NCBI GenBank assembly: GCA_965248355.1
Contig: OZ252098.1
Location: 2,112,001-2,176,000, forward strand
From: Candidatus Latescibacterota bacterium
GTDB taxonomy: Bacteria > Latescibacterota > UBA2968 > UBA8231
Reading direction: 5' to 3'
Length of the DNA stretch: 64,000 nucleotides
The notes beneath the pieces were generated by a model. That model had not been told where the DNA came from, ran no database searches, and saw only the letters and a program-made list of their open reading frames with translations. The translations under genes and the position numbers were made by a program. Positions 1-64,000 of the stretch are shown piece after piece. Each line of letters starts with the position of its first letter. Positions within the stretch are counted from its first letter, which is position 1.

Positions 1-17
1 GCCTGACGCCCCAGGGG

Positions 18-743
18 GTGACCTCGCCGGGCGGCTTCGGGGGACGCACCCTTCCCTTCTACGCCCGCTGCGCCGGCGAGGCCGTGCGCCAGGTCACGGG
101 AAACCCGGTGCCCTACTTCTTTCAGAGGGTCTCCAGGGAGGCCGCGGTGGACACCCCCGTGTGGTACCCCGACCGCCAGGCGGGACAGGCCACGGGCGAG
201 ATCATCGCCTCCACCGGGGACTGGACCGGCAACTGGACCGGGTACGGCGAGGCCGATGCCGACAAGTACATCACTCCCGACCTGGAGGGCGGCCGTCTGC
301 CAGCCCTCATCGACGCGGGCGAGCCGGCCGTGCTCATCAGCCATTGGCAGGGGTTCTATGGGCTGCACGACGGGGACCGGCGCGGCTTCAGGGCCTTCAA
401 GAAGGTGGTGAGCCGCCTCGCCGAACGCGACCCCCGCGGAGAGCGCACCCGGTGGCGCACCAGCAGCCAGATCACCACCTATGCCTGCGCCCGGGCCATG
501 GCCGAGGTCTCGGTAGAGGGGAACACCGTCCGCCTCGACCTGCCGGTGCGGACCCCTGACCTCACCCTGCGGCTGACGGATGGAGAGGTGCGCTCGGTGC
601 GGGTGGACGGCCGCCCCCTGGCGCGGGCTTCGACTCGAGCCGCCTTCAAGAGCGGCACCTGTCTGATGGAGGACGGAGCGGCCCTGGCCGCCTTCGACCC
701 GGCCCGACGACGAGTGCTGGTGGAGGTGGATCACCTGAATTAG
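18..743 (+). CDS. Hypothetical protein, probably the C-terminal part of a gene starting before the window (possibly polysaccharide-deacetylase-like)
   Basis: Frame is open near the window edge with coding-like composition and co-oriented with the downstream cluster; no diagnostic motif recognised. Confidence 0.55.
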   Translation: MTSPGGFGGRTLPFYARCAGEAVRQVTGNPVPYFFQRVSREAAVDTPVWYPDRQAGQATGEIIASTGDWTGNWTGYGEADADKYITPDLEGGRLPALIDAGEPAVLISHWQGFYGLHDGDRRGFRAFKKVVSRLAERDPRGERTRWRTSSQITTYACARAMAEVSVEGNTVRLDLPVRTPDLTLRLTDGEVRSVRVDGRPLARASTRAAFKSGTCLMEDGAALAAFDPARRRVLVEVDHLN

Positions 744-791
744 ATCATGCGAATCCCGGATCGACAAGCCTCGAGAGAAAAGGATGACATC

Positions 792-1772
792 ATGCACATC
801 GCCCTGGCCCTCGGACCCGAGGCCGGCCCCGTGTCGACCTTCGGAGCCCAGTGCGGCGTCGAGCACGCCGTGGGAACCTTCGACCTGACGCCGGTAGCGG
901 AAGAGCCGATCGACGGCGACGCCCAGCCCTTCAGCCGCGCCTCCCTGGCCCGCTGCAAGGCCCGGTACGAGAGCAACGGCTACGACCTGTCCGTCATCGA
1001 GAGCCGCCCCCCCATGGAGAGCATCAAGCTGGGCCGGGCGGGCCGCGACGAGGAGATCGCCGTCGTCCGCGAGTTCATCCGCAACATGGGGGCGGTGGGC
1101 ATCCCGGTCTGGTGCCCGGCCTGGATGCCCGTCCACATGGTGATCCGCACCTCGCGCGAGATCCCCACCCGGGGAGGGGCCCGGGTGACCGGCTTCGACC
1201 TCGAGGAGTTCAACCGCACCCACGCCGCCGGCGCCCACGGCGAGATCACCGAGGCGGACCAGTGGGACAACCTGAGGTACTTCCTGGAGCGGATCGTGCC
1301 CGTTGCGGAGGAGGCGGACGTCAAGCTCGCCATGCATCCCGACGACCCGCCCCTGTCGCCGATCCAGGGCGTGGCCCGCATCATCAGCAGCGTCGAGAAC
1401 TACCAGCGCATGGTCGACCTCGTCCCCAGCCCGGCCAACGGCATCGGACTCTGCCAGGGCAACTTCGGCCTCATGACCGACGACCTGCCCGCGGTCATCC
1501 GCCACTTCGGCGGGCAGGAGAAGATCCACTTCGTCCACTTCCGCGACATCCGGGGCACGCCGGAGAAGTTCGAGGAGGCCTTCCACGACGACGGCAAGCA
1601 CGACATGGCGGCCTGTGTCCGGGCCTACCGGGACGTCGGCTACGGCGGCGTGGCGCGGCCCGACCACTTCCCGCAGCTGGCCTACGAGGACTTCGAAGAC
1701 GTCCATTCGATGGAACGCCTCTACGCCATCGGCTACATGAGAGGTCTCATCGAGGCGGTCTACAGCGAGTGA
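792..1772 (+). CDS. uxuA: Mannonate dehydratase (UxuA family)
   Basis: Motifs WDNLRYFLERIVPVAEEADVKLAMHPDDPP, GLCQGNF, IHFVHFRD, RPDH, YAIGYMRGL; ATG at 792 preceded by AAAAGGA. Confidence 0.85.
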   Translation: MHIALALGPEAGPVSTFGAQCGVEHAVGTFDLTPVAEEPIDGDAQPFSRASLARCKARYESNGYDLSVIESRPPMESIKLGRAGRDEEIAVVREFIRNMGAVGIPVWCPAWMPVHMVIRTSREIPTRGGARVTGFDLEEFNRTHAAGAHGEITEADQWDNLRYFLERIVPVAEEADVKLAMHPDDPPLSPIQGVARIISSVENYQRMVDLVPSPANGIGLCQGNFGLMTDDLPAVIRHFGGQEKIHFVHFRDIRGTPEKFEEAFHDDGKHDMAACVRAYRDVGYGGVARPDHFPQLAYEDFEDVHSMERLYAIGYMRGLIEAVYSE

Positions 1773-2491
1773 CCCCGGTCTCGGTGGCCCGCGCCCTCGG
1801 CCGGGCCGCGGGGCGGCTGCGGTTCGCCGACCCGGTGGCCCACGTCTACAACCCCCTGGTCTACGCCTTCGAGGCCCACAGGTCGTACCTGGAGCGCTAC
1901 TGCCGGCGCGAGGCCGAGGTCCTGCTGGTGGGCATGAATCCCGGCCCCTGGGGCATGGTGCAGACCGGCGTCCCCTTCGGCGAGGTCGGCCTCGTCCGGG
2001 ACTGGCTCGGCATCGAGGCCGGGGTGCGCGCCCCCCGGTCGCAGCACCCCCGGCGGCCGGTGGAGGGCTTCGGCTGCCGGCGCAGCGAGGTCAGCGGCCG
2101 GCGGCTCTGGGGATGGGCCCGGGACCGCTTCGGCACCCCCGACCGGTTCTTCGACCGGTTCTTCGTGTGGAACTACTGCCCCCTCGCCTTCCTCGAGGAG
2201 AGCGGCCGCAACCGCACCCCGGACAAGCTCCCGGCTCAGGAGCGCGCCCCCCTCTTCGAGATCTGCGACCGGGCGCTCCGGCGGATCGCCGGGCACATCG
2301 AGCCCGTCTCCGTCCTCGGCGTCGGCCGCTTCGGGCGGGACCGGGCTCGCGCCGCCCTGGACGGCGCCTTCTCCGTGGGCGAGATCCTGCACCCGAGCCC
2401 GGCGAGCCCCGCGGCCAACCGCGGCTGGGCCCACCAGGTCGAGGCCCAGCTCGCCGCCCTCGGCATCGATCTGGAAGCCGGCAAGGCCTGA
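1769..2491 (+). CDS. SMUG1-type (family 3) uracil-DNA glycosylase
   Basis: VYNPLVYA, GMNPGPWGMVQTGVPFGEV, SEVSGRRLW, HPSPASP motifs; GTG start overlaps the uxuA stop (GTGA). Confidence 0.9.
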   Translation: MTPVSVARALGRAAGRLRFADPVAHVYNPLVYAFEAHRSYLERYCRREAEVLLVGMNPGPWGMVQTGVPFGEVGLVRDWLGIEAGVRAPRSQHPRRPVEGFGCRRSEVSGRRLWGWARDRFGTPDRFFDRFFVWNYCPLAFLEESGRNRTPDKLPAQERAPLFEICDRALRRIAGHIEPVSVLGVGRFGRDRARAALDGAFSVGEILHPSPASPAANRGWAHQVEAQLAALGIDLEAGKA

Positions 2492-2519
2492 CCCGCCACT
2501 CACCTCCCAGGAGCCCTCC

Positions 2520-3035
2520 ATGCAGATCGGCATCATCTCCGACACCCACGACAACTGGCCGGCTCTCGACCGGGTCTGCCGGTTCCTGGCCGACAGCGGC
2601 GTCGGCACGCTGATCCACTGCGGGGACGTCTGCGCGCCCCTCACCCTCGGCCACCTGCTGGACCAGTACGAGGGCCAGGTGCATCTCGCCTTCGGCAATG
2701 TCGACGGGGATCCCTTCCTCATGGCGGCGCGCTTCGGGGACCGCCCGAACCTGCGCCTCCACGGGGCCGAGCGCGGGGAGCTGGACCTGGGGGAGCGCCG
2801 GGTCGGCGTGCAGCACTACCCCGCCCTGGCGCGGGGGCTGGCCCTCACCGGGGAGTACGACGCCGTGTTCTTCGGCCACGACCACGACCCGCGCCAGGAG
2901 GTCCTCACCCTGGGCAACCGCCGGGTGCTGCTCGCCAACCCCGGCACCCTGGCGGCCATGGGCAAGCCCCAGACCTTCCTGCTCTACGAGACCGGGACCA
3001 ACGACGTGGAGCGGTTCGAGGTGGACCGGCTCTAG
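2520..3035 (+). CDS. YfcE/MJ0936-like metallophosphoesterase
   Basis: ISDTHDN, IHCGD, GNVD, FGHDH, NPG motifs; AGGAG RBS. Confidence 0.85.
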   Translation: MQIGIISDTHDNWPALDRVCRFLADSGVGTLIHCGDVCAPLTLGHLLDQYEGQVHLAFGNVDGDPFLMAARFGDRPNLRLHGAERGELDLGERRVGVQHYPALARGLALTGEYDAVFFGHDHDPRQEVLTLGNRRVLLANPGTLAAMGKPQTFLLYETGTNDVERFEVDRL

Positions 3036-3511
3036 GGGCTCTCGACCTGCAGCAGGGCGCCGGGCTCCTCCGCCCGGGACGCCTCCACGCCGTGGGTCGT
3101 ATCCAGCAGATCCTGCAGGCTCGTGCGCGACAGCACGCCGTCCACCGCCTCCTGCACCCGCATCCAGAGTCCGCGGATTGAGCAGTCCACGGAGGTGTGG
3201 CTGCAGGTCTCCTCGGCTCCGGTGAAGTGGTCGCAGAAGGTGGGGTCGTAGAGGGGCCCTCCGAGGGCGGCCACGACCTCGGCCACGGCGATCCGCGAGG
3301 CCGGGCGCGACAGGCTGTAGCCGCCGCGCTGGCCGCGCTCGCTGTCGACGAGGCCGCTGCGCCGCAGGGTGCCCAGGTAGCGGGCGGTGTTGTGGGGCGA
3401 CAGGCCCTCGGCCTCGGCGATCTCCGGAATCGTGGCGCTGCCGCCGGGGGAGCGGCGGGCCACCTGGAGCAGGCAGCGCAGGCCGTACTCCTCCTGGGCG
3501 CTGAGCTTCAT
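3032..3511 (-). CDS. Rrf2-family transcriptional regulator with three C-terminal Cys (IscR/SufR-like)
   Basis: MKLSAQEEYGLRCL, VDSERGQRGGYSL, FCDHF..TCSH..DCSIR; last gene of the suf run. Confidence 0.88.
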   Translation of the reverse strand: MKLSAQEEYGLRCLLQVARRSPGGSATIPEIAEAEGLSPHNTARYLGTLRRSGLVDSERGQRGGYSLSRPASRIAVAEVVAALGGPLYDPTFCDHFTGAEETCSHTSVDCSIRGLWMRVQEAVDGVLSRTSLQDLLDTTHGVEASRAEEPGALLQVESP

Positions 3512-3512
3512 C

Positions 3513-3872
3513 CTACATCATCCCGAGCTGCAGCTTGGCCGCTTCCGACATGCGGTCGATGCTCCACGGCGGGTCCCAGGTGATGTCGACCTGCGAGTCG
3601 TCCACCTCCGCCACCTGCTCGAGCACCTTGCGCTGCACCTCGCCGGGCAGGGTCCCGGCCACGGGGCAGGCCGGGGAGGTGAGGGTCATGGTGACGTGGA
3701 CCTTCCGGCCCCCGTCCTCCCCCTCCTCCACGTCGACGGCGTAGATCAGGCCGAGCTCGTAGATGTCGACGGGGATCTCGGGGTCGTAGCAGGTCCTGAG
3801 GACGTCGACGACCTTGGACTCGACGCTGCCGGGGGGGTGCTCCTGCGGTTCGGTTGGTTCCACGTTGCTCAC
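3513..3872 (-). CDS. sufT: SufT/PaaD-like (DUF59) Fe-S assembly protein
   Basis: YDPEIPVDIYELGLIY, MTLTSPACP, WDPPWS motifs; GTG start overlaps the sufU stop. Confidence 0.88.
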   Translation of the reverse strand: MSNVEPTEPQEHPPGSVESKVVDVLRTCYDPEIPVDIYELGLIYAVDVEEGEDGGRKVHVTMTLTSPACPVAGTLPGEVQRKVLEQVAEVDDSQVDITWDPPWSIDRMSEAAKLQLGMM

Positions 3873-4327
3873 TCCGTCCTGACCGGCTCGGCGGCGTCGC
3901 CGTCGAGGGCGGCCTTCATGGTGTGCCAGGCCAGGGTGGCGCACTTGACCCGCATGGGAAACTCTCGGACCCCGGCGAAGACGACGAGCTTGCCGGCCTT
4001 CACCGGATCGACGGGCTCGTCGGAATCGGCGGTGACCAGATCGTGAAAGCTCTCGAAGGCGGCCCTCGCCTCCTCGGCGCTGCGGCCCTTGAGCTGCTCG
4101 GTCATGAGCGAGGCCGAGGCCTTGGAGATGGCGCAGCCGGAGCCGTCGAAGTGGATCTCCTCGATCACCCCCTCGTCGCCGAGCAGAAGGTAGACGTGGA
4201 GGTGGTCGCCGCACAGCGGGTTGTAGCCCTCCTGGTGGCGGTTGGCCTTCTCCAGGGGGCCAAAGTTCCTCGGGCTGCGGTTGTGGTCGAGGATGATCTG
4301 CTGGTAGAGCTCTCGAAGCTCCGTCAC
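3869..4327 (-). CDS. sufU: SufU/IscU-type Fe-S scaffold / sulfur-transfer protein
   Basis: LYQQIILDHNRSPRN, NPLCGD, GSGCAISKASAS, RVKCATLAWH. Confidence 0.92.
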   Translation of the reverse strand: MTELRELYQQIILDHNRSPRNFGPLEKANRHQEGYNPLCGDHLHVYLLLGDEGVIEEIHFDGSGCAISKASASLMTEQLKGRSAEEARAAFESFHDLVTADSDEPVDPVKAGKLVVFAGVREFPMRVKCATLAWHTMKAALDGDAAEPVRTE

Positions 4328-5598
4328 GACACGCCTCCCAGGACCGTTTCGACCTGGTTCAGGCCCTCCACGAGCAGGTCGATCTCGCGGCGCGTGTTGT
4401 AGAAGGCCAAGGAGGCCCGGGCCATGGCGGGCACCCCGAAGCGGGCCATGAGGGGCTGGGCGCAGTGGTGGCCGGTGCGCACGGCCACGCCCTCGGCGTC
4501 GAGGATCGTGCCCATGTCGTGGGGATGGGCGCCGTCGAGGGCGAAGGAGAGGACCGGGACCTTGCGGCGGGCCTCGCCGAAGATGCGCAGGCCCTCGACC
4601 CCGGCGAGGCGGCCGCCGGCGTAGGCGAGCAGGTCCTCTTCGTACTCGCTGATGCGTTCCATGCCGAGCCCGTTGAGGTAGTCCACGGCGGCGGCCAGGC
4701 CCAGGGCGCCGGCGATGTTCGGGGTGCCGGCCTCGAACTTGGCGGGCGGCTCGGCCCAGGTCGTGCCCTCGAAGGAGACGGACCGGATCATGGAGCCGCC
4801 GCCCTCGTAGGGAAGCATGCCCTCGAGCAAGTCGCGGCGGCCGTAGAGGATGCCGATCCCCGTGGGCGCGAACAGCTTGTGGCCGGAGAGGGCGTAGAAG
4901 TCGCAGCCCAGGTCCCGCACGTCCACCGGCAGGTGGGGCGCGCCCTGGGCGCCGTCGACGAAGACCGCGGCGCCGTACTCGTGGGCCAGGTCGCAGATCC
5001 GGCGCACGGGGTTGACGGTGCCGAGGACGTTGGAGGCGTGGGCCACGGCCACTATGCGGGTGCGCGGCGACAGGCGGTCGGAGAAGGCCGCCAGGTCGAG
5101 CTCCCCTTCGTCGGTGATGGGCGCCACCCTCAGGCGGGCGCCCGTGGCCTCGCACAGCATCTGCCACGGGACGATGTTGGAGTGGTGCTCCATGTGGGTG
5201 ACGAGGATCTCGTCCCCCTCGCCCACCCGGGACCTGCCGTACCCGTGAGCCACGAGGTTGGCCGCCTCGGTCGTGCCCCGGCAGAACACGACCTCGGCGC
5301 TCTCGGCGGCGTTGACGAAGGTGGCCAGCCGCCCTCGGGCGCGCTCGTAGGAGAACGTGGCCTGCTGGCTGAGGAAGTGGACGCCGCGGTGGATGTTGGC
5401 GTTCTCCTCCTCGTAGTAGCGCTCCACGGCGTCGATCACCGGCCTCGGCTTCTGGGTGGTGGCGGCGTTGTCCAGGTAGACCAGGGCCCGGCCGCGCACC
5501 GCCCGGCCGAGGATCGGGAAGTCCCGCCGGACCGCGTCGACGTCGAGAACCCCCTCGTCGCGGCCGGGGGCGGTCATCACGGGCTGGGGGGCGGTCAC
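4324..5598 (-). CDS. sufS: Cysteine desulfurase SufS
   Basis: YLDNAATTQKP, SGHK (PLP lysine), FEAGTPN, RTGHHCAQP. Confidence 0.95.
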   Translation of the reverse strand: MTAPQPVMTAPGRDEGVLDVDAVRRDFPILGRAVRGRALVYLDNAATTQKPRPVIDAVERYYEEENANIHRGVHFLSQQATFSYERARGRLATFVNAAESAEVVFCRGTTEAANLVAHGYGRSRVGEGDEILVTHMEHHSNIVPWQMLCEATGARLRVAPITDEGELDLAAFSDRLSPRTRIVAVAHASNVLGTVNPVRRICDLAHEYGAAVFVDGAQGAPHLPVDVRDLGCDFYALSGHKLFAPTGIGILYGRRDLLEGMLPYEGGGSMIRSVSFEGTTWAEPPAKFEAGTPNIAGALGLAAAVDYLNGLGMERISEYEEDLLAYAGGRLAGVEGLRIFGEARRKVPVLSFALDGAHPHDMGTILDAEGVAVRTGHHCAQPLMARFGVPAMARASLAFYNTRREIDLLVEGLNQVETVLGGVS

Positions 5599-6944
5599 CC
5601 GGCCTCCTCGGCCGCCAGGACGGCGTCGACGCGCCGGGAGACCAGGCCCTCCACGTGGCGCCTCAGCCCTTCGTGGGTGACCCGCTGCACCAGCTCGCCG
5701 GCGAAGGCCCGGGTGAGGACGCGCCGGGCCTCGGCCCGTCCCACGCCGCGGGAGCGCAGGTAGAACAGGGCCGCCGCATCGAGCTGGCCGGTGGTCGATC
5801 CGTGGCTGCAGCGGACGTCGTCCGCGTAGATCTCCAGCTGGGGCTTGGAGGTCACCTGGGCGTCGTCGGAGAGCAGCAGGTTCTGGTTGGACTGGAAGGC
5901 GTCGGTCTTCTGGGCCGCCTGGCGCACGTGGATCTTGCCCCGGAAGACGCCCTGCGCGCGGCCCCCCAGGATCCCCTTGTAGAGCTCGTGGCTGCTGCAG
6001 TTGGGGGCGGCGTGCTCGATGGTGGTGTAGTTGTCCACCAGCTCCCGGTCGCGGGCCAGGAACAGGCCGTTGAGGGTGGAGTCGATGCCCTCGCCCTCCA
6101 GGACGGTGGTCACGTCCTCGCGCACGGTTCGCCCCGAGAGGCAGAGGGTGTGGGCGGTGAAGCGGGCGCCCTCGGCCTCCCTCACGTGCAGGGTGCCCGC
6201 GTGGCAGGCCGCCTCCCCGTGGAGATGGGCCCGGCCGTACTCGACGGCGGCGCCGGGGCCGGCGGCGATCTCGGTTACCGGGGCCACCAGGCGGCCGGCG
6301 CCGGCGCCGGTGCCGGCCAGGGTCTCGAAGACGGTGACCCGGCTGCCGGCGCCGGCGGTCACGAGGGTGCGCGGCGTCGTCAGACCCCGGCCGCTGGCCG
6401 CGTGGAGGACCTGGATGGGCGCCTCCACGGCGGCGCCCGCCGGTACCGATATGAAGGCTCCGTCGCGCACGAAGGCGGTGCTGAGGGCGGCAAAGCTCTC
6501 GTCGAGACTCAGCGTATGCGCGCCCAGGTCGTCGAGCTCCGCCCACTCCGCGGCATCGACCTCGCCGAGGGAGCGCACCTGGACCCCGCCGGGAAGTGCG
6601 CCGGCCCGCGACAGGTCCGGGGCGTAACAGCCGTCGACGAAGACCAGCACAGGGCCGTCGAGGGCGTCGGCCAGCAGGGGCCGCACTTCGGCCGCCGTCA
6701 GGGGGCCGGGCTCGGCCACCGGGGCATAGAAGGTGTGGGTCAGGGGCGCCGGGTTGGTGTGCGACCAGGCCTCGTAGCGGGCCGTGGGCAGGCCGTGGTC
6801 GGCGACGCGGGCGATGGCCTCCCTGCGGCGTTCGTGCAGCCGCCCGTGGCCGCCGCCGTTGAGGGAACGCTCGAAGCCCTCGAAGGCGGCGAGATAGGCG
6901 TCGAGAACGGCCTCCGGGCCGCGGCGGGTTTCCTCTGCGCTCAT
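5595..6944 (-). CDS. sufD: Fe-S cluster assembly protein SufD
   Basis: AQKTDAFQSNQNLLLS, KPQLEIYADDVRCSHGST, LFYLRSRG. Confidence 0.95.
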   Translation of the reverse strand: MSAEETRRGPEAVLDAYLAAFEGFERSLNGGGHGRLHERRREAIARVADHGLPTARYEAWSHTNPAPLTHTFYAPVAEPGPLTAAEVRPLLADALDGPVLVFVDGCYAPDLSRAGALPGGVQVRSLGEVDAAEWAELDDLGAHTLSLDESFAALSTAFVRDGAFISVPAGAAVEAPIQVLHAASGRGLTTPRTLVTAGAGSRVTVFETLAGTGAGAGRLVAPVTEIAAGPGAAVEYGRAHLHGEAACHAGTLHVREAEGARFTAHTLCLSGRTVREDVTTVLEGEGIDSTLNGLFLARDRELVDNYTTIEHAAPNCSSHELYKGILGGRAQGVFRGKIHVRQAAQKTDAFQSNQNLLLSDDAQVTSKPQLEIYADDVRCSHGSTTGQLDAAALFYLRSRGVGRAEARRVLTRAFAGELVQRVTHEGLRRHVEGLVSRRVDAVLAAEEAG

Positions 6945-6951
6945 GGGCCCC

Positions 6952-7713
6952 TCACGCCGCCGGCTCGGCGGCCTCCTCGCGGATCCACTCGTAGCCCTGC
7001 TCCTCGAGCCGCAGGGCCAGCTCGGCGCCGCCGGAACGCACGATGCGGCCGTCGAGGAGGACGTGCACGTAGTCGGGCACGATGTGGTTGAGCAGCCGCT
7101 GGTAGTGGGTGACCACGATGGCGCTCTTGTGGGGCGCCCGCAGCTTGTTGACGCCGTCGGCGACGATCCGCAGGGCGTCGATGTCGAGGCCGGAGTCGGT
7201 CTCGTCCAGGATCGCCAGGCGCGGCTCGAGGACGGCCATCTGCAGGATCTCGTGGCGCTTCTTCTCCCCGCCCGAGAACCCCTCGTTCACCGAACGCCGG
7301 AGGAAGCTCTCGTCCATCTCCACCAGCCGCAGCTTCTCGCGGATGAGGACCAGGAAGTCGATGGCGTCGACCTCCTCCTCGCCGCGGTGCCGGCGGATCT
7401 CGTTGAGGCCGGTGCGCAGGAAGTAGGTCGTGTTGACCCCGGGGATCTCCACGGGGTACTGAAAGGCGAGGAAGAGGCCTTCGCGGGCCCGGTCCTCCGG
7501 GGCCATGTCGAGCAGGTCCCGGCCCTCGTAGCGCACGGACCCGCCGGTGACGTCGAAGGCCTCGTGGCCGGCCAGCACCTGGGCGAGGGTGGACTTGCCC
7601 GAGCCGTTGGGGCCCATGACCGCATGGACCTCGCCGGGGCCGACGGTGAGGTCGACGCCCTTGAGGATGGGGGTCTGGTCGATGGCGGCGTGCAGGTTGG
7701 TGATCTCGAGCAA
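6952..7713 (-). CDS. sufC: Fe-S cluster assembly ATPase SufC
   Basis: GPNGSGKST, FQYPVEIPGV, NEGFSGGEKKR, LDETDSGLDIDAL; TTG start with AGGAG RBS. Confidence 0.95.
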   Translation of the reverse strand: MLEITNLHAAIDQTPILKGVDLTVGPGEVHAVMGPNGSGKSTLAQVLAGHEAFDVTGGSVRYEGRDLLDMAPEDRAREGLFLAFQYPVEIPGVNTTYFLRTGLNEIRRHRGEEEVDAIDFLVLIREKLRLVEMDESFLRRSVNEGFSGGEKKRHEILQMAVLEPRLAILDETDSGLDIDALRIVADGVNKLRAPHKSAIVVTHYQRLLNHIVPDYVHVLLDGRIVRSGGAELALRLEEQGYEWIREEAAEPAA

Positions 7714-8095
7714 TTCGTTCTCCTGTCGGGCGGCGGGCGCGGGCCCTTCGGCGCCTACGCCGGTTGAGGTCAGTTGTGCTTGGCCTTCAGTCGTTCTGTA
7801 GCGCTTGCGAGCCTCGACGTTGTCGAGTCTCGCGGTCCTTCAAATCCGGGTGCGTGCTTCTACCGGCGTAATGCGCCTGCGGGCCCACGCCCGCCGCCGC
7901 GCGAGAGGCCGAGGATCATACCCGGCCGCTGTAGCCACTCGGAGGGTCTCTCGTCGTTCCCGGCTTCGAGGAGGGAAACAGCGGCAGCCTCCTCTTGCGG
8001 GATCTTCGTGGGCGCCGGTTCGCTGCGCTCACGGCGCCCGGGTGTTTGCGGCGGCGGCGTCATGCGTCTGTGGAGCACCCGCGGCGGCGGGTACT

Positions 8096-9598
<1,503 letters not shown>

Positions 9599-9668
9599 GT
9601 GGTCCTATCTGTTTGCTTTACAGAAGGTTGGAGGCCGGGGGCGGGATCCCCGTCCAAGGGAATCTACA

Positions 9669-9692
9669 AATCTTGCAAGAAATTGCAAGATT
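9669..9692. promoter_or_regulatory. Perfect AT-rich palindrome upstream of sufB (probable operator overlapping a promoter)
   Basis: AATCTTGCAA-GAAA-TTGCAAGATT; on the minus strand TTGCAA-16 nt-TAGATT resembles a -35/-10 pair. Confidence 0.7.
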
Positions 9693-9703
9693 GGCCCGGC
9701 GGG

Positions 9704-10620
9704 TCAGCCGATGCGCCGCCGGCGCACGAGATAGCGGCTCAGGGCGCTGTCGAAGGAGGTGGCCGTGTCCATCAGGACGTAGTCGACGCCGGCCTCCGCG
9801 CAACCGTGGCGGTAGCGGCCCAGCAGGGATTCCACGTGGGCGCGGTAGGTCTCCTGCACGTGCCACGGCTGGGTGACGATGGAGGCGCCGGCGGCGTCCT
9901 CCAGGTCGACGAAGCGCGTCTCGGAACGGCGGAAGTCCAGGTCGACCTCCCTCGGGTCGAGGACCTGCAGGACCAGCACCTCGTGGCCGCGGTGGCGCAG
10001 GTGGCGCAGGCCGCCGAGGACCTCGCCGGGATCGTCCAGCAGGTCGGAGAGGACGATCACGAGGCCGCGCCGCGACAGCCGCTCGGCCAGGTCGTGCAGG
10101 CCGGGGGCCAGGGCCGTCTCGGCGGCGGGTTCCGCGCCCGTGAGCTGGCGCAGAAGGACGCTGAGGTGGCTGCCCACCGAGCGCGGCGGCACCAGGGAGA
10201 GGAGGCCCCCCCGAATCAGGGCCAGCCCCACGGCGTCGCGCTGGCGGAGCATCAGGTAGGCCAGGGCGGCGGCCAGGCAGCAGGCGTAGCGGAACTTGCT
10301 GATGCGGCCGCCGTCGCCGAAGGCCATGGAGCCGCTCACGTCGACGGCCAGGCAGGCCTTCAGGTTGGTCTCCTCCTCGTAGCGCTTGACGTAGAGGCGG
10401 TCGGTCCTGGCCAGCGCCTTCCAGTCGAGGTCGCGCAGCGGGTCGCCCGGCATGTACGGCCGGTGCTCGGAGAACTCGACGGAGAACCCGTGGTAGGGAG
10501 AGCGGTGCAGGCCGGTGATGAACCCCTCCACCACGAGGCGGGCGATCAGGTCCAGGCGGCCCAGGCGCGAGGCCGTCTCGGGATCGAGGTACCCCGTGAG
10601 GCCGCCGGCCTCGCTCTGCG

Positions 10621-10624
<4 letters not shown>
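9704..10624 (-). CDS. DUF58 / vWA-like MoxR-associated protein
   Basis: GLHRSPYHGFSVEFSEHRPY, DWKALAR, YEEETNL, DVSGSM (MIDAS-like). Confidence 0.9.
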
Positions 10625-11610
<986 letters not shown>

Positions 11611-11627
11611 TCAGGGTCTCCTTCGGA

Positions 11628-12896
11628 TCACGTCTTGCGCTGCTTCTTCCGGGCCGCCGGGAACAGGACGTTGTTCAGGATCAGCCGGTAGCCCGGAGAG
11701 GAGGGGTGCAGGGACAGCTGCGTCGGCGGGTCTCCCACGTGGTGCTTGTGGTCCTCGGGGTCGTGGCCGCCGTAGAAGGTGACGGTGCCGCGCCCCACCC
11801 GGCCGTGGATGTACTTGACGATATCGGTGCCCTCGACCTCGGCCAGCACCACCACGTGGTCCTTGATGAGATGGCGGCGGAAGGCGGTGGTCTGGCCGAG
11901 GAAGCCGTTGACGACGCTGGTGTGGCACTGGGTGAGCATGGTGGGCACGGGGTCGTGCCGGGCCGAGAACTCGAAGAGGGTGAAGTACTCGGCCTCGGCC
12001 GTGCGGATGCGGCGCGCGTCCCGGGGCGTCGTGTCGATGTCGGAGTGCTCGTAGACCAGGGGATCGGTGACGATGGTGAAGCCCTCGAAGGCGACGCACC
12101 GGTTGAAGTCGAGGCGCTCCTGGGCGCGGGGGTCGAGGCCGTCTCCGTCGAAGACGGTGTGGGCAACGTCGACCCCGGCGGCGGCCAGGGCTATGTCGAA
12201 GGTATCGGTGGCAGAGCACATGGCGAAGAGGAAGCCGCCGGCGGCCACGTACTCGTGGATGCGGCGCGCCACGGCCTTCTTCTGCTCCGACACCTTGGCG
12301 AAGCCCAGACTGCGCGCCTGGGCCTCGTAGAGCCGCTGCTGGTCGCGGTACCAGGCCTCGTTGCGGAAGCTGGCGTAGAACTTGCCGTACTGGCCCGTGA
12401 AGTCCTCGTGGTGCAGGTGCAGCCAGTCGAAGTCCTCGAGCCGGCCGGCCAGCACATCCTCGTCCCACAGCTTCTCGTAGTCGATGCCGGCGAACTCCAG
12501 GGCCAGGGTCACGGCGTCGTCCCAGGGCTGCCGGTTGGGCGGCGTGTACACGGCGATCCGCGGGGCTTTCTCCAGCCGCACCACGTCCATGTTGGCGGTC
12601 TCGATCTCGGCCTGGATGCGCGCCATGTCGGCCTCGGAGATCGTCTGGAAGGTGATCCCCCGGATCCGCGCCTCCGCGGCGATCAGGTCGTGGGCCTCGA
12701 TGGCGAAGGAGCCGCCGCGGTAGTTGAGGAGCCAGTCCACGTCGATGCCGCGCTCGAGCACCCAGAACGCCAGCCCGTAGGCCTTGAGGTGCTGCTGCTG
12801 GGTCAGGTCCATGGGCACCAGCAGCCGCTCGGCCCCGGAGGGCAGGGCGCACAGCAGCCACAGGGCGGTGGCCAGGCGCCGGAAGGAGCCCGTCAT
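11628..12896 (-). CDS. Exported conserved protein, class-I glutamine-amidotransferase-like fold (family often labelled 'asparagine synthetase B' in FCB genomes)
   Basis: Signal-peptide-like N-terminus; HLKAYG, WLLNYRGGSF, PWDDAVTLAL, DWLHLHHEDFTGQYGKF, GGFLFAMCSATD, GHDPED, SPGYRLILNNVLFP. Confidence 0.7.
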   Translation of the reverse strand: MTGSFRRLATALWLLCALPSGAERLLVPMDLTQQQHLKAYGLAFWVLERGIDVDWLLNYRGGSFAIEAHDLIAAEARIRGITFQTISEADMARIQAEIETANMDVVRLEKAPRIAVYTPPNRQPWDDAVTLALEFAGIDYEKLWDEDVLAGRLEDFDWLHLHHEDFTGQYGKFYASFRNEAWYRDQQRLYEAQARSLGFAKVSEQKKAVARRIHEYVAAGGFLFAMCSATDTFDIALAAAGVDVAHTVFDGDGLDPRAQERLDFNRCVAFEGFTIVTDPLVYEHSDIDTTPRDARRIRTAEAEYFTLFEFSARHDPVPTMLTQCHTSVVNGFLGQTTAFRRHLIKDHVVVLAEVEGTDIVKYIHGRVGRGTVTFYGGHDPEDHKHHVGDPPTQLSLHPSSPGYRLILNNVLFPAARKKQRKT

Positions 12897-14596
12897 CCGT
12901 CCCGGGGCTCCAGCTGCCGGCGCAGGCCCTCGATGCGGCGCCGGATCTCCGGGGCCCGCGAGTCCTCCGGCGCCGACAGCAGCATCTGCTCGTAGAGGTG
13001 CAGGGCCTCGCCGGCCTCGCCGAGACCCTCCAGGACCCGGGCCCGGCCCAGGGAGGCCGAGACCGCCTCGCGGCTGCGGGCCTCGGCTCCGGCCTCGGCC
13101 TCGACGTAAAGGGCGAGGGCCCGGGCCGGGTCGCGTTCCTCCAGCTCGCGGGCGCGCTCGAGCCGGACCACCTGCCTCAGGGCCGGGGGCGCCTCGGTCA
13201 GCAGCCAGCCCCACTCCCGCGCCGCCTCCTCCAGCCGCTGCTGCCGCTGCCGCAGCCGCGCCCGGGCGAGAACGGCCAGGGCCTCCGGCTGGTCGCCGAA
13301 CTCCTCGATCAGCAGCAGCAGGGCCAGGGCGTCGTTGGCCAGCGGGTGCGAGGGCGACGACGTGACCATCGAGTCGATGAGGACCCGGGCCCCGTCGAAG
13401 TCGGCCAGGTAGAAGGCCACCAGACCCAGGTGGTGGGCGGCTTCGGCGCCCCCTCCTTCGATCGCGGCCAGCCGTCGCAGCTCGCGCCGCGCCGAGGGCA
13501 GGTCGTCGAGCAGGATGTGACACTCCGCCCGCAGGCCGAGCCACCGGCGCTGCAGGTCGGGGGTGCCGGCGCGCCCCTCGAGAACGGCCAGAGTCTTCAT
13601 CGCCTCGACCGCCGTGCCGTGGCCCGCGGCCTGCAGCCGCGCCACTCGCAACAGGGCTTCGGCCGCCTCGCGGCGGCGGGGGTGGCCGGCGGCCAGTTGC
13701 GTGTAGAGCTCGATGGCGCCCTCGCCGTCGCCGAGGAGCTCGCGCATCTCGGCCTGCTTCAGCAGGGAGTGGTACCGGTGCGGGGAATCGCCTCCATGGG
13801 CGGCGAACACGGCGTAGGCCTCGACCGCGGCCCCGGCATGGCCGCGGGCCTCGCAGCGGGAGGCGAAGGAGTAGAGGGCCTGCAGGACGGCGTCGTCGGG
13901 GAGGGCCTCGCGCAAGGCCCGCACTCCGCGCTCGGGGCGGCCGGTCTCCAGGGAGGCGGCCGCCGCCAGCCGGGCCGCGGTGGCGCGCGCCGGGCCCTCG
14001 ACCCGGGTCAGGGCGGCCTCGGCGGCTTCGAGGTATCGATGCCCCGGGTCCTGGCCGGCCGGCCCCTCTCCGGACTCGGCGCCAGCCATGTGGGCGATGC
14101 GGTTCTCCACCAGGGGGAGCCGCCAAGGATGCTGGCGCAGGAATTCCAGGTGCGCGGCCAGGGCCTCTTCGGGGCGGCCCAGCCGCATGGCCAGCTCGGC
14201 CCGCTCCCAGGCGAAGGGGTCGTCGCCATCGACGCGCCGGGCGCCGTCCCGGAGCACCTTCAGGGCCTTTTCGAGATGGCCCAGATCGGCCATGCGGACG
14301 CTGACCGCGCGGTATCGGTCGAGGTCCACGGGCAGCTCCTCCAGCGCCCGGCTCCAGATCTGGACCGCCTGGGAGGGACGCCCGGCGTCGACGAGGACCT
14401 CGCCCAGGAGCAGACGCGCCTCCGCGTCCTGCGGATGGCCGTCGATCCAGCGGCCCAGCAGAGCGGCCGCCTCCTCGAACCGGGAGGCCCGGCGCAGCTC
14501 GGAGACCGAGCCGCGGATCTCGGACCGCGGCACCTCCCCGCCGACCGCGGCGGGCAGCCAGCACAGGGCGGCGAGAAGGGCGGCGCCTCGCCTCAC
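12893..14596 (-). CDS. Exported tetratricopeptide-repeat protein
   Basis: Signal-peptide-like N-terminus, repeated Ala/Leu helical TPR patterns, HPLANDALALL; GTG start overlaps the upstream stop. Confidence 0.7.
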   Translation of the reverse strand: MRRGAALLAALCWLPAAVGGEVPRSEIRGSVSELRRASRFEEAAALLGRWIDGHPQDAEARLLLGEVLVDAGRPSQAVQIWSRALEELPVDLDRYRAVSVRMADLGHLEKALKVLRDGARRVDGDDPFAWERAELAMRLGRPEEALAAHLEFLRQHPWRLPLVENRIAHMAGAESGEGPAGQDPGHRYLEAAEAALTRVEGPARATAARLAAAASLETGRPERGVRALREALPDDAVLQALYSFASRCEARGHAGAAVEAYAVFAAHGGDSPHRYHSLLKQAEMRELLGDGEGAIELYTQLAAGHPRRREAAEALLRVARLQAAGHGTAVEAMKTLAVLEGRAGTPDLQRRWLGLRAECHILLDDLPSARRELRRLAAIEGGGAEAAHHLGLVAFYLADFDGARVLIDSMVTSSPSHPLANDALALLLLIEEFGDQPEALAVLARARLRQRQQRLEEAAREWGWLLTEAPPALRQVVRLERARELEERDPARALALYVEAEAGAEARSREAVSASLGRARVLEGLGEAGEALHLYEQMLLSAPEDSRAPEIRRRIEGLRRQLEPRDG

Positions 14597-17500
14597 GGCA
14601 GGGCCTCCGGGTCCGGGCCGTCCCCTTCGTGCAGATCGTGGTAGACGCTCTCGTAGTACCGGCGGATGAGCTCGCGGTACTCGGCGGGGTAGCCGGCGGC
14701 CAGGGCGCGGCGCATGGCCTCGCGCCAGGCGTCCGGACGCTGGCCGAGGTCGACGGGCAACCAGCCGGGACCCGCGAAGGGCCGCTGCTCGCCCCGCTCC
14801 GAACGGCGGCGCTTCTCGAAGCCGCGGGCGTGGATGGACCGGCTGGCGTCCAGCAGGCGCTGCAGGATCCGCTCCTGACCCTGGGGCACGCCCGGGTCGG
14901 CGCGGGGTCGCTCCATCCGGGCCAGCACCGCCTCCATCTCCTTCTGGATGGCGCCGACGCGCTCCTGCAGCGAGCGCTGGCCGCGCAGCGACCTCTCCAC
15001 CTCGGCCAGGGCCTGGTAGATGCGGCGCTGCTCGGCGGCGAGGCCCGGCATGGCCGGGAGCCGGCCGCCGGCGCGCCGGGGTCCCGGAGCGGACCCCGGC
15101 CCCGGCTGCATCGCCTCCCGGGTGGCCTCGTTGAGGGCGGCCTGCTGCTCGGACAGGGCCATCATCTTCTCCATGGCCTCCCCGAAGGAGGAGGGGGTGC
15201 GCGCCTCCTGCAGGTTCTCCACGCTCCGGCGCAGCAGCAGCACGGCCTGGTTCAGGAAGCCCATGGCCTCGCCCTGAAGGTGGCCGGCGCGGCCGCTCTG
15301 CTGTCCGAGCCGGCCGGCGGCCTGCTCCATGCGGCGAAGGGCCCCGCCGAGGGTGGCGGGCAGGGAAGGCTCGAGAGCCAGGGTCCGCGAGCCGGCGCGG
15401 GCGACCTCTTCGATGACGAGCTCCGTTCCTTGGGCCAGGGCCTGCTGGCGGGCGGCCAGGCCGGCGGCGGCGCCCCCGGGCTGCCGGGAAGAGCCCTCTC
15501 CCAGCTCCTCCTGGCGCCGGGAGAGGTCGACGAGGTCGGCCATGGCGCCGCGCAGGAGACCGGCGAGCTGCTCGCGCTGGTCGCCGAAGAACCCCTCCCG
15601 GAGCTCGCGCAGCGCCTCGGAGAGATGCGCGAGGTCCTCCTGCAGACCGGCGCCGACCCGTCCGGCCTCCTGGCGCCGGCTCGAAGCCAGGAGCCGCTCC
15701 ATCCGGCGCATGCGCTCCGAGAGGGCCTGCTGCTCCATCTCTTCGGCCTGGAAGCGCAGGGCGCCGGCGGTCTCCGCGCTGAGGTCCTCCAGCTCCTGTC
15801 CCAGTTGATCCAGCTCCTGCCGCAGGCGGTCGGCGTCGCGGGCGAGCCTCCCCTCCTGGGGCTGCAGGGCCTCCTCCCCCAGGCCGGCGTCCCCGGCCGG
15901 CCGCGCCAGCTCCTCGTTGATCCTCCCCTGCCGGTCCTCCAGATCCTCCGCCTGTTCGACCACGGCCAGCAGGCGCTGCTCGGCGTGCACCTGCCGCAGC
16001 AGGTCCAGGGTGCGGTCCAGGCGCTGCTGGAACGCTTCCTGGTCGCGGGCGAACTGCCGCAGGGCCTCGGCCAGCTGGTCCGCGTCTGGCTGCTCGGCCG
16101 CCTCCTGCAGGGCCCGCAGGGCCTCCAGCAGCTCCGGCGAGGCGACGGCCGCCATCAGCTCTCTGATCTCGTCGAGCTTGCCGAGCAGGTCCCGCGAGTC
16201 GGCGCCGCCCTGCTCCAGCTTCTCCAGGCTGCCGGCCATCTTCCGGGCGACCTCCTCCACGGCCCGGGCGCGCTCCTCCTCGGCGGCCAGGGCGCGCTCC
16301 AGCTCCTGCTTCTGATCCCAGGTCAGCTCCTCGGTGCGCAGCACCTCCCGCCGCAGCCGCTCCACGTACTCCCGGGCGCCGGCCTCCTCGGCGGCGAGCT
16401 CCTCGAGCGACCCCAGGCGCTCCTGCTGCTGCCTCGAGGCCTCGTCGAACAGCTCCCACAGGGAGGGGAAGCGCAGCACGTGCTCCGGGCTCACGGCCCG
16501 CTTCGGCCCGCCCACGGCGTCGTTGTCGAAGGCCTCGGCGCGGTAGCGGACCCGGTCCTCCGGCAACAACTCCAGCGGCGACAGGTCCCACAGATGGGAG
16601 ACGGTCTCCCGGACGTCGCCCTCCACGGGCAGGGACAGGCGCTTCTCCGGACCCCGGCCGACGCGGAAGACGAGGTCGACGCGGCTCACCCCGAAGTCGT
16701 CGGCGGCGTCGATCTGCAGCCGCACCTGCTGGCTCTCGGGAAGGTCGGCCTCCGGACCCGGCTCGGAGATGGCCACCTCCGGCGGCCCGTCGCGCAGGAC
16801 CTGGACGGTGTAGCGGATCGGGGCCCGGTTGCCGACCCCGTCCCGGTCGGTGAGGGCCACACGGTACTCCCGGCGGGCCCCGGCGCTGTCCCCCGGCGCC
16901 GGCAGGGTCCAGCTCACGACGGCGCGGTCGTCCACGACCCGGGCGGGCCGGCGCAGGGTATCGTCGACCACCAGGGCCGCGGCGGACAGGGCCTTGCTGG
17001 CGTGGATCCCCCATTCGACGACGGTCCCGGCGAGGGCCCGCACGTCCCCGCCCGGCTCCTCGACCCGGGGCGGGAGGCGGCTGTACTCCGGATAGTCGTA
17101 CCGCAGCCGCATGCGCGTGACCTCGGGCGGATCGATGACGGTGACGCGGTAGGGACCGGCCTCGCCGTCCCCGGCGGCGACCACGAAGTCGAAGGAGGAG
17201 CGCACGTCCTCGAAGAGATGGCGCAGGGAGTCGGCCCGGCCCGGCTCGAGGAGCACCTCCTCGTCGATGCGGCGGCCGCCCTGGACCGCCTGGCGGCGGA
17301 TCCGAAGGGCCGGAGGCAGGTCGCCCTCGACGCGGACGGTGAGGGCCACGTCCTCGCCCCGGATCGCCTGCTGGTCCCCGGGCTCGACGGAGACGCGGGT
17401 CCGCTGCGGTCGCTGGAAGGTCGTCCCGGGATGCAGGCAGCGGTGCAGGGCCTCGCCCGCCGCTCCGGAGAGGCCGAGCAGGAGCAGCAGGGGGCCGGCG

Positions 17501-17979
17501 GCGGCCGCGCCCCGGAGCGCGGCGCGGCGCAGCCCCGCCGCCGGCACCAGGCAGGCGTCCCCGAGGCGATCGAGGACGGCCACGGCTTCGGCGGCCGCCG
17601 CGGCGAGCAGGTCGGAGGAGTAGAGCCGCGAACGGGGGCCGCCGCCGACCTCCAGGGCCGTCATCAGCCGCTGCGAGAGCTCCGGAGTGCGCTCCTCGAC
17701 GGCCTGGGCCACGGCGCGCAGGGGCAGACCCTTGCGCCAGGGCCACAACATGCGCGCCCCCAGGCCGGAACCGGCCGCCGCGACGAGCAGGAGCAGGCCG
17801 GCCCTCCATGGAGAGGACAGGTAGAGGAGAGCCTCCAGCCCGATGGCGACCACGCCCGCGGCGGCGCCGAGGGAGAGGCCTGCCACCAGGGCGGTGGCGG
17901 CCTCGAGCAACAGCCGTCGCCGGCGCAGGCGGCGGAGGCGCTCCAGCAGGAGGCCGCGTGGGGAGGCGTCGGCGGCCAC
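14593..17979 (-). CDS. DUF4175-like membrane-anchored protein with Ig-like region and long coiled coil
   Basis: N-terminal TM segments, AADDFGV and AFDNDAVGGPK motifs, Gln/Glu/Leu-rich coiled coil, C-terminal YPAEYRELIRRYY. Confidence 0.75.
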   Translation of the reverse strand: MAADASPRGLLLERLRRLRRRRLLLEAATALVAGLSLGAAAGVVAIGLEALLYLSSPWRAGLLLLVAAAGSGLGARMLWPWRKGLPLRAVAQAVEERTPELSQRLMTALEVGGGPRSRLYSSDLLAAAAAEAVAVLDRLGDACLVPAAGLRRAALRGAAAAGPLLLLLGLSGAAGEALHRCLHPGTTFQRPQRTRVSVEPGDQQAIRGEDVALTVRVEGDLPPALRIRRQAVQGGRRIDEEVLLEPGRADSLRHLFEDVRSSFDFVVAAGDGEAGPYRVTVIDPPEVTRMRLRYDYPEYSRLPPRVEEPGGDVRALAGTVVEWGIHASKALSAAALVVDDTLRRPARVVDDRAVVSWTLPAPGDSAGARREYRVALTDRDGVGNRAPIRYTVQVLRDGPPEVAISEPGPEADLPESQQVRLQIDAADDFGVSRVDLVFRVGRGPEKRLSLPVEGDVRETVSHLWDLSPLELLPEDRVRYRAEAFDNDAVGGPKRAVSPEHVLRFPSLWELFDEASRQQQERLGSLEELAAEEAGAREYVERLRREVLRTEELTWDQKQELERALAAEEERARAVEEVARKMAGSLEKLEQGGADSRDLLGKLDEIRELMAAVASPELLEALRALQEAAEQPDADQLAEALRQFARDQEAFQQRLDRTLDLLRQVHAEQRLLAVVEQAEDLEDRQGRINEELARPAGDAGLGEEALQPQEGRLARDADRLRQELDQLGQELEDLSAETAGALRFQAEEMEQQALSERMRRMERLLASSRRQEAGRVGAGLQEDLAHLSEALRELREGFFGDQREQLAGLLRGAMADLVDLSRRQEELGEGSSRQPGGAAAGLAARQQALAQGTELVIEEVARAGSRTLALEPSLPATLGGALRRMEQAAGRLGQQSGRAGHLQGEAMGFLNQAVLLLRRSVENLQEARTPSSFGEAMEKMMALSEQQAALNEATREAMQPGPGSAPGPRRAGGRLPAMPGLAAEQRRIYQALAEVERSLRGQRSLQERVGAIQKEMEAVLARMERPRADPGVPQGQERILQRLLDASRSIHARGFEKRRRSERGEQRPFAGPGWLPVDLGQRPDAWREAMRRALAAGYPAEYRELIRRYYESVYHDLHEGDGPDPEALP

Positions 17980-17982
17980 GGG

Positions 17983-18642
17983 CTACCGGGTGAGGGCGTA
18001 GAGGACGATGTTGGCGCCCATGCGCAGGGCCTGCCGCCTGACCTCCTCGGCGTCGCCGTGCACGTGGGCGTCCTCCCAGCCGTCGCCGAGGTCGGACTCG
18101 TAGGTGTAGAGCACGAGCAGGCGGTCGCCGCCGAACAGCCCCAGGGCCTGGGGCCGCCGGCCGTCGTGCTCGTGGACCTTCGGCAGACCGTCGGGCAGGT
18201 CGAAGTGACAGTGGAACAGGTCGTGGCCGGCCGGCAGCTCCACGAACTCCCGGGTGGGAAAGACCTTGCGCATCTCGCGGCGGAAGGAGGGGTCCATGCC
18301 GTAGTTGTCGTCGGCGTGGAGGAAGCCGCCGGCTTCGAGGTAGCGCCGCAGGCGGGCCGCCTCCTCCGGGGTCCAGGAGACGTTGCCGTGTCCGGTCATG
18401 TAGAGGTAGGGGTAGGCGAACAGCTCGCGGTCGAGGATCCGCACGCGGGCTTCGGCCGAGGCCGTGGGCAGCCGTGTGTGCCGCCCGAGGAAGGCCAGCA
18501 GGTTGGGCAGCGACGAGGGATCGCTGTACCAGTCGCCGCCGCCGTCGTACTGGAGCCGGGCGATGGTGAACAGGTCGGTCTCCCCGGCGCGGACGGGAGC
18601 TGCCGAGACCAGGACCGCCGCCACCAGGGCCGCCCCCCGCAT
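17983..18642 (-). CDS. DUF4159 domain protein
   Basis: IARLQYDGGGDWY, YPYLYMTGHG, GGFLHADDNYG, GLPKVHEHDG, DLGDGWED, MGANI. Confidence 0.88.
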   Translation of the reverse strand: MRGAALVAAVLVSAAPVRAGETDLFTIARLQYDGGGDWYSDPSSLPNLLAFLGRHTRLPTASAEARVRILDRELFAYPYLYMTGHGNVSWTPEEAARLRRYLEAGGFLHADDNYGMDPSFRREMRKVFPTREFVELPAGHDLFHCHFDLPDGLPKVHEHDGRRPQALGLFGGDRLLVLYTYESDLGDGWEDAHVHGDAEEVRRQALRMGANIVLYALTR

Positions 18643-18665
18643 GGCGGGGAGCGCCCGGTCCGCGG

Positions 18666-20888
18666 TCAACGCCGGACCCCGTTCAGCAGGGCGAAGCGGC
18701 CCGACACCGACTCGCCCGTCTCGCTCTCGGCGACGTAGTAGTAGACCCCCGTGGCCACCAGGTACCCGGCCTCGTTCAGGCCGTCCCACGTGATCGTGCC
18801 GCGGCCGGCCTGCCCCCGCAGGTCGGCCACCAGGTCTCCGGAGACCGAATAGATCCGCAGGGAGGCGCCGAGGGGCAGTCCCTTGATGGTCAGCTCCTGG
18901 CGCCCGGTCGTCACGTAGGGGTTGGGATGGACGTTGAAGACCTCCGGTCCGCCGCCGTCCACCGGGGTCAGGCACAGGCGGCTGAGGCCTTCGAGGGTGC
19001 CGATCCACATCACTCCGCGGTCCCGGTCGTAGCGCAGACCCTTCACGCGGTCGTCGATGAGTTGGCTGTTCCTGCGAGTGAAGGTGAGGTCCACCTGACC
19101 GCGGACATTGATCCGGGACAGGCCGGCCGCCGTGCCGACCCAGATGTTGCCGTCGTCGTCCTCCTCGAAAACGCTGATCTCGGCCGAGGGCAACTCGTCC
19201 GAGGTGTCGTAGGTCTGCCAGCCGGAGACCTCCAGGGTCCCGGTGGCGCGGTCGTACTCGGGCGTCAGGACGTTCACACCGTTTTCCGAGGCCATCCAGA
19301 CCCTGCCGTCCCGGCTGGCGAGGACACCGAAGAGACGGTCACTCGTCAGCCTGCTCTCGTCGGCCTGGGAGAGGTTGATCATGCGGTCGTCGCCGCCGGT
19401 GAAGGGCGTGCCGCCGTCGTCGAGCAGCACCAGGCCCGACCTGCGGCTGACGATCCACTTCAGGCCGCCGGGGCCGATATCCATGCGGTAGAGATCGAAG
19501 CCGGGGAGCAGCCCCAGGGCCTCCTGATCGAACAGGAACTGACGCTCCGGCGGATAGCCGTCGAAGACGGCCACGCCGGTCAGGGTGTTGAGCAGCCACA
19601 TGTGGCCGGACCGGTCGCGATGGATGTCGCTGACGACGACGAAATCCGGGTTCTTTGGAATCCCCTGCAGGACGGTCTCCTCGACCGGGATCGTCGTCCA
19701 GTTGCCGTCCGCCTCCTGGATCAGACCTCCGCCGCCCCAACTGCCGACCCAGATGCGCCCTTCGGCGTCGGTCTCCACGGCGACGATCTCGTTGTTGGGC
19801 ATGCTGTTCCAGCGGTTGAAGACCGACCAGCGGCCATCCGACTCCGACAGGCGATAGACCCCGGCCGAAGCCGCCCGCTGCTGGTCGTCGGGCACGCTGG
19901 TAGCCCACAGCTCTTTCTCGCCGGTGACCTCGATCTCGAAGAACCGGCTCGATCCCGGTTCGCTGGGCAGGATGACGGACGAGTCGCCGATGATGCGCAG
20001 ACCGGTGGTGGTGCCGAGCCAGAGGACATCGTCTCCCGAGGTGCCGATGGTCAGGATGTTACTGATCTGCAGTGCCCCAATCCTCACCCACTCACCCTCT
20101 TCGGTGCGCTCCACCAGTCGTCCCTCGTCGGTGGCCGCCACCGCGCGCCCGGCCCGGGATCCCAGACTCACCACCGGCTCCTGGTAGTCCCGACGGAAGC
20201 TCTCCTCCTCGGGGTCGTAGGCCACGACCCCTCTTGCGGTGGCCGCATACAGCACTCCGCCGATGGCGGCGACGGTGCCCACGGAACCGTAGGCGGAAAG
20301 GGAACGCCAGCTCTCCGGATCCTGCAGGTTCGGCTGGTCGAGGCGGGCCCAGGCGATACCCACTGCAGTGCCGACGAAAAGGGTGCCGTCGAAGAGGGCC
20401 AGGTCCAGGGCGGCCTCGTCTTTCGGGAGGTCGCCGAGGAGGCGATAGGTCTCCATCACCTCCTCGCGGTCGGTCAGGAAGAGGCTGACGCCGCTGCTCG
20501 TGCCGACGAAGAGGCGGGTGCCCACGCTCAGAAGGGAGGTGATGGCCAGGCCGCGGAACTCCTGATAGACCGCGAAGGTCGAGGTGGCGGGGCGGTAGCG
20601 GCTGAGACCCTGACCGTCGCTGCCGAACCAGAGGTTGCCCTCGTCGTCGGCGGCCAGGGAAAGGATGCGGTTGCCGGCCAGTCCGTCGGGCCGGGTGAAG
20701 CGATCGTACCGTTGCTGAACGCGGTCGTAGCGCAGGATCCCGCCCGTGGTCGCCGCCCACACGCTGGAAGTGTCGACGAGCAGCCCCTCGATCTGCTTCA
20801 TGCTGGTGTAGGCGTCCCACTCCCGGTCGCACGTCGGGGCGCTGGCGGAGGCGCTGAGGAGAAGGCCGAGACAGAGCAGGAAGATCAC
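18666..20888 (-). CDS. PorZ-like beta-propeller protein with C-terminal FlgD-Ig/T9SS-like domain
   Basis: Repeated D.GN.W.G(T/S)..GL propeller blades; C-terminus HPNPY...LRIYSVSGDLV...ITWDGLNEAGYLVATGVYYY. Confidence 0.72.
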   Translation of the reverse strand: MIFLLCLGLLLSASASAPTCDREWDAYTSMKQIEGLLVDTSSVWAATTGGILRYDRVQQRYDRFTRPDGLAGNRILSLAADDEGNLWFGSDGQGLSRYRPATSTFAVYQEFRGLAITSLLSVGTRLFVGTSSGVSLFLTDREEVMETYRLLGDLPKDEAALDLALFDGTLFVGTAVGIAWARLDQPNLQDPESWRSLSAYGSVGTVAAIGGVLYAATARGVVAYDPEEESFRRDYQEPVVSLGSRAGRAVAATDEGRLVERTEEGEWVRIGALQISNILTIGTSGDDVLWLGTTTGLRIIGDSSVILPSEPGSSRFFEIEVTGEKELWATSVPDDQQRAASAGVYRLSESDGRWSVFNRWNSMPNNEIVAVETDAEGRIWVGSWGGGGLIQEADGNWTTIPVEETVLQGIPKNPDFVVVSDIHRDRSGHMWLLNTLTGVAVFDGYPPERQFLFDQEALGLLPGFDLYRMDIGPGGLKWIVSRRSGLVLLDDGGTPFTGGDDRMINLSQADESRLTSDRLFGVLASRDGRVWMASENGVNVLTPEYDRATGTLEVSGWQTYDTSDELPSAEISVFEEDDDGNIWVGTAAGLSRINVRGQVDLTFTRRNSQLIDDRVKGLRYDRDRGVMWIGTLEGLSRLCLTPVDGGGPEVFNVHPNPYVTTGRQELTIKGLPLGASLRIYSVSGDLVADLRGQAGRGTITWDGLNEAGYLVATGVYYYVAESETGESVSGRFALLNGVRR

Positions 20889-20913
20889 GCGGCGATGCCA
20901 CTCACGATGCCAC

Positions 20914-23379
20914 TCACATGGTTGACTGGGGGTCGACGACGACGCCCAGATCGACGCCGCAGCGGGAGGCTTCGCGGTGCATGGCCCCCAGCGCCGCCAC
21001 GGCGGTGCCGCGCAACTGACGGCCGGCCGGCCCGGCGAGCAGGACCTGCCAGCGATAGCGGCCCCGCAGGCGCGCCAGCGGCGCCGGCGCCGGGCCGAGG
21101 ACGGAGACCCCGGCCGGCCCGGTTCGCTGCAGCACTTGTGTTCCCTGCCTCGCCGCCCGGCTCACGGCCTCCTCCGATTCGCCCCGCCAGCGGAACACGA
21201 TCAGGCGTCCGAAAGGCGGGAATCCCGCCGCTCGCCGCTCGACGAGTTCCCCGTCGGCGAAGGCGTCGTAGTCCTGGCGCGCGGCCGCGAGCAGCACGGG
21301 GTCCTCGGGGAGGCGGGTCTGGATGACGACTTCGCCGGGGTTCGAGCCCCGCCCGGAGCGTCCCGCCACCTGGGTGAGCAGCTGAAAGCTGCGCTCGGCG
21401 GCGCGGAAGTCCGGCAGGTGGAAACCGGTGTCGGCGGAGATCACGCCCACGAGGGTCACCTCCGGGAAGTCGAGCCCCTTGGCCACCATCTGCGTGCCGA
21501 GGAGCACATCCGCCTCGCGGCGGCGGAAGCTTTCCACTAGGCGGTCGTGGGCGCCCTTCCACCCCGTGGTGTCCACGTCCATACGGATGACGCGGATCCC
21601 GGGAAACTGTTCCTCCAGGGCGGCTTCCACCTTCTGGGTCCCGGCGCCGGTGAGCTTGACCTCGGCGCTGCCGCAGGACGGGCACTGGCCAGGCACGGGA
21701 ATGCGGAAGTCGCAGTAGTGGCAGCGCAGACCCTCGCCGTGACGGCGGTGGTAGGTGAGGGAGACCTGGCACCGCTCGCAGGCGACGGCTTCGCCGCAGC
21801 TGGCACACTGGACGATGGGAGAGAATCCACGCCGGTTCTGCAGGAGCACGATCTGCTGGCCGCGCTCGAGCCGCTCCCGGATCTTGAGGCGCAGGGTCTT
21901 GGAGAACAGGGTCCGCTGGCGTCCCTGGAAGGGCTCTCGCCTCATGTCGACGACCTCGACCCGGGCCAGCGGCCGATCGTCGATTCGCCGCGGCAGGCTG
22001 AGGCAGGTGTACTTGCCGCTGCGGGCGTTGGACCACGACTCGAGGCTGGGCGTCGCCGAGCCGAGGATCACTGGCACCCCGGCCAGGCGGGCCCTCACGA
22101 CGGCCAGGTCGCGGCCGTGGTAGACCAGGGGCTGCTGGCTCTCCAGGTCGTCCTGGAAGTACGAGCCGTCGTGCTCCTCGTCGACGACGATGAGGCCCAG
22201 CCCCTTCACCGGGGCGAGCACGGCGGACCGGGCGCCGATGACGAGCCTGCGCTCGCCTCGCCGCAGCCGCCGCCAGGTGTCGTAGCGCTCGCCCACCGAC
22301 AACTGGCTGTGGAGGACGGCCACGGTCTCGCCGAAGTGGGCCCGGAAGCGGCGAACCATCTGCCAGGCCAGGGCGATCTCCGGCGTGAGCACGATGGCGC
22401 TGCGGCCCGAGCGCAGGACCCGCTCCACGGCGAGCAGGTAGACCAGGGTCTTGCCGCTGCCGGTGACCCCGCGCAGCAGGAGGGGCTCGAAGCGGCCGGC
22501 ATCGAGGGCGGAGTGGACGCGCCGGAGGACCTCCCTCTGGTCCGCTGTTGGCTCCGGCGTGGGGGCGGCATCCGCCACGTCGAGGTCGGCGAGGGGGTCG
22601 CGCAGGACCTCCTGCTCCACGGTCTCCGTGAGCCCCCTCCCCTGCAGCCCCTTCAGGACGGCGTAGCCGAACCCTTCCTCCAGAAGCCGGCGCTTGGCCA
22701 CGGGACCCTCTTGCAGCAGGCGTTCCAGGCAGCGGCCCTGAGCCGGGGCGCGCCGGGCCACCGCCGACAGGTCGCCCCGGGCCCGCTGCGGGTCGGCCAG
22801 GCGCACCAGCTGCCGGCGGCGGGCGCGAACGCCCCCGCCCGCCAGATGGGGCCGCATCTCGATCCGTCCGTGCTGAAGCAGTCCTCGCAGGGCGCCCTCC
22901 AGGCCCCGCTTGCCCAGCCGGCTGCGCAGAGTGGTCACCTTCAAGGGGCCGCGGGCGCTCCGCAGCTCGGTGAGCACGCGCTCCTGCACGGCATCCGGCG
23001 GCGGCGGGTCCCCGTCCGCCTCGGCCAACTGCACGGTGCGGCTGGAGGTGAGGCGCACCCCGGGGGGCAGGGCCGCGGCCAGGGCGGCGCCGACCGGCGC
23101 CAGGTAGTAGTCGGCGAGCCAGGCGCACAGGCGCACCACCTCGGCGCTGATGGGGGCCTCCGTATCGACGACCTGGGTGATGTCGCGGATGCGGCCCGGC
23201 GCCACCTCCCGGTCACCGGCCTCGTCGGCGACCACGAAGCCCGTGACCAGACGCTGCTGGACCGGCACCAGCACCACCGACCCGGGCCCGATCAGGGCGC
23301 TCAACTCCGGGGGCACGCTGTAGGTAAGCTGCCGCGAAAGGGGAGGAGGCAGGGCGACCTGCACCAGCCGGCGGTCCAT
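20914..23379 (-). CDS. priA: Primosomal protein N' (replication restart helicase)
   Basis: GVTGSGKT, PEIAL, VDEEHD, GSATPS, NRRGF, four CxxC pairs, GTQMVAKGLDFP, QVAGRSGR. Confidence 0.96.
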   Translation of the reverse strand: MDRRLVQVALPPPLSRQLTYSVPPELSALIGPGSVVLVPVQQRLVTGFVVADEAGDREVAPGRIRDITQVVDTEAPISAEVVRLCAWLADYYLAPVGAALAAALPPGVRLTSSRTVQLAEADGDPPPPDAVQERVLTELRSARGPLKVTTLRSRLGKRGLEGALRGLLQHGRIEMRPHLAGGGVRARRRQLVRLADPQRARGDLSAVARRAPAQGRCLERLLQEGPVAKRRLLEEGFGYAVLKGLQGRGLTETVEQEVLRDPLADLDVADAAPTPEPTADQREVLRRVHSALDAGRFEPLLLRGVTGSGKTLVYLLAVERVLRSGRSAIVLTPEIALAWQMVRRFRAHFGETVAVLHSQLSVGERYDTWRRLRRGERRLVIGARSAVLAPVKGLGLIVVDEEHDGSYFQDDLESQQPLVYHGRDLAVVRARLAGVPVILGSATPSLESWSNARSGKYTCLSLPRRIDDRPLARVEVVDMRREPFQGRQRTLFSKTLRLKIRERLERGQQIVLLQNRRGFSPIVQCASCGEAVACERCQVSLTYHRRHGEGLRCHYCDFRIPVPGQCPSCGSAEVKLTGAGTQKVEAALEEQFPGIRVIRMDVDTTGWKGAHDRLVESFRRREADVLLGTQMVAKGLDFPEVTLVGVISADTGFHLPDFRAAERSFQLLTQVAGRSGRGSNPGEVVIQTRLPEDPVLLAAARQDYDAFADGELVERRAAGFPPFGRLIVFRWRGESEEAVSRAARQGTQVLQRTGPAGVSVLGPAPAPLARLRGRYRWQVLLAGPAGRQLRGTAVAALGAMHREASRCGVDLGVVVDPQSTM

Positions 23380-25013
23380 CAGCGAACCCCCGGCTGGCTC
23401 GACTCCGTCCTCTCTGGGTTGAACTCGCTGACCGGGGCGATGGGCTGGAGATCCGGGCCGAGGAGCTGGTAACCGCCGGCGGAGACCCGGAACCGCAGCG
23501 TCCTGTCGGGTTTATCCAGGAGGCCCTCGCCCAGCAGTTGGCCCTGGAAGCGGAAGCGGATGTTCCGAGAGCGTCCCACGTGCACCTCGAAGAACCGTTC
23601 GGCGGTCCAGGTCCGTTGCTCGCCTCCCACGATCGTCTCCATGACACTGTCCGCACCGTCCCAGCCGACTTGTACCCAGACCGTGTCGAGCACCTCCGCC
23701 TGCAGCACCATCGGGGCAATGGCCGGGGTGTCGGCGGCCGGGGCTGCTTCGGTGGATCCTGCCGCCGGGACCTCTTCCGGAGGGCCGGCTTCCGCCAGGT
23801 CGTCTGCGGCCGCGGATTCGTCGGGACCCCCCTCGAGCGCTGTCCCGGAGATGTCCGGCGCGGCCCGGTCCCCGGGTCCGGCCTCCGCCGGCCGGCCGGC
23901 CTCGACGGGCTCCGCGGAATCGACGGGCTCCGCGGAATCGACGGGCTCCGTGGAAACAACGTCGGCCTGGTCCCAGACGGAGGGCGCCTCCCGGGAAGCG
24001 GGGGCCTCGGGAACCGGCGCCGCCTGGGGCGCGGGGTCCCCCCCGCCGCGGTTCAGCAGGTAGACGACGGCCAGCAGGACGGCGATGGCGCCGGCGAGCA
24101 CCCACTTCAGCAGGCCGCCCCCGAACACGGGCCCGCCGCCTTCGGACAGGGTCCGAGCCGGCGGTCTCCGCATGGCCTCACGCCCCCCCAGGCGCTGGGC
24201 CAGGGCGTTGCCGTCGAGGCCCAGATAGCTGCCGTAGTGGACGACGGCCAGGCGCATGTAGACGACTTCGAGGGCCTCCAGGTCCCCCTCCTCGAGGGCC
24301 TGCAGAACCTTCTCGCCGATGCCCGTACGTTGGTGAACCTGATCGAGAGACTCGCCGCGGCCCTCGCGGGCCCGACGCAACTCCTCGGCCAGAGTAAGTT
24401 CTTCGCTCATCCTGAGTCCTGAATCGAGATCGTACCCCGCCGACTGGAGGAGGAGGCAGAGCCGGGCCAGGGGCAGACCTACGACATTATAGTAACACCC
24501 CTCTACACGTTCAACGAAGCGGCCCCCCCGGCCCTGGATGGCGTAGCTGCCCGCCTTGTCGAGGGGCTCGCCGCTGCGCACGTACCCGGCGATGGCGGCC
24601 TCCGACATGGCGCACAGGCGCACGCGGGAGGTCTCGCAGGCGGTATCGATGCGCCCGGCCTCCGGACCGACGACGGCCACGCCCGTGCATACGGTGTGCT
24701 GGCGCCCGGCGAGCCAGCGCAAGGTGAGGGCCGCCTCCTCCGGGCTGCCGGGCTTGCCCACGATCCGGTCCTCGCAACAGACCACGGTGTCCGCCCCTAT
24801 GACCAGGGCCGAGCCCGGACGGCGGCCGAGGAGAGCGGCCACCGCCCGGGCCTTGGCGGTCGCCGATTCTACCACGAAGGCCGCCGGATCGCGGCCCCGG
24901 GGCGCGGGCTCCGCCACCGGGCTCGGGACCTGCTCGAAGGGGATGCGCAGCTGCCGCAGGAGATCGGCGCGCCTCGGAGAGGCGGAGGCCAGCACGATGG
25001 CGGGGTTCGCCAA
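23379..25013 (-). CDS. maf: In-frame Maf nucleotide pyrophosphatase (25013-24411) plus RodZ-like HTH/TM/DUF4115-type protein (24410-23379)
   Basis: Maf motifs IVLASASPRR, IGADTVV, GKP, GEPLDKAGSYAIQG, NVVGLP run without a stop into LRRARE..SLDQV..TGI...L.ALEEG HTH, a TM segment and a C-terminal beta domain. Confidence 0.8.
   Translation of the reverse strand: MANPAIVLASASPRRADLLRQLRIPFEQVPSPVAEPAPRGRDPAAFVVESATAKARAVAALLGRRPGSALVIGADTVVCCEDRIVGKPGSPEEAALTLRWLAGRQHTVCTGVAVVGPEAGRIDTACETSRVRLCAMSEAAIAGYVRSGEPLDKAGSYAIQGRGGRFVERVEGCYYNVVGLPLARLCLLLQSAGYDLDSGLRMSEELTLAEELRRAREGRGESLDQVHQRTGIGEKVLQALEEGDLEALEVVYMRLAVVHYGSYLGLDGNALAQRLGGREAMRRPPARTLSEGGGPVFGGGLLKWVLAGAIAVLLAVVYLLNRGGGDPAPQAAPVPEAPASREAPSVWDQADVVSTEPVDSAEPVDSAEPVEAGRPAEAGPGDRAAPDISGTALEGGPDESAAADDLAEAGPPEEVPAAGSTEAAPAADTPAIAPMVLQAEVLDTVWVQVGWDGADSVMETIVGGEQRTWTAERFFEVHVGRSRNIRFRFQGQLLGEGLLDKPDRTLRFRVSAGGYQLLGPDLQPIAPVSEFNPERTESSQPGVR
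23902..23955. repeat. 3 x 18 bp tandem repeat in the RodZ-like linker
   Basis: TCGACGGGCTCCGCGGAA x2 followed by TCGACGGGCTCCGTGGAA; encodes S(T/A)EPV(D/E) repeats. Confidence 0.9.
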
Positions 25014-25014
25014 G

Positions 25015-25473
25015 TCAGCCCTCCCCGCGGCGCGGACTCTCGACGAGGACGGTGACCGGGCCGTCGTTGGCCAGCTCGACGACCATGTGGGCGCCGAAGC
25101 GGCCGCATTCCACGCGCAGGCCGTGCTCCTGCCGCAGCCGCTCCACGAAGGCCTCGAACAGCCCCGCGGCGTCCTCCGGGGCCGCGGCTTCGGTGAAGCT
25201 CGGCCGCCGGCCCCTCCGGCAGTCGGCGTAGAGGGTGAACTGGGACACGGCCAGAATCCCTCCTTCCACCTCCAGGACGGAGCGGTTGAAGCGCCCCCCG
25301 TCATCGGGAAAGATGCGCAGGAAGGCGCACTTGTCGGCGCAGAAACGCACCTCTTCGGCGCCGTCGTCCCGGTGGATTCCGACAAGGGCGACCAGGCCGG
25401 GCCCGATCCGCCCGGAGAGCTCGCCGTCGACGGTGACCCTGCCGTGGAGCACCCGCTGCACCAGGACCCGCAC
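25015..25473 (-). CDS. dtd: D-aminoacyl-tRNA deacylase
   Basis: VRVLVQRV, LRIFPD, VSQFTLYAD, GRRPSF, FGAHM, NDGPVT; GTG start abuts the IS target TA. Confidence 0.93.
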   Translation of the reverse strand: MRVLVQRVLHGRVTVDGELSGRIGPGLVALVGIHRDDGAEEVRFCADKCAFLRIFPDDGGRFNRSVLEVEGGILAVSQFTLYADCRRGRRPSFTEAAAPEDAAGLFEAFVERLRQEHGLRVECGRFGAHMVVELANDGPVTVLVESPRRGEG

Positions 25474-25475
25474 TA

Positions 25476-26646
25476 GTGTCGCGTCCGACAAATGAGTTGT
25501 AAAAACAGAGTCAAGGCCTTATCTTCAGGCCATGGCCCGCCCGGTGTCCCGCCTTGAGTTGACCGCGTCCGAGCGACAGGAGTTGGAGCGTCGCGTCAGG
25601 GCCCCCTCCGCGTCCCAGCGCGACAGCCTGCGCGCGGCCATCGTCCTGCGCCGGGCCGAAGGGATCAAGCAGGTGCAGGTGGCCGCCGAGTTGGGCGCCA
25701 GTGTGGCGTGTGTGAACAAGTGGTCGCAACGCTTTGATCGCGAGGGTTTGGCGGGACTGAACGACGCCAAGGGCCGGGGCCGGCCGGCGAGCTTGCCGGC
25801 GGACAAGGTCGAGCAGGTCCTCACCGCGGTCACGCAGCCGCCGAAGCCGCGCACGCGCTGGAGCGTGCGCTCGATGGCCCAGGCGGCGGGGATGTCGCCG
25901 GACAGCGTGCACCGGATCTGGAAGGCCAACGACATCAAGCCCCATTTGACCAAGACCTTCAAGGTCTCCACGGACCCGCACTTCGAGGAAAAATTCTGGG
26001 ACGTGATCGGGCTCTACCTGGATCCCCCCGAGCGCGCGCTGGTGCTGTGCTGTGACGAGAAGAGCCAGTGCCAGGCGCTGGAACGGACCCAGCCGGGCTT
26101 GCCGCTGGGGATCGGCGACATCCGCACCCGGACCCACGATTACAAGCGCCACGGTACGATCACCTTGTTCGCCGCGCTCAACTACCTCGACGGCAAGCTC
26201 ATCGCGCGTCTGGAGGCGCGTCATACCCACGTCGAATGGCTCCGCTTTCTCAAGCAGATCGACCGCGAGACGCCCAAGAACCTGTCGCTGCACCTGATCG
26301 TGGACAACGCCGGCCCCCACAAGGAGGAGAGCGTGCAGCATTGGTTGTCTCGGCATCGGCGCTTCCATGTCCATTTCACCCCCACCAGTTCCTCCTGGAT
26401 GAACTTGGTCGAACGGTTCTTCGGCGAGCTGACGCAGGATGTGATTCGGGACGGCAGCTTTGCCAGCGTCGGGGAGTTGGTGCGCGACATCGAAGCCTAC
26501 TTGGCGCAGCGGAACTTGGCCCCCAAACCCTACCGCTGGAAGGCCGACGGCGAGACCATCCTGCGCAAGATCCAGCGCGCTCGGGAGACGGTGGCGGCGA
26601 CATCGGACAGCCCTTGTTGATTCTTCTTAATTCTCGGACGGGACAC
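25476..26646 (+). mobile_element. IS630-family insertion sequence (1171 bp), apparently intact
   Basis: Terminal inverted repeats GTGTCGCGTCCGACAAAT / rc GTGTCCCGTCCGAGAATT (15/18 match); TA duplicated at 25474-25475 and 26647-26648, CTAG at both junctions. Confidence 0.93.
25532..26620 (+). CDS. IS630-family DDE transposase
   Basis: N-terminal HTH, GRGRP, CCDEKSQ, HDYKRHGT, LIVDN, TPTSSSWMNLVERFF. Confidence 0.95.
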   Translation: MARPVSRLELTASERQELERRVRAPSASQRDSLRAAIVLRRAEGIKQVQVAAELGASVACVNKWSQRFDREGLAGLNDAKGRGRPASLPADKVEQVLTAVTQPPKPRTRWSVRSMAQAAGMSPDSVHRIWKANDIKPHLTKTFKVSTDPHFEEKFWDVIGLYLDPPERALVLCCDEKSQCQALERTQPGLPLGIGDIRTRTHDYKRHGTITLFAALNYLDGKLIARLEARHTHVEWLRFLKQIDRETPKNLSLHLIVDNAGPHKEESVQHWLSRHRRFHVHFTPTSSSWMNLVERFFGELTQDVIRDGSFASVGELVRDIEAYLAQRNLAPKPYRWKADGETILRKIQRARETVAATSDSPC

Positions 26647-29063
26647 TAGCCGATCCTCCTTCGCCTGCGATCGCCCCGCTCGAAGCGGATCTGGGGGATG
26701 TCCTTGAGCTGCGCCTTGAAGTAGAAGGCGCGGTCCTCGGCGAAGCGGCTGGGTTCGACGTTCAGGGTGGCCGTCCAGTCGTGGAAGGAGCGCTGCAGAG
26801 ACAGGAGCTCGGCGGTGACCCGTCCGCTGTCGAAGAAGGGGGAGCCCGGGGCCCGGAGGTCGTAGCTCAGCGAATAGTCGAGGTGCCAGACGCCGGCCAG
26901 GCGGCCTCCGACGGAGGCTCGCAGCCAGGAGCGCTCGAGGTCCCCCGCGGACCGGCGCTGGCGGGAGTAGTAGTGGCCGACCTGGAGCCGCCGGCCCGGT
27001 CCCCGCCGGATGTCCTGCTGCAGGCCGTTCTCGTATCCGAATCCCCCGCCCGCCCGGGTGGCGCCGTAGGGCTCGTAGCCGGATCTCCCGCCCGGCCCCA
27101 TGGCGCCGTAGGGAGACCCCCGCTCCTGCCCGGGATCCCGTTGGGCGCCGGCGGGGCTCGAGGTCAGGCGGAGAGTGGTATTGACCTCGAACCGGCGGAT
27201 GCGGGGCGGGATCAGTTCCTGCTCGTCGTCGTAGAACTCCGAGCGCAGGCTCAGCCGCGTGCTCAGGCGCCGGCCCGCATCCAGGTTGAGGCTGCTGACC
27301 AGGTCCGAGAGAGGCCGCCCCGGCCGGTCGAAGTCGTACGACGTGGACAGGTTCAGCTGGGCCAGGCGATGCTTCAGCTCCTCCTCCCCCTCGCCCCGGA
27401 GCAGCTTGACCCAGAACGTGTTGGAGAGCCGCAAGCGCAGACTGCGCCGGGCGCGCCAGTCGCCGGCCCGCCCGCGAAAGCCGAGGCCGCCGCTGTCGGC
27501 GCGGCTGGCGCTGAAGGTGAATCCGGCGTCCGGCTTGAGCACGTGCCGCAACGCCGTCACCGCTCCCAGGCCCGGGTGGAACAACCCGTAGAGCGTCTGT
27601 GACAGGGCCGCCGATGCCTGCAGCTGATCGCTGCGCAGGCCCACGGCGTCGCCGTCGCGCAGGTCCTGGTCGCGCCAGGCGCTGCTCACCGAGCCATTGA
27701 GATTGAGCCAGCTCACCGGGCGCTGCTGGGAGGACAGGCGCAGGTTGGCTTGGCCGCTGGTGCGCTCGGTGCGCGACCCGGAGGTGTGCCGGCGCGTGTT
27801 CCGCAGGCGGAGGCTGCCGTCGTAGAAGATGCGCGACGTCCAGCGCCGCCGGCCTGCGGCCTCGCCCCCCGGGGCCTGGAACAGGGCCCTGCGGTTCGAT
27901 CGCAGGCTGATCTCGGGCAGCACCACATCGGAGCGGCCGGAGTCCAGGTTCTTCGTCCGGCTGGCGCCGGCGCTCAGCGACCAGCCCGCCTCCCTCCAGC
28001 GCCGGTCGTAGCGGATGTTGGAGCGCAGGGTCCGCTGCAGCCGGTCGCCGAGGCCGGTGGCGTTGTTGCGCAGGAAGTCCCGGTCGCTCACGAAGGTCCC
28101 CGAGGCGCGCAGGCTCGAGGCCGGACCGAGATCCTGGCGGTGACCGCCGGACAGCCACCAGGACCAGCTGGTGCGGTCGCCCGACTGGAAGCTCTGCAGG
28201 CGGGTCTGCAGCCGGCCGTCGAAGTGGTATCGCCGGGCGTAGGCCAGGGCGCCCCGGGCGAGCCACCCCGAGCGCTGGCGCAGGTCGGCCGCCAGGGTCA
28301 GGTCCCAGTAGTCGCTGGGAGCGAAGTAGTATCCGAGATCCCGCACCTCCCACTCGGTGAGGCCGCTGCCGTACGAGACCGGCCGCCGTCCGAACCCCGG
28401 GGTGAGCACCCCCGACTGGCGGTCCTCGCGCAGGGAGAACACGTAGAAGGGAACCCAGAACAGCTTCCGCTCGGCAACGCGGAAGTAGACGGGCCGGGCG
28501 ATGGCCATGTCCCCCACCAGGACCTTGATGCGGGGGCTGTAGAAGTCGAAGTGGGGCTCCTCCTCGTCGCAGGTCGTGTACGACCCGGAGCGCACCTGGA
28601 ACTCCTCCTCCGAGCGGGTCCGGATGCGCCGGCCCGCGTAGAAGCCGTCGCCGTGACCGATGCGGCCGTCGCGGATCAGGCCCTCGCCGGACTCGGTGTC
28701 GTACACGATGGACTCCCCCGTGAGCACGTCGTCGCCGCGGGTCAGGGTGGGGATCCCGAAGGGCCGGCCGGCGCTGTCCACCCCCGCCCGGGCGACGACG
28801 ACGCGGCGGTCTCTCAGGTATACCATCTGGGCCGACTCCAGCCGGGCCCCGCGGTGCTCGACCACGGCGTGGCCGTCGAGCAGGATGGAGTCCTGCTCGA
28901 CGTAGTCCACGTAACGGTCGGCCCGGTAGACGAAGCCGCCCTCCGGCGCCCTCTGCAGCAGTTGCTGGAGGCGGGTCAGCTCCGCGTCGGGCTCCCCCGC
29001 CGCGGCGGCGGCGGCGGTGAACAGCGCCGCCACCGGGCTGCGGAGTCGGCCCCGTTTCCTCAA
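26646..29063 (-). CDS. lptD: LptD/OstA-like LPS-assembly outer-membrane protein (FCB type)
   Basis: YTTCD..EPHF motif, RQSGVLTP, GYYFAPSDYWD, beta-strand-rich C-terminus; TTG start overlaps the rlmB stop (start approximate). Confidence 0.78.
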   Translation of the reverse strand: MRKRGRLRSPVAALFTAAAAAAGEPDAELTRLQQLLQRAPEGGFVYRADRYVDYVEQDSILLDGHAVVEHRGARLESAQMVYLRDRRVVVARAGVDSAGRPFGIPTLTRGDDVLTGESIVYDTESGEGLIRDGRIGHGDGFYAGRRIRTRSEEEFQVRSGSYTTCDEEEPHFDFYSPRIKVLVGDMAIARPVYFRVAERKLFWVPFYVFSLREDRQSGVLTPGFGRRPVSYGSGLTEWEVRDLGYYFAPSDYWDLTLAADLRQRSGWLARGALAYARRYHFDGRLQTRLQSFQSGDRTSWSWWLSGGHRQDLGPASSLRASGTFVSDRDFLRNNATGLGDRLQRTLRSNIRYDRRWREAGWSLSAGASRTKNLDSGRSDVVLPEISLRSNRRALFQAPGGEAAGRRRWTSRIFYDGSLRLRNTRRHTSGSRTERTSGQANLRLSSQQRPVSWLNLNGSVSSAWRDQDLRDGDAVGLRSDQLQASAALSQTLYGLFHPGLGAVTALRHVLKPDAGFTFSASRADSGGLGFRGRAGDWRARRSLRLRLSNTFWVKLLRGEGEEELKHRLAQLNLSTSYDFDRPGRPLSDLVSSLNLDAGRRLSTRLSLRSEFYDDEQELIPPRIRRFEVNTTLRLTSSPAGAQRDPGQERGSPYGAMGPGGRSGYEPYGATRAGGGFGYENGLQQDIRRGPGRRLQVGHYYSRQRRSAGDLERSWLRASVGGRLAGVWHLDYSLSYDLRAPGSPFFDSGRVTAELLSLQRSFHDWTATLNVEPSRFAEDRAFYFKAQLKDIPQIRFERGDRRRRRIG

Positions 29064-29815
29064 GGGGTGGCGCCGCCGCCGCGCTGGCGGAAGACCTCGT
29101 ACAGGGCGATGCCGGCGGCGACCGAGGCGTTCAGCGAGCCCGCCTCCTCGCGGCCCGCCGGGATGCGGGCCAGGAAGTCGCAGCTCCGCCGGACCAGCGG
29201 CCGCAGACCTCGCCCCTCGGCGCCGACGACGAGCGCTCCGGAACCGGTGAAGTCGAGGCAGTGGAAGAGGCGGTCGCCGCCGGCGTCGAGGCCGGTGACC
29301 CACAGGCCCGCGCGGCGGGCCTCGTCGAGGGCGCTGCGCAGGTTGGCCACCCGGCAGAGCGGCAACTGCTCGGCGGCCCCGGCGGCGGCCTTGGCCGCGG
29401 CCGGGGTCAGCCCCACGCCCCCGCGGCGGGGGATGACGGCGGCGTCGGCCCCCAGGGCGTGGGCGGTCCGCAGGATGGCCCCGAGGTTGTGCGGATCCTG
29501 AATGCTGTCGAGGAAGACCAGGAAACCGCGCTCCCGCGCCCCGGACAGGACCTGCCCGAAGTCGGCGTAGGAGCGGACCCCCAGCACCGCCACGACGCCC
29601 TGGTGATTCCCCCCTCCGGCCAGGCGGTCCAGGGCAGGGCGGTCGCGCACGTCCACGGGCACCCCGAGGCGGCGGCCGCAGTCGCGGATCTCCTCCATCA
29701 CCCCGCCGTGGCCGCCGCGCGCCAGGAACAGGCGATGGACCGGGCGCTCCGACCTAAGCGCCGCGAGCACGGGGCGCCGGCCGAAAAGGACGTCCTCCGC
29801 GCAGGGGAGGCTCAC
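29060..29815 (-). CDS. rlmB: 23S rRNA (Gm2251) methyltransferase, TrmH/SpoU family
   Basis: HQGVVA, LDSIQDPHNLGAILRTA, VGAEGRGL, SLNASVAAGI. Confidence 0.9.
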   Translation of the reverse strand: MSLPCAEDVLFGRRPVLAALRSERPVHRLFLARGGHGGVMEEIRDCGRRLGVPVDVRDRPALDRLAGGGNHQGVVAVLGVRSYADFGQVLSGARERGFLVFLDSIQDPHNLGAILRTAHALGADAAVIPRRGGVGLTPAAAKAAAGAAEQLPLCRVANLRSALDEARRAGLWVTGLDAGGDRLFHCLDFTGSGALVVGAEGRGLRPLVRRSCDFLARIPAGREEAGSLNASVAAGIALYEVFRQRGGGATP

Positions 29816-29843
29816 GGCGGCGGAAGGCCGGCGCAGGGCACGG

Positions 29844-32474
29844 TCAGGACCGCTCTCCGGACACCGCGTCCGCCTGCTGCCGCCACCGACCCAGCAGCGC
29901 CAGGGCCTCCATGGGCGTGGTGCCGTCCAGATCGAGCTCCCGCAGCTCCTGCAGCATCCGGGAGGCCTCCGGCGGCGGCCGCTGGCCGAAGAGATCCATC
30001 TGGGAGGTATCCACGGGCCGTCCGCCGCTCCCGGGGGAGGCGGTGTCCCCCTGCTCGAGGCCCGCGAGGATCTCCTGGGCCCGGCGCAGCACGGCGCCGG
30101 GCATACCCGCCATGCGGGCCACGTGAATCCCGTAGCTGCGGTCGCAGGGGCCGGGGGCGAGGCGGTGGAGGAAGAGGATCCGGTCTCCCTCCTCGCGCAC
30201 CTGGACGTTGACGTTGCGCACCCGGTCCAGGCGGCCCTCCAGCTGCGTGAGCTCATGGTAGTGGGTGGCGAACAGCGTTCGGGGCCGGGCCAGGCCGTTG
30301 TCGTGGAGGTACTCGACGACGGCCCAGGCGAGGCTGAGCCCGTCGTAGGTGCTGGTGCCGCGGCCGAGCTCGTCCATCAGGATCAGGCTGCGGGGACCGG
30401 CGTTGTTGAGGATCGTGGAGGCCTCGTTCATCTCCACCATGAAGGTGCTCTCGCCCCGGGCGAGGTCATCGGAGGCGCCCACGCGGGTGAAGACCCGGTC
30501 CACGACCCCGACCCGGGCGCGGCGGGCGGGCACGAAGGCGCCCAACTGGGCGAGCACCACGATGAGCCCCACCTGGCGGATGATGGTCGACTTGCCGGCC
30601 ATGTTCGGTCCCGTGACCAGGAGGACCTGGTCGCCGTCGCAGTCGAGCCGCACGTCGTTGGGCACGAACCGGCCCTGCGGCAGCCGGCCCTCGACGACCG
30701 CATGGCGCCCCCCCTCGATCTCGATGACCTCGCCGTCGTCGACGAGGGGACGCACGTAGTCCCCGGCCACCGCCGCCTCGGCCAGCCCGGCGAGCACGTC
30801 GACGGCGGCCACCACCGCCGCGGCCTGCTGCACCTCGGCGGAGAACCGCGCCGCCTGATCGCGCAGATCGGCGAACAGCTCGGCCTCGAGGGCGCCGATG
30901 CGCTCGTCGGCCTGCAGGACCTTGGCCTCCTGCTCCTTCAGCTCGGGGGTGACGAAGCGCTCGGCGTTGGCCAGCGTCTGCTTGCGCGTGTAGTCCCCGG
31001 GCACGCGCTCCAGGTTCGCCTTGCTCACCTCGATGTAGTATCCGAAGACCTGGTTGAAACCGATCTTGAGGCTGCCGATCCCGGTGCGCCGGCGCTCGTC
31101 CGCCTGCAGCCGGGCGATCCACCGGCGTCCGCCGGAGGAGATCCCGCGCAGCTCGTCGAGGCCGGCGTCGTAGCCCTCGCGGATGACGCCGCCGTCGCCC
31201 ACGATGGCGGGGGGATCGTCCACCAGGCCCTTGCGCACCAGGGAGACGAGGGGTCCCAGGTCGGGCAGGTCGGGGCCGCAGAGTTGGCGCAGCAACTCGG
31301 CGTCGAAGGCCCCGGCCACGGCGGCGATGTCGGGAACGGCCTCCAGGGAGGAGGCCAGGCCGGCCAGGTCCCGGGGGGTGCCGCGGCGGCAGCAGAGGCG
31401 CGCCATCATTCGCTCCACGTCGCCGACGCGCTCCAGCTGTTCCCGCAGGCGGGCCCGCTCCGGACGCAGGGCGGCGAGGGCCCCCACGGCGTCGTGGCGG
31501 CGGCCGATCTCGGCGGGGTCCCGGAGAGGGGCGACCAGCCACCGCCGCAGCCGCCGGGCCCCCATGGGTGTGCACGTGCGGTCGATAACCTCCAGAAGCG
31601 ATCCCTCGCGGCCCCCGTCGTGCTGGTTGACGAGCAGCTCGAGGTTGCGCTGGGCGGTGGCGTCGAGGAGCAGGCAGCTCTCCCGGCGGCGCCGGCGCAG
31701 CCGCTGCACGTGCCCCACCGAGGAACGCTGGTTCTCGCGCAGGTAGGCGACGGCGGCGCCCGCGGCCCGCACGCCCAGGTCGAGGTCCTCGCAGTCGTAC
31801 CCCTTCAGGGAGCGGACGCCGAGCTGCTCCAGAAGCGCCTGGCGGGCCGTGTGGTATTCGAAGCGCCAGTCGTCGATGCGGGTGACGGCGGCCCCGGGCA
31901 GGGCCCGCTTCAGCCGCTCGAGACGGCTCGCCTCGAAGCCCTCGCCGACGACGAGCTCCGCCGGGGCCGAGCGTTCCAGCTCGTCGTCCAGGTCGGAGCC
32001 CGCCACCTCGTCCACGTCGAAGTCCCCGGTGGACAGGTCGACCCAGGCGATGCCGGCCGTCGGACCCTGGGCGCAGAAGCTGGCGATGAAGTTGTTGCGC
32101 TGGCCGTCGAGCATGCTGTCCGAGAGCGCCGTCCCGGGGGAGACGATCTCCACCACGTCGCGCTTGACGAGGCCCTTGGCCTTCTTCGGGTCCTCCACCT
32201 GCTCGCAGATCGCCACCTTGCGCCCCATGCCGATGAGGCGGGCCACGTAGCCCTCCATGGCGTGGTGGGGAACGCCGGCCAGGGGCACGTCGCCGGAGGT
32301 CTTGCCGTGGTTGCGGGAGGTGAGGGTCAGGCCGAGGAGACGGGACGCCTCGCGGGCGTCATCGAAGAACATCTCGTAGAAGTCTCCCATGCGGAAGAAC
32401 AGGATGGCGTCGTCGTGCTCGCGCTTGAAGCGCATGTACTGCTCCATCGCCGGCGACAACTTGGCTTCGGCCAT
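29844..32474 (-). CDS. mutS: DNA mismatch repair protein MutS
   Basis: FFRMGDFYEMF, RKQTLANAERF, TGPNMAGKST, ESTFMVEM, DELGRGTST, FATHYHEL, SYGIHVA. Confidence 0.97.
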   Translation of the reverse strand: MAEAKLSPAMEQYMRFKREHDDAILFFRMGDFYEMFFDDAREASRLLGLTLTSRNHGKTSGDVPLAGVPHHAMEGYVARLIGMGRKVAICEQVEDPKKAKGLVKRDVVEIVSPGTALSDSMLDGQRNNFIASFCAQGPTAGIAWVDLSTGDFDVDEVAGSDLDDELERSAPAELVVGEGFEASRLERLKRALPGAAVTRIDDWRFEYHTARQALLEQLGVRSLKGYDCEDLDLGVRAAGAAVAYLRENQRSSVGHVQRLRRRRRESCLLLDATAQRNLELLVNQHDGGREGSLLEVIDRTCTPMGARRLRRWLVAPLRDPAEIGRRHDAVGALAALRPERARLREQLERVGDVERMMARLCCRRGTPRDLAGLASSLEAVPDIAAVAGAFDAELLRQLCGPDLPDLGPLVSLVRKGLVDDPPAIVGDGGVIREGYDAGLDELRGISSGGRRWIARLQADERRRTGIGSLKIGFNQVFGYYIEVSKANLERVPGDYTRKQTLANAERFVTPELKEQEAKVLQADERIGALEAELFADLRDQAARFSAEVQQAAAVVAAVDVLAGLAEAAVAGDYVRPLVDDGEVIEIEGGRHAVVEGRLPQGRFVPNDVRLDCDGDQVLLVTGPNMAGKSTIIRQVGLIVVLAQLGAFVPARRARVGVVDRVFTRVGASDDLARGESTFMVEMNEASTILNNAGPRSLILMDELGRGTSTYDGLSLAWAVVEYLHDNGLARPRTLFATHYHELTQLEGRLDRVRNVNVQVREEGDRILFLHRLAPGPCDRSYGIHVARMAGMPGAVLRRAQEILAGLEQGDTASPGSGGRPVDTSQMDLFGQRPPPEASRMLQELRELDLDGTTPMEALALLGRWRQQADAVSGERS

Positions 32475-32505
32475 GGGCGCTAAGATAACCACCCCCCGGG
32501 ACACG

Positions 32506-32539
32506 AAAAGAGCGCGGCCGGACCCGGCCGGCCGCGCTC
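32506..32539 (-). terminator. Rho-independent terminator downstream of rpsA
   Basis: 12 bp perfect stem GAGCGCGGCCGG/CCGGCCGCGCTC, 6 nt loop, followed by TTTT on the minus strand. Confidence 0.8.
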
Positions 32540-32562
32540 CATCGATGCCGCAGGCCGGGGGC

Positions 32563-34341
32563 TCAGGCCGTCGTCTCCTCCTCCGCGTCGGCGTCGGCCC
32601 AGCTCTCCATCTCCTCGTCCTCGTCCTCGGGCTCCTCGGCCTCCTCCACCTCCCGGACCGGATGGGCGTCGGTGTAGGCGTCGACCTCGCTCTGGTCCTT
32701 GTCGCGCAGGTACTCGAGCACGCTGAGGACGATCTTCTTCTGCTCCTCGTCGAACTCGATCACCTTGAGCGGCACCTCCTGGCCGACCTCGAAGCTCTGA
32801 CGGGGGCTCTCCAGCCCCTCGATGGCGAGCTGCGACAGGGGAACGAACCCGTCCACGTCGTGCTCGAGGTTGACCACGATGCCGCGCTCGAGCATGCGCG
32901 ACACGGCGCCCTTCGTCTCGGTGCCGTCGGCGTAGGTGCGCACCAGCTGCGGCCAGGGGTTGTCGAAGGCCAGCTTGTGGCTCAGGGAGATGCGGCGGCG
33001 CTTCTTGTCGATGTCGGTGACCACCACCGGGATGACGTCGCCCTTCTTGAACATCTCGCTCGCCTGCCGGATGCGCCGCGTCCAGGACATGTCCGAGATG
33101 TGCACGAGACCGTCGATGCCCTCCTCGATCTCGACGAAGGCGCCAAAGTTGGTCAGGCTCTTCACCGTACCCTCCAGGCGGGTGCCGCCCGGATAGCGGT
33201 TGTCCAGGGTCTCCCACGGATCCGGATCGGTCTGCTTCATCCCCAGGGAGATCTTCTGGTTCTCCACGTCGAGCTTGAGGACCATCACCTCCACCTGGTC
33301 GCCGATGGAGACCACCTTGGAGGGGTGGCGCACGTGCTGGGTCCAGGACATCTCCGAGATGTGCACCAGGCCCTCGATGCCTTCCTCGAGCTCGACGAAG
33401 GCGCCGTAGTCGGTGATGCTGACCACCTTGCCCGGGGTCGTGGTGCCCTCGGGGTAGCGGCCGCCGATGTCCTCCCAGGGATGGGGCGTGAGCTGCTTGA
33501 GGCCGAGGGAGATGCGCTCCCGCTCGCGGTCGTAGTTGAGGACCTTGACACGGATGCGGTCGCCGATGGAGACCATCTCCGACGGGTGCGACACGCGGCC
33601 CCAGGACATGTCGGTGATGTGCAGCAGGCCGTCGAGGCCGCCCAGGTCGATGAAGGCGCCGAAGTCGGTGATGTTCTTGACCACGCCCTCGCGGGTCTGG
33701 CCGTCCTCGAGCTCCGCCACCAGTTCCTGGCGCATCTTCTCGCGCTCCTCCTCGAGAACGGAGCGCCGCGACACGACGATGTTCCGCCGCGCCTTGTTGA
33801 GCTTGATGATCTTGAACTCGTAATCGTTGCCGAGATACTGATCGAAGTTCTTCACCTGGCGGATGTCGATCTGCGATCCAGGCAGGAAGGCCTCGACGCC
33901 GAGGAGATCGACGACGATGCCCCCCTTGATGCGACGCATCAGCCGGCCGCGCACCGTCGTGCCGCCCTCGTGGGCGTCCTTGATGCTGTCCCAGACGCGC
34001 ATGAAGTCGGCCTTCTGCTTGGAGAGCACCACGCACCCTTCAAGGTCTTCCACGTTCTCCAGGAAGACGTCGATCTCCTGGCCGATGGCGATGGCCGAGG
34101 GATCGTCGCCGAACTCGCGGATCGGGATCGCTCCCTCCGACTTGAACCCGATGTCGACGAGGACGTCGCTGGGGTTGACGCTGACCACCTTCCCCTTGAC
34201 GATCTCGCCCTCCTTGATGCCGGAGAAGCTCTCCTCGTACATCTGGGCGAGCTGCTCGAACTCCTGCTCGTCGTACTCCGGCCGGTCGAGGTCCTCGATG
34301 CTGGCCTGCCCGTACACGGGCGCGGCGGTTTCTTCGGTCAT
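32563..34341 (-). CDS. rpsA: 30S ribosomal protein S1
   Basis: VDIGFKSEG, AFLPGSQID, repeated S1 domains (GAFVEL..GIEGLVHISEMSW). Confidence 0.97.
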   Translation of the reverse strand: MTEETAAPVYGQASIEDLDRPEYDEQEFEQLAQMYEESFSGIKEGEIVKGKVVSVNPSDVLVDIGFKSEGAIPIREFGDDPSAIAIGQEIDVFLENVEDLEGCVVLSKQKADFMRVWDSIKDAHEGGTTVRGRLMRRIKGGIVVDLLGVEAFLPGSQIDIRQVKNFDQYLGNDYEFKIIKLNKARRNIVVSRRSVLEEEREKMRQELVAELEDGQTREGVVKNITDFGAFIDLGGLDGLLHITDMSWGRVSHPSEMVSIGDRIRVKVLNYDRERERISLGLKQLTPHPWEDIGGRYPEGTTTPGKVVSITDYGAFVELEEGIEGLVHISEMSWTQHVRHPSKVVSIGDQVEVMVLKLDVENQKISLGMKQTDPDPWETLDNRYPGGTRLEGTVKSLTNFGAFVEIEEGIDGLVHISDMSWTRRIRQASEMFKKGDVIPVVVTDIDKKRRRISLSHKLAFDNPWPQLVRTYADGTETKGAVSRMLERGIVVNLEHDVDGFVPLSQLAIEGLESPRQSFEVGQEVPLKVIEFDEEQKKIVLSVLEYLRDKDQSEVDAYTDAHPVREVEEAEEPEDEDEEMESWADADAEEETTA

Positions 34342-34474
34342 TGGGCTTCTTCCACCTTCGGCTCCGGCGCCGTCCGTGAGGCCGGCCCCGGGGGGTTGTG
34401 GGCACCGGCCAGGGCCGGATACCCGGGGTTGATGAACCGGCGCGCCCTCGTGACGCGCCGGAGAAAGGGCCCTC

Positions 34475-35152
34475 TCAGGCGCCGCTCTCGCGGGCCAGGG
34501 CCACGATGCGGTCCACCACCTGATCGGCGGTCAGGCCGCTGGTGTCCACCTCCACGGCGTCCCCTGGGGCTGCTCCCTGAACGCCGTAGTCTCGCTCGGC
34601 GTCCTCCCGGTCGCGCCGGCGGATGTCGGCGCGCACCCGGGACAGCGTGATGCCCACGCCGGCGGCGAGGAACTCGCGGTGCCGGCGGCGGGCGCGTTCG
34701 TCCAGGTCGGCCACCATGCGAACCTTCAGATCGGCATGGGGAAACACGACCGTGCTCATGTCCCGGCCCTCGGCGACCACGCCGCCGGAGCGTCCCATCT
34801 CCCGCTGCCGCCGCACCAGGGCGCGGCGCACCACGGGATCGTTGGCGAAGGCGCCCACATCGCGCGAGACCTCGGGGCTGCGGATGGCCGCGCCCACATC
34901 CTCGCCGTCGAGGCGGATGCCCCCGCTCCCGCCGGCCGGCAGCTCCAGGCGCAGGCTCTCGAGGAACCCTTCGAGAGCGGCGGCCCCCGGCGCGAAGCCG
35001 CGGCGCGATGCGGCCAGGGCCACGGCCCGGTACATGGCGCCGGTGTCCAGATGGCGATAGCCGAGGGCGGCGGCCGCGCCCCGGGCGGCCGTGGACTTGC
35101 CGGCCCCGATGACTCCGTCGATAGCGATCGTCAGCCCCCCCGCCCCGGTCAC
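34475..35152 (-). CDS. cmk: Cytidylate kinase
   Basis: IAIDG..GAGKST, LDTGAMYRAV, VAEGRD..TVVFP, RRDRED; upstream of rpsA. Confidence 0.92.
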   Translation of the reverse strand: MTGAGGLTIAIDGVIGAGKSTAARGAAAALGYRHLDTGAMYRAVALAASRRGFAPGAAALEGFLESLRLELPAGGSGGIRLDGEDVGAAIRSPEVSRDVGAFANDPVVRRALVRRQREMGRSGGVVAEGRDMSTVVFPHADLKVRMVADLDERARRRHREFLAAGVGITLSRVRADIRRRDREDAERDYGVQGAAPGDAVEVDTSGLTADQVVDRIVALARESGA

Positions 35153-35880
35153 GGCTCCGATTCCAGGCCCACGAGGCGGCGGACCCGCGCCACCTCCGCC
35201 GGGCGCAGGCGGCGCCACTGACCGGCCCGCAGGTCGCCGAGAGCCACGCCGGCGAAGCTCTGCCGCCGCAAGCTCGTCACGCGGTGGCCGATGGCCATGC
35301 ACATGCGCTTGACCTGGTGCTTGCGGCCCTCGGTCAGGATCAGCTCGATTCTCCCCCGGCCGTCGGCGGTCTCTCCAAGATACCGCACGCCGGCCGGAGC
35401 GGTCGGCCCGTCCTCGAGCTCGAGTCCGCGCCGCAGCCGTTGCAGGGCCCGTTCGCCCGGGCTCCCCTGCACCACGGCCACGTAGCGCTTCTCGACGCCG
35501 AAGCGCGGGTGGGTCAGGCGGTAGGCCAGCTCGCCGTCGTCGGTGAGCAGCAGCGCCCCCGTCGTGTCCCGGTCGAGGCGTCCCACGGCCACCGTCGAAG
35601 GCCGCAGCCGGAGTCCGTCGTAGACCGTGCGCCGGCCGCGCTCGTCGCGGCTCGTGACGAGAGTGTCGCGGCGCTTGTGCAGCAGGACGTGCTCGAAGCC
35701 GTCGGGCAGGGCCACCCGGCCCCGTCCCTCGAGCTCCACGCGGTCCCGGGCGGGGTCGATGCGGTCCCCCGGCCCCGCCGCCGGAGCCCCGTTGACGCGC
35801 ACGGCGCCGGCGGAGATCAACGCGGCACACCGCCGCCGGGAGGCCACGCCGGCGCGGGCGAGGAAGCGGTTGAGCTGCAT
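35149..35880 (-). CDS. rluB: RluB/RsuA-family pseudouridine synthase
   Basis: LNRFLARAGVASRR (S4), VGRLDRDTTG, EGRKHQVKRM; downstream of scpB. Confidence 0.88.
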   Translation of the reverse strand: MQLNRFLARAGVASRRRCAALISAGAVRVNGAPAAGPGDRIDPARDRVELEGRGRVALPDGFEHVLLHKRRDTLVTSRDERGRRTVYDGLRLRPSTVAVGRLDRDTTGALLLTDDGELAYRLTHPRFGVEKRYVAVVQGSPGERALQRLRRGLELEDGPTAPAGVRYLGETADGRGRIELILTEGRKHQVKRMCMAIGHRVTSLRRQSFAGVALGDLRAGQWRRLRPAEVARVRRLVGLESEP

Positions 35881-35899
35881 CCCGTCGGCCCGGGCGCCT

Positions 35900-36577
35900 T
35901 CAGCTTCGGCTGTCCTCGCCACTTCCCTCCTCGATCCGGCCTCCCACCTCCGGCAGATCCTCCTCCGACGAGCCGGGCTCCGCGGCGACGTCCTCCAAGC
36001 GGCCGTTGCCCGAGTCTTCGCGCGCCTTGCGCTCGCCCTCGGCCAGCAGCTCCTCGAGCTCCTTCGGCTTCGGCAGATCGGCCAGCGAGCGCAGGCCGAA
36101 GTGGGTCATGAAGTCCCGGGTGGTGCCGAACAGCATGGGGCGGCCGAGACCCTCGGAGCGGCCCACGATGCGTACGAGATTGAGATCCAGCAGGTTGCGG
36201 ACGACGCCGGCCGAATCGACGCCGCGGAGGTTGTCGACCTCGATGCGGGTGACGGGCTGCTTGAAGGCGACGATGGCGAGCGTCTCGAGGGCCGCCTGGG
36301 AGAGGCGCACGTGGCTGCGGTCGTGGAACTTGCGCAGCCAGGGAGCGAACTCCTTGAGGGTGACCAGCTGGTAGCCGCCGGCGACCTCGGCGATGGTCAT
36401 GGCGTGACCGCCCTCCCGGTAGCGCTCGTTGAGATCGGTCACGGCCTGGCGCAGCTGCGATCCCTTGACGCCCTTGAGGACGGCCTCCAGCCGGCCCGGG
36501 GTGACCGGGGTGTCGGCCGTCATGAGCACCGCCTCGACGATGCCGCGCACCTGCCCTGGATCGAGGGGCCCGCTCAC
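35900..36577 (-). CDS. scpB: SMC-Scp complex subunit ScpB
   Basis: LSQAALETLAIVAFKQPVTR, RGVDS, GRPMLFGTT, GLRSLADLP. Confidence 0.93.
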   Translation of the reverse strand: MSGPLDPGQVRGIVEAVLMTADTPVTPGRLEAVLKGVKGSQLRQAVTDLNERYREGGHAMTIAEVAGGYQLVTLKEFAPWLRKFHDRSHVRLSQAALETLAIVAFKQPVTRIEVDNLRGVDSAGVVRNLLDLNLVRIVGRSEGLGRPMLFGTTRDFMTHFGLRSLADLPKPKELEELLAEGERKAREDSGNGRLEDVAAEPGSSEEDLPEVGGRIEEGSGEDSRS

Positions 36578-37374
36578 GCAACCCCCCCGCCGGGCGGGGA
36601 GTCGGAGGCCGCCGGGGCCTCCTCGGGCCCGCCGTGGCCGCTCTCGATCCAGATGTCGCCGAAGGGCCGCGCCTGCTGCACCTGGATGCGCTGGGACTTG
36701 AGCAGCTCGAGGAGGCTGATGAAGGTGACCACCAGGTCGTGCCGGCTCCGGCCGGTCACCAGGTCGTGGAACCGGAGGCGGGAGCGGCGGCGCACCTCGC
36801 CGATGATCTGGTCGATGCACTCCTCCACCGTGACCCGTTCCTCCACGATGCGGTGGACCAGGGAGCGGGGCACGTTGTCGATGACGTGCTGGTAGACCTT
36901 GAGCAGGTCGAAGAGCGAGACCGGGTGCAGACCGGCCTCGGCGTCTCCGGGGCGGCCGCTGCGGCGGTAGACGTGGCGCTGCTCGAGACCCGCGTCGGAG
37001 AGCCAGTGGGCGATCTCCTTGAACTGCTGGTACTCCAGCAGCCGGCGGACCAGCTCCTCCCTTGGATCGCCCCCGCTCTCGTCGTCGACCTCCCCGCCGG
37101 TCTCGCGGGGCAGCAGCATCTGCGACTTGATCTGCATCAGGGTCGCCGCCATGAGGACGAAGCCGGCGGCCCCTTCGAGATCGAGCAGGTCGACCTCGGA
37201 TCGAAGCAGGGCGAGGTACTGGGCCGTGATCGTCGACACGGGGATGTCGTAGATGTCCACCTCGTTCCTGCGAATGAGGTAGAGCAGCAGGTCGAGGGGC
37301 CCCTCGAAGACCTCGAGCCTGACGCCGTAGGGGTCGAGGGGGCCGCCGGACTCGGGGGGGATCGGCTCAGTCAA
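36574..37374 (-). CDS. scpA: SMC-Scp complex subunit ScpA
   Basis: FEGPLDLLLYLI, IYDIP, MAATL..IKS..LLP, DPREELVRRLLEY; start approximate (TTG). Confidence 0.93.
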   Translation of the reverse strand: MTEPIPPESGGPLDPYGVRLEVFEGPLDLLLYLIRRNEVDIYDIPVSTITAQYLALLRSEVDLLDLEGAAGFVLMAATLMQIKSQMLLPRETGGEVDDESGGDPREELVRRLLEYQQFKEIAHWLSDAGLEQRHVYRRSGRPGDAEAGLHPVSLFDLLKVYQHVIDNVPRSLVHRIVEERVTVEECIDQIIGEVRRRSRLRFHDLVTGRSRHDLVVTFISLLELLKSQRIQVQQARPFGDIWIESGHGGPEEAPAASDSPPGGGVA

Positions 37375-37915
37375 GAAAGAGGTAGGGCTTCCACCGGTGG
37401 TCGGGGACACCCACGTAGTTGCGGATGAAGGTGATGTTGTTCGGGCGCTTCGGCTTGCGGCGCAGCCGGAGGCCCGCCTGCTCCAGCGGCCGGTCGCCCT
37501 TGCGGGCGTTGCAGGCCACGCAGGCCGTGACCAGGTTTTCCCAGGTCTCCGGACCCCTGTGCTTCCTGGGCACCACGTGGTCGATCGTCATCTTGCGATC
37601 GGCGACCCCGCAGTACTGGCACTCGTAGTTGTCGCGCTTGAAAATGTTGCGCTTGGAGAGCACCACCCGTCGCCGGGGCGCGCGGATGTAGCGCTCGAGA
37701 CGGACGACGCTGGGCACCGGAAAGGAGTCGGACACGGAGCGCACGCGCCGGTCGGCGGGCTCGACGCTGATCGCCTTGCCGCCGAAGACGAGACTCAGGG
37801 CCCGGCGGACGGAACAGACGTTGAGGGGCTCGTAGTTCTGGTTCAGCACGAGGACCGCCTCGTCGAGGACGGGGGCCTGCCTCTGGGCGGCGCTATGGTG
37901 AATGGCGCGGATCAT
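37367..37915 (-). CDS. HNH endonuclease (McrA-like)
   Basis: VLVLNQNYEPL, RDNYECQYCG, TIDHVVP, WENLVTAC..CN..KG. Confidence 0.9.
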   Translation of the reverse strand: MIRAIHHSAAQRQAPVLDEAVLVLNQNYEPLNVCSVRRALSLVFGGKAISVEPADRRVRSVSDSFPVPSVVRLERYIRAPRRRVVLSKRNIFKRDNYECQYCGVADRKMTIDHVVPRKHRGPETWENLVTACVACNARKGDRPLEQAGLRLRRKPKRPNNITFIRNYVGVPDHRWKPYLFLD

Positions 37916-37977
37916 CCCATATCCCGCACAATCAAGGGGAATCCGCGCACATCGTCAATGGCGGTCCGGAGCCGGGC

Positions 37978-38376
37978 TCAGGCGTTCTCGATGAATTCGG
38001 CGTACTCGGAAGGTCCCAGCAGGTCGGCGATCTCCTCCGGGTCGTCGATACGGACCTTGATGAGCCAGCCGTCGCCGTAAGGGTCGCCGTTCACCTGCTC
38101 GGCGCTGTCCTCGAGGGTCTCGTTGACCTCCAGGACCTGGCAGCTCACGGGGGAGAACAGCTCCTCCACCGTCTTGACCGCCTCCACCGTGCCGAAGGCC
38201 TGGCCCTTCTCCAACGTGTCGCCCACCTGGGGCAGCTCGACGAAGACGATGTCCCCGAGCTCGGACTGGGCGTAGTCCGTGAGGCCGATGGTGCCCAGAT
38301 CTCCGTCGAGGGAGATCCACTCGTGCTGCTCGGTGTAGCGGAGGTCGTCGGGGACCCTGGTTTCCGACTCTGCCAT
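37978..38376 (-). CDS. gcvH: Glycine cleavage system H protein
   Basis: YTEQHEW, GLTDYAQSELGDIVFVELP, VEAVK (lipoyl Lys), DPYGDGWL; AAAGGAG RBS. Confidence 0.95.
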   Translation of the reverse strand: MAESETRVPDDLRYTEQHEWISLDGDLGTIGLTDYAQSELGDIVFVELPQVGDTLEKGQAFGTVEAVKTVEELFSPVSCQVLEVNETLEDSAEQVNGDPYGDGWLIKVRIDDPEEIADLLGPSEYAEFIENA

Positions 38377-38494
38377 GGTCGCTCCTTTCGGATGGCGGGT
38401 CAGAGGGTGACGGGGCGGCGAGCCGGCGTCGCTGGATTCCCGCTGATCGTATTCCAATGGCCCGACTCGGGCAACACGATGGGGGCTTCCTGCT

Positions 38495-39055
38495 CTAATA
38501 GACCCGCTCGACGTAGTCGCCGGTGCGGGTGTCGATCTTCAGCGTGTCCCCCCGATTGACGAACAGGGGCACCGAGACCACGGCCCCGGTCTCGAGGGTG
38601 GCCGGCTTGACCGCCCCGGTGGCGGTATCGCCCTTCACCCCCGGTTCGGTGTGGGCCACCTTTAGCTGCACGAAGTTGGGCAGCTCCACGCCGATGGGCT
38701 TCCCCTCGACGACCATGACATAGGCGGTCTCGTTCTCCTGCAGCAGCCCGGCCGAGTCGGCGAGCAGATCCGCGTCGAGGCCGACCTGCTCGTAGGTCTC
38801 CGAATCCATGAAGTGGAAGGTGCCCGTATCCGAGTAGAGGAACTGCATCTCCCTCTTCTCGAGGCGGATCGCGTCCACCTTGTCGCCGGAGCGGAAGGTG
38901 CGGTCGATGACGGAGCCCGTGCTCAGGTTCTTCAAGCGCGTGCGCACGAAGGCGCCGCCCTTGCCCGGCTTGACGTGCTGAAACTCGACGATGGAAAACA
39001 GGCCGCCGTCGAGTCGCATGGTGAATCCGTTGCGGAAGTTCGTCGTGTCGGCCAT
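38495..39055 (-). CDS. efp: Translation elongation factor P
   Basis: HVKPGKGGAFVR, PGVKGDTA, KPATLETG, VPLFV, IDTRTGDY. Confidence 0.97.
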   Translation of the reverse strand: MADTTNFRNGFTMRLDGGLFSIVEFQHVKPGKGGAFVRTRLKNLSTGSVIDRTFRSGDKVDAIRLEKREMQFLYSDTGTFHFMDSETYEQVGLDADLLADSAGLLQENETAYVMVVEGKPIGVELPNFVQLKVAHTEPGVKGDTATGAVKPATLETGAVVSVPLFVNRGDTLKIDTRTGDYVERVY

Positions 39056-39065
39056 CTCTCTCTTC

Positions 39066-39833
39066 TCAGGTGGCGGTCAGCGCCTCGGCGCCGCGCCGGG
39101 CGTCCTGGTTGCCGGGGTCGACGGACAGCACGCGCCGGTAGGTCTCCAGGGCCTGCTCGGGGAATCCCTGCCGGGCGTACAGCCGGGCCAGGGTCACCGT
39201 GGGCACCGGACCCCGCTCGTCCATCTCCCCTTCCGCCGGTTCCCCTCCCGCCTCTTCGGGCCTGTCGATGTCCTGCAGCAGCGTCGTCAGCTCGGCGTCC
39301 TCCGGCGCGCCGAAGCGGGAGACGGAGGGCTTCGAGTCGGGCCCGACGGCGGGCGCCGGCCGCGACGCGGACGACGGGGAGCCGGGCGGCGGGCCGGGCC
39401 CGGCCACCGGGTCGCCGTCCGCCTCCCGGGGTTGCGCCTCGAAGGCCGGCGACGACAGCTCGCGCGCCAGCCGGGGGCTCAACGGGTCGAGGACGGCCGC
39501 CCGCTCCAGGCACTCGAGGGCTCGCCTCTCCTCGCCGAGCCGGCGGTGGACCCCGGCCAGCTGCCGGAGCCCGGCGGGGTTGTCGGCATCGAGGTGAAGC
39601 CCCCGGTCGAGGGCGGAGCGGGCCTGCTGCCACATCCCCCGCGACGCGTAGCAGCGGCCGAGGACGAAGAAGCCGGTGGGGTAGCGGGGAAAGCGCTCGC
39701 ACCCCTCCTCGCAGAGGGTCTGGGCGCGCAGCGCCCGCCCCTTGCGCAGGTACTCGTCGGCCAAGCGCGCGAACAAGGGAACCTGGGGAAAGCGCCGGAA
39801 GGCCTTCTCCACCTTGCTGGTGCGTGCGAACAC
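39066..39833 (-). CDS. TPR-containing conserved protein
   Basis: FARLADEY, N-terminal TPR helices, low-complexity linker, C-terminal TVTLARLYARQG. Confidence 0.75.
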   Translation of the reverse strand: MFARTSKVEKAFRRFPQVPLFARLADEYLRKGRALRAQTLCEEGCERFPRYPTGFFVLGRCYASRGMWQQARSALDRGLHLDADNPAGLRQLAGVHRRLGEERRALECLERAAVLDPLSPRLARELSSPAFEAQPREADGDPVAGPGPPPGSPSSASRPAPAVGPDSKPSVSRFGAPEDAELTTLLQDIDRPEEAGGEPAEGEMDERGPVPTVTLARLYARQGFPEQALETYRRVLSVDPGNQDARRGAEALTAT

Positions 39834-39922
39834 CAGCTGTCTCAGCAGCCTGTGGACGAGCGAATTCGGGGCACGGAAACGACCTGCCTCTGCGGCTGTC
39901 AGGGGATTTTGGACAGCCTTCG

Positions 39923-39951
39923 ATTCTACGCCGGAGGCGTCGGATTGTCAA
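39923..39951 (-). promoter_or_regulatory. Sigma70-type promoter facing the TPR-efp operon
   Basis: TTGACA-17 nt-TAGAAT on the minus strand. Confidence 0.8.
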
Positions 39952-39994
39952 ACTCGGACAATCACTTGCAGGTCCGTGGCAAGACCCGGGGAGG

Positions 39995-40023
39995 TTGACG
40001 GGATGCCTCCCCGCCGCTATACT
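39995..40023 (+). promoter_or_regulatory. Sigma70-type promoter of tRNA-Lys
   Basis: TTGACG-17 nt-TATACT followed by GC-rich discriminator CGCGCCCC. Confidence 0.82.
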
Positions 40024-40041
40024 CGCGCCCCTTCCGAATCT

Positions 40042-40117
40042 GCGCCCATAGCTCAGTTGGTAGAGCGGCTGACTCTTAATCAGTTGGTCCGGGGTTCGAG
40101 TCCCTGTGGGCGCACCA
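40042..40117 (+). tRNA. tRNA-Lys (anticodon CTT)
   Basis: 76 nt cloverleaf: GCGCCCA/TGGGCGC acceptor stem, GCTC/GAGC D-stem, CTCTTAA anticodon loop, TTCGAGT T-loop, encoded CCA. Confidence 0.97.
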
Positions 40118-40120
40118 CTT

Positions 40121-40168
40121 GGACTTTTCGGGGAGTTTCGTCTGGTTCCGCACACTCCCCGTAAGTCC
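40121..40168. terminator. Imperfect stem-loop immediately 3' of the tRNA
   Basis: GGACTTTTCGGGGAGT ... ACTCCCCGTAAGTCC; no clear U-tract. Confidence 0.5.
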
Positions 40169-40242
40169 ATGTTCACCATCATGTTGACGTAGTTCTTGAG
40201 CTTCGGTCCGCGGCTGGCACGGGGGAACGGCCAACAGGCCCC

Positions 40243-42387
40243 TCACCCCCAGGCGAAGAGGAAGTTGCCGGTGTGCCCGGTGAAGTAGTCGATGGTCAGC
40301 CAGAGGCCGACGGTCAGCATCTGACCGGCGATCATCCCCAGGAACACCCCCTGAGTGCGGCGGTAGAGGTTGACGCCTCCATACCGGCAGACCATGACCT
40401 TGATGAGCCAGGCGACGAACACGCTGGTAATGGTGTAGGACATGAGGTCCACGGCCGCCACCGGGAAGCCGATCGGGTGGAGGGGCCACCAGAGCAGGCG
40501 GTGGCGAGCCCAGTACAGCAGGGCCATGATGCCGCCGCCGCCGAAGAGGAAGCCGATGCCCGGCCAGTAGAGACCGGCGGGCTCCAGATTGCGCACGGCG
40601 TTGTCGTAGGCTACCGCCGGCCCCGCCTTGAAGAACCAGGAATCGAGGTTGACGCCGCCGTAGCGGTAGGCGACGTGGAAGATCATCCAAAGCGAGCCCA
40701 GGGTCCCGATCATCAGGGCCAGGATGAGAGCCAGGAAGACCAGCCGCCGGCTGCGCGCATCCATGTCCTCGATCAGCTTGAGGGCGTTCGTGCAGGTCGC
40801 CATGGCAAAGGAGCGGACCTCGCTGGACCAGATGTAGGCCATGGACAGATTGAGCACGCCGGTGGGACCGACGAGAGATGAACCGAGACCCATGACGACG
40901 AAGTCGGGGGCGTTGACGGGTGTCCGCAGCGTCGCCAGCCCGGCTTCGGCGATGATCCGGGTGATGCCGATGAAGATCGCCATGGCCAGGACGATGAAGA
41001 AGAGGGAGACCCAAAGCGGTGTGCCCATGATCCACAGCCACAGGGTCATGACCGCGATCCCCCCGAGGGCGCCGATCACGGCGCCGCGGTAGGAGAGGAT
41101 CTCGTCCCGGTCGTCGACGAGGGGCGCCCGGCCCAGGGCTTTGAGCCAGACCGCCTTCAAGTGCTCGCGGGCGGTCCACAGCACCCCCGCCACCAGCACC
41201 AGCAGGGCGCCCAGCCCCTCGTAGCCGATCAGGGGTGCGTCGTACACGCCGTGGAAGTGCACCTGCTCCGATCTGACCCCGACGGTCGCCAGCACGCTCT
41301 TCTGGATCCTGCCGAGCAGGTAGAACACCCACACGCTGCCCGATATCCTCGTGTCGATGAGGTAGGAGAAGCCGGTCAGGGCGAAGTTGACCTTGCCGCC
41401 CAGGTACGGTATCGGCAGGTGTATGGAGACCATGGGAATGGAGGGGTCGTAGCTCGACATGGCCCTCAGGCTGCCGGCGATGAAGGGGATGGCCATGCCG
41501 ATCCACACGGACGGACGCCTGAAGAAGCCGTTCACCAGCCTGTTCTCGTCCTCGCCGCGGATCATGGCCAGACCGACCTGGGCGATCGGATAGCCCAGCC
41601 GCTCCCGCTCCATCCACTGGCGCCGCAGGATTACGGCGATCGAGATCATGCAGACGTACAGGGCCAGCAGGAAGACGGCCCACCACATCAACGGCTCGAC
41701 CCAGGCGCCGTAGGGGATGCTCTGGCCGGGCCGGGAGATGCCCTCGTAGAACAGGGCGTTCCCGGCGCCGTCGTCTACCAGGATATCATGCTCGGGGAAG
41801 TGGGGGAAGAGCTTCTCCCGCCACTGGTTCTCCGGAGAGGCGTAGTAGAAGATGGCGGTGAGGGAGGGCAGGATCAGCTCGGTCAGGCCCATGGTGCACA
41901 CGGCCGAGACCATGGCCAGCATGGCATAGACCATGATCAGCTCCGCCCGGTTGAGGGCCAGGCTGCGACCGGACCACGCCAGCGGCACGTTGCCGAGGGC
42001 GCAGAGCAGGGCGAAGGTGGAGAAGATCAGCCCGGGTGAATGCGCATCGACATCGCTCAGGGGCCAGTAGGCGTAGAGCCAGGCAGCCCCCAGGGCGATG
42101 GCGAAGGCGAGGGCCGCCCCCTTGCTGCGCGCGGCCAGCTTGAAGGCCAGGTTGAGGATCCCGATCAGCACGACGAAGAGGAAGATGGCCCCCGGGGTGC
42201 TGATGTCTGCAGCCAGGTAGGCGCCCTTGATGATCATGTTGCTGTAGGGAGCGCTGACGGCGAGGAAGAAGCTCAGGAAGCTCCCCACGCAGAACCCCCG
42301 CCACGTCAGGCGGTGGCGCGATTCGAGGAGGGGCTCGGAGCGCGACCTCAGGTGCTCGCGGTAGCTCGGGGCGATTTCCTTTTTCAC
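40243..42387 (-). CDS. Polytopic inner-membrane protein, DUF6785/DUF6784-like (putative transporter)
   Basis: Many hydrophobic segments; WMERERLGYPIAQV, RIIAEAG, WWPLHPIGF, GMIAGQ motifs. Confidence 0.75.
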   Translation of the reverse strand: MKKEIAPSYREHLRSRSEPLLESRHRLTWRGFCVGSFLSFFLAVSAPYSNMIIKGAYLAADISTPGAIFLFVVLIGILNLAFKLAARSKGAALAFAIALGAAWLYAYWPLSDVDAHSPGLIFSTFALLCALGNVPLAWSGRSLALNRAELIMVYAMLAMVSAVCTMGLTELILPSLTAIFYYASPENQWREKLFPHFPEHDILVDDGAGNALFYEGISRPGQSIPYGAWVEPLMWWAVFLLALYVCMISIAVILRRQWMERERLGYPIAQVGLAMIRGEDENRLVNGFFRRPSVWIGMAIPFIAGSLRAMSSYDPSIPMVSIHLPIPYLGGKVNFALTGFSYLIDTRISGSVWVFYLLGRIQKSVLATVGVRSEQVHFHGVYDAPLIGYEGLGALLVLVAGVLWTAREHLKAVWLKALGRAPLVDDRDEILSYRGAVIGALGGIAVMTLWLWIMGTPLWVSLFFIVLAMAIFIGITRIIAEAGLATLRTPVNAPDFVVMGLGSSLVGPTGVLNLSMAYIWSSEVRSFAMATCTNALKLIEDMDARSRRLVFLALILALMIGTLGSLWMIFHVAYRYGGVNLDSWFFKAGPAVAYDNAVRNLEPAGLYWPGIGFLFGGGGIMALLYWARHRLLWWPLHPIGFPVAAVDLMSYTITSVFVAWLIKVMVCRYGGVNLYRRTQGVFLGMIAGQMLTVGLWLTIDYFTGHTGNFLFAWG

Positions 42388-42570
42388 GCCAGGCGCTTCA
42401 GTGGGTGAGGGTGGAGACCGCTTTGCTGATCATCGCCAGCCGGCGCAGAACATGCCGACCAGCGCCATGCCGGCGCCGACGCCGAGCACCATGGCGTTGG
42501 CGCCGTTGTATTCGGACAGCTGCCCCCCGCGTAGATCAAATGGCCGGAGATCCCGGGAGCTGGCGGCGCC

Positions 42571-44280
42571 TCAGCTACCACCCTCCTGTTGTACCAGGGC
42601 TCTCAGGTTCTCTTCGTGGATCTTGACCTGGGGCTCGTACTGTTGCCGCAATTCGCCCAGGAACCGGAAGAAGGCCGCATCGCGCTTCCGCCGCAGGACC
42701 ATGGCCCGGGCTCGCGTCGCGACCTCGGCGAAGGGCTTCGGGCCGCCTCCGAGGGTCGACTCGACGACCCTGAACACGGAATGGTAACGGTCTTCTGACG
42801 CCGCACCGGGGATCACGACCTGGCGGGCCGGCACCTCCACTTCGATGGGACCCAGCAGGTCCCCCGGCGCGGCTCCCCGGGCGGCTTCGAACAGGGCCTC
42901 GTGCCCTTCTCTCTGATACCAATGGAGGTGGAATCTCCCGGTGTCTGGTATGGGCATGCGCCGCAGGGTGTGCTGCTGTGCCAGGACCCGCAGATCCTCA
43001 CCGCGCTCGATCCGGCCCCGGAGCGCGACCGCTTCTTCGCGTGTCGCGACCAGGATTTCGTCCAGCGTCAGGGCCTCCTGGGGGACGAAGCTCTGCGGAT
43101 TCCGGGCGTGGAAGCGCCGCGCCTCGGCCTCGTCCACCTGCACGTCGCCCGTCACCTTCTTCCTGATGACCGCCAGCAGGCGTTCCTGCTCTCTGGCCTG
43201 GCGCCAGGCGACCATCTCCTTCTCGCGGTCGATTCCGGCATTGTGAGCGGCCTGCATGGCCAGCGCGCGGGGAACCAGGACCCACTCCCCAAACCACCGC
43301 ACCTGCTCTCGCACATCTCCCGAGAACTCCCGGTAGTTCTCCCGGGACGAGTCGACGAACTCTCCCACCGTGATGGTGCCGCCGTCGAACTCGTAGAGTA
43401 CCGTGCCGCGCTCCACCTCGGAGAACGTGTGTCCCCCGCTCTCCAGACGCGCGGCGAGAAACTCGAAACCGTCTACTCGGGGCCGCACGTCCAGAGCGCC
43501 CCGCAGTTCCCGGCCAAGCTCCATGGACCGGAAGCCGGCCTTCTCCCGGTGGAGCTCGGCCTCCACCACACTCCGCACCCGTTCGAGGGGAACAGGAACC
43601 TCGTCCATGACCTTGAAAACGCCGTAGGTGCCGTCCGGCAGGGGTATGGGTTCGGTGATCTGACCCTTCTCGAGGGGGAAGACCTTTTCCTGCATGACGG
43701 CCAGGGGCATCTGGTCCCTGGTGGCGGACCCCGCGTAGCGGCCGCCCTGTTCCGCCGTCGGACGGTGGGTCGAGCGCTGCCGCGCCAACTCCCCGAAATC
43801 GGCGCCGCTCTCCAACAGGCGCACGATCTCCTCGGCCTCTTCCCTGCTCTCGACCACGATCTTGCCCGCCTTGACCGCGCGGTTCCGTCCGGTCTTCAGG
43901 TAGTGGTCGTGGATTTCCTGATCTTCGAGCGTGATCTTCGCGTCCACTTCCCGGGCCAGGAACTCCTTCACCAGCCGTTCGGTCCATTCGCGGTCCAGCT
44001 TGCGGCGCATGGCGGGGTCGCGGTCCCATCCCCGCGCTGCCGCTTCCTGAATGAGGATCTCCTTGTCGATCAGGGCCTGCAGATGCTGCCGTCGGCCTTC
44101 GATGCCCGCCTCCTTGGACCTCAGGCTTTCGGCCAGGCGCTCCTCGTAGCGGCGCAGCTGCGCCGCGTGAATGCGGGTCTCTCCCACCTCGGCCAGCACC
44201 GGGCCATGCGAGTCTCCCCCACAACCCGACAGGACCGCCCCCAGAGCCAGGACCAGCACCGATGTGGCAGGTCCCGTCAC
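42571..44280 (-). CDS. Lipoprotein parvulin-type peptidyl-prolyl isomerase / chaperone (PrsA/SurA-like, two PpiC-like domains)
   Basis: Lipobox VLSGC; LIDKEILIQEA; GADFGELARQRS..GG; second domain EILV..GEDLRVLAQQHT; GTG start overlaps the upstream stop. Confidence 0.8.
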   Translation of the reverse strand: MTGPATSVLVLALGAVLSGCGGDSHGPVLAEVGETRIHAAQLRRYEERLAESLRSKEAGIEGRRQHLQALIDKEILIQEAAARGWDRDPAMRRKLDREWTERLVKEFLAREVDAKITLEDQEIHDHYLKTGRNRAVKAGKIVVESREEAEEIVRLLESGADFGELARQRSTHRPTAEQGGRYAGSATRDQMPLAVMQEKVFPLEKGQITEPIPLPDGTYGVFKVMDEVPVPLERVRSVVEAELHREKAGFRSMELGRELRGALDVRPRVDGFEFLAARLESGGHTFSEVERGTVLYEFDGGTITVGEFVDSSRENYREFSGDVREQVRWFGEWVLVPRALAMQAAHNAGIDREKEMVAWRQAREQERLLAVIRKKVTGDVQVDEAEARRFHARNPQSFVPQEALTLDEILVATREEAVALRGRIERGEDLRVLAQQHTLRRMPIPDTGRFHLHWYQREGHEALFEAARGAAPGDLLGPIEVEVPARQVVIPGAASEDRYHSVFRVVESTLGGGPKPFAEVATRARAMVLRRKRDAAFFRFLGELRQQYEPQVKIHEENLRALVQQEGGS

Positions 44281-47183
44281 TCTCTCAATCCGGCGTATAC
44301 GGTGAGATAGGACAGGCCGCTGGTCTCCGACCGGTCTTTGTGGGCGAAGGTGTCGATCTTCCGCCTGTCCACACGAATCCCCATCGTGGCCATCAGCCGG
44401 TATCCCAGGTAACTGCTCGCATTGGCCAGCTGCAGGGCGAGGGACAGCTCATGGAAGTCCCCGGTGGGATCTCCCGGATTCAGGCCGGCTGCGGGGTCGT
44501 CATCGAAGGCCACCTCCCGCTGGGCGAAGTCGCGGAAGATGACCTGCTCCAGGCCGACGATCACCATGCTGTGTCTCAACACCGGGATGTCCAGCCGCAG
44601 GGAGGCCATGCCGGCCCACTCCTTGCGCTCGAAGACCCGGTCGTTCAGGAGCCACTCGGTGTTGAAGGGCGTATCGTCCAGGAACAGCTCCTGCTTGACG
44701 CGCGGACGGAGTTGGATTCCGTTGCCCAGAGGATAGAGCCAACCCAGTTTGTTGATCAAACCGAGCCGCCGGGTGTGCTTCGAGATCTTCCGGCCCTTCC
44801 GGTCCACGGTGAGCTTCTCCCGCTGCCGCAGCACCTCGTGGATCAGCTTGTTCTCGGAGTTGATGCCGGCATTGCCCAGGCGCTCGAAGGCCAGCGACAG
44901 CTTGTTGACCCAGGTATCCGGCAGGCCCAGCGGATCCGGGACCGGGGTCATGCCCGCGTCCCTGAACCTTCCGTGCAGCCATTGGAAGAGGTCGTCCGCG
45001 ATATCGTCCTCGACCCGCTTCAACATGTTGAAGACAGCCAGCTCTCCCACGCCGGGATAGCTGCGCTCGAAGGCGAAAAGGGCATAGCTGCTCACGTTGG
45101 TCTCGCCGGTCGAGGGACGGCGCACCCGCTGGTGGCCCGCGGTGACCTTGGCGCCCGGCATGATCCACGCACCGCCGTACACGTTGTATCCGCGGCGGTC
45201 ACGCTTGTAGGGGTAGTCGGGTTCGTCATCGTTCTCGAAACGGTCCCCCCAGCCGTTGTTGTTCATGTCGATGCCGAAGAGGTACTCGGGCCGGTCCACG
45301 CTGTAGCGCAGGAAGGGCTCGGCGTAATCGGGCACACTGTTGGGCCGCACCCGGGTGTTGTTCTGGTTGAAGTCGGAGATGAAATCGTTGTTCTCGTCGA
45401 GGCCGGGAAAGACCGCCTCGTCCCCGTACCCCTCGAACCCGCGCAGGATGCCGGTGCCCCGTTCCTCTTGTGTCCGGCCGTCGTCGAATATGCGCTGCTG
45501 GTCGTTCTTGCGGTCGTTGTCGTCGTTGTCGTCGACGAAGTCGTAGAGGTAGCGGGCATTGGCCAGAGGCGTGTCCGCGTAGTTGACCCGGCCCGCCGAG
45601 TCCAGGAACCGCATGGTGGTCGAGTATTCGGCGTCCATGCCGAAGGCCTCGCCGAAGAGGTAGTACGGATGGAAGTCCCTGGCCACGTTGACCATCCACC
45701 CTGCGGCGGAGGGATTTCCCCGAAGGCCCGATGAGGTGGTGTGAGTGGTCCGGCTCACGTCGGGGTACTTGCGGTACTGGTGGTTCACGTTGAACTCGCC
45801 GTAGAGCCTGAACCCGGCCAGATCGTCGGCCTCCACCGTAAAGCCGAGGACCTGGGTGGCGGTGGGCAGTCCGTAGTCAAAGACCACGGCGCCCAGGTTG
45901 GAATGGTCCTTCACATTCCCCGGCGCCCGCGCCATGGTCCTGAAGACCGGGCGCGGTTCGTAGAGGGCGTTGTCGGTCTCCTGGTCGGAAGTGACTTCGA
46001 CCTTGTAGTCGTTGCTCAGGACCATCCGGAACCGGACCTTCCTGATGTTGTTGATCACATCGGCCAGGGGCACCACCGTTTCCAGATCGTCGCGGACCTC
46101 CGGGTCCAAGTCGGCCAGCACGTAGTCCAGTCGGATCCGCGCCAGTTCGCCGTCCCCTTCGGCTACCAGGAAGCCATCCCGAGGGACGCCTCCCGAAACC
46201 CTCGGATAGAAGCCGATCCGGCTGCCCACCAGCACCGTGTCCAGCTCTCCTACCCGGGTCGTGATCTCGATCTCGTGGGCGAAGAGGACGGGACTTCCCT
46301 CGCCGTCTTCCGGGGAATCGTCGGTAATCCGCACGGTGATCCGGTTGATGCGCGCCCCCGCCTGGTGGGAGCTCAGCCTTCCGGTGTATGGACTCCCGTC
46401 GAAGGGCCGGGTCGAGCTCCGCGCGTTGTGGGCGTTCACGAAGGTTCCGCCGAGGCGCGCGAAGTCGGCCACGTTCCAGACGGCCCGGAGACCGACGAGA
46501 GTGGTGAATTCGTCGATGAAACTGGACGTTGGCTCGACCAGCGGGACATTGATTCTGGACATGAGGGCAGTGGCCGAGCCGTGATCCGACATGTAGTCGA
46601 ACTGGACCCCGTTGAAGGCCGTCTTCCGAAGGGTCATGGGCGTCAGGGTCGTGCTGATCTCGTCGCCGATGCTCACCCGGAAGTGGTGCTGCCCCTTGGC
46701 GTCCGAAGAAACCACGAGGGAGCCGAGAAGGTCCTTGTACTGTTCGGTCTTGTGGAGCAGGTTCCCCTCGGAGGTCCGGGGCCGGCTCTGCTGCCAGTCG
46801 TAGATCAGCCAGCCTCGGGTCAGGAGCCTGCCGTAGAGATCGTAGTGATAGTCGCCCTCCTGATCGGTGGCCCGGTAAGGCCAGTAGCGCTCGAGGGCAT
46901 AGTTGGTCCCCTCCTCCCAGCGCCAGCGGTAGCGGTTGGCGGCCTCCTGGGGCAGGTACCATTTCCTGAGGGATGGAACGAAGGCGTCCGGACGCAGGCT
47001 GGGAGCCGCCGGGTAGTAGATCGCCCGGCCGCTCTCGCGGATGCCCAGGAGATTCCCGTAGCCCGACTGGGGCGCGCCGGGATCGACGCCCAACGTCACC
47101 GCGAGCCCGACGAGGATGAGGATTCGGGACCGGCCTGCGGGCCCCCCGGGCCGCACGGTGCGCGCTTCGGAGGGCTCGACCAT
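44277..47183 (-). CDS. Large exported protein, paralog 2 of a pair (putative outer-membrane protein with acidic Ca-binding-like loops)
   Basis: Hydrophobic N-terminal segment; shares blocks with 47183-49999 (KWYxPQE, YDLYG..LTRGWL.YDW, DDSPEDG, YGLPTA, FPGxDENNDF, C-terminal TVYAGL). Confidence 0.7.
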   Translation of the reverse strand: MVEPSEARTVRPGGPAGRSRILILVGLAVTLGVDPGAPQSGYGNLLGIRESGRAIYYPAAPSLRPDAFVPSLRKWYLPQEAANRYRWRWEEGTNYALERYWPYRATDQEGDYHYDLYGRLLTRGWLIYDWQQSRPRTSEGNLLHKTEQYKDLLGSLVVSSDAKGQHHFRVSIGDEISTTLTPMTLRKTAFNGVQFDYMSDHGSATALMSRINVPLVEPTSSFIDEFTTLVGLRAVWNVADFARLGGTFVNAHNARSSTRPFDGSPYTGRLSSHQAGARINRITVRITDDSPEDGEGSPVLFAHEIEITTRVGELDTVLVGSRIGFYPRVSGGVPRDGFLVAEGDGELARIRLDYVLADLDPEVRDDLETVVPLADVINNIRKVRFRMVLSNDYKVEVTSDQETDNALYEPRPVFRTMARAPGNVKDHSNLGAVVFDYGLPTATQVLGFTVEADDLAGFRLYGEFNVNHQYRKYPDVSRTTHTTSSGLRGNPSAAGWMVNVARDFHPYYLFGEAFGMDAEYSTTMRFLDSAGRVNYADTPLANARYLYDFVDDNDDNDRKNDQQRIFDDGRTQEERGTGILRGFEGYGDEAVFPGLDENNDFISDFNQNNTRVRPNSVPDYAEPFLRYSVDRPEYLFGIDMNNNGWGDRFENDDEPDYPYKRDRRGYNVYGGAWIMPGAKVTAGHQRVRRPSTGETNVSSYALFAFERSYPGVGELAVFNMLKRVEDDIADDLFQWLHGRFRDAGMTPVPDPLGLPDTWVNKLSLAFERLGNAGINSENKLIHEVLRQREKLTVDRKGRKISKHTRRLGLINKLGWLYPLGNGIQLRPRVKQELFLDDTPFNTEWLLNDRVFERKEWAGMASLRLDIPVLRHSMVIVGLEQVIFRDFAQREVAFDDDPAAGLNPGDPTGDFHELSLALQLANASSYLGYRLMATMGIRVDRRKIDTFAHKDRSETSGLSYLTVYAGLRE

Positions 47184-49999
47184 CACAGTCCGGCATATAC
47201 GGTTATGAAGGTGGTGCTCAATTCGCGGCCCCGGTCTTCCTTCACCGACTCTCCCAGGCCACCGGCGGTGACGAACTCGTCCCAGACCCGGGTGTACATG
47301 ATGCCGAACCGGGTGGTCAGGACGTAGCCCTGGTATTCCCCGACGTTGGACCACTGGGCGGCCAGCACCAGGCTGCGGGAGTCACCCGTGGCCCCCACCC
47401 GGTTGGCGGCGAGGGCCTCCTTCTCGTCCAGCATCAGATCCGCAACCCGGTGGTATTCCAGCCCGGCCTCGAGAGAGGACGCGCTCAACATGGGATGCCG
47501 CAGCAGCAGGATGCCTGTTCCCGTCCACTCCTGGCGCTCGTCGCCGCCCAGGATGAACGGCGTCTGGTTCAGGTACTCGCTCTTGATCCTGGGTTGGACC
47601 TCCAGTCCGCCGACGCGGCAGGTGTAATCCGCTTTGTTGATGAGCCCGAAGAAGTGGGTGCGATCCTCGAGTATGGGACCGACGCCCCGCTCGTAGGCAT
47701 CTCCCTGCTGAGCATACAGGTCGTACTTGATCTTGGTAATCGTCTTCAGCTCGCCCACCGGGCGATAATTCAGCTCCAGGAAGGTCGAGTTCACCCAGGT
47801 GTCGCGGGCCGGGAGCAGGTCCTCGATGTTGGCCAGGTTGCCGGTGGCGAGACCGAGGTAAGGAGTCATCTCCCGGCGGTCGTCGGGTATGGTGTCCCGG
47901 GTCCGCTTGAGCATGTCGTAGACCCGGACCACGCCGAACCGGGGATCGTCGTGGGTGAAGGTGATCAGCCCGTAGGTCGTGTGGTTCTTGCGATCGGAAG
48001 ACAAGGAGCTGACCCCCAGGCGCCCCAGGGCGGCCCTGATGTCGGGCCTCACGAAAGCGCCGCCGTACACATTGTACCCCCGCCGGTCCTTCTTGTAGGG
48101 GTAGTCGGCCAGATCGTCGTTCTCGAAGCGGTCCACCCAGTTGTTGTTGTTCAGGTCGATGCCGAAGAGGAACTCGGGCCGGTCCGAATGGTAGCGGAAG
48201 AAGGGCTCCTCGTAGTCGGGGATGCGATTCGGCAGAATGGCGCTGTCGTTCTGATTGAAGTCCGACACGAAGTCGTTGTTCTCGTCCCATCCCGGGAACA
48301 CGTTGGCATCACCGGAGCCGTGCTCAAACCGGGCCCAGTCGGAAAACCGGTCCTGGTCGTCATTGTCCTCGACGAACTCGTAGAGGTGCCGGCCCGAATG
48401 GTCGTAGAGGATGTCCCCCTGGCTGTCTACGAGGTACGCCGTGGTGGAGTAGTCGGGGTCCATGCTGAAGGCCTCTCCGAAGGCGAAGAACGGATAGGCC
48501 ACCTTCGACAAATTGACGATCAACGCCTCTGCCTCTCTGGAATAGCTGGACAGAGCGCGGTCTGCCTGGGCCAGGGTGGGGTTGGGGAACTGGTGATAGG
48601 ACCGGCTGATGGCCAGTTCGGCGTAGGCATCAAGACCGATCACATCCTTGACGTCCATGGTGACTCCATAAACCATGTTCGCCGTGGGCAAGCCGTATTC
48701 GAAGACGAGGCGGGTCTGGTTGGAGTTGTCCGACACATTGCCCTCGGCCCGGGCCACCTCGAAGAGCGCCGGCGCGAGCTCGTCGATATCTTCGCCGCTG
48801 AGCGGCAGGTTGGGCATGGGGCGCAATCCGGTCTGCCGGTCGGACCATACCTGGATGCGGTAATCGTTGGCCACCACCAGCTCGAAGGTGATCTTCGTGA
48901 TGGTGTTCGGACGCGGCCCGGTGTAGGAGATGTCGTTGAGGTCGTAACTGATTACGATCTTCTCGTCCCCGTCCGCGCTCTGGAAGCCCTCGTGGTGGAA
49001 TCCGCCGCTGACCACGGGCCACTTGGCCGGATCGGTGACCATCGCCCGCTGGCGGATCTCCTCCCGCCTCCCGGTGGCCGGATCCTCCGTGGTCATGATG
49101 ATCTCGTGCGAGAACAGGGCCGCGCCGGCCACGCCGTCCTCCGGTGAATCGTCGCTCAGAACAAGGGCCAGGCCGCGCACCGGGACCGCCCCCTGGTTGG
49201 CAGCCAGCGTGCCTTTGAGCGGGTTCCGCTCGAAGGCGTCCTCGAAGGTCCGGGAGTTGTGGGCGTTGACCAGAGTCGCCCCCACTTCCACGAAGTCCCC
49301 AACCTCGGCGACGACCCGCCCCCCCATCAGGTTGGTGCCATTGGTCACCGTCACGGGCGCGTTCCTGGGCGTGGTACCTGCCACCGCAAGGCTGACCCGG
49401 GAGAACAGCAGCGTGCCCCGGTACTTGTCCGAGGCGAAGTCCATCTGTATGCCGTTGAAGTTGGGCTTGGAGAAGGTGAGCGGCGTCAACGCCGTTCTGA
49501 TCTGATTCCCCGCCGTTATGGCATAGTGAAACTGGCCCCTGGAGTCCGAGCTCACCAGGACGTTGTTGAACCAGTTGGCGAACCTGGGATCCTTGTAGAG
49601 CGAGGAACCGAACTGCCCGGGCTGGTTCTGGTTCCAGTCGTAGACCAGCCACCCCCGGGTCAGGTAGTTGCCGTAGAGATCGTAGAAGGGGTCGCCCTCG
49701 CGGTCGGTGCCTACGTACCGCTGGTACTGTTCGCGGGCATAGTTGGAGTACTCCCACTGCTGCCAGCCGTACAGCTCGTAAAGCTCCTGTGGCACGTACC
49801 ACTTCTTGAGGGCCGGATCGAGGGCGTCGAAGATGACCCCGGGTCCCCTGGGTTCATAGGTTATCTCCCCCCCTCGCCGCTCTCCGAGACGCCGGACGGA
49901 GGACTGACCCCACACATGGGATACCTGAAGTGTGGCGATGAGCAGGAACACGCTCAGCACTCCCCCCGCCTTGCCGGTCGTCGACATCAAGGCCCTCAT
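47183..49999 (-). CDS. Large exported protein, paralog 1 of a pair (putative outer-membrane protein with acidic Ca-binding-like loops)
   Basis: Signal-peptide-like N-terminus ending VWG; same conserved blocks as the neighbour; ends TFITVYAGL. Confidence 0.7.
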   Translation of the reverse strand: MRALMSTTGKAGGVLSVFLLIATLQVSHVWGQSSVRRLGERRGGEITYEPRGPGVIFDALDPALKKWYVPQELYELYGWQQWEYSNYAREQYQRYVGTDREGDPFYDLYGNYLTRGWLVYDWNQNQPGQFGSSLYKDPRFANWFNNVLVSSDSRGQFHYAITAGNQIRTALTPLTFSKPNFNGIQMDFASDKYRGTLLFSRVSLAVAGTTPRNAPVTVTNGTNLMGGRVVAEVGDFVEVGATLVNAHNSRTFEDAFERNPLKGTLAANQGAVPVRGLALVLSDDSPEDGVAGAALFSHEIIMTTEDPATGRREEIRQRAMVTDPAKWPVVSGGFHHEGFQSADGDEKIVISYDLNDISYTGPRPNTITKITFELVVANDYRIQVWSDRQTGLRPMPNLPLSGEDIDELAPALFEVARAEGNVSDNSNQTRLVFEYGLPTANMVYGVTMDVKDVIGLDAYAELAISRSYHQFPNPTLAQADRALSSYSREAEALIVNLSKVAYPFFAFGEAFSMDPDYSTTAYLVDSQGDILYDHSGRHLYEFVEDNDDQDRFSDWARFEHGSGDANVFPGWDENNDFVSDFNQNDSAILPNRIPDYEEPFFRYHSDRPEFLFGIDLNNNNWVDRFENDDLADYPYKKDRRGYNVYGGAFVRPDIRAALGRLGVSSLSSDRKNHTTYGLITFTHDDPRFGVVRVYDMLKRTRDTIPDDRREMTPYLGLATGNLANIEDLLPARDTWVNSTFLELNYRPVGELKTITKIKYDLYAQQGDAYERGVGPILEDRTHFFGLINKADYTCRVGGLEVQPRIKSEYLNQTPFILGGDERQEWTGTGILLLRHPMLSASSLEAGLEYHRVADLMLDEKEALAANRVGATGDSRSLVLAAQWSNVGEYQGYVLTTRFGIMYTRVWDEFVTAGGLGESVKEDRGRELSTTFITVYAGL

Positions 50000-52183
50000 T
50001 CAGTACGCCACTTCGACGACGGTGGCGGCCGTCTCGGCGCTGGCCGCGCTGTGCACCTCTACGTGAGCCAGGTAGATCCCGGGCGGCACGAGCTCGCCAC
50101 GGCCGTTGGTGCCATCCCATGGGATCGACCAGTGACCGCCTCCCTGCTCGCCGGAGAAGAGGCGGCGAACGAGGTGGCCGGCCAGATCGAGCACCCTCAC
50201 CTCAACGGCCACGGGACCGATCACGCGCGACAGGTCGTAAGAGATGCGGGTCCGGTCGTTGATCCCGTCGCCGTTGGGGCTGAAGGGCCGCGGTCCGGCC
50301 CGGGTATTGATCAGGACGTGGCCGCCCGAAAGGGGCACGTCCACCGCCAGCACCCGCGGGTCCGCCGTTCCCGCCGGAGGAAAGGCGGCGTCCTCGGGGC
50401 CCAGGTGGGCCGCGTTGCCGGCGAGGATCTTCTGACCGCTGATCCCGATCCCGGTGCGGCCGGCCCACCCGGGAAAGGTCGTCCCGTATCTGAGGACGCG
50501 GCAGCGAAACCGGATCCTCAGGACGGCGGCCTCGCCGGCCTCCAGGTCGCTGACCGTTATGGCCGGGAAGCGTACCCGGAACCGCCGTTCCTCCACCGCC
50601 TCGATGCCGAAGTCGGCGGCCGGATCGGTGGGCAGGGCCGACGAGCTCAGATCCTGAGCGGAGAAGTCCGCCGCCTCGCTGCGGTCGTCGTGGAACAGGA
50701 CCTGGATCGACTCGATCGCTTCGACCCGGACCGGCGTGGCGATCTCGAAGGTGTCGAAGCCGCTGTCCCGGCCCGGCCGTATCCGGGTCGGCATGACCGC
50801 GTAGGTGAAGGTTTCCGGAACGGCCAGCTCGGCCTGACGAGGGTAGATCTCTCCGACGATCCGCTCGGCCGCCGGGGGAAACACCGTGAAGGCCAGCTGC
50901 CCAACCCCGGCCGCTGCCGCCAGGTCCCGGCTCACCAGTTCGACCCGGACCTGGAAATAGCGCCGCGGGCCCGGAGTGGTGACGACCGCCCCGAGCTGCT
51001 CGTCATCGATGTTCTCGACCGTGATGCCGCTGGTGCCTTCCTGCCCATACGGAGCCGACCACGGCGTCCAGGCGTCCGGATCGTCCCGGATCTCGCCCCG
51101 TGGCTTCGTGCCGAGGTAGTCCTCCAGGCTCAGAGCCACCCGGTTCTTCTCCGCCAGCGGCAGCGCCCGGTAGGCTCGCAGCGCATCGAGCGGCTCCAGG
51201 TCATCCAGGGCGATCTGCTCTCCCTCGGCCGTGGTGGCCACCGCGCCCTGCTTCCAGGGGAGATTCACCGAACCATCGGGACCCGGGCGGGTGAATTCCA
51301 GGGGTGTATCGTCATGCCCGGCGCGCGTCGCAATGCGGGCCTGCGCCAGCCCTTCGGGACCCAGGGCCTCCTCGATCCACCGGATCTTGCCCCACACCCC
51401 CCAGTCGTCCCCCAGGTCGTAGACATTGGAGATGTATCGGGCCTCGGGCACGAACCCCGCCCCGTATACCCGGAACTCGGCGATTTCGAAGCCGACCACC
51501 GTCTGCGACTTCAGTCGCAGGAAGCGGAGGTACTGGGGGGGGATCCGCAGGTCGACCACGGGCCGGTCGTTCTGCAGCTCCAGCTTGAAGCTGGTCAGCA
51601 CCGGCCGGCCGGACTCGTCTCTGGAATTCTCGCTGCCGTCGTTGACCAGAAGCTCGTAGGCGCGCAGAAAGTCGTTCTGGAACGGAAAGTCGGGCGTCTC
51701 GAAACCCGGAGCGTTCCTCGGAAAGAACTGGATCCGGTTCACCCCGAAGCGCGCCCCCAGGTCAACGTCGAACATGGCCCCGAAGGCGAGGACCTGCGGC
51801 CCCCCGGCTTCGCCCTTCTGGGTGAAAGCCGTCTCGAGATCGCCGTCCACCATCAGGAGCAGCTCCTCGGCGATGCCGCTCGTCAAGATGTTCGGCGAGG
51901 TCAGGGTGGCTGCGGCCGCGAAATTCCTGGTGGAGTCGGCTCTCTGCGGGAAGATCCAGCCCGGTCTTCCGGGAACGTCGAAGTCGACCACATCGCCCGG
52001 GGTGTTGGTGATCTCGGCCTCGTCGACACCGATCTCCACCGCGGCCGGGATCTGGCCGCCGCCGCCGTTCCAGGGTTGGCCGCCGGCGCCGCCCAGCACC
52101 CGGCTGTCGGCAGCCAGATTCTGGACCATCAGGCAGATTGTCCCGAGCAGGCCCAGGCAGAGGCTGATCGGCTGCGGTCTCAC
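50000..52183 (-). CDS. Exported discoidin(F5/8C)-like plus FlgD-Ig domain protein, paralog C
   Basis: GTG start with AGGAGG; VDGDLETAF..VDLG..FEIAEF; FSPNGDGIND, WDG..G.LVPPG.Y; ends VEVAY. Confidence 0.72.
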   Translation of the reverse strand: MRPQPISLCLGLLGTICLMVQNLAADSRVLGGAGGQPWNGGGGQIPAAVEIGVDEAEITNTPGDVVDFDVPGRPGWIFPQRADSTRNFAAAATLTSPNILTSGIAEELLLMVDGDLETAFTQKGEAGGPQVLAFGAMFDVDLGARFGVNRIQFFPRNAPGFETPDFPFQNDFLRAYELLVNDGSENSRDESGRPVLTSFKLELQNDRPVVDLRIPPQYLRFLRLKSQTVVGFEIAEFRVYGAGFVPEARYISNVYDLGDDWGVWGKIRWIEEALGPEGLAQARIATRAGHDDTPLEFTRPGPDGSVNLPWKQGAVATTAEGEQIALDDLEPLDALRAYRALPLAEKNRVALSLEDYLGTKPRGEIRDDPDAWTPWSAPYGQEGTSGITVENIDDEQLGAVVTTPGPRRYFQVRVELVSRDLAAAAGVGQLAFTVFPPAAERIVGEIYPRQAELAVPETFTYAVMPTRIRPGRDSGFDTFEIATPVRVEAIESIQVLFHDDRSEAADFSAQDLSSSALPTDPAADFGIEAVEERRFRVRFPAITVSDLEAGEAAVLRIRFRCRVLRYGTTFPGWAGRTGIGISGQKILAGNAAHLGPEDAAFPPAGTADPRVLAVDVPLSGGHVLINTRAGPRPFSPNGDGINDRTRISYDLSRVIGPVAVEVRVLDLAGHLVRRLFSGEQGGGHWSIPWDGTNGRGELVPPGIYLAHVEVHSAASAETAATVVEVAY

Positions 52184-52200
52184 TCGATGGCCTCCTGGTG

Positions 52201-54726
52201 TCAATACGCTACGTGGACCACGCGGTGCGCCTTGCGGCTCGATACGTCCGCGTCCGAATCCACCTCGATCTCCAACAGGTAGGCCCCGGGAGGCACCAGC
52301 CGGCCGCTCTGGTCGTCGCCGGACCAGCGGACCGTGTAGGATCCGCTCACGTGGGGACGCCGCTCCTCCCACTCCCTCACCAGGCCGCCGCCCAGATCGT
52401 AGAGGCGGGTCTTCACCGCGCGCTGCCCGGTGAGCCGGAAGACCGAGAACTCGAACCGCGCTTCGTCGTTGATCCCATCCCCGTTCGGGGTCAGGATCGG
52501 AGCGCTGATCGTCAACGGGCCCATCACCCGCCTGTCTTCCAACGGCCCTCGCAACAGCATCCCCTGACTCGAGGCCAGGGCGGTCGCATCGCCGGGATCC
52601 ACCCGTTGCCACCGGTCGGCCTCGGAGGAATTTCCCAGTTCCGCCTGCAGGATGGCGCCGGGGCGGAACAGGGTCGTGGTGAACCGCACTTCGATCAGGT
52701 CGACGTCGGGGCCCACCGCCGAATCCAGGCGCACCCACAGCGAGTCCGATCCGGCCGGGACCTGCTCCAGATCGGAGGGTCCCAGCTCGGCCACCGGGCC
52801 GGCTTCCCACTGCGACTCCCGGGCCATGCGGAGAAGCTGAAAATCCAGGTCCACCCCGGGAGCGTACAGGCGAATCTGGTCCATTCCGGGGCCGCTCCGC
52901 AGGAACTCGGCCTTGACGAACAGGGACAGGGTGTCGATGGCACCCAACCCGGATACCAGGGCCGGCTCGAGCTCGCCCCGGACCTGCCGGGCCAGGGGAT
53001 CGAGAAAGTTCAGCCGAATCGACCGCAGGGAGGCCGCCTGGTGCGGATCGTCCGTCATCAGCCAGGCCTGGAGCATCAGGTACGACCGCGGGCTCGGCGA
53101 GGTGACGGGGGCCCCCGAGACCGCGTATCCCTCGCTCCAGTCGCTCCAGTCACCCCCCGGCACCTGCTCGGCCACGATGTCGATCTCCTTCTTGGCGAAT
53201 TTGTTCAGCTTGTCGTAGGCCTCTTCGGTTATCTCGGTGCCATCGTCCTTGAAGTAGCGGAGGACATCCGCGAGTTGGTTGCCGGTCCGGCTGCGCAGCG
53301 AGATGGAGGTCCCGGGGGGCGTCTCTCCCTCCCACTCGATCGAGTTCAGCGTCCGGGCGCCGCCCAGCGTGATCAGGGGGGACGTGAGTGAAACGCGAGG
53401 CTGGTATCCCTCGCCGTAGAACTGCATCTCCCGCGTGTCCGCGTTGCCTCCCGCCATGCCGCCGGAATAGGGAATGCTGATGTAGCGGGCGACCGTCGGT
53501 TCGAACACGTTGACGTGGTAATCCATGCCGCCGTCGCCCCCGAGCGCCTGGCTGGTCCAGGCCAGTCTTCCCTCGGGCGTCAGGGTGCCGTCCGAGGTCT
53601 GGATTTCGTACTTGGTGATGGGTCCCTCGTAACCCTTGTTCTGGAAGAGCATCTGCACTCGATCCACCCAGAAGAAGGCGCCCAGGTCGAAGAAGAAGAA
53701 GCGCTGGGCGGGCTTGACGACGGTGGTCACGACCGTCGTTTCATACAGGCCGTCCACCAGGCTGGTGACCGCGGTGGTATCCGTCTCTATCTTCTGCGCC
53801 ACCCCCCGGCGGGCCGTCAACCCCAGGGCGATGTTCTCGCCTATCGTCCGCACTTCCATCCCGGCCAGACGGGGACGCTCGCGGCGGAAGTACCGGACCT
53901 CGCCACGCGATCCCGCGTCGATCGCCTCGTAGATCTCCGGCTCGACCCGGATGCTCCCATCGGCCACCCTCTTGTAGTAGTCCACCGCCCCCCGGCGGCC
54001 CGGCTCCAGGGCGTCGTAGACCTCGCGGGACACCTCGGCGCCTCGCACCGAGTCGCTTTCCGTCACCACGAGCTGGACGTACCGGATCTCGTCCCCCCGC
54101 CACTCGGGATCGCGGACGTCTCCCGACGGTTTCAGCTCGACGTCGAAGAGGCGTCGGCTCTTGTTCGCGCCCGGACTCGCGTAGGCGACGATGTAGCTCT
54201 TGACGTCCTTCAGGCCCTGCTCGGGACGCTCGCCGTCCGAGGTCAGAAGGGTATACTGGAGAAAGGGATCCCCGAGATCCTCGTTCACGAAGGTCAGGAG
54301 GATCCTGGTGGCGGACACGACCCGCCCCAGATCCAGCTCGAACCACCAGTCGCGCAGTGGCTGGTCCGGGTCGGGCTGCCAGTACGAGGTCAGGTCCCCG
54401 TCAAGGAGGTTGGCTACCGCGGCCGCATTGGTGCCGGCAGTCACCGCGTTCATGAAGTCGACGTCTTCAGCCTCGACTCCTCTGGGCGGGTGCCGTCTCA
54501 GGTGCTCGACAATGTCCCGGGTCGCGTCGATATCCCTGGCCACAAAGTGCGGTCGAACCGTGTGCGCCGGGGCCAAGAACTCCACCGTGCCGGCCGGGAA
54601 ATTCCAGGCTTCCAGGTGGCGGCCCTCTACCACGATCTGGTTGCCGCGGATGACATACCCCTGGCCCCAGACCGCACTGCCACACAGGACCCAGAGAGCC
54701 AGCGCCGAGCTGATCCTGCCGTTCAT
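52201..54726 (-). CDS. Exported discoidin-like (two copies) plus FlgD-Ig domain protein, paralog B
   Basis: ATG with GGAGG; LDGDLTSYW..ELDLG and VDG..FDLG; LTPNGDGIND, GRLVPPGAY; ends VHVAY. Confidence 0.72.
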   Translation of the reverse strand: MNGRISSALALWVLCGSAVWGQGYVIRGNQIVVEGRHLEAWNFPAGTVEFLAPAHTVRPHFVARDIDATRDIVEHLRRHPPRGVEAEDVDFMNAVTAGTNAAAVANLLDGDLTSYWQPDPDQPLRDWWFELDLGRVVSATRILLTFVNEDLGDPFLQYTLLTSDGERPEQGLKDVKSYIVAYASPGANKSRRLFDVELKPSGDVRDPEWRGDEIRYVQLVVTESDSVRGAEVSREVYDALEPGRRGAVDYYKRVADGSIRVEPEIYEAIDAGSRGEVRYFRRERPRLAGMEVRTIGENIALGLTARRGVAQKIETDTTAVTSLVDGLYETTVVTTVVKPAQRFFFFDLGAFFWVDRVQMLFQNKGYEGPITKYEIQTSDGTLTPEGRLAWTSQALGGDGGMDYHVNVFEPTVARYISIPYSGGMAGGNADTREMQFYGEGYQPRVSLTSPLITLGGARTLNSIEWEGETPPGTSISLRSRTGNQLADVLRYFKDDGTEITEEAYDKLNKFAKKEIDIVAEQVPGGDWSDWSEGYAVSGAPVTSPSPRSYLMLQAWLMTDDPHQAASLRSIRLNFLDPLARQVRGELEPALVSGLGAIDTLSLFVKAEFLRSGPGMDQIRLYAPGVDLDFQLLRMARESQWEAGPVAELGPSDLEQVPAGSDSLWVRLDSAVGPDVDLIEVRFTTTLFRPGAILQAELGNSSEADRWQRVDPGDATALASSQGMLLRGPLEDRRVMGPLTISAPILTPNGDGINDEARFEFSVFRLTGQRAVKTRLYDLGGGLVREWEERRPHVSGSYTVRWSGDDQSGRLVPPGAYLLEIEVDSDADVSSRKAHRVVHVAY

Positions 54727-54770
54727 GTTGCCGCACCTCCCTGTGCCGGCCCACGGCCGACAGGCCCGCC

Positions 54771-56735
54771 TCAATACGCCACCGCGATCAGGCGGGTTCC
54801 GCTGTCGCGGCCCCCTTCGCGATCGACCGCGACCCGGCATACGTAGAGCCCCGGCGGCACCAGCCGGCCGCCGCTGTCCCGCCCGTCCCAGGGCTGGATG
54901 TACCGACCCGAACGGTCCCGGCCCACATACACCTCCCGCACCCGCCGGCCCGACAGATCCCACACCCCCACCTCCACCCGCCGGTCCTCGGTCAACTTCA
55001 GCAGGTCGTACCGGATCGCCACCGCGTCGTTGATCCCGTCCCCGTTGGGCGTAAACGCAGCCGGCTCGACCTCCAGCCCCCCCACAATCGACGCTCCCAG
55101 CGACAGCGTCTCCACCGACAGACGGTTGCCGTCCAGCGAGTTGGTCGCATCGCCTTCCCGCACCGGTTGCCAGACCTCCGCCGGCGCCTGGCTGTCGAAG
55201 ACGCGGCCCTGGAAGGTCGCCGCATAACGATACACCTCGCCCCGCAGCCGAACCTGCAGCAACTCACCGCTCTCGTTCACTCCCAGCCGCGGAAAACTCA
55301 CCACCACCCGGTCCTCGGTGCGCAGGCTGTCCGCCTCCGTGAACGCTACCTCCGCTCCCTCCACCTCGACCCCGACCACCTCCGCCACCCGGCCCCCCTG
55401 GAAGCGCAACTCCAGGCTGTCGAATCCCCGATCCCGCAGCGACAAGGTGGGCCGCACCGCATAGGTGAAGTCGGTCAACTCCGAAGCCTCGGCCTGCCAC
55501 GGATCCACCTCCCCCACCAGATCCGTCGCCGCCGGCGGCGACGATACCGCGAATTCCAGGAGATTCACCTGCCCCCCGTCCAGAAAATCACTGGCGAAGT
55601 CAATCGAGAACTGCACGTAGCTGCGGGGCCGCGGCGCCACCATCGGCACCCCCAGACTGTCGTCGAACGAATACGGCGCCGACCACAGGTCCCAGTTGGC
55701 CGCGTCGTGGGTGATGCTGCCTTTCTCCTTCTCCTTCAGCTTGTCATACCGCGCCCGGGTCAGGGGCGATCCGTCCGGCCCATACGGCACCTCCTCGTCG
55801 GCCCGGAAGGTCCGCCGCCAGTACCGGGACGGATCCGGATCGTCGCCGCCATGGCTGCGGATCGATACCCGGGCCGACTCGTCCTGGCGGCCCGACCAGC
55901 GCACCCGGCCCAGACTGGAGGGGGCGCCCAGCGGAATGGTGTTCGAGGTATAGCCGGCGAACGGCACATACCCCTCGGCGAAGACCTCCATCTCCGCGAT
56001 CTCCCACGCCTGCCGCTGAAACGGGTCGACCCACAGGGCCAGCTGTCGCACCGGCGTCCGGTCGAGGGGGATCTCCACCACCGGGCTCTTGTTCTCCGTG
56101 ATCTCCGCCACCAGATCGAATTCGAGTCCCGTGCGGACGAGCTTGCGCTGGAATTCCAGGTGAGACCGGTTCGGCGTTCCCCCGTGGGGTTCGCCACGGC
56201 CGGTGGCGATGGCCATGTGCTCGATGTAGTGCGGGGAGCCGGGACGCGGGGACACCCGCACCCGGTTCACCGGGAACAGGCCGCCCAGGTCGAAGTACAG
56301 GGTGAAGCCGGTGATACCGCCGCCCGGACTGTAATCCGACAGCGACGCATTGTGCTCCAGGAAGAAGGTGGTGAAGTCCCCATCCGCGACCACGTCCAGG
56401 GCCGGATCGTGGCCATAGCCCGAATAGCGCTCGGTCCTCAGGAAGCCGCCCCGCTCCCCCACCGTGGCCAGGATGCTCTCGTCGCTGCCGTAGTAGTAGG
56501 GCGCCAGCGCTCCATCCAGGTTCACGCTGTCGAAGTCGCCGGCCCCGGCGGGATCGACGTCGGTCCACCTCAGCTGCTCGAACCCGGCGCGGCCGTCCGC
56601 CACCTCGAGCGGCAGGGGAAAGCGCGCGTAGTCCTCGCCGCCCAGCCGATAGATCGTCAGCGCGTCTGCGGGGAGCAACATCCCCGGGCTCGCCGCCAGG
56701 CACAAGATCAGGCCTGCCAATCGCGGTTTTGCCAA
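54771..56735 (-). CDS. Exported discoidin-like plus FlgD-Ig domain protein, paralog A
   Basis: TTG start (approximate); ADGDFTTFF..FDLG..WEIAEMEV; FTPNGDGIND, WDGRD..GRLVPPGLY; ends IAVAY. Confidence 0.72.
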   Translation of the reverse strand: MAKPRLAGLILCLAASPGMLLPADALTIYRLGGEDYARFPLPLEVADGRAGFEQLRWTDVDPAGAGDFDSVNLDGALAPYYYGSDESILATVGERGGFLRTERYSGYGHDPALDVVADGDFTTFFLEHNASLSDYSPGGGITGFTLYFDLGGLFPVNRVRVSPRPGSPHYIEHMAIATGRGEPHGGTPNRSHLEFQRKLVRTGLEFDLVAEITENKSPVVEIPLDRTPVRQLALWVDPFQRQAWEIAEMEVFAEGYVPFAGYTSNTIPLGAPSSLGRVRWSGRQDESARVSIRSHGGDDPDPSRYWRRTFRADEEVPYGPDGSPLTRARYDKLKEKEKGSITHDAANWDLWSAPYSFDDSLGVPMVAPRPRSYVQFSIDFASDFLDGGQVNLLEFAVSSPPAATDLVGEVDPWQAEASELTDFTYAVRPTLSLRDRGFDSLELRFQGGRVAEVVGVEVEGAEVAFTEADSLRTEDRVVVSFPRLGVNESGELLQVRLRGEVYRYAATFQGRVFDSQAPAEVWQPVREGDATNSLDGNRLSVETLSLGASIVGGLEVEPAAFTPNGDGINDAVAIRYDLLKLTEDRRVEVGVWDLSGRRVREVYVGRDRSGRYIQPWDGRDSGGRLVPPGLYVCRVAVDREGGRDSGTRLIAVAY

Positions 56736-56791
56736 GATTTCACCCTGCTGTCGTGTGGGCCCCCCGCTGTGCACCAGGGGCTGATTCTCAG

Positions 56792-56825
56792 GGAAGGGGG
56801 GATGTGAGACCACATCCCCCCTTCC
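56792..56825. other. Perfect 15 bp intergenic hairpin without U-tract
   Basis: GGAAGGGGGGATGTG-AGAC-CACATCCCCCCTTCC between the first and second gene of the module. Confidence 0.85.
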
Positions 56826-56874
56826 TTCGTGCCATGGAGCTTGGAGCGCCGGCAGCGAATCTGCTCGCCGTCAG

Positions 56875-57783
56875 CTACTGCGTGAACGCGGCCTTGACCC
56901 GGCCCCAGCTCTCGGCTTCGACGGCCGTGCCGAACTCGACATCCTCCACCGGAGCCAGCAGGAAGTCGGTGGATACCGACGAGGTTTGCCAGACGGTTGC
57001 CTCGCCATTCAGAATCCACTGATCTTTCGAGTTGTCCTCCGTATTGTCATAGTCGGTGATCTCCCAGTTCAGACCGATGATCTCACCTTCTACCATGTCG
57101 TGCACCACACTGCCGTCCGGGTCATCCCACTGCAGGTTGTCCCACAACGTGAGCATCCACTCCGCCTGGCCGGTGACGTCGGCGGCGTTGAGCTCGGCGG
57201 CATCCGACGAGTACCCATTGTCGGCCCACGGCAGTTCGCCGGTCCAGGTAGCCTGGGACTGCCAGTACCAGGCCCACGCCGTCGCCTCGTTGTTCACGTT
57301 CGGCGACCCAGGATCGATATCCGGGAGGCGGAAGTGGATATTCTGGGCGAAGCGCGAGCCGTCCTCCGGCGAATCGCCATTGAAGGAGTCTTCGCCGCCG
57401 TGGTCCCCGTCAACGTTCATCTCGAAGCTGTCGGGTAAGTTCGCTGCGGCATCGAGACCGGAGACGTCCCGCTTGCGGAAGTCGTCGAACACCTGGTGGT
57501 GCATATAGAGACGGTCGGTGCTGGCGCTGTAACCGACGATGACCTTGCTGTTCATACTCGACAGGTCCGTCCACTGCTCGCCGGCCGGGGACGCGTAGAA
57601 CTCCGGCCCGATCCAGTAGTCCTGGGGAACCACGGACCACTCGGACAGATCCCCGTCCAGGGTCGGCTCGGCACCCGCCGGGAACTGGAACGCGAGCAGA
57701 ACCTGCCCCTCTGGCACGTGACCCCAGGCGGAAGGGGCGAAGCCCATGGTCAGGCAGAGGGCGAAAATCACTTTCTTCACCAT
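56875..57783 (-). CDS. Exported CBM9/DOMON-like acidic protein with C-terminal TAVE..SWG.VK tag
   Basis: Signal peptide MVKKVIFALCL..AWG; PTLDGDLSEW, RLY...V.DD, DSFE..VDGD, IIGL...ITDYD motifs; GGAGA RBS. Confidence 0.7.
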   Translation of the reverse strand: MVKKVIFALCLTMGFAPSAWGHVPEGQVLLAFQFPAGAEPTLDGDLSEWSVVPQDYWIGPEFYASPAGEQWTDLSSMNSKVIVGYSASTDRLYMHHQVFDDFRKRDVSGLDAAANLPDSFEMNVDGDHGGEDSFNGDSPEDGSRFAQNIHFRLPDIDPGSPNVNNEATAWAWYWQSQATWTGELPWADNGYSSDAAELNAADVTGQAEWMLTLWDNLQWDDPDGSVVHDMVEGEIIGLNWEITDYDNTEDNSKDQWILNGEATVWQTSSVSTDFLLAPVEDVEFGTAVEAESWGRVKAAFTQ

Positions 57784-57879
57784 TGAAGAATCTCCATGAT
57801 GCTGATTCCCCGACCCCAGGCTCTCTGGGACCGACGGAATCGGGTTGACTGGATGTGTGGGCGGCCGGTCAGACCGCCG

Positions 57880-58060
57880 GGTGTAGAGATCGCTGGGGGT
57901 CTCGCAGTCGAAGGCCTGGTGCGGGGCCGGTCCGGCGCCACCGGGCGGTAGTGGAAGCTCGAGCGGGGCAGCCCGAGCAACTGGCACTGACGTGTACGCT
58001 CAACTGGGGATGCTGCGGCTCGATGAGAGCCACCTTGGCCTTGAATTGAGCGGAGTGCGG
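57880..58060 (-). pseudogene. Collapsed IS3-family transposase relic
   Basis: Frame-shifted fragments HSAQFKAKVAL (OrfA N-term-like), IEPQHPQLSV/RQCQLLGLPRSSFHYRP (OrfB N-term-like), PHQAFDCETPSDLY (OrfB C-term-like). Confidence 0.75.
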
Positions 58061-58116
58061 CTAATGTATGCATGGCCTTGGGGCGGACCAAGAAAAAACG
58101 AGGCCGACCCCACTCG

Positions 58117-59652
58117 CTAAGGGGCAAGCTGCGCCAGGCGCGCCTCGATCGCTGCGAGCTGGCGGGCATCTCCCCGCCAGTGGGCCACCGCCGATCGATA
58201 GGCCCGCCCGGCCGCATCCGCGTTCCCCAGCTTCTCGCAGGCGTCGCCCAGGGCGAGGTAGGCCCTCGCGTTGGTCGAATCCAGCCGCAGTGCGGCCTGC
58301 AACATCTCGATCGCCTGGTCGTAGTCCCGCTGGCGGAGGTAGCACTGTCCGAGGCTCAGGCGGGCATCGACCCAATCCGGCCGGTGGCGGATCGCTGCCC
58401 TGTAGGACTGCCCGGCCTCGCCCAGGCGCCCCTGAAGCAGCCCCAAATTGCCCAGGGCGTGGTGCGCCTTGGCAAAGGTCGTGTCTACTTGCAGGGCCCG
58501 CTCGAAGGCCTGACGGGCCTGGTCCAGGCGCCCGTTCCGGACGGCGATGTAGCCGATGGTGAAATGGGCCCCGCGGGCCTCGCGCTGGCCCGGGGCCCGG
58601 GCGATCACCTGGCGGGCCAGCGCCGCCGCCTCGTCCAGGTCGCCCTGATTCAGGCAGGCATGGCTCAACCCCGCCAGGCCCCCGACATGCCCGGGCTCGC
58701 GCTCCAGGACCGCCCGGTACATTCCGATGGCCTCCTCCCACCGTCCGAGCTCGACGTAGGAGCGCCCCGCCGCCAGATAGGAGTCCAGGTCGCCGGCGGC
58801 CCTGCTCACCTGCTTCTCCAGGACGCGCGCCTGAGCGGCCCTCCGGTTCAGCTCGGCAAAGCGGTCGAGCAGTATCCGGGCCTTTTCCACGCGTCCCTGG
58901 GCGGAGTGGAGGTTGGCCAGGCTGTGGTATGCCTCGGGATAGTCCGGGTCGATCTCGCGAGCCCGGCGCAGCATTTCCCCGGCCTCCTCGTAGCGCTCCG
59001 CGTAGGTGTAGAGCACGCCGAGTTCCCGGTGGGCCTCCTTGCCGCCGGGATCGAACCTGACAGCGCGGGTCAGCATCTCCTCGGATTCTGCCAGCCGCCC
59101 CTGCAGCCGGAGGAGCCGGCCCAGGGTCCACAGCGCCCCGGCATCGGCCGAGTCCGCCGCCACGGCCCGCACCAGGGCCGCCTCGGCCCGCTCGTACGCC
59201 CCCTGCTCCTGGTGCAGACCGGCCAGGAGACGGTACGAGGGAGCCGTGCCCGGATCGATGCGCACGGCCTCTTCCAGCAGGGCGACCGCCTCCCGCTGGC
59301 GTCCCGCCTCTCCGTAGGCCACGGCCAGATTGTGGTAGGCGAGAACGAGGCTGGAATCCAGGCGAATGGCGGCCAGGTACGCGGTCTCGGCCGAATCCCT
59401 GCGGCCCAGCTTCATGTAGGCCGTGGCCAGATGGCAGTGGGCTTCCGCAGAGAGGGAGTCCAGGGCCACGGCCTGCTGATACGCGGCCAGCGCGTCGCGG
59501 TACCGGGCCTGGCGGAAATAGGTGTTCCCGAGCGTGCGGAGCCGGTCTCTCTCCGGGTCCGGCGCCGGCGATTCGGGTGCCCGGCACGCGCCCAGCCAGA
59601 TCGTCATCAGGGCAACGGCGGTGCGGCGGACCGGAACTGCGTACGAATGCAT
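58117..59652 (-). CDS. TPR-repeat lipoprotein
   Basis: Lipobox-like LGAC; many canonical TPR units (AY.NL, A...LG..Y). Confidence 0.82.
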   Translation of the reverse strand: MHSYAVPVRRTAVALMTIWLGACRAPESPAPDPERDRLRTLGNTYFRQARYRDALAAYQQAVALDSLSAEAHCHLATAYMKLGRRDSAETAYLAAIRLDSSLVLAYHNLAVAYGEAGRQREAVALLEEAVRIDPGTAPSYRLLAGLHQEQGAYERAEAALVRAVAADSADAGALWTLGRLLRLQGRLAESEEMLTRAVRFDPGGKEAHRELGVLYTYAERYEEAGEMLRRAREIDPDYPEAYHSLANLHSAQGRVEKARILLDRFAELNRRAAQARVLEKQVSRAAGDLDSYLAAGRSYVELGRWEEAIGMYRAVLEREPGHVGGLAGLSHACLNQGDLDEAAALARQVIARAPGQREARGAHFTIGYIAVRNGRLDQARQAFERALQVDTTFAKAHHALGNLGLLQGRLGEAGQSYRAAIRHRPDWVDARLSLGQCYLRQRDYDQAIEMLQAALRLDSTNARAYLALGDACEKLGNADAAGRAYRSAVAHWRGDARQLAAIEARLAQLAP

Positions 59653-59774
59653 CGCGCAGTCTTCCGTTGAACCACGGGGTCTCACCGGGGCGCCGCGGCG
59701 GCTGCCCGCAGGGCCGTTTCGGAGGTCGCTGCAGAGCCCGCGGATTGGATGGCGCGCCCGGCGCCGATCTCCTG

Positions 59775-59802
59775 TAGTATAGGTCTGATAGTATAGGTCT
59801 GA
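59775..59802. repeat. Perfect 14 bp tandem direct repeat in a divergent intergenic region
   Basis: TAGTATAGGTCTGA x2. Confidence 0.9.
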
Positions 59803-59859
59803 GCGCCCGCGCCGGGCCTGGCTCAACCGGAACCAGCGAACCCGGGGACCTGAAGCGGC

Positions 59860-60741
59860 ATGGCCGCGACGATCGGACTGAGGGGCGGCTCCTTCAGGGG
59901 CCTCCTCCTCGACAACGAGGCGAACGCCGACCGCCAGGGAAGCGGCTTCACCCCCCTGTGCCATCTGACCCACCCGGACCACAACCTCTTCCGGGACGAC
60001 GCCGTCGGCCTCAACTTCGAGCACGTCATGAACGGCGCGGCGGCCGACGACCCCCGCTCGATGTTCACCCCCCGGAAGGACCGCTGCCTCCTCCTGCCCC
60101 ACTCTCCCTGCGAGGCGTCGGTCCGCCACCCGGCCGCCGACTCCTCCTGGGGGATCGAGAGCGCGATGCGCTACCGCCTCGGGCCGGACTGCGTCGACAT
60201 GGAGTTCACCGCCCGCCTGACCGACGCACGATGCGCCCCGCTCGGATACGTCGCCTTCATGTGGGCCTCCTACATGAACCGCACCCGCGGCCGGGCGATC
60301 CACTTCTACGGGACCTGCGAAGGCGAGGAAGGCTGGCTCCGCTTCGGCGAAGACCTTCCGGACGGCCGCTTCGAGACCGGCACCGTCGCCCACGCCTCGG
60401 TCGATCCCCTCCCGTACGAAGAAGGGGCCGAAACCCTCAACATCGTCGAAGATCCCCGCAAGCGCTTCCTCCTGCCGTTCTACTACGGCTTGGCGAAGGA
60501 CCGGATGGTCTACGCGATGATGTTCGATCGGGAGGCGCCGATCCGCTTCGCCCTGTGGAACTTCATCCGGGACGAGAGCGGACGGCCGGACCCGCACAGC
60601 CCGGCCTGGGACTGGCAGTATGTCATCCGCGACCCGGAGATCGGCCGGACCTACGGTTACCGGGCGCGGCTGCTGTACCGGCCGTTCGTCGATCGGGAAG
60701 CGGTGCGGCGGGCGTATGAGGAGTGGGCGGCCGAACTATAG
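59860..60741 (+). CDS. Hypothetical protein (aromatic-rich, possibly a beta-supersandwich)
   Basis: Coding-like GC3 bias; GLNFEH, WASYMN, SPAWDWQ; function not recognised. Confidence 0.65.
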   Translation: MAATIGLRGGSFRGLLLDNEANADRQGSGFTPLCHLTHPDHNLFRDDAVGLNFEHVMNGAAADDPRSMFTPRKDRCLLLPHSPCEASVRHPAADSSWGIESAMRYRLGPDCVDMEFTARLTDARCAPLGYVAFMWASYMNRTRGRAIHFYGTCEGEEGWLRFGEDLPDGRFETGTVAHASVDPLPYEEGAETLNIVEDPRKRFLLPFYYGLAKDRMVYAMMFDREAPIRFALWNFIRDESGRPDPHSPAWDWQYVIRDPEIGRTYGYRARLLYRPFVDREAVRRAYEEWAAEL

Positions 60742-60799
60742 CGCGGGTGGCCGCCAGGCAGGTCCGCCAGCTCGTCCAGCAGCGGGTCCTTGGCAGGCG

Positions 60800-62686
60800 T
60801 CACCAAGGCGGGGCCAGACTCGGCTCGTGGACGAAGCGCTTCATTCCCAGCACCAGTCGGGCCTGGGTGCGCGGCGGCAGAGCCACCTCGAGCGTCCTGC
60901 CGTTCACCGGAACGCGCCGGGACGCCCCGTCGACCTCGACCTCGGTGAACTCGTGCTCCCCCATGCCCCCCGCCTGGATCAGCACCTCCCGGCGCTCCGT
61001 CGGGCTCAGGTTCACCGCGGTCAGCTCGACCCGGTCGCCGGTCAGCCCCGACACGAGGGCGGCCACGTCGGGCGGAAGCCCCGGACGACGGCGTTGACGG
61101 TCGAAGTGACGCAGTCGCGTGACCAGCAAGCCGCCATTGTAGTGCGGCAGAGGGGAGCCCATGGTGAGCTGCACCAGGCCTTCGCAGGTAACCGGATTCC
61201 GCTGCTGGAAATAGGCGTCGCCATAGCTGGCCGGGTCCTGCTCGTCCTGCGCCATGAAGTCGAGGCGCGCCTGCACCTGGTCCAGATTGTGTTGCAGGAT
61301 CCGCTCCGGATACTCGGGGAACTCACCGTGCAGGTAGGCCATCCAGCCCCAGTCGTGCCCGCCCTGATCCTTGGTGTGGTGCCACGAGTTGACGGCGAAG
61401 GGATCACCCGACCGCTTGCGGGTCCGCTCGAACCGCCGCGAGTCGGACCGGTCCATCGACATGCACCACAGGTGGGCGATGTCGGACGGGTACATGGGCA
61501 TGAACTCGAACCAGCCGTCCTCCTGCAGGGCGGTGCCGTCCTCCTTCCGGATCACGTACCACATCCACTCGCCCGGAGCGTAGTCGACGCGCCCGGGATC
61601 GTCGTACTTGTGGGGCACGTAGAGCTGATCGTCGCGCTCGATCCCGCGGGAAAGGAGGACGTCGATCTGCGACCGCGGAAACTCCATGTACTCCAGCCGG
61701 CGCGTCAGCAGGGCGCAGTTCTGGGCTGCCACCCCCACGGCCTGCCCCACGCTGTGCCAACCGTGGGGCCAGGCCCAGCCGTAGCTCGACCCGTACCACT
61801 TGCCGTTGGTGTGTTCACCCACGACGCCGGAAAGGCCGACGTTGTCGGGCACGATGCCGCCGTTCGCCGCGGCGCGCTCCATCCATGCCTCGGTGTACTC
61901 CAGGACCCAGTCGCGGTACTTCCCGTCCGCCGTCAGCAGGTAGGCGTTGGCCCCCAGGGTGGTCGCCAGGAGGTTGACCACGGCGTCGCCGCGGCCCATG
62001 CGATCGCGCATGGCCCGGCCCAGCCGCTCGGACAACTCGGGATGGGCCAGCACCGCCTCGTGGCTGGTGCATCCCGGCACGTCGTAGAAGGGCAGGTTGT
62101 ACCCCTCGTAGGGCCAGTGCGGACCTTCCTCGAAGGCCCGGTAGGCCGGCCCCTTGCTGCCGTTTCTCGCGCACCGGATGATCCGGTGTTCCGGGTCGTA
62201 GTTGGGCGCCTCCGGATCCTGGCCGAGGAACAGCCCGGCGAAGCGCCGGGCCCGCTCGATGTTGGCCCCGTTGGTCGGATCGGCCATGCAGAGCATGTAG
62301 AACAGGTAGTTGCCCTCGCCCTGATGGAACCAGTCGTAGCCCGGCTGGTATTCCCGCACGACCATGGGGTAGCCGTGTCCCGTGCCATGCCGGCTCATCT
62401 GCTCGTTGATGACGTCGAACTCCCGCTGGGCGTCGGCCAGGAAGCGGTCGCCGCCGCCGAGAAGGTAGAAGAGCGGCCAGTTGTGGAAGCTCTCGTAGCA
62501 GTCGTCCAGCGCGTCGATGCTCTGGAAGTCGGGACTCGGCGGCCAGAGCAGGCGCCCGTCCGGATGGGTGTATCTCTCGAGCGCCCGCGGAGCGGCGTCC
62601 TCGATTGCGTCGAACAGCCGGCGCTGAAGCACGGCCCACTTCGGTGGTGTCCGGGCCGACTCGCGCGCCTCCAGAAAGACTGCCAT
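60800..62686 (-). CDS. Conserved hypothetical cytoplasmic protein (possible alpha/alpha-barrel carbohydrate-active enzyme)
   Basis: ATG with AAGGAG; DDCYESFHNWPLFY, YDWFHQGEG, PDNVGL, WYG..YGW.WPHG; Trp/Tyr/Asp-rich. Confidence 0.65.
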   Translation of the reverse strand: MAVFLEARESARTPPKWAVLQRRLFDAIEDAAPRALERYTHPDGRLLWPPSPDFQSIDALDDCYESFHNWPLFYLLGGGDRFLADAQREFDVINEQMSRHGTGHGYPMVVREYQPGYDWFHQGEGNYLFYMLCMADPTNGANIERARRFAGLFLGQDPEAPNYDPEHRIIRCARNGSKGPAYRAFEEGPHWPYEGYNLPFYDVPGCTSHEAVLAHPELSERLGRAMRDRMGRGDAVVNLLATTLGANAYLLTADGKYRDWVLEYTEAWMERAAANGGIVPDNVGLSGVVGEHTNGKWYGSSYGWAWPHGWHSVGQAVGVAAQNCALLTRRLEYMEFPRSQIDVLLSRGIERDDQLYVPHKYDDPGRVDYAPGEWMWYVIRKEDGTALQEDGWFEFMPMYPSDIAHLWCMSMDRSDSRRFERTRKRSGDPFAVNSWHHTKDQGGHDWGWMAYLHGEFPEYPERILQHNLDQVQARLDFMAQDEQDPASYGDAYFQQRNPVTCEGLVQLTMGSPLPHYNGGLLVTRLRHFDRQRRRPGLPPDVAALVSGLTGDRVELTAVNLSPTERREVLIQAGGMGEHEFTEVEVDGASRRVPVNGRTLEVALPPRTQARLVLGMKRFVHEPSLAPPW

Positions 62687-62709
62687 GTATGCTCCTTCGG
62701 TCTCATCCC

Positions 62710-64000
62710 TCAGGGGCCGGGGCGTCCCACCTCGCCCTCGACCAGCGTGAGGAACCGATCGGGTCTCAGACCCGCCAGACGCTCGACCTCGCCGCCGGGC
62801 CAGTGGATCCGCAGCGAGTCGACCCGCGTCCGGGCGCCCAGCCCGAAGCTCACCCGCAGGTCCCGCTGCGACAGATAGCTGAAGCTCCCCCGGACCTCCT
62901 TCACCTGGTAGAGGCCGCCCGCCCACACCTCGATCCGCGCCCCGATGCCGTCCCGGTTGCCGGGCCCGCCGCGGGTGGAGATGGTGAGCCAGTGGCGCGA
63001 GTTCCCCCCCTCGTTGCGCAGCAGGGCGGCCGACTGCCCGCTGTTTGTGACCACGATGTCCGTGTCGCCGTCGTTGTCGTAATCACCCACGGCGCAGCCG
63101 CGGCTGACCCGCGCCCGGGCCAGGGCCGGCCCCGCCCGGGAAGAGATGTCCCGGAACCGGAACCGGCCGCGGTCGTCGGGGCCCTGGTTCCGCAGCAGTT
63201 GGTTCGGCTGGGCATAGCTGCCGGACTCGTAGAACGCGGAGGCGTTGTCGAGCACGTGGCCATTGGCGACGAACAGGTCCTGGTAGCCGTCGTTGTCGTA
63301 GTCGACGAAGCCGATGCCGAAGGAGAGGTAGCGCAGGCTGACCAGACCGACACCCGCGGGGAAAGAGGCGTGGGGGAAGAACCCGGCGCCCCGGTTATGG
63401 TAGAGGCTGTTGGGCTCGTTCTCGAAATTGGTGACCACCAGGTCCACGTGGCCGTCGTTGTCGTAGTCGGCGGCGTCGACCCCCATTCCCGCCTCCTGCT
63501 GGCCGTCCTGGCCGTAGGCCACGCCGGCCAACTCGCCGATCTCGGTGAAGCGACCGTCGCCCTCGTTGTGGTAGAGGAAGTTGGGCACGGCGTCATTGGC
63601 CACGTAGAGGTCGCTCCAGCCGTCGTTGTCGTAGTCGGTGGCCACCACGCCCAGCCCCCGCCCGGCCGCGGCCGAGGTGTCCACCAGCCCGGCCAGCCGA
63701 TTCACGGCGCGGAAACGGCCGTCGCCCTCGTTGCGGTACAGGTGGTCCTCGGCGCCGGGGAAGTTCCGCGGATGGGGGTATGCTTCGATGCCTTCTTCCG
63801 GGCCGCTCCGTGAGGTGGCCAGGTAGGCTTCCAGATCCTTCCCGGCGTCGGCCAGGTCGTAGTGGACGTAGTTGGCCACGTACAGGTCGAGGTCTCCGTC
63901 GTTGTCGTAGTCGATGAAAGTGCTGCCCGTGCTCCAGGTGGTGTCCGCCACCGAGGCCTCGGTGACATCGCGGTACCGCCCATCGCCCTCGTTGCGGTAC
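62710..64000 (-). CDS. CRTAC1/ASPIC-UnbV family FG-GAP repeat protein (5' end outside the window)
   Basis: Repeated DYDNDG..DL.V.N, AGMGVD, SRG.A.GDYDNDG, C-terminal NRDGIGA..SYLSQ..FGLG..WPGG. Confidence 0.9.
   Translation of the reverse strand, partial: YRNEGDGRYRDVTEASVADTTWSTGSTFIDYDNDGDLDLYVANYVHYDLADAGKDLEAYLATSRSGPEEGIEAYPHPRNFPGAEDHLYRNEGDGRFRAVNRLAGLVDTSAAAGRGLGVVATDYDNDGWSDLYVANDAVPNFLYHNEGDGRFTEIGELAGVAYGQDGQQEAGMGVDAADYDNDGHVDLVVTNFENEPNSLYHNRGAGFFPHASFPAGVGLVSLRYLSFGIGFVDYDNDGYQDLFVANGHVLDNASAFYESGSYAQPNQLLRNQGPDDRGRFRFRDISSRAGPALARARVSRGCAVGDYDNDGDTDIVVTNSGQSAALLRNEGGNSRHWLTISTRGGPGNRDGIGARIEVWAGGLYQVKEVRGSFSYLSQRDLRVSFGLGARTRVDSLRIHWPGGEVERLAGLRPDRFLTLVEGEVGRPGP

Follow-up and report, generated by a model that had tools for sequence, protein, structure and literature searches.

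The window, the whole stretch of 64,000 nucleotides analysed here, belongs to the 5.5-Mb genome of a member of the Latescibacterota, a widespread and uncultured phylum, and carries a block of eight co-oriented open reading frames, all on the minus strand. In order, these encode a 302-aa exported CBM9/DOMON-like protein, recognised by family profile (C, 56875..57783); three exported discoidin-type proteins with a C-terminal FlgD-Ig/CHU_C domain and the terminal residues VAY, assigned from Pfam and, for D1, also from paralogy (D1, 54771..56813; D2, 841 aa, 52201..54726; D3, 727 aa, 50000..52183); a 938-aa exported protein of an unnamed family, recognised from its AlphaFold model as a putative giant outer-membrane beta-barrel (B1, 47183..49999); a 969-aa paralogue that fills a second barrel slot, assigned by its sequence likeness to B1 (B2, 44277..47186); a 569-aa lipoprotein parvulin-type PPIase with a SurA-like N-terminal domain, assigned from Pfam (P, 42571..44280); and a 714-aa polytopic inner-membrane protein with DUF6785 and DUF6784, a predicted transporter of OPT/YSL fold according to Pfam and its model (T, 40243..42387). 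On the minus strand, D3 abuts B1 at TGAATG, B1 and B2 meet at GTGATG with an overlap of 1 or 4 bases, and B2 and P join at GTGA. The block had been delineated in a first-pass annotation, whose coordinates, co-orientation and three tight junctions proved real, and whose domain calls (CBM9-like C, discoidin/FlgD-Ig D1 to D3, PPIase P and DUF6785 T) hold. Its export signals on seven products were also seen in the translations, where signal peptides were judged by eye, and the absence it had reported of a TonB receptor, SusD, ABC ATPase or pilin is mirrored by Pfam searches, in which none of the eight proteins matched TonB_dep_Rec or the Plug, SusD, ABC ATPase or pilin families.

The window's own C protein has no Pfam or NCBIfam match. 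A family profile of 24 relatives aligns with the CBM9 module of Thermotoga maritima xylanase (PDB 1i82) at an E value of 9.7e-4 in two co-linear pieces, and Pfam CBM9_1 is matched by 3 of the 24 family members (best 8.9e-7); only by profile would C thus be termed CBM9-like. The gene starts at the ATG at 57783, with GGAG 7 nt upstream, and the mature protein, as predicted, begins with a His and closes with a tail of the form AVExxSWGR[IV]KAAF, while H22, H128, a DGD..W motif and a WG.K tail are invariant across the 24 sequences. The foldase P matches Pfam Rotamase (E 7e-12; 46.6 bits against a cut-off of 21.7, indicating a PpiC-type domain), Rotamase_2 (43.5 bits against 27) and SurA_N_3 (E 5.8e-4), its NCBIfam matches of EpsD/PrsA/PpiD type all fall under their cut-offs, and a lipobox, LSGC, was read by eye. 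Six copies of P exist in the genome, each inside or adjoining a type-I cassette locus.

The two B proteins, which share ~37% identity, match no Pfam (E <= 0.01) or NCBIfam family, and B1 has no sequence match in the PDB. The AlphaFold model of B1 (pLDDT 85, pTM 0.84) is all-beta, with ~26-30 long strands read from its DSSP list. Among the 44 Foldseek matches read at E <= 0.001, all but one apolipoprotein row are barrels, as are the top 50 VIA-align rows, and the structural matches include SlpA, MtrB, LptD, SprA, FhaC and TamA. Although B1 belongs to the same barrel size class as LptD-LptE, MtrB-MtrA/C, SprA and Deinococcus SlpA, with Foldseek E values of 2e-7 to 1e-5 and longest VIA-align alignments of 403 residues to SlpA (Z 11.0), 404 to MtrB (Z 10.4) and 347 to LptD (Z 10.6), it differs from them in TM-scores of only ~0.2, identities of 6-9% and the lack of an SLH or LptD family match, and no heme motif was found in any of the eight proteins. 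Judged from its model, B1 is a giant outer-membrane beta-barrel without a close solved relative, and would define a new outer-membrane barrel family, one of very large proteins. It carries a conserved acidic, Asp/Asn-rich insert at ~516-640 (34% D+E+N). In a phylogenetic tree, slot-1 and slot-2 barrels form separate clades (SH-aLRT 97 and 100); by this sequence criterion, the split is older than the duplication of the module and the slots are not interchangeable, which fits a fixed multi-part assembly. The 1+3+2 hetero-oligomer envisaged in the first-pass annotation is supported by none of the present evidence.

The three D proteins are 27-29% identical to one another. The longest frame of D1 encodes 680 aa, with a likely start at 56720 that would give 649 aa, and the signal peptide of D2 is MNGRISSALALWVLCGSAVWG. 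D2 matches F5_F8_type_C above cut-off (E 4.2e-10) as well as FlgD_ig and CHU_C; D3 matches FlgD_ig (E 2e-8; 34 bits against a cut-off of 27); and D1 matches CHU_C (E 1.8e-5) and FlgD_ig (E 1.9e-5) at ~25 bits, just below cut-off. The CHU_C scores of D2 (E 4.1e-3) and D3 (E 6.1e-4) are, like that of D1, below the 27-bit cut-off. Across the D family of this genome, FlgD_ig is matched by 28/28 members and CHU_C by 27/28 (E <= 0.01, best 3.4e-10), and the tails, which end in V-[AV]-Y, fit FlgD_ig better than CHU_C. The D3 family profile aligns with the FlgD Ig domain (E 2.4e-10) and weakly with a glucanase discoidin domain (E 0.037), and the D family profile extends to the C-terminal domain of PorU as well. 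Nearly all predicted proteins ending in V[AV]Y (21/22) belong to the D family, and 27 of the 28 D-family members that end in an aromatic residue are encoded within 8 genes of a B gene, the corresponding figure for generic tail-bearing matches being 2/17; about 50 other proteins of the genome carry the same tail domain family with no barrel adjoining. With their V-[AV]-Y ends, the tails of D1 to D3 form a special subtype within the FlgD-Ig/CHU_C C-terminal domains, and define a new subtype of tail for secretion or anchoring.

This arrangement recurs far above chance. About 12 such loci, comprising 28 B frames and 28 V-[AV]-Y D-type proteins, are present in this genome, and for 24 of the 28 B frames the gene immediately before, on the same strand, is a D (13) or another B (11); in type-II loci the barrels come as triplets. 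Among 78 loci fetched with B1, namely 14 orthologous loci and paralogous groups of 44 and 20, the D-B-B core is present in 77 and the full order C-D-D-D-B-B-P in 48, and D3 is the D slot that no core-bearing related locus has lost. Scattering of homologues, which the first-pass annotation had named as a refutation, is thereby answered by a conserved gene order, and the family, sequence and structure searches found no characterised system that matches the block end to end. Of 151 genomes sampled from the phylum, 94 gave B and 79 gave D; one family has B in 63/63 and D in 61/63 genomes, neither was found in two others (0/30 and 0/19 sampled genomes), and B is found in 10 further families. The block thus represents a single copy of a multi-copy Latescibacterota outer-membrane cassette that is still undescribed, no paper on it having been found. 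Such cassettes make up a large share of the envelope coding capacity of the phylum, and some relatives have several times more candidates than this genome, with up to 95 first-look B candidates in the richest.

What the cassette does may be approached through the D tails, whose probable nature as CHU_C/T9SS-type address domains the first-pass annotation had overlooked. Since the genome has SprA-, PorU- and PorV-like genes, these tails are probably type-IX-style address tags. A 2067-aa frame scores above cut-off for SprA_N. Two homologues of the PorU sortase also pass their cut-off, and next to one of them lies a PorV-like gene that reaches an E value of 7e-46 but stays below its curated cut-off. 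The GldM motor gene was not found in the genome by a search whose control was likewise silent, and because GldM was not found and the PorV-like match lies below its curated cut-off, a working T9SS in the phylum should be regarded as putative.

Type-B CTD cargo is reported to bind and require genetically linked PorP/SprF-like barrels (PMC9143113, PMC12618676). The cassette resembles such systems of Bacteroidota (SprB-SprF and PG1035-PorP-PorE) in that putative cargo with a CHU_C-like tail is encoded beside its own barrel, several diverged cargo-barrel pairs exist in one genome, and that genome has SprA-, PorU- and PorV-like genes. In contrast to PorP/SprF, however, the cassette barrels are three times larger (~940 aa against a 273-position model), have no match to PF11751, a family to which the genome and the control genomes gave no match, and come as an old B1+B2 pair or as triplets with a conserved acidic insert. 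Unlike type-B systems, moreover, the cassette has tails closer to FlgD_ig than to CHU_C, with V-[AV]-Y at their end, three cargo slots, a CBM9-like protein and a parvulin foldase, and no PorE-like or GldM gene was found here.

On balance, we give about an even chance to a model in which tagged lectin-like cargo is held or delivered by cognate giant barrels for the capture of polymers. The D proteins would cross the inner membrane via Sec and be directed by their tails to a type-IX-like outer-membrane translocon (SprA-, PorV- and PorU-like); at the surface, B1 and B2 would receive and hold, or first shuttle, their cognate D proteins, as happens to type-B CTD cargo at the PorP/SprF-like barrels of Bacteroidota, with P assisting barrels or cargo in the periplasm. 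The discoidin and CBM9-like modules on display may then bind a polymer, for which a glycan or glycoprotein is the likeliest candidate; its breakdown products would enter the cytoplasm via transporters such as T, and the many diverged cassette copies would provide many specificities. As to substrate, hints come from D2 with its discoidin domain, from the likeness of C to CBM9 and from the glycan-enzyme-like neighbours of sister loci. Against this cargo-and-barrel model stand the position of the B proteins outside the PorP/SprF family, the CHU_C scores of the window's D proteins below cut-off, a barrel of ~26-30 strands that far exceeds what an anchor needs, the lack of an enzyme within this cassette copy, and one family of the phylum in which B occurs in 13/13 genomes and D, at a strict threshold, in 1/13. 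If the barrels do receive T9SS-type cargo, the principle of cargo plus cognate barrel would extend well beyond Bacteroidota and beyond proteins of PorP/SprF size.

The direct placement of cargo genes before barrel genes, together with a periplasmic foldase in the operon and the failure to find GldM, would also suit dedicated export pores, in which B1 and B2 alone translocate the D proteins (and C) independently of a T9SS, as two-partner secretion systems and ushers do. In VIA-align, the C-terminal half of B1 scores best against FhaC, TamA and CdiB (Z 12-14) and PapC; these rows are, however, generic barrel matches with an rmsd of 7-12 Å, and POTRA and TPS domains are lacking. As SprA and PorU homologues are present, and the D tail domain family is common to the ~50 proteins without an adjoining barrel, we consider self-sufficient export by B1 and B2 very unlikely.

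The last gene of the block bears on import. T matches Pfam DUF6785 (E 6e-108) and DUF6784 (E 4.5e-25), and its model (pLDDT 82, pTM 0.85) shares a common fold with the OPT/YSL transporter barley Yellow Stripe 1 (PDB 7wsr) over 550 of 600 residues. Foldseek gives this pair an E value of 3e-7, TM-scores of 0.52/0.60 and a probability of 1.00, and in VIA-align 7wsr_A (Z 24.4, 550 residues aligned, rmsd 4.0 Å) is the sole chain of 48,161 with Z >= 8. Identity, by contrast, is 11-12%, Pfam OPT (PF03169) is not matched, DUF6785 and DUF6784 being the only families at E <= 0.01, and an Atlas lead from T to OPT clusters scores only 0.76-0.77. The model thus argues that T has the OPT/YSL transporter fold, which would provide a structural assignment for DUF6785/DUF6784. 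Members of the OPT family are described as proton-coupled importers of oligopeptides and metal chelates (PMC9691689, PMC9131082). The 26 T genes of the genome are scattered over many other catabolic loci, where sugar-acid enzymes and peptide enzymes both occur among their neighbours and point to no single class of substrate. T is present in 14/14 orthologous loci, in 5/44 of the middle paralogous group and in 15/20 of the other, and in some orthologues a giant FtsX-like gene sits between P and T; T is a loosely attached neighbour of the cassette. Its designation as the inner-membrane transporter of the module therefore stands as far as the predicted fold is concerned, whereas its tie to the module is loose.

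The reading offered at first pass was one of a Sus-like system; spelled out as an import machine, B1 and B2 would be the substrate channels, D1 to D3 and C surface binding lids and T the inner-membrane importer, all working without TonB. As in SusC/SusD PULs, many diverged copies exist in one genome, surface binding proteins are encoded beside a large barrel, and enzyme and inner-membrane transporter genes adjoin some copies; the neighbours of sister loci include DUF4838, PcRGLX/GH127-like and GlcNAc-2-epimerase-like proteins, GDSL esterases and true CBM9 proteins, and in its many copies and these neighbours the layout is PUL-like. The barrels are very large, like LptD, SprA and ushers that pass large cargo, the cassettes are multiplied as SusC/D pairs are, T lies behind P in every orthologous locus, and the genome has no match to SusD (PF07980), the control in Bacteroides thetaiotaomicron being positive. 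In contrast to SusC/SusD PULs, however, the cassette has neither a TonB-dependent plug barrel nor SusD, and its binding proteins are not lipoproteins and carry secretion-type tails instead. Because the barrels match no plug or TonB-box family, import through them would have no known energy source, whereas 21 Plug-domain matches lie elsewhere in the genome, none inside the block. The conserved acidic insert may close the lumen, and T, scarce in the middle paralogous group, is elsewhere paired with other genes. Import of this kind thus appears rather unlikely, and Sus gives way as functional model to T9SS cargo with a cognate barrel, the nearest known logic in view of the CHU_C-like tails and the SprA-, PorU- and PorV-like genes. 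If the barrels nevertheless import substrate, they would represent an alternative to TonB-dependent Sus systems.

A bolder variant makes the cassette a phylum-wide, TonB-independent counterpart of SusC/D, in which a calcium-loop-gated B1/B2 channel would be combined with T9SS-delivered V-[AV]-Y lectin lids and with C as a copper 'histidine-brace' oxidative helper, in tens of cassettes per genome diversified in specificity; we regard this as a long shot. The basis named for a histidine brace in C is its invariant mature N-terminal His and a second invariant His.

For every one of the eight genes, parts are covered by contigs that are 90-99% alike and come from 4 RNA libraries in 3 studies; these contigs also span the C/D1, D2/D3 and D3/B1 junctions. 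One RNA run with the locus is labelled sponge metagenome, and many related records bear names typical of sponge-derived bins. Discoidin domains are common adhesion modules. The sponge label and names, this role of discoidin domains, the lack of an enzyme in this copy and the account of type-B CTD cargo in Flavobacterium as mostly adhesins (PMC12618676) would fit an adhesion or host-recognition array, whose lectins attach the cell to particles or host matrix with no role in feeding. Transporters and glycan-enzyme-like genes nevertheless recur beside sister cassettes, and the family extends to the 10 further families of the phylum, which renders a purely adhesive array quite improbable.

The cargo-and-barrel cassette may extend beyond the eight genes. 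A 496-aa TPR-repeat protein (58117..59607, minus strand), which matches many Pfam TPR families, is encoded directly upstream on the same strand in 13/14 orthologous loci (76-87% identity) and likewise in 15 middle-group loci (~43% identity), and probably belongs to the module as its ninth member. After its stop codon, at 58115-58096, lies a terminator-like hairpin, which suggests that the TPR gene may have its own transcript. Further upstream, a 610-aa protein (60800..62632, minus strand) has no match in the Pfam copy searched, and its relatives, many of them named Poribacteria, bear the precomputed label PF26099. A 50%-identical homologue lies directly downstream of P in 14 middle-group loci, and the protein is a possible accessory enzyme.

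The minus-strand block forms an envelope module that is conserved, so far undescribed, and organised in fixed gene slots, and that has multiplied in a PUL-like manner. Within the 5.50-Mb single-contig genome, the window (2,112,001-2,176,000, G+C about 70%) carries, from 57783 down to 40243, eight ORFs in which the G+C signal at third positions is strong: the CBM9-like C (56875-57783), the discoidin and FlgD-Ig proteins D1 (54771-56813, likely start 56720), D2 (52201-54726) and D3 (50000-52183), the ~950-aa proteins B1 (47183-49999) and B2 (44277-47186), the lipoprotein parvulin P (42571-44280), and the membrane protein T (40243-42387). The co-orientation and the three tight junctions described in the first-pass annotation are both confirmed, with all eight minus-strand ORFs present and with TGAATG at D3/B1, GTGATG at B1/B2, and GTGA at B2/P. 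A tRNA-Lys gene on the opposite strand follows T, and the low-coordinate flank consists of housekeeping genes including those for EF-P, GcvH, and ScpA/B. Each of the eight genes is covered in part by RNA contigs (90-99% alike) from four libraries in three studies, and these contigs bridge the C/D1, D2/D3, and D3/B1 junctions; they derive from related strains, may include DNA carry-over, and have a depth unfit for ranking genes. The P-T spacer also holds a 20-aa hydrophobic ORF (42430-42492, minus strand), which continues the frame of P after its TGA stop and lies inside a 14-pair inverted repeat (42471-42505). It was taken as a chance occurrence and rejected as a real gene given that the spacer is not conserved across orthologous loci. 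No paper describing the module was found, including in the literature on DUF6785 and on type IX secretion, polysaccharide utilization, and beta-barrels in Latescibacter. In a study of sponge Latescibacterota (PMC12993501) no passage on secretion systems or the outer membrane was found; its gene list, Supplementary Data Set S5, could name these genes.

The earlier proposal of a conserved envelope module is supported by gene order in other genomes. Scanning species-representative genomes with B1 yielded 78 loci, most titled Latescibacterota and some otherwise labelled. All of these contain B by construction, so the surrounding genes constitute the test: the D-B-B order is kept in 77/78 loci and the longer C-D-D-D-B-B-P order in 48/78. 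Across the phylum, a sample of 151 genomes that includes the source genome yielded B in 94 and D (threshold E <= 1e-30) in 79. Both are nearly universal in family f1 (B 63/63, D 61/63), and families f2 (0/30) and f3 (0/19) yielded no match to either. In family f10, B is present in 13/13 genomes and D in 1/13, possibly because D has diverged there beyond the reach of this threshold.

The source genome itself contains 14 C genes, six P genes, 26 DUF6785 genes, and 28 ORFs of the B family; of the latter, at least three are fragments, a Mutator-type transposase having split one gene. Its D and B genes are grouped in about 12 loci, of which there are two kinds, and 24 of the 28 B ORFs directly follow a D or another B. 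Type I loci, with the layout C, D, D, D, B, often a second B, and P, lie at ~0.22, 0.35, 2.15 (the window copy), 2.81, 4.40, 4.46, and 5.40 Mb. Type II loci, in which a DUF6785 gene and one or two other genes precede a D and then three B, lie at ~0.15, 0.50, 0.55, 1.57, 1.95, and 2.47 Mb. The gene interrupted by the Mutator-family transposase occupies 2.469-2.473 Mb (L021:301-4318), and a further B copy (359.5-362.5 kb) is apparently truncated or frameshifted. In a tree of 38 B proteins, obtained by a quick IQ-TREE search with the careful search unfinished, the slot-1 and slot-2 barrels form two separate clades (SH-aLRT 100 and 97), each holding members of the three locus groups defined by B1 identity (orthologous, middle, and far). 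Therefore, the B1/B2 pair predates the multiplication of the cassette.

Neither B1 nor B2 matches any Pfam or NCBIfam family, and no solved structure is related to B1 in sequence; in a set of 1.84 billion proteins, 711 representatives match it at E <= 0.001. The AlphaFold model of B1, built from a 75-row alignment, is all-beta (pLDDT 85, pTM 0.84), with roughly 26-30 long strands as counted from the DSSP list of the predicted model rather than from coordinates, and with a conserved Asp/Asn-rich insert at about 516-640. All meaningful structural matches of this model are outer-membrane barrels, the longest alignments being to SlpA, MtrB, and LptD. Because the matches are restricted to barrels and their TM-scores are ~0.2, B is predicted to be a very large outer-membrane barrel constituting a family of its own. 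A porin-cytochrome complex was rejected, as the CxxCH motif occurs in none of the eight proteins of the block. The S-layer (SlpA-like) reading draws its sole support from a Foldseek row at TM 0.22, with no SLH match, and was also set aside. A DUF6029-like identity, indicated by an Atlas score of 0.89, was unconfirmed, the only DUF6029 match in the genome being a separate 535-aa frame at 3.53 Mb.

The D proteins probably link this predicted barrel family to type IX secretion (T9SS). D1, D2, and D3 are each given a C-terminal FlgD_ig/CHU_C domain by Pfam, with the CHU_C scores below the cut-off, and D2 additionally carries an F5/8 type C domain; D1 and D3 are 27-29% identical to D2, and the D profile matches a discoidin domain weakly (E 0.037). 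CHU_C is the type-B T9SS signal domain. In the D alignment, FlgD_ig is matched by 28/28 members and CHU_C by 27/28. A V-[AV]-Y ending is common to the D proteins of the D/B loci in the source genome, whereas other tail-bearing proteins end in K..LL[KR] without it. Of the 22 predicted proteins ending in V[AV]Y, 21 belong to the D family, and 27 of 28 aromatic-ended D proteins are encoded within eight genes of a B gene. Homologues of type IX components were also detected above cut-off, namely SprA_N in a 2067-aa frame and two PorU homologues, one of which adjoins a PorV-like gene at 4.99 Mb. Profile searches of the source genome returned no match to PorP/SprF or GldM; the control genomes were equally silent, so that these results do not support absence. 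The second PorU homologue, a C25 peptidase (1930330-1938217), is flanked by a DUF6785 gene and a Reg_prop (PorZ-like) gene and is ~15 kb from a type II cassette; each of the two tail types may have a sortase set of its own. In Bacteroidota, as two papers report, type-B CTD proteins bind and require PorP/SprF-like barrels that are often encoded alongside them (PMC9143113, PMC12618676). The D-then-B layout follows the same logic, although the barrels here are unrelated and three-fold larger. The lone DUF6029 barrel-like gene of the genome (3531095-3532936) adjoins a small FlgD_ig-tailed protein; here, too, a tail is paired with a barrel, one of a different family.

By this analogy, the closest known logic of the cassette is that of T9SS cargo with cognate barrels. 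The Sus/PUL-like reading previously suggested for the block is partly right: the multiplication is PUL-like, but Sus is not its closest counterpart. The source genome has 21 Plug-domain matches, and SusD was not found in it. Genes neighbouring the sister loci encode DUF4838, PcRGLX/GH127-like, GlcNAc-2-epimerase-like, true CBM9, FG-GAP/ASPIC, and TPR proteins as well as GDSL esterases, which point to glycans. The proposed 1+3+2 hetero-oligomer and an import role for the block are both putative.

The initial CBM9/DOMON-like description of C stands in part: C itself has no match in Pfam or NCBIfam, but a profile of 24 relatives matches the CBM9 of Thermotoga maritima xylanase (E 9.7e-4) and three of the 24 reach Pfam CBM9_1, so the term denotes a distant likeness. 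Two histidines are invariant in all 24 aligned C-family proteins, His22 (57718-57720), directly after the predicted signal-peptide cut (A-x-A|H), and His128 in the motif DADHSGG; this pair may resemble the 'histidine brace' that binds copper in LPMO-type proteins. The tail of C (56875-56910) bears a tag, [ST]W[GA]x[IV]K plus 3-10 residues, typically AVExxSWGRIKAAF, that C homologues in other genomes also keep. Of its 27 occurrences in the predicted proteome, 26 lie within 25 residues of a C-terminus and are borne by small exported proteins (150-450 aa) that include the C family; the tag resembles a so far unrecognised signal for sorting or docking.

The two genes at the low-coordinate end differ in their association with the module. 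P combines a parvulin rotamase with a SurA-like N-domain (Pfam), and T combines DUF6785 with DUF6784 (Pfam). The T model (pLDDT 82) matches a single solved protein, the barley Yellow Stripe 1 transporter of the OPT family (Z 24.4, 550 residues aligned, 4.0 A; Foldseek E 3e-7), with no other chain of 48,161 at Z 8 or more. P and T lie behind the barrels in all 14 orthologous loci (B1 80-94% identical), whereas T occurs within the flank in 5 of the 44 middle-group loci (~60% identity) and in 15 of the 20 far-group loci (~51% identity), mostly on the opposite strand; T is a loose neighbour. Elsewhere in the genome, T genes are found among enolase-superfamily enzymes, lactonases, BNR proteins, oxidoreductases, and several peptidases. 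T therefore has the profile of a general importer that many catabolic loci have recruited as a neighbour, rather than that of a fixed cassette member. DUF6785 also adjoins a giant (~1470-aa) FtsX-like permease-domain membrane protein in three places, counting orthologous loci (L100:9848-14263, L115:1213-5697, and L031:17374-21768, one with an M28 peptidase domain), and in some orthologues of the window locus this gene sits between P and T.

On the other side of the block, a TPR gene upstream of C is kept in 13/14 orthologous loci and 15 middle-group loci. Behind P, 14 loci of the middle group carry a homologue of the 610-aa protein (60800-62632, minus strand); this protein and that at 59860-60741 (plus strand) have no match in the Pfam copy used. 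Relatives of the 610-aa protein are labelled PF26099, and because they are 63-67% identical in records named Poribacteria, the comparison suggests gene sharing among symbiont lineages. Further along the window, a PorZ-like protein (18666-20888, minus strand) with Reg_prop repeats, a PorZ N-terminal propeller, and a FlgD_ig tail adjoins a MoxR/DUF58/DUF4159/DUF4175/TPR cluster (9704-17979). A DDE_3 transposase gene (25532-26620, plus strand) has a second copy at 1.48 Mb (L112:9622-10710) with identical Pfam scores and is probably a multi-copy insertion sequence.
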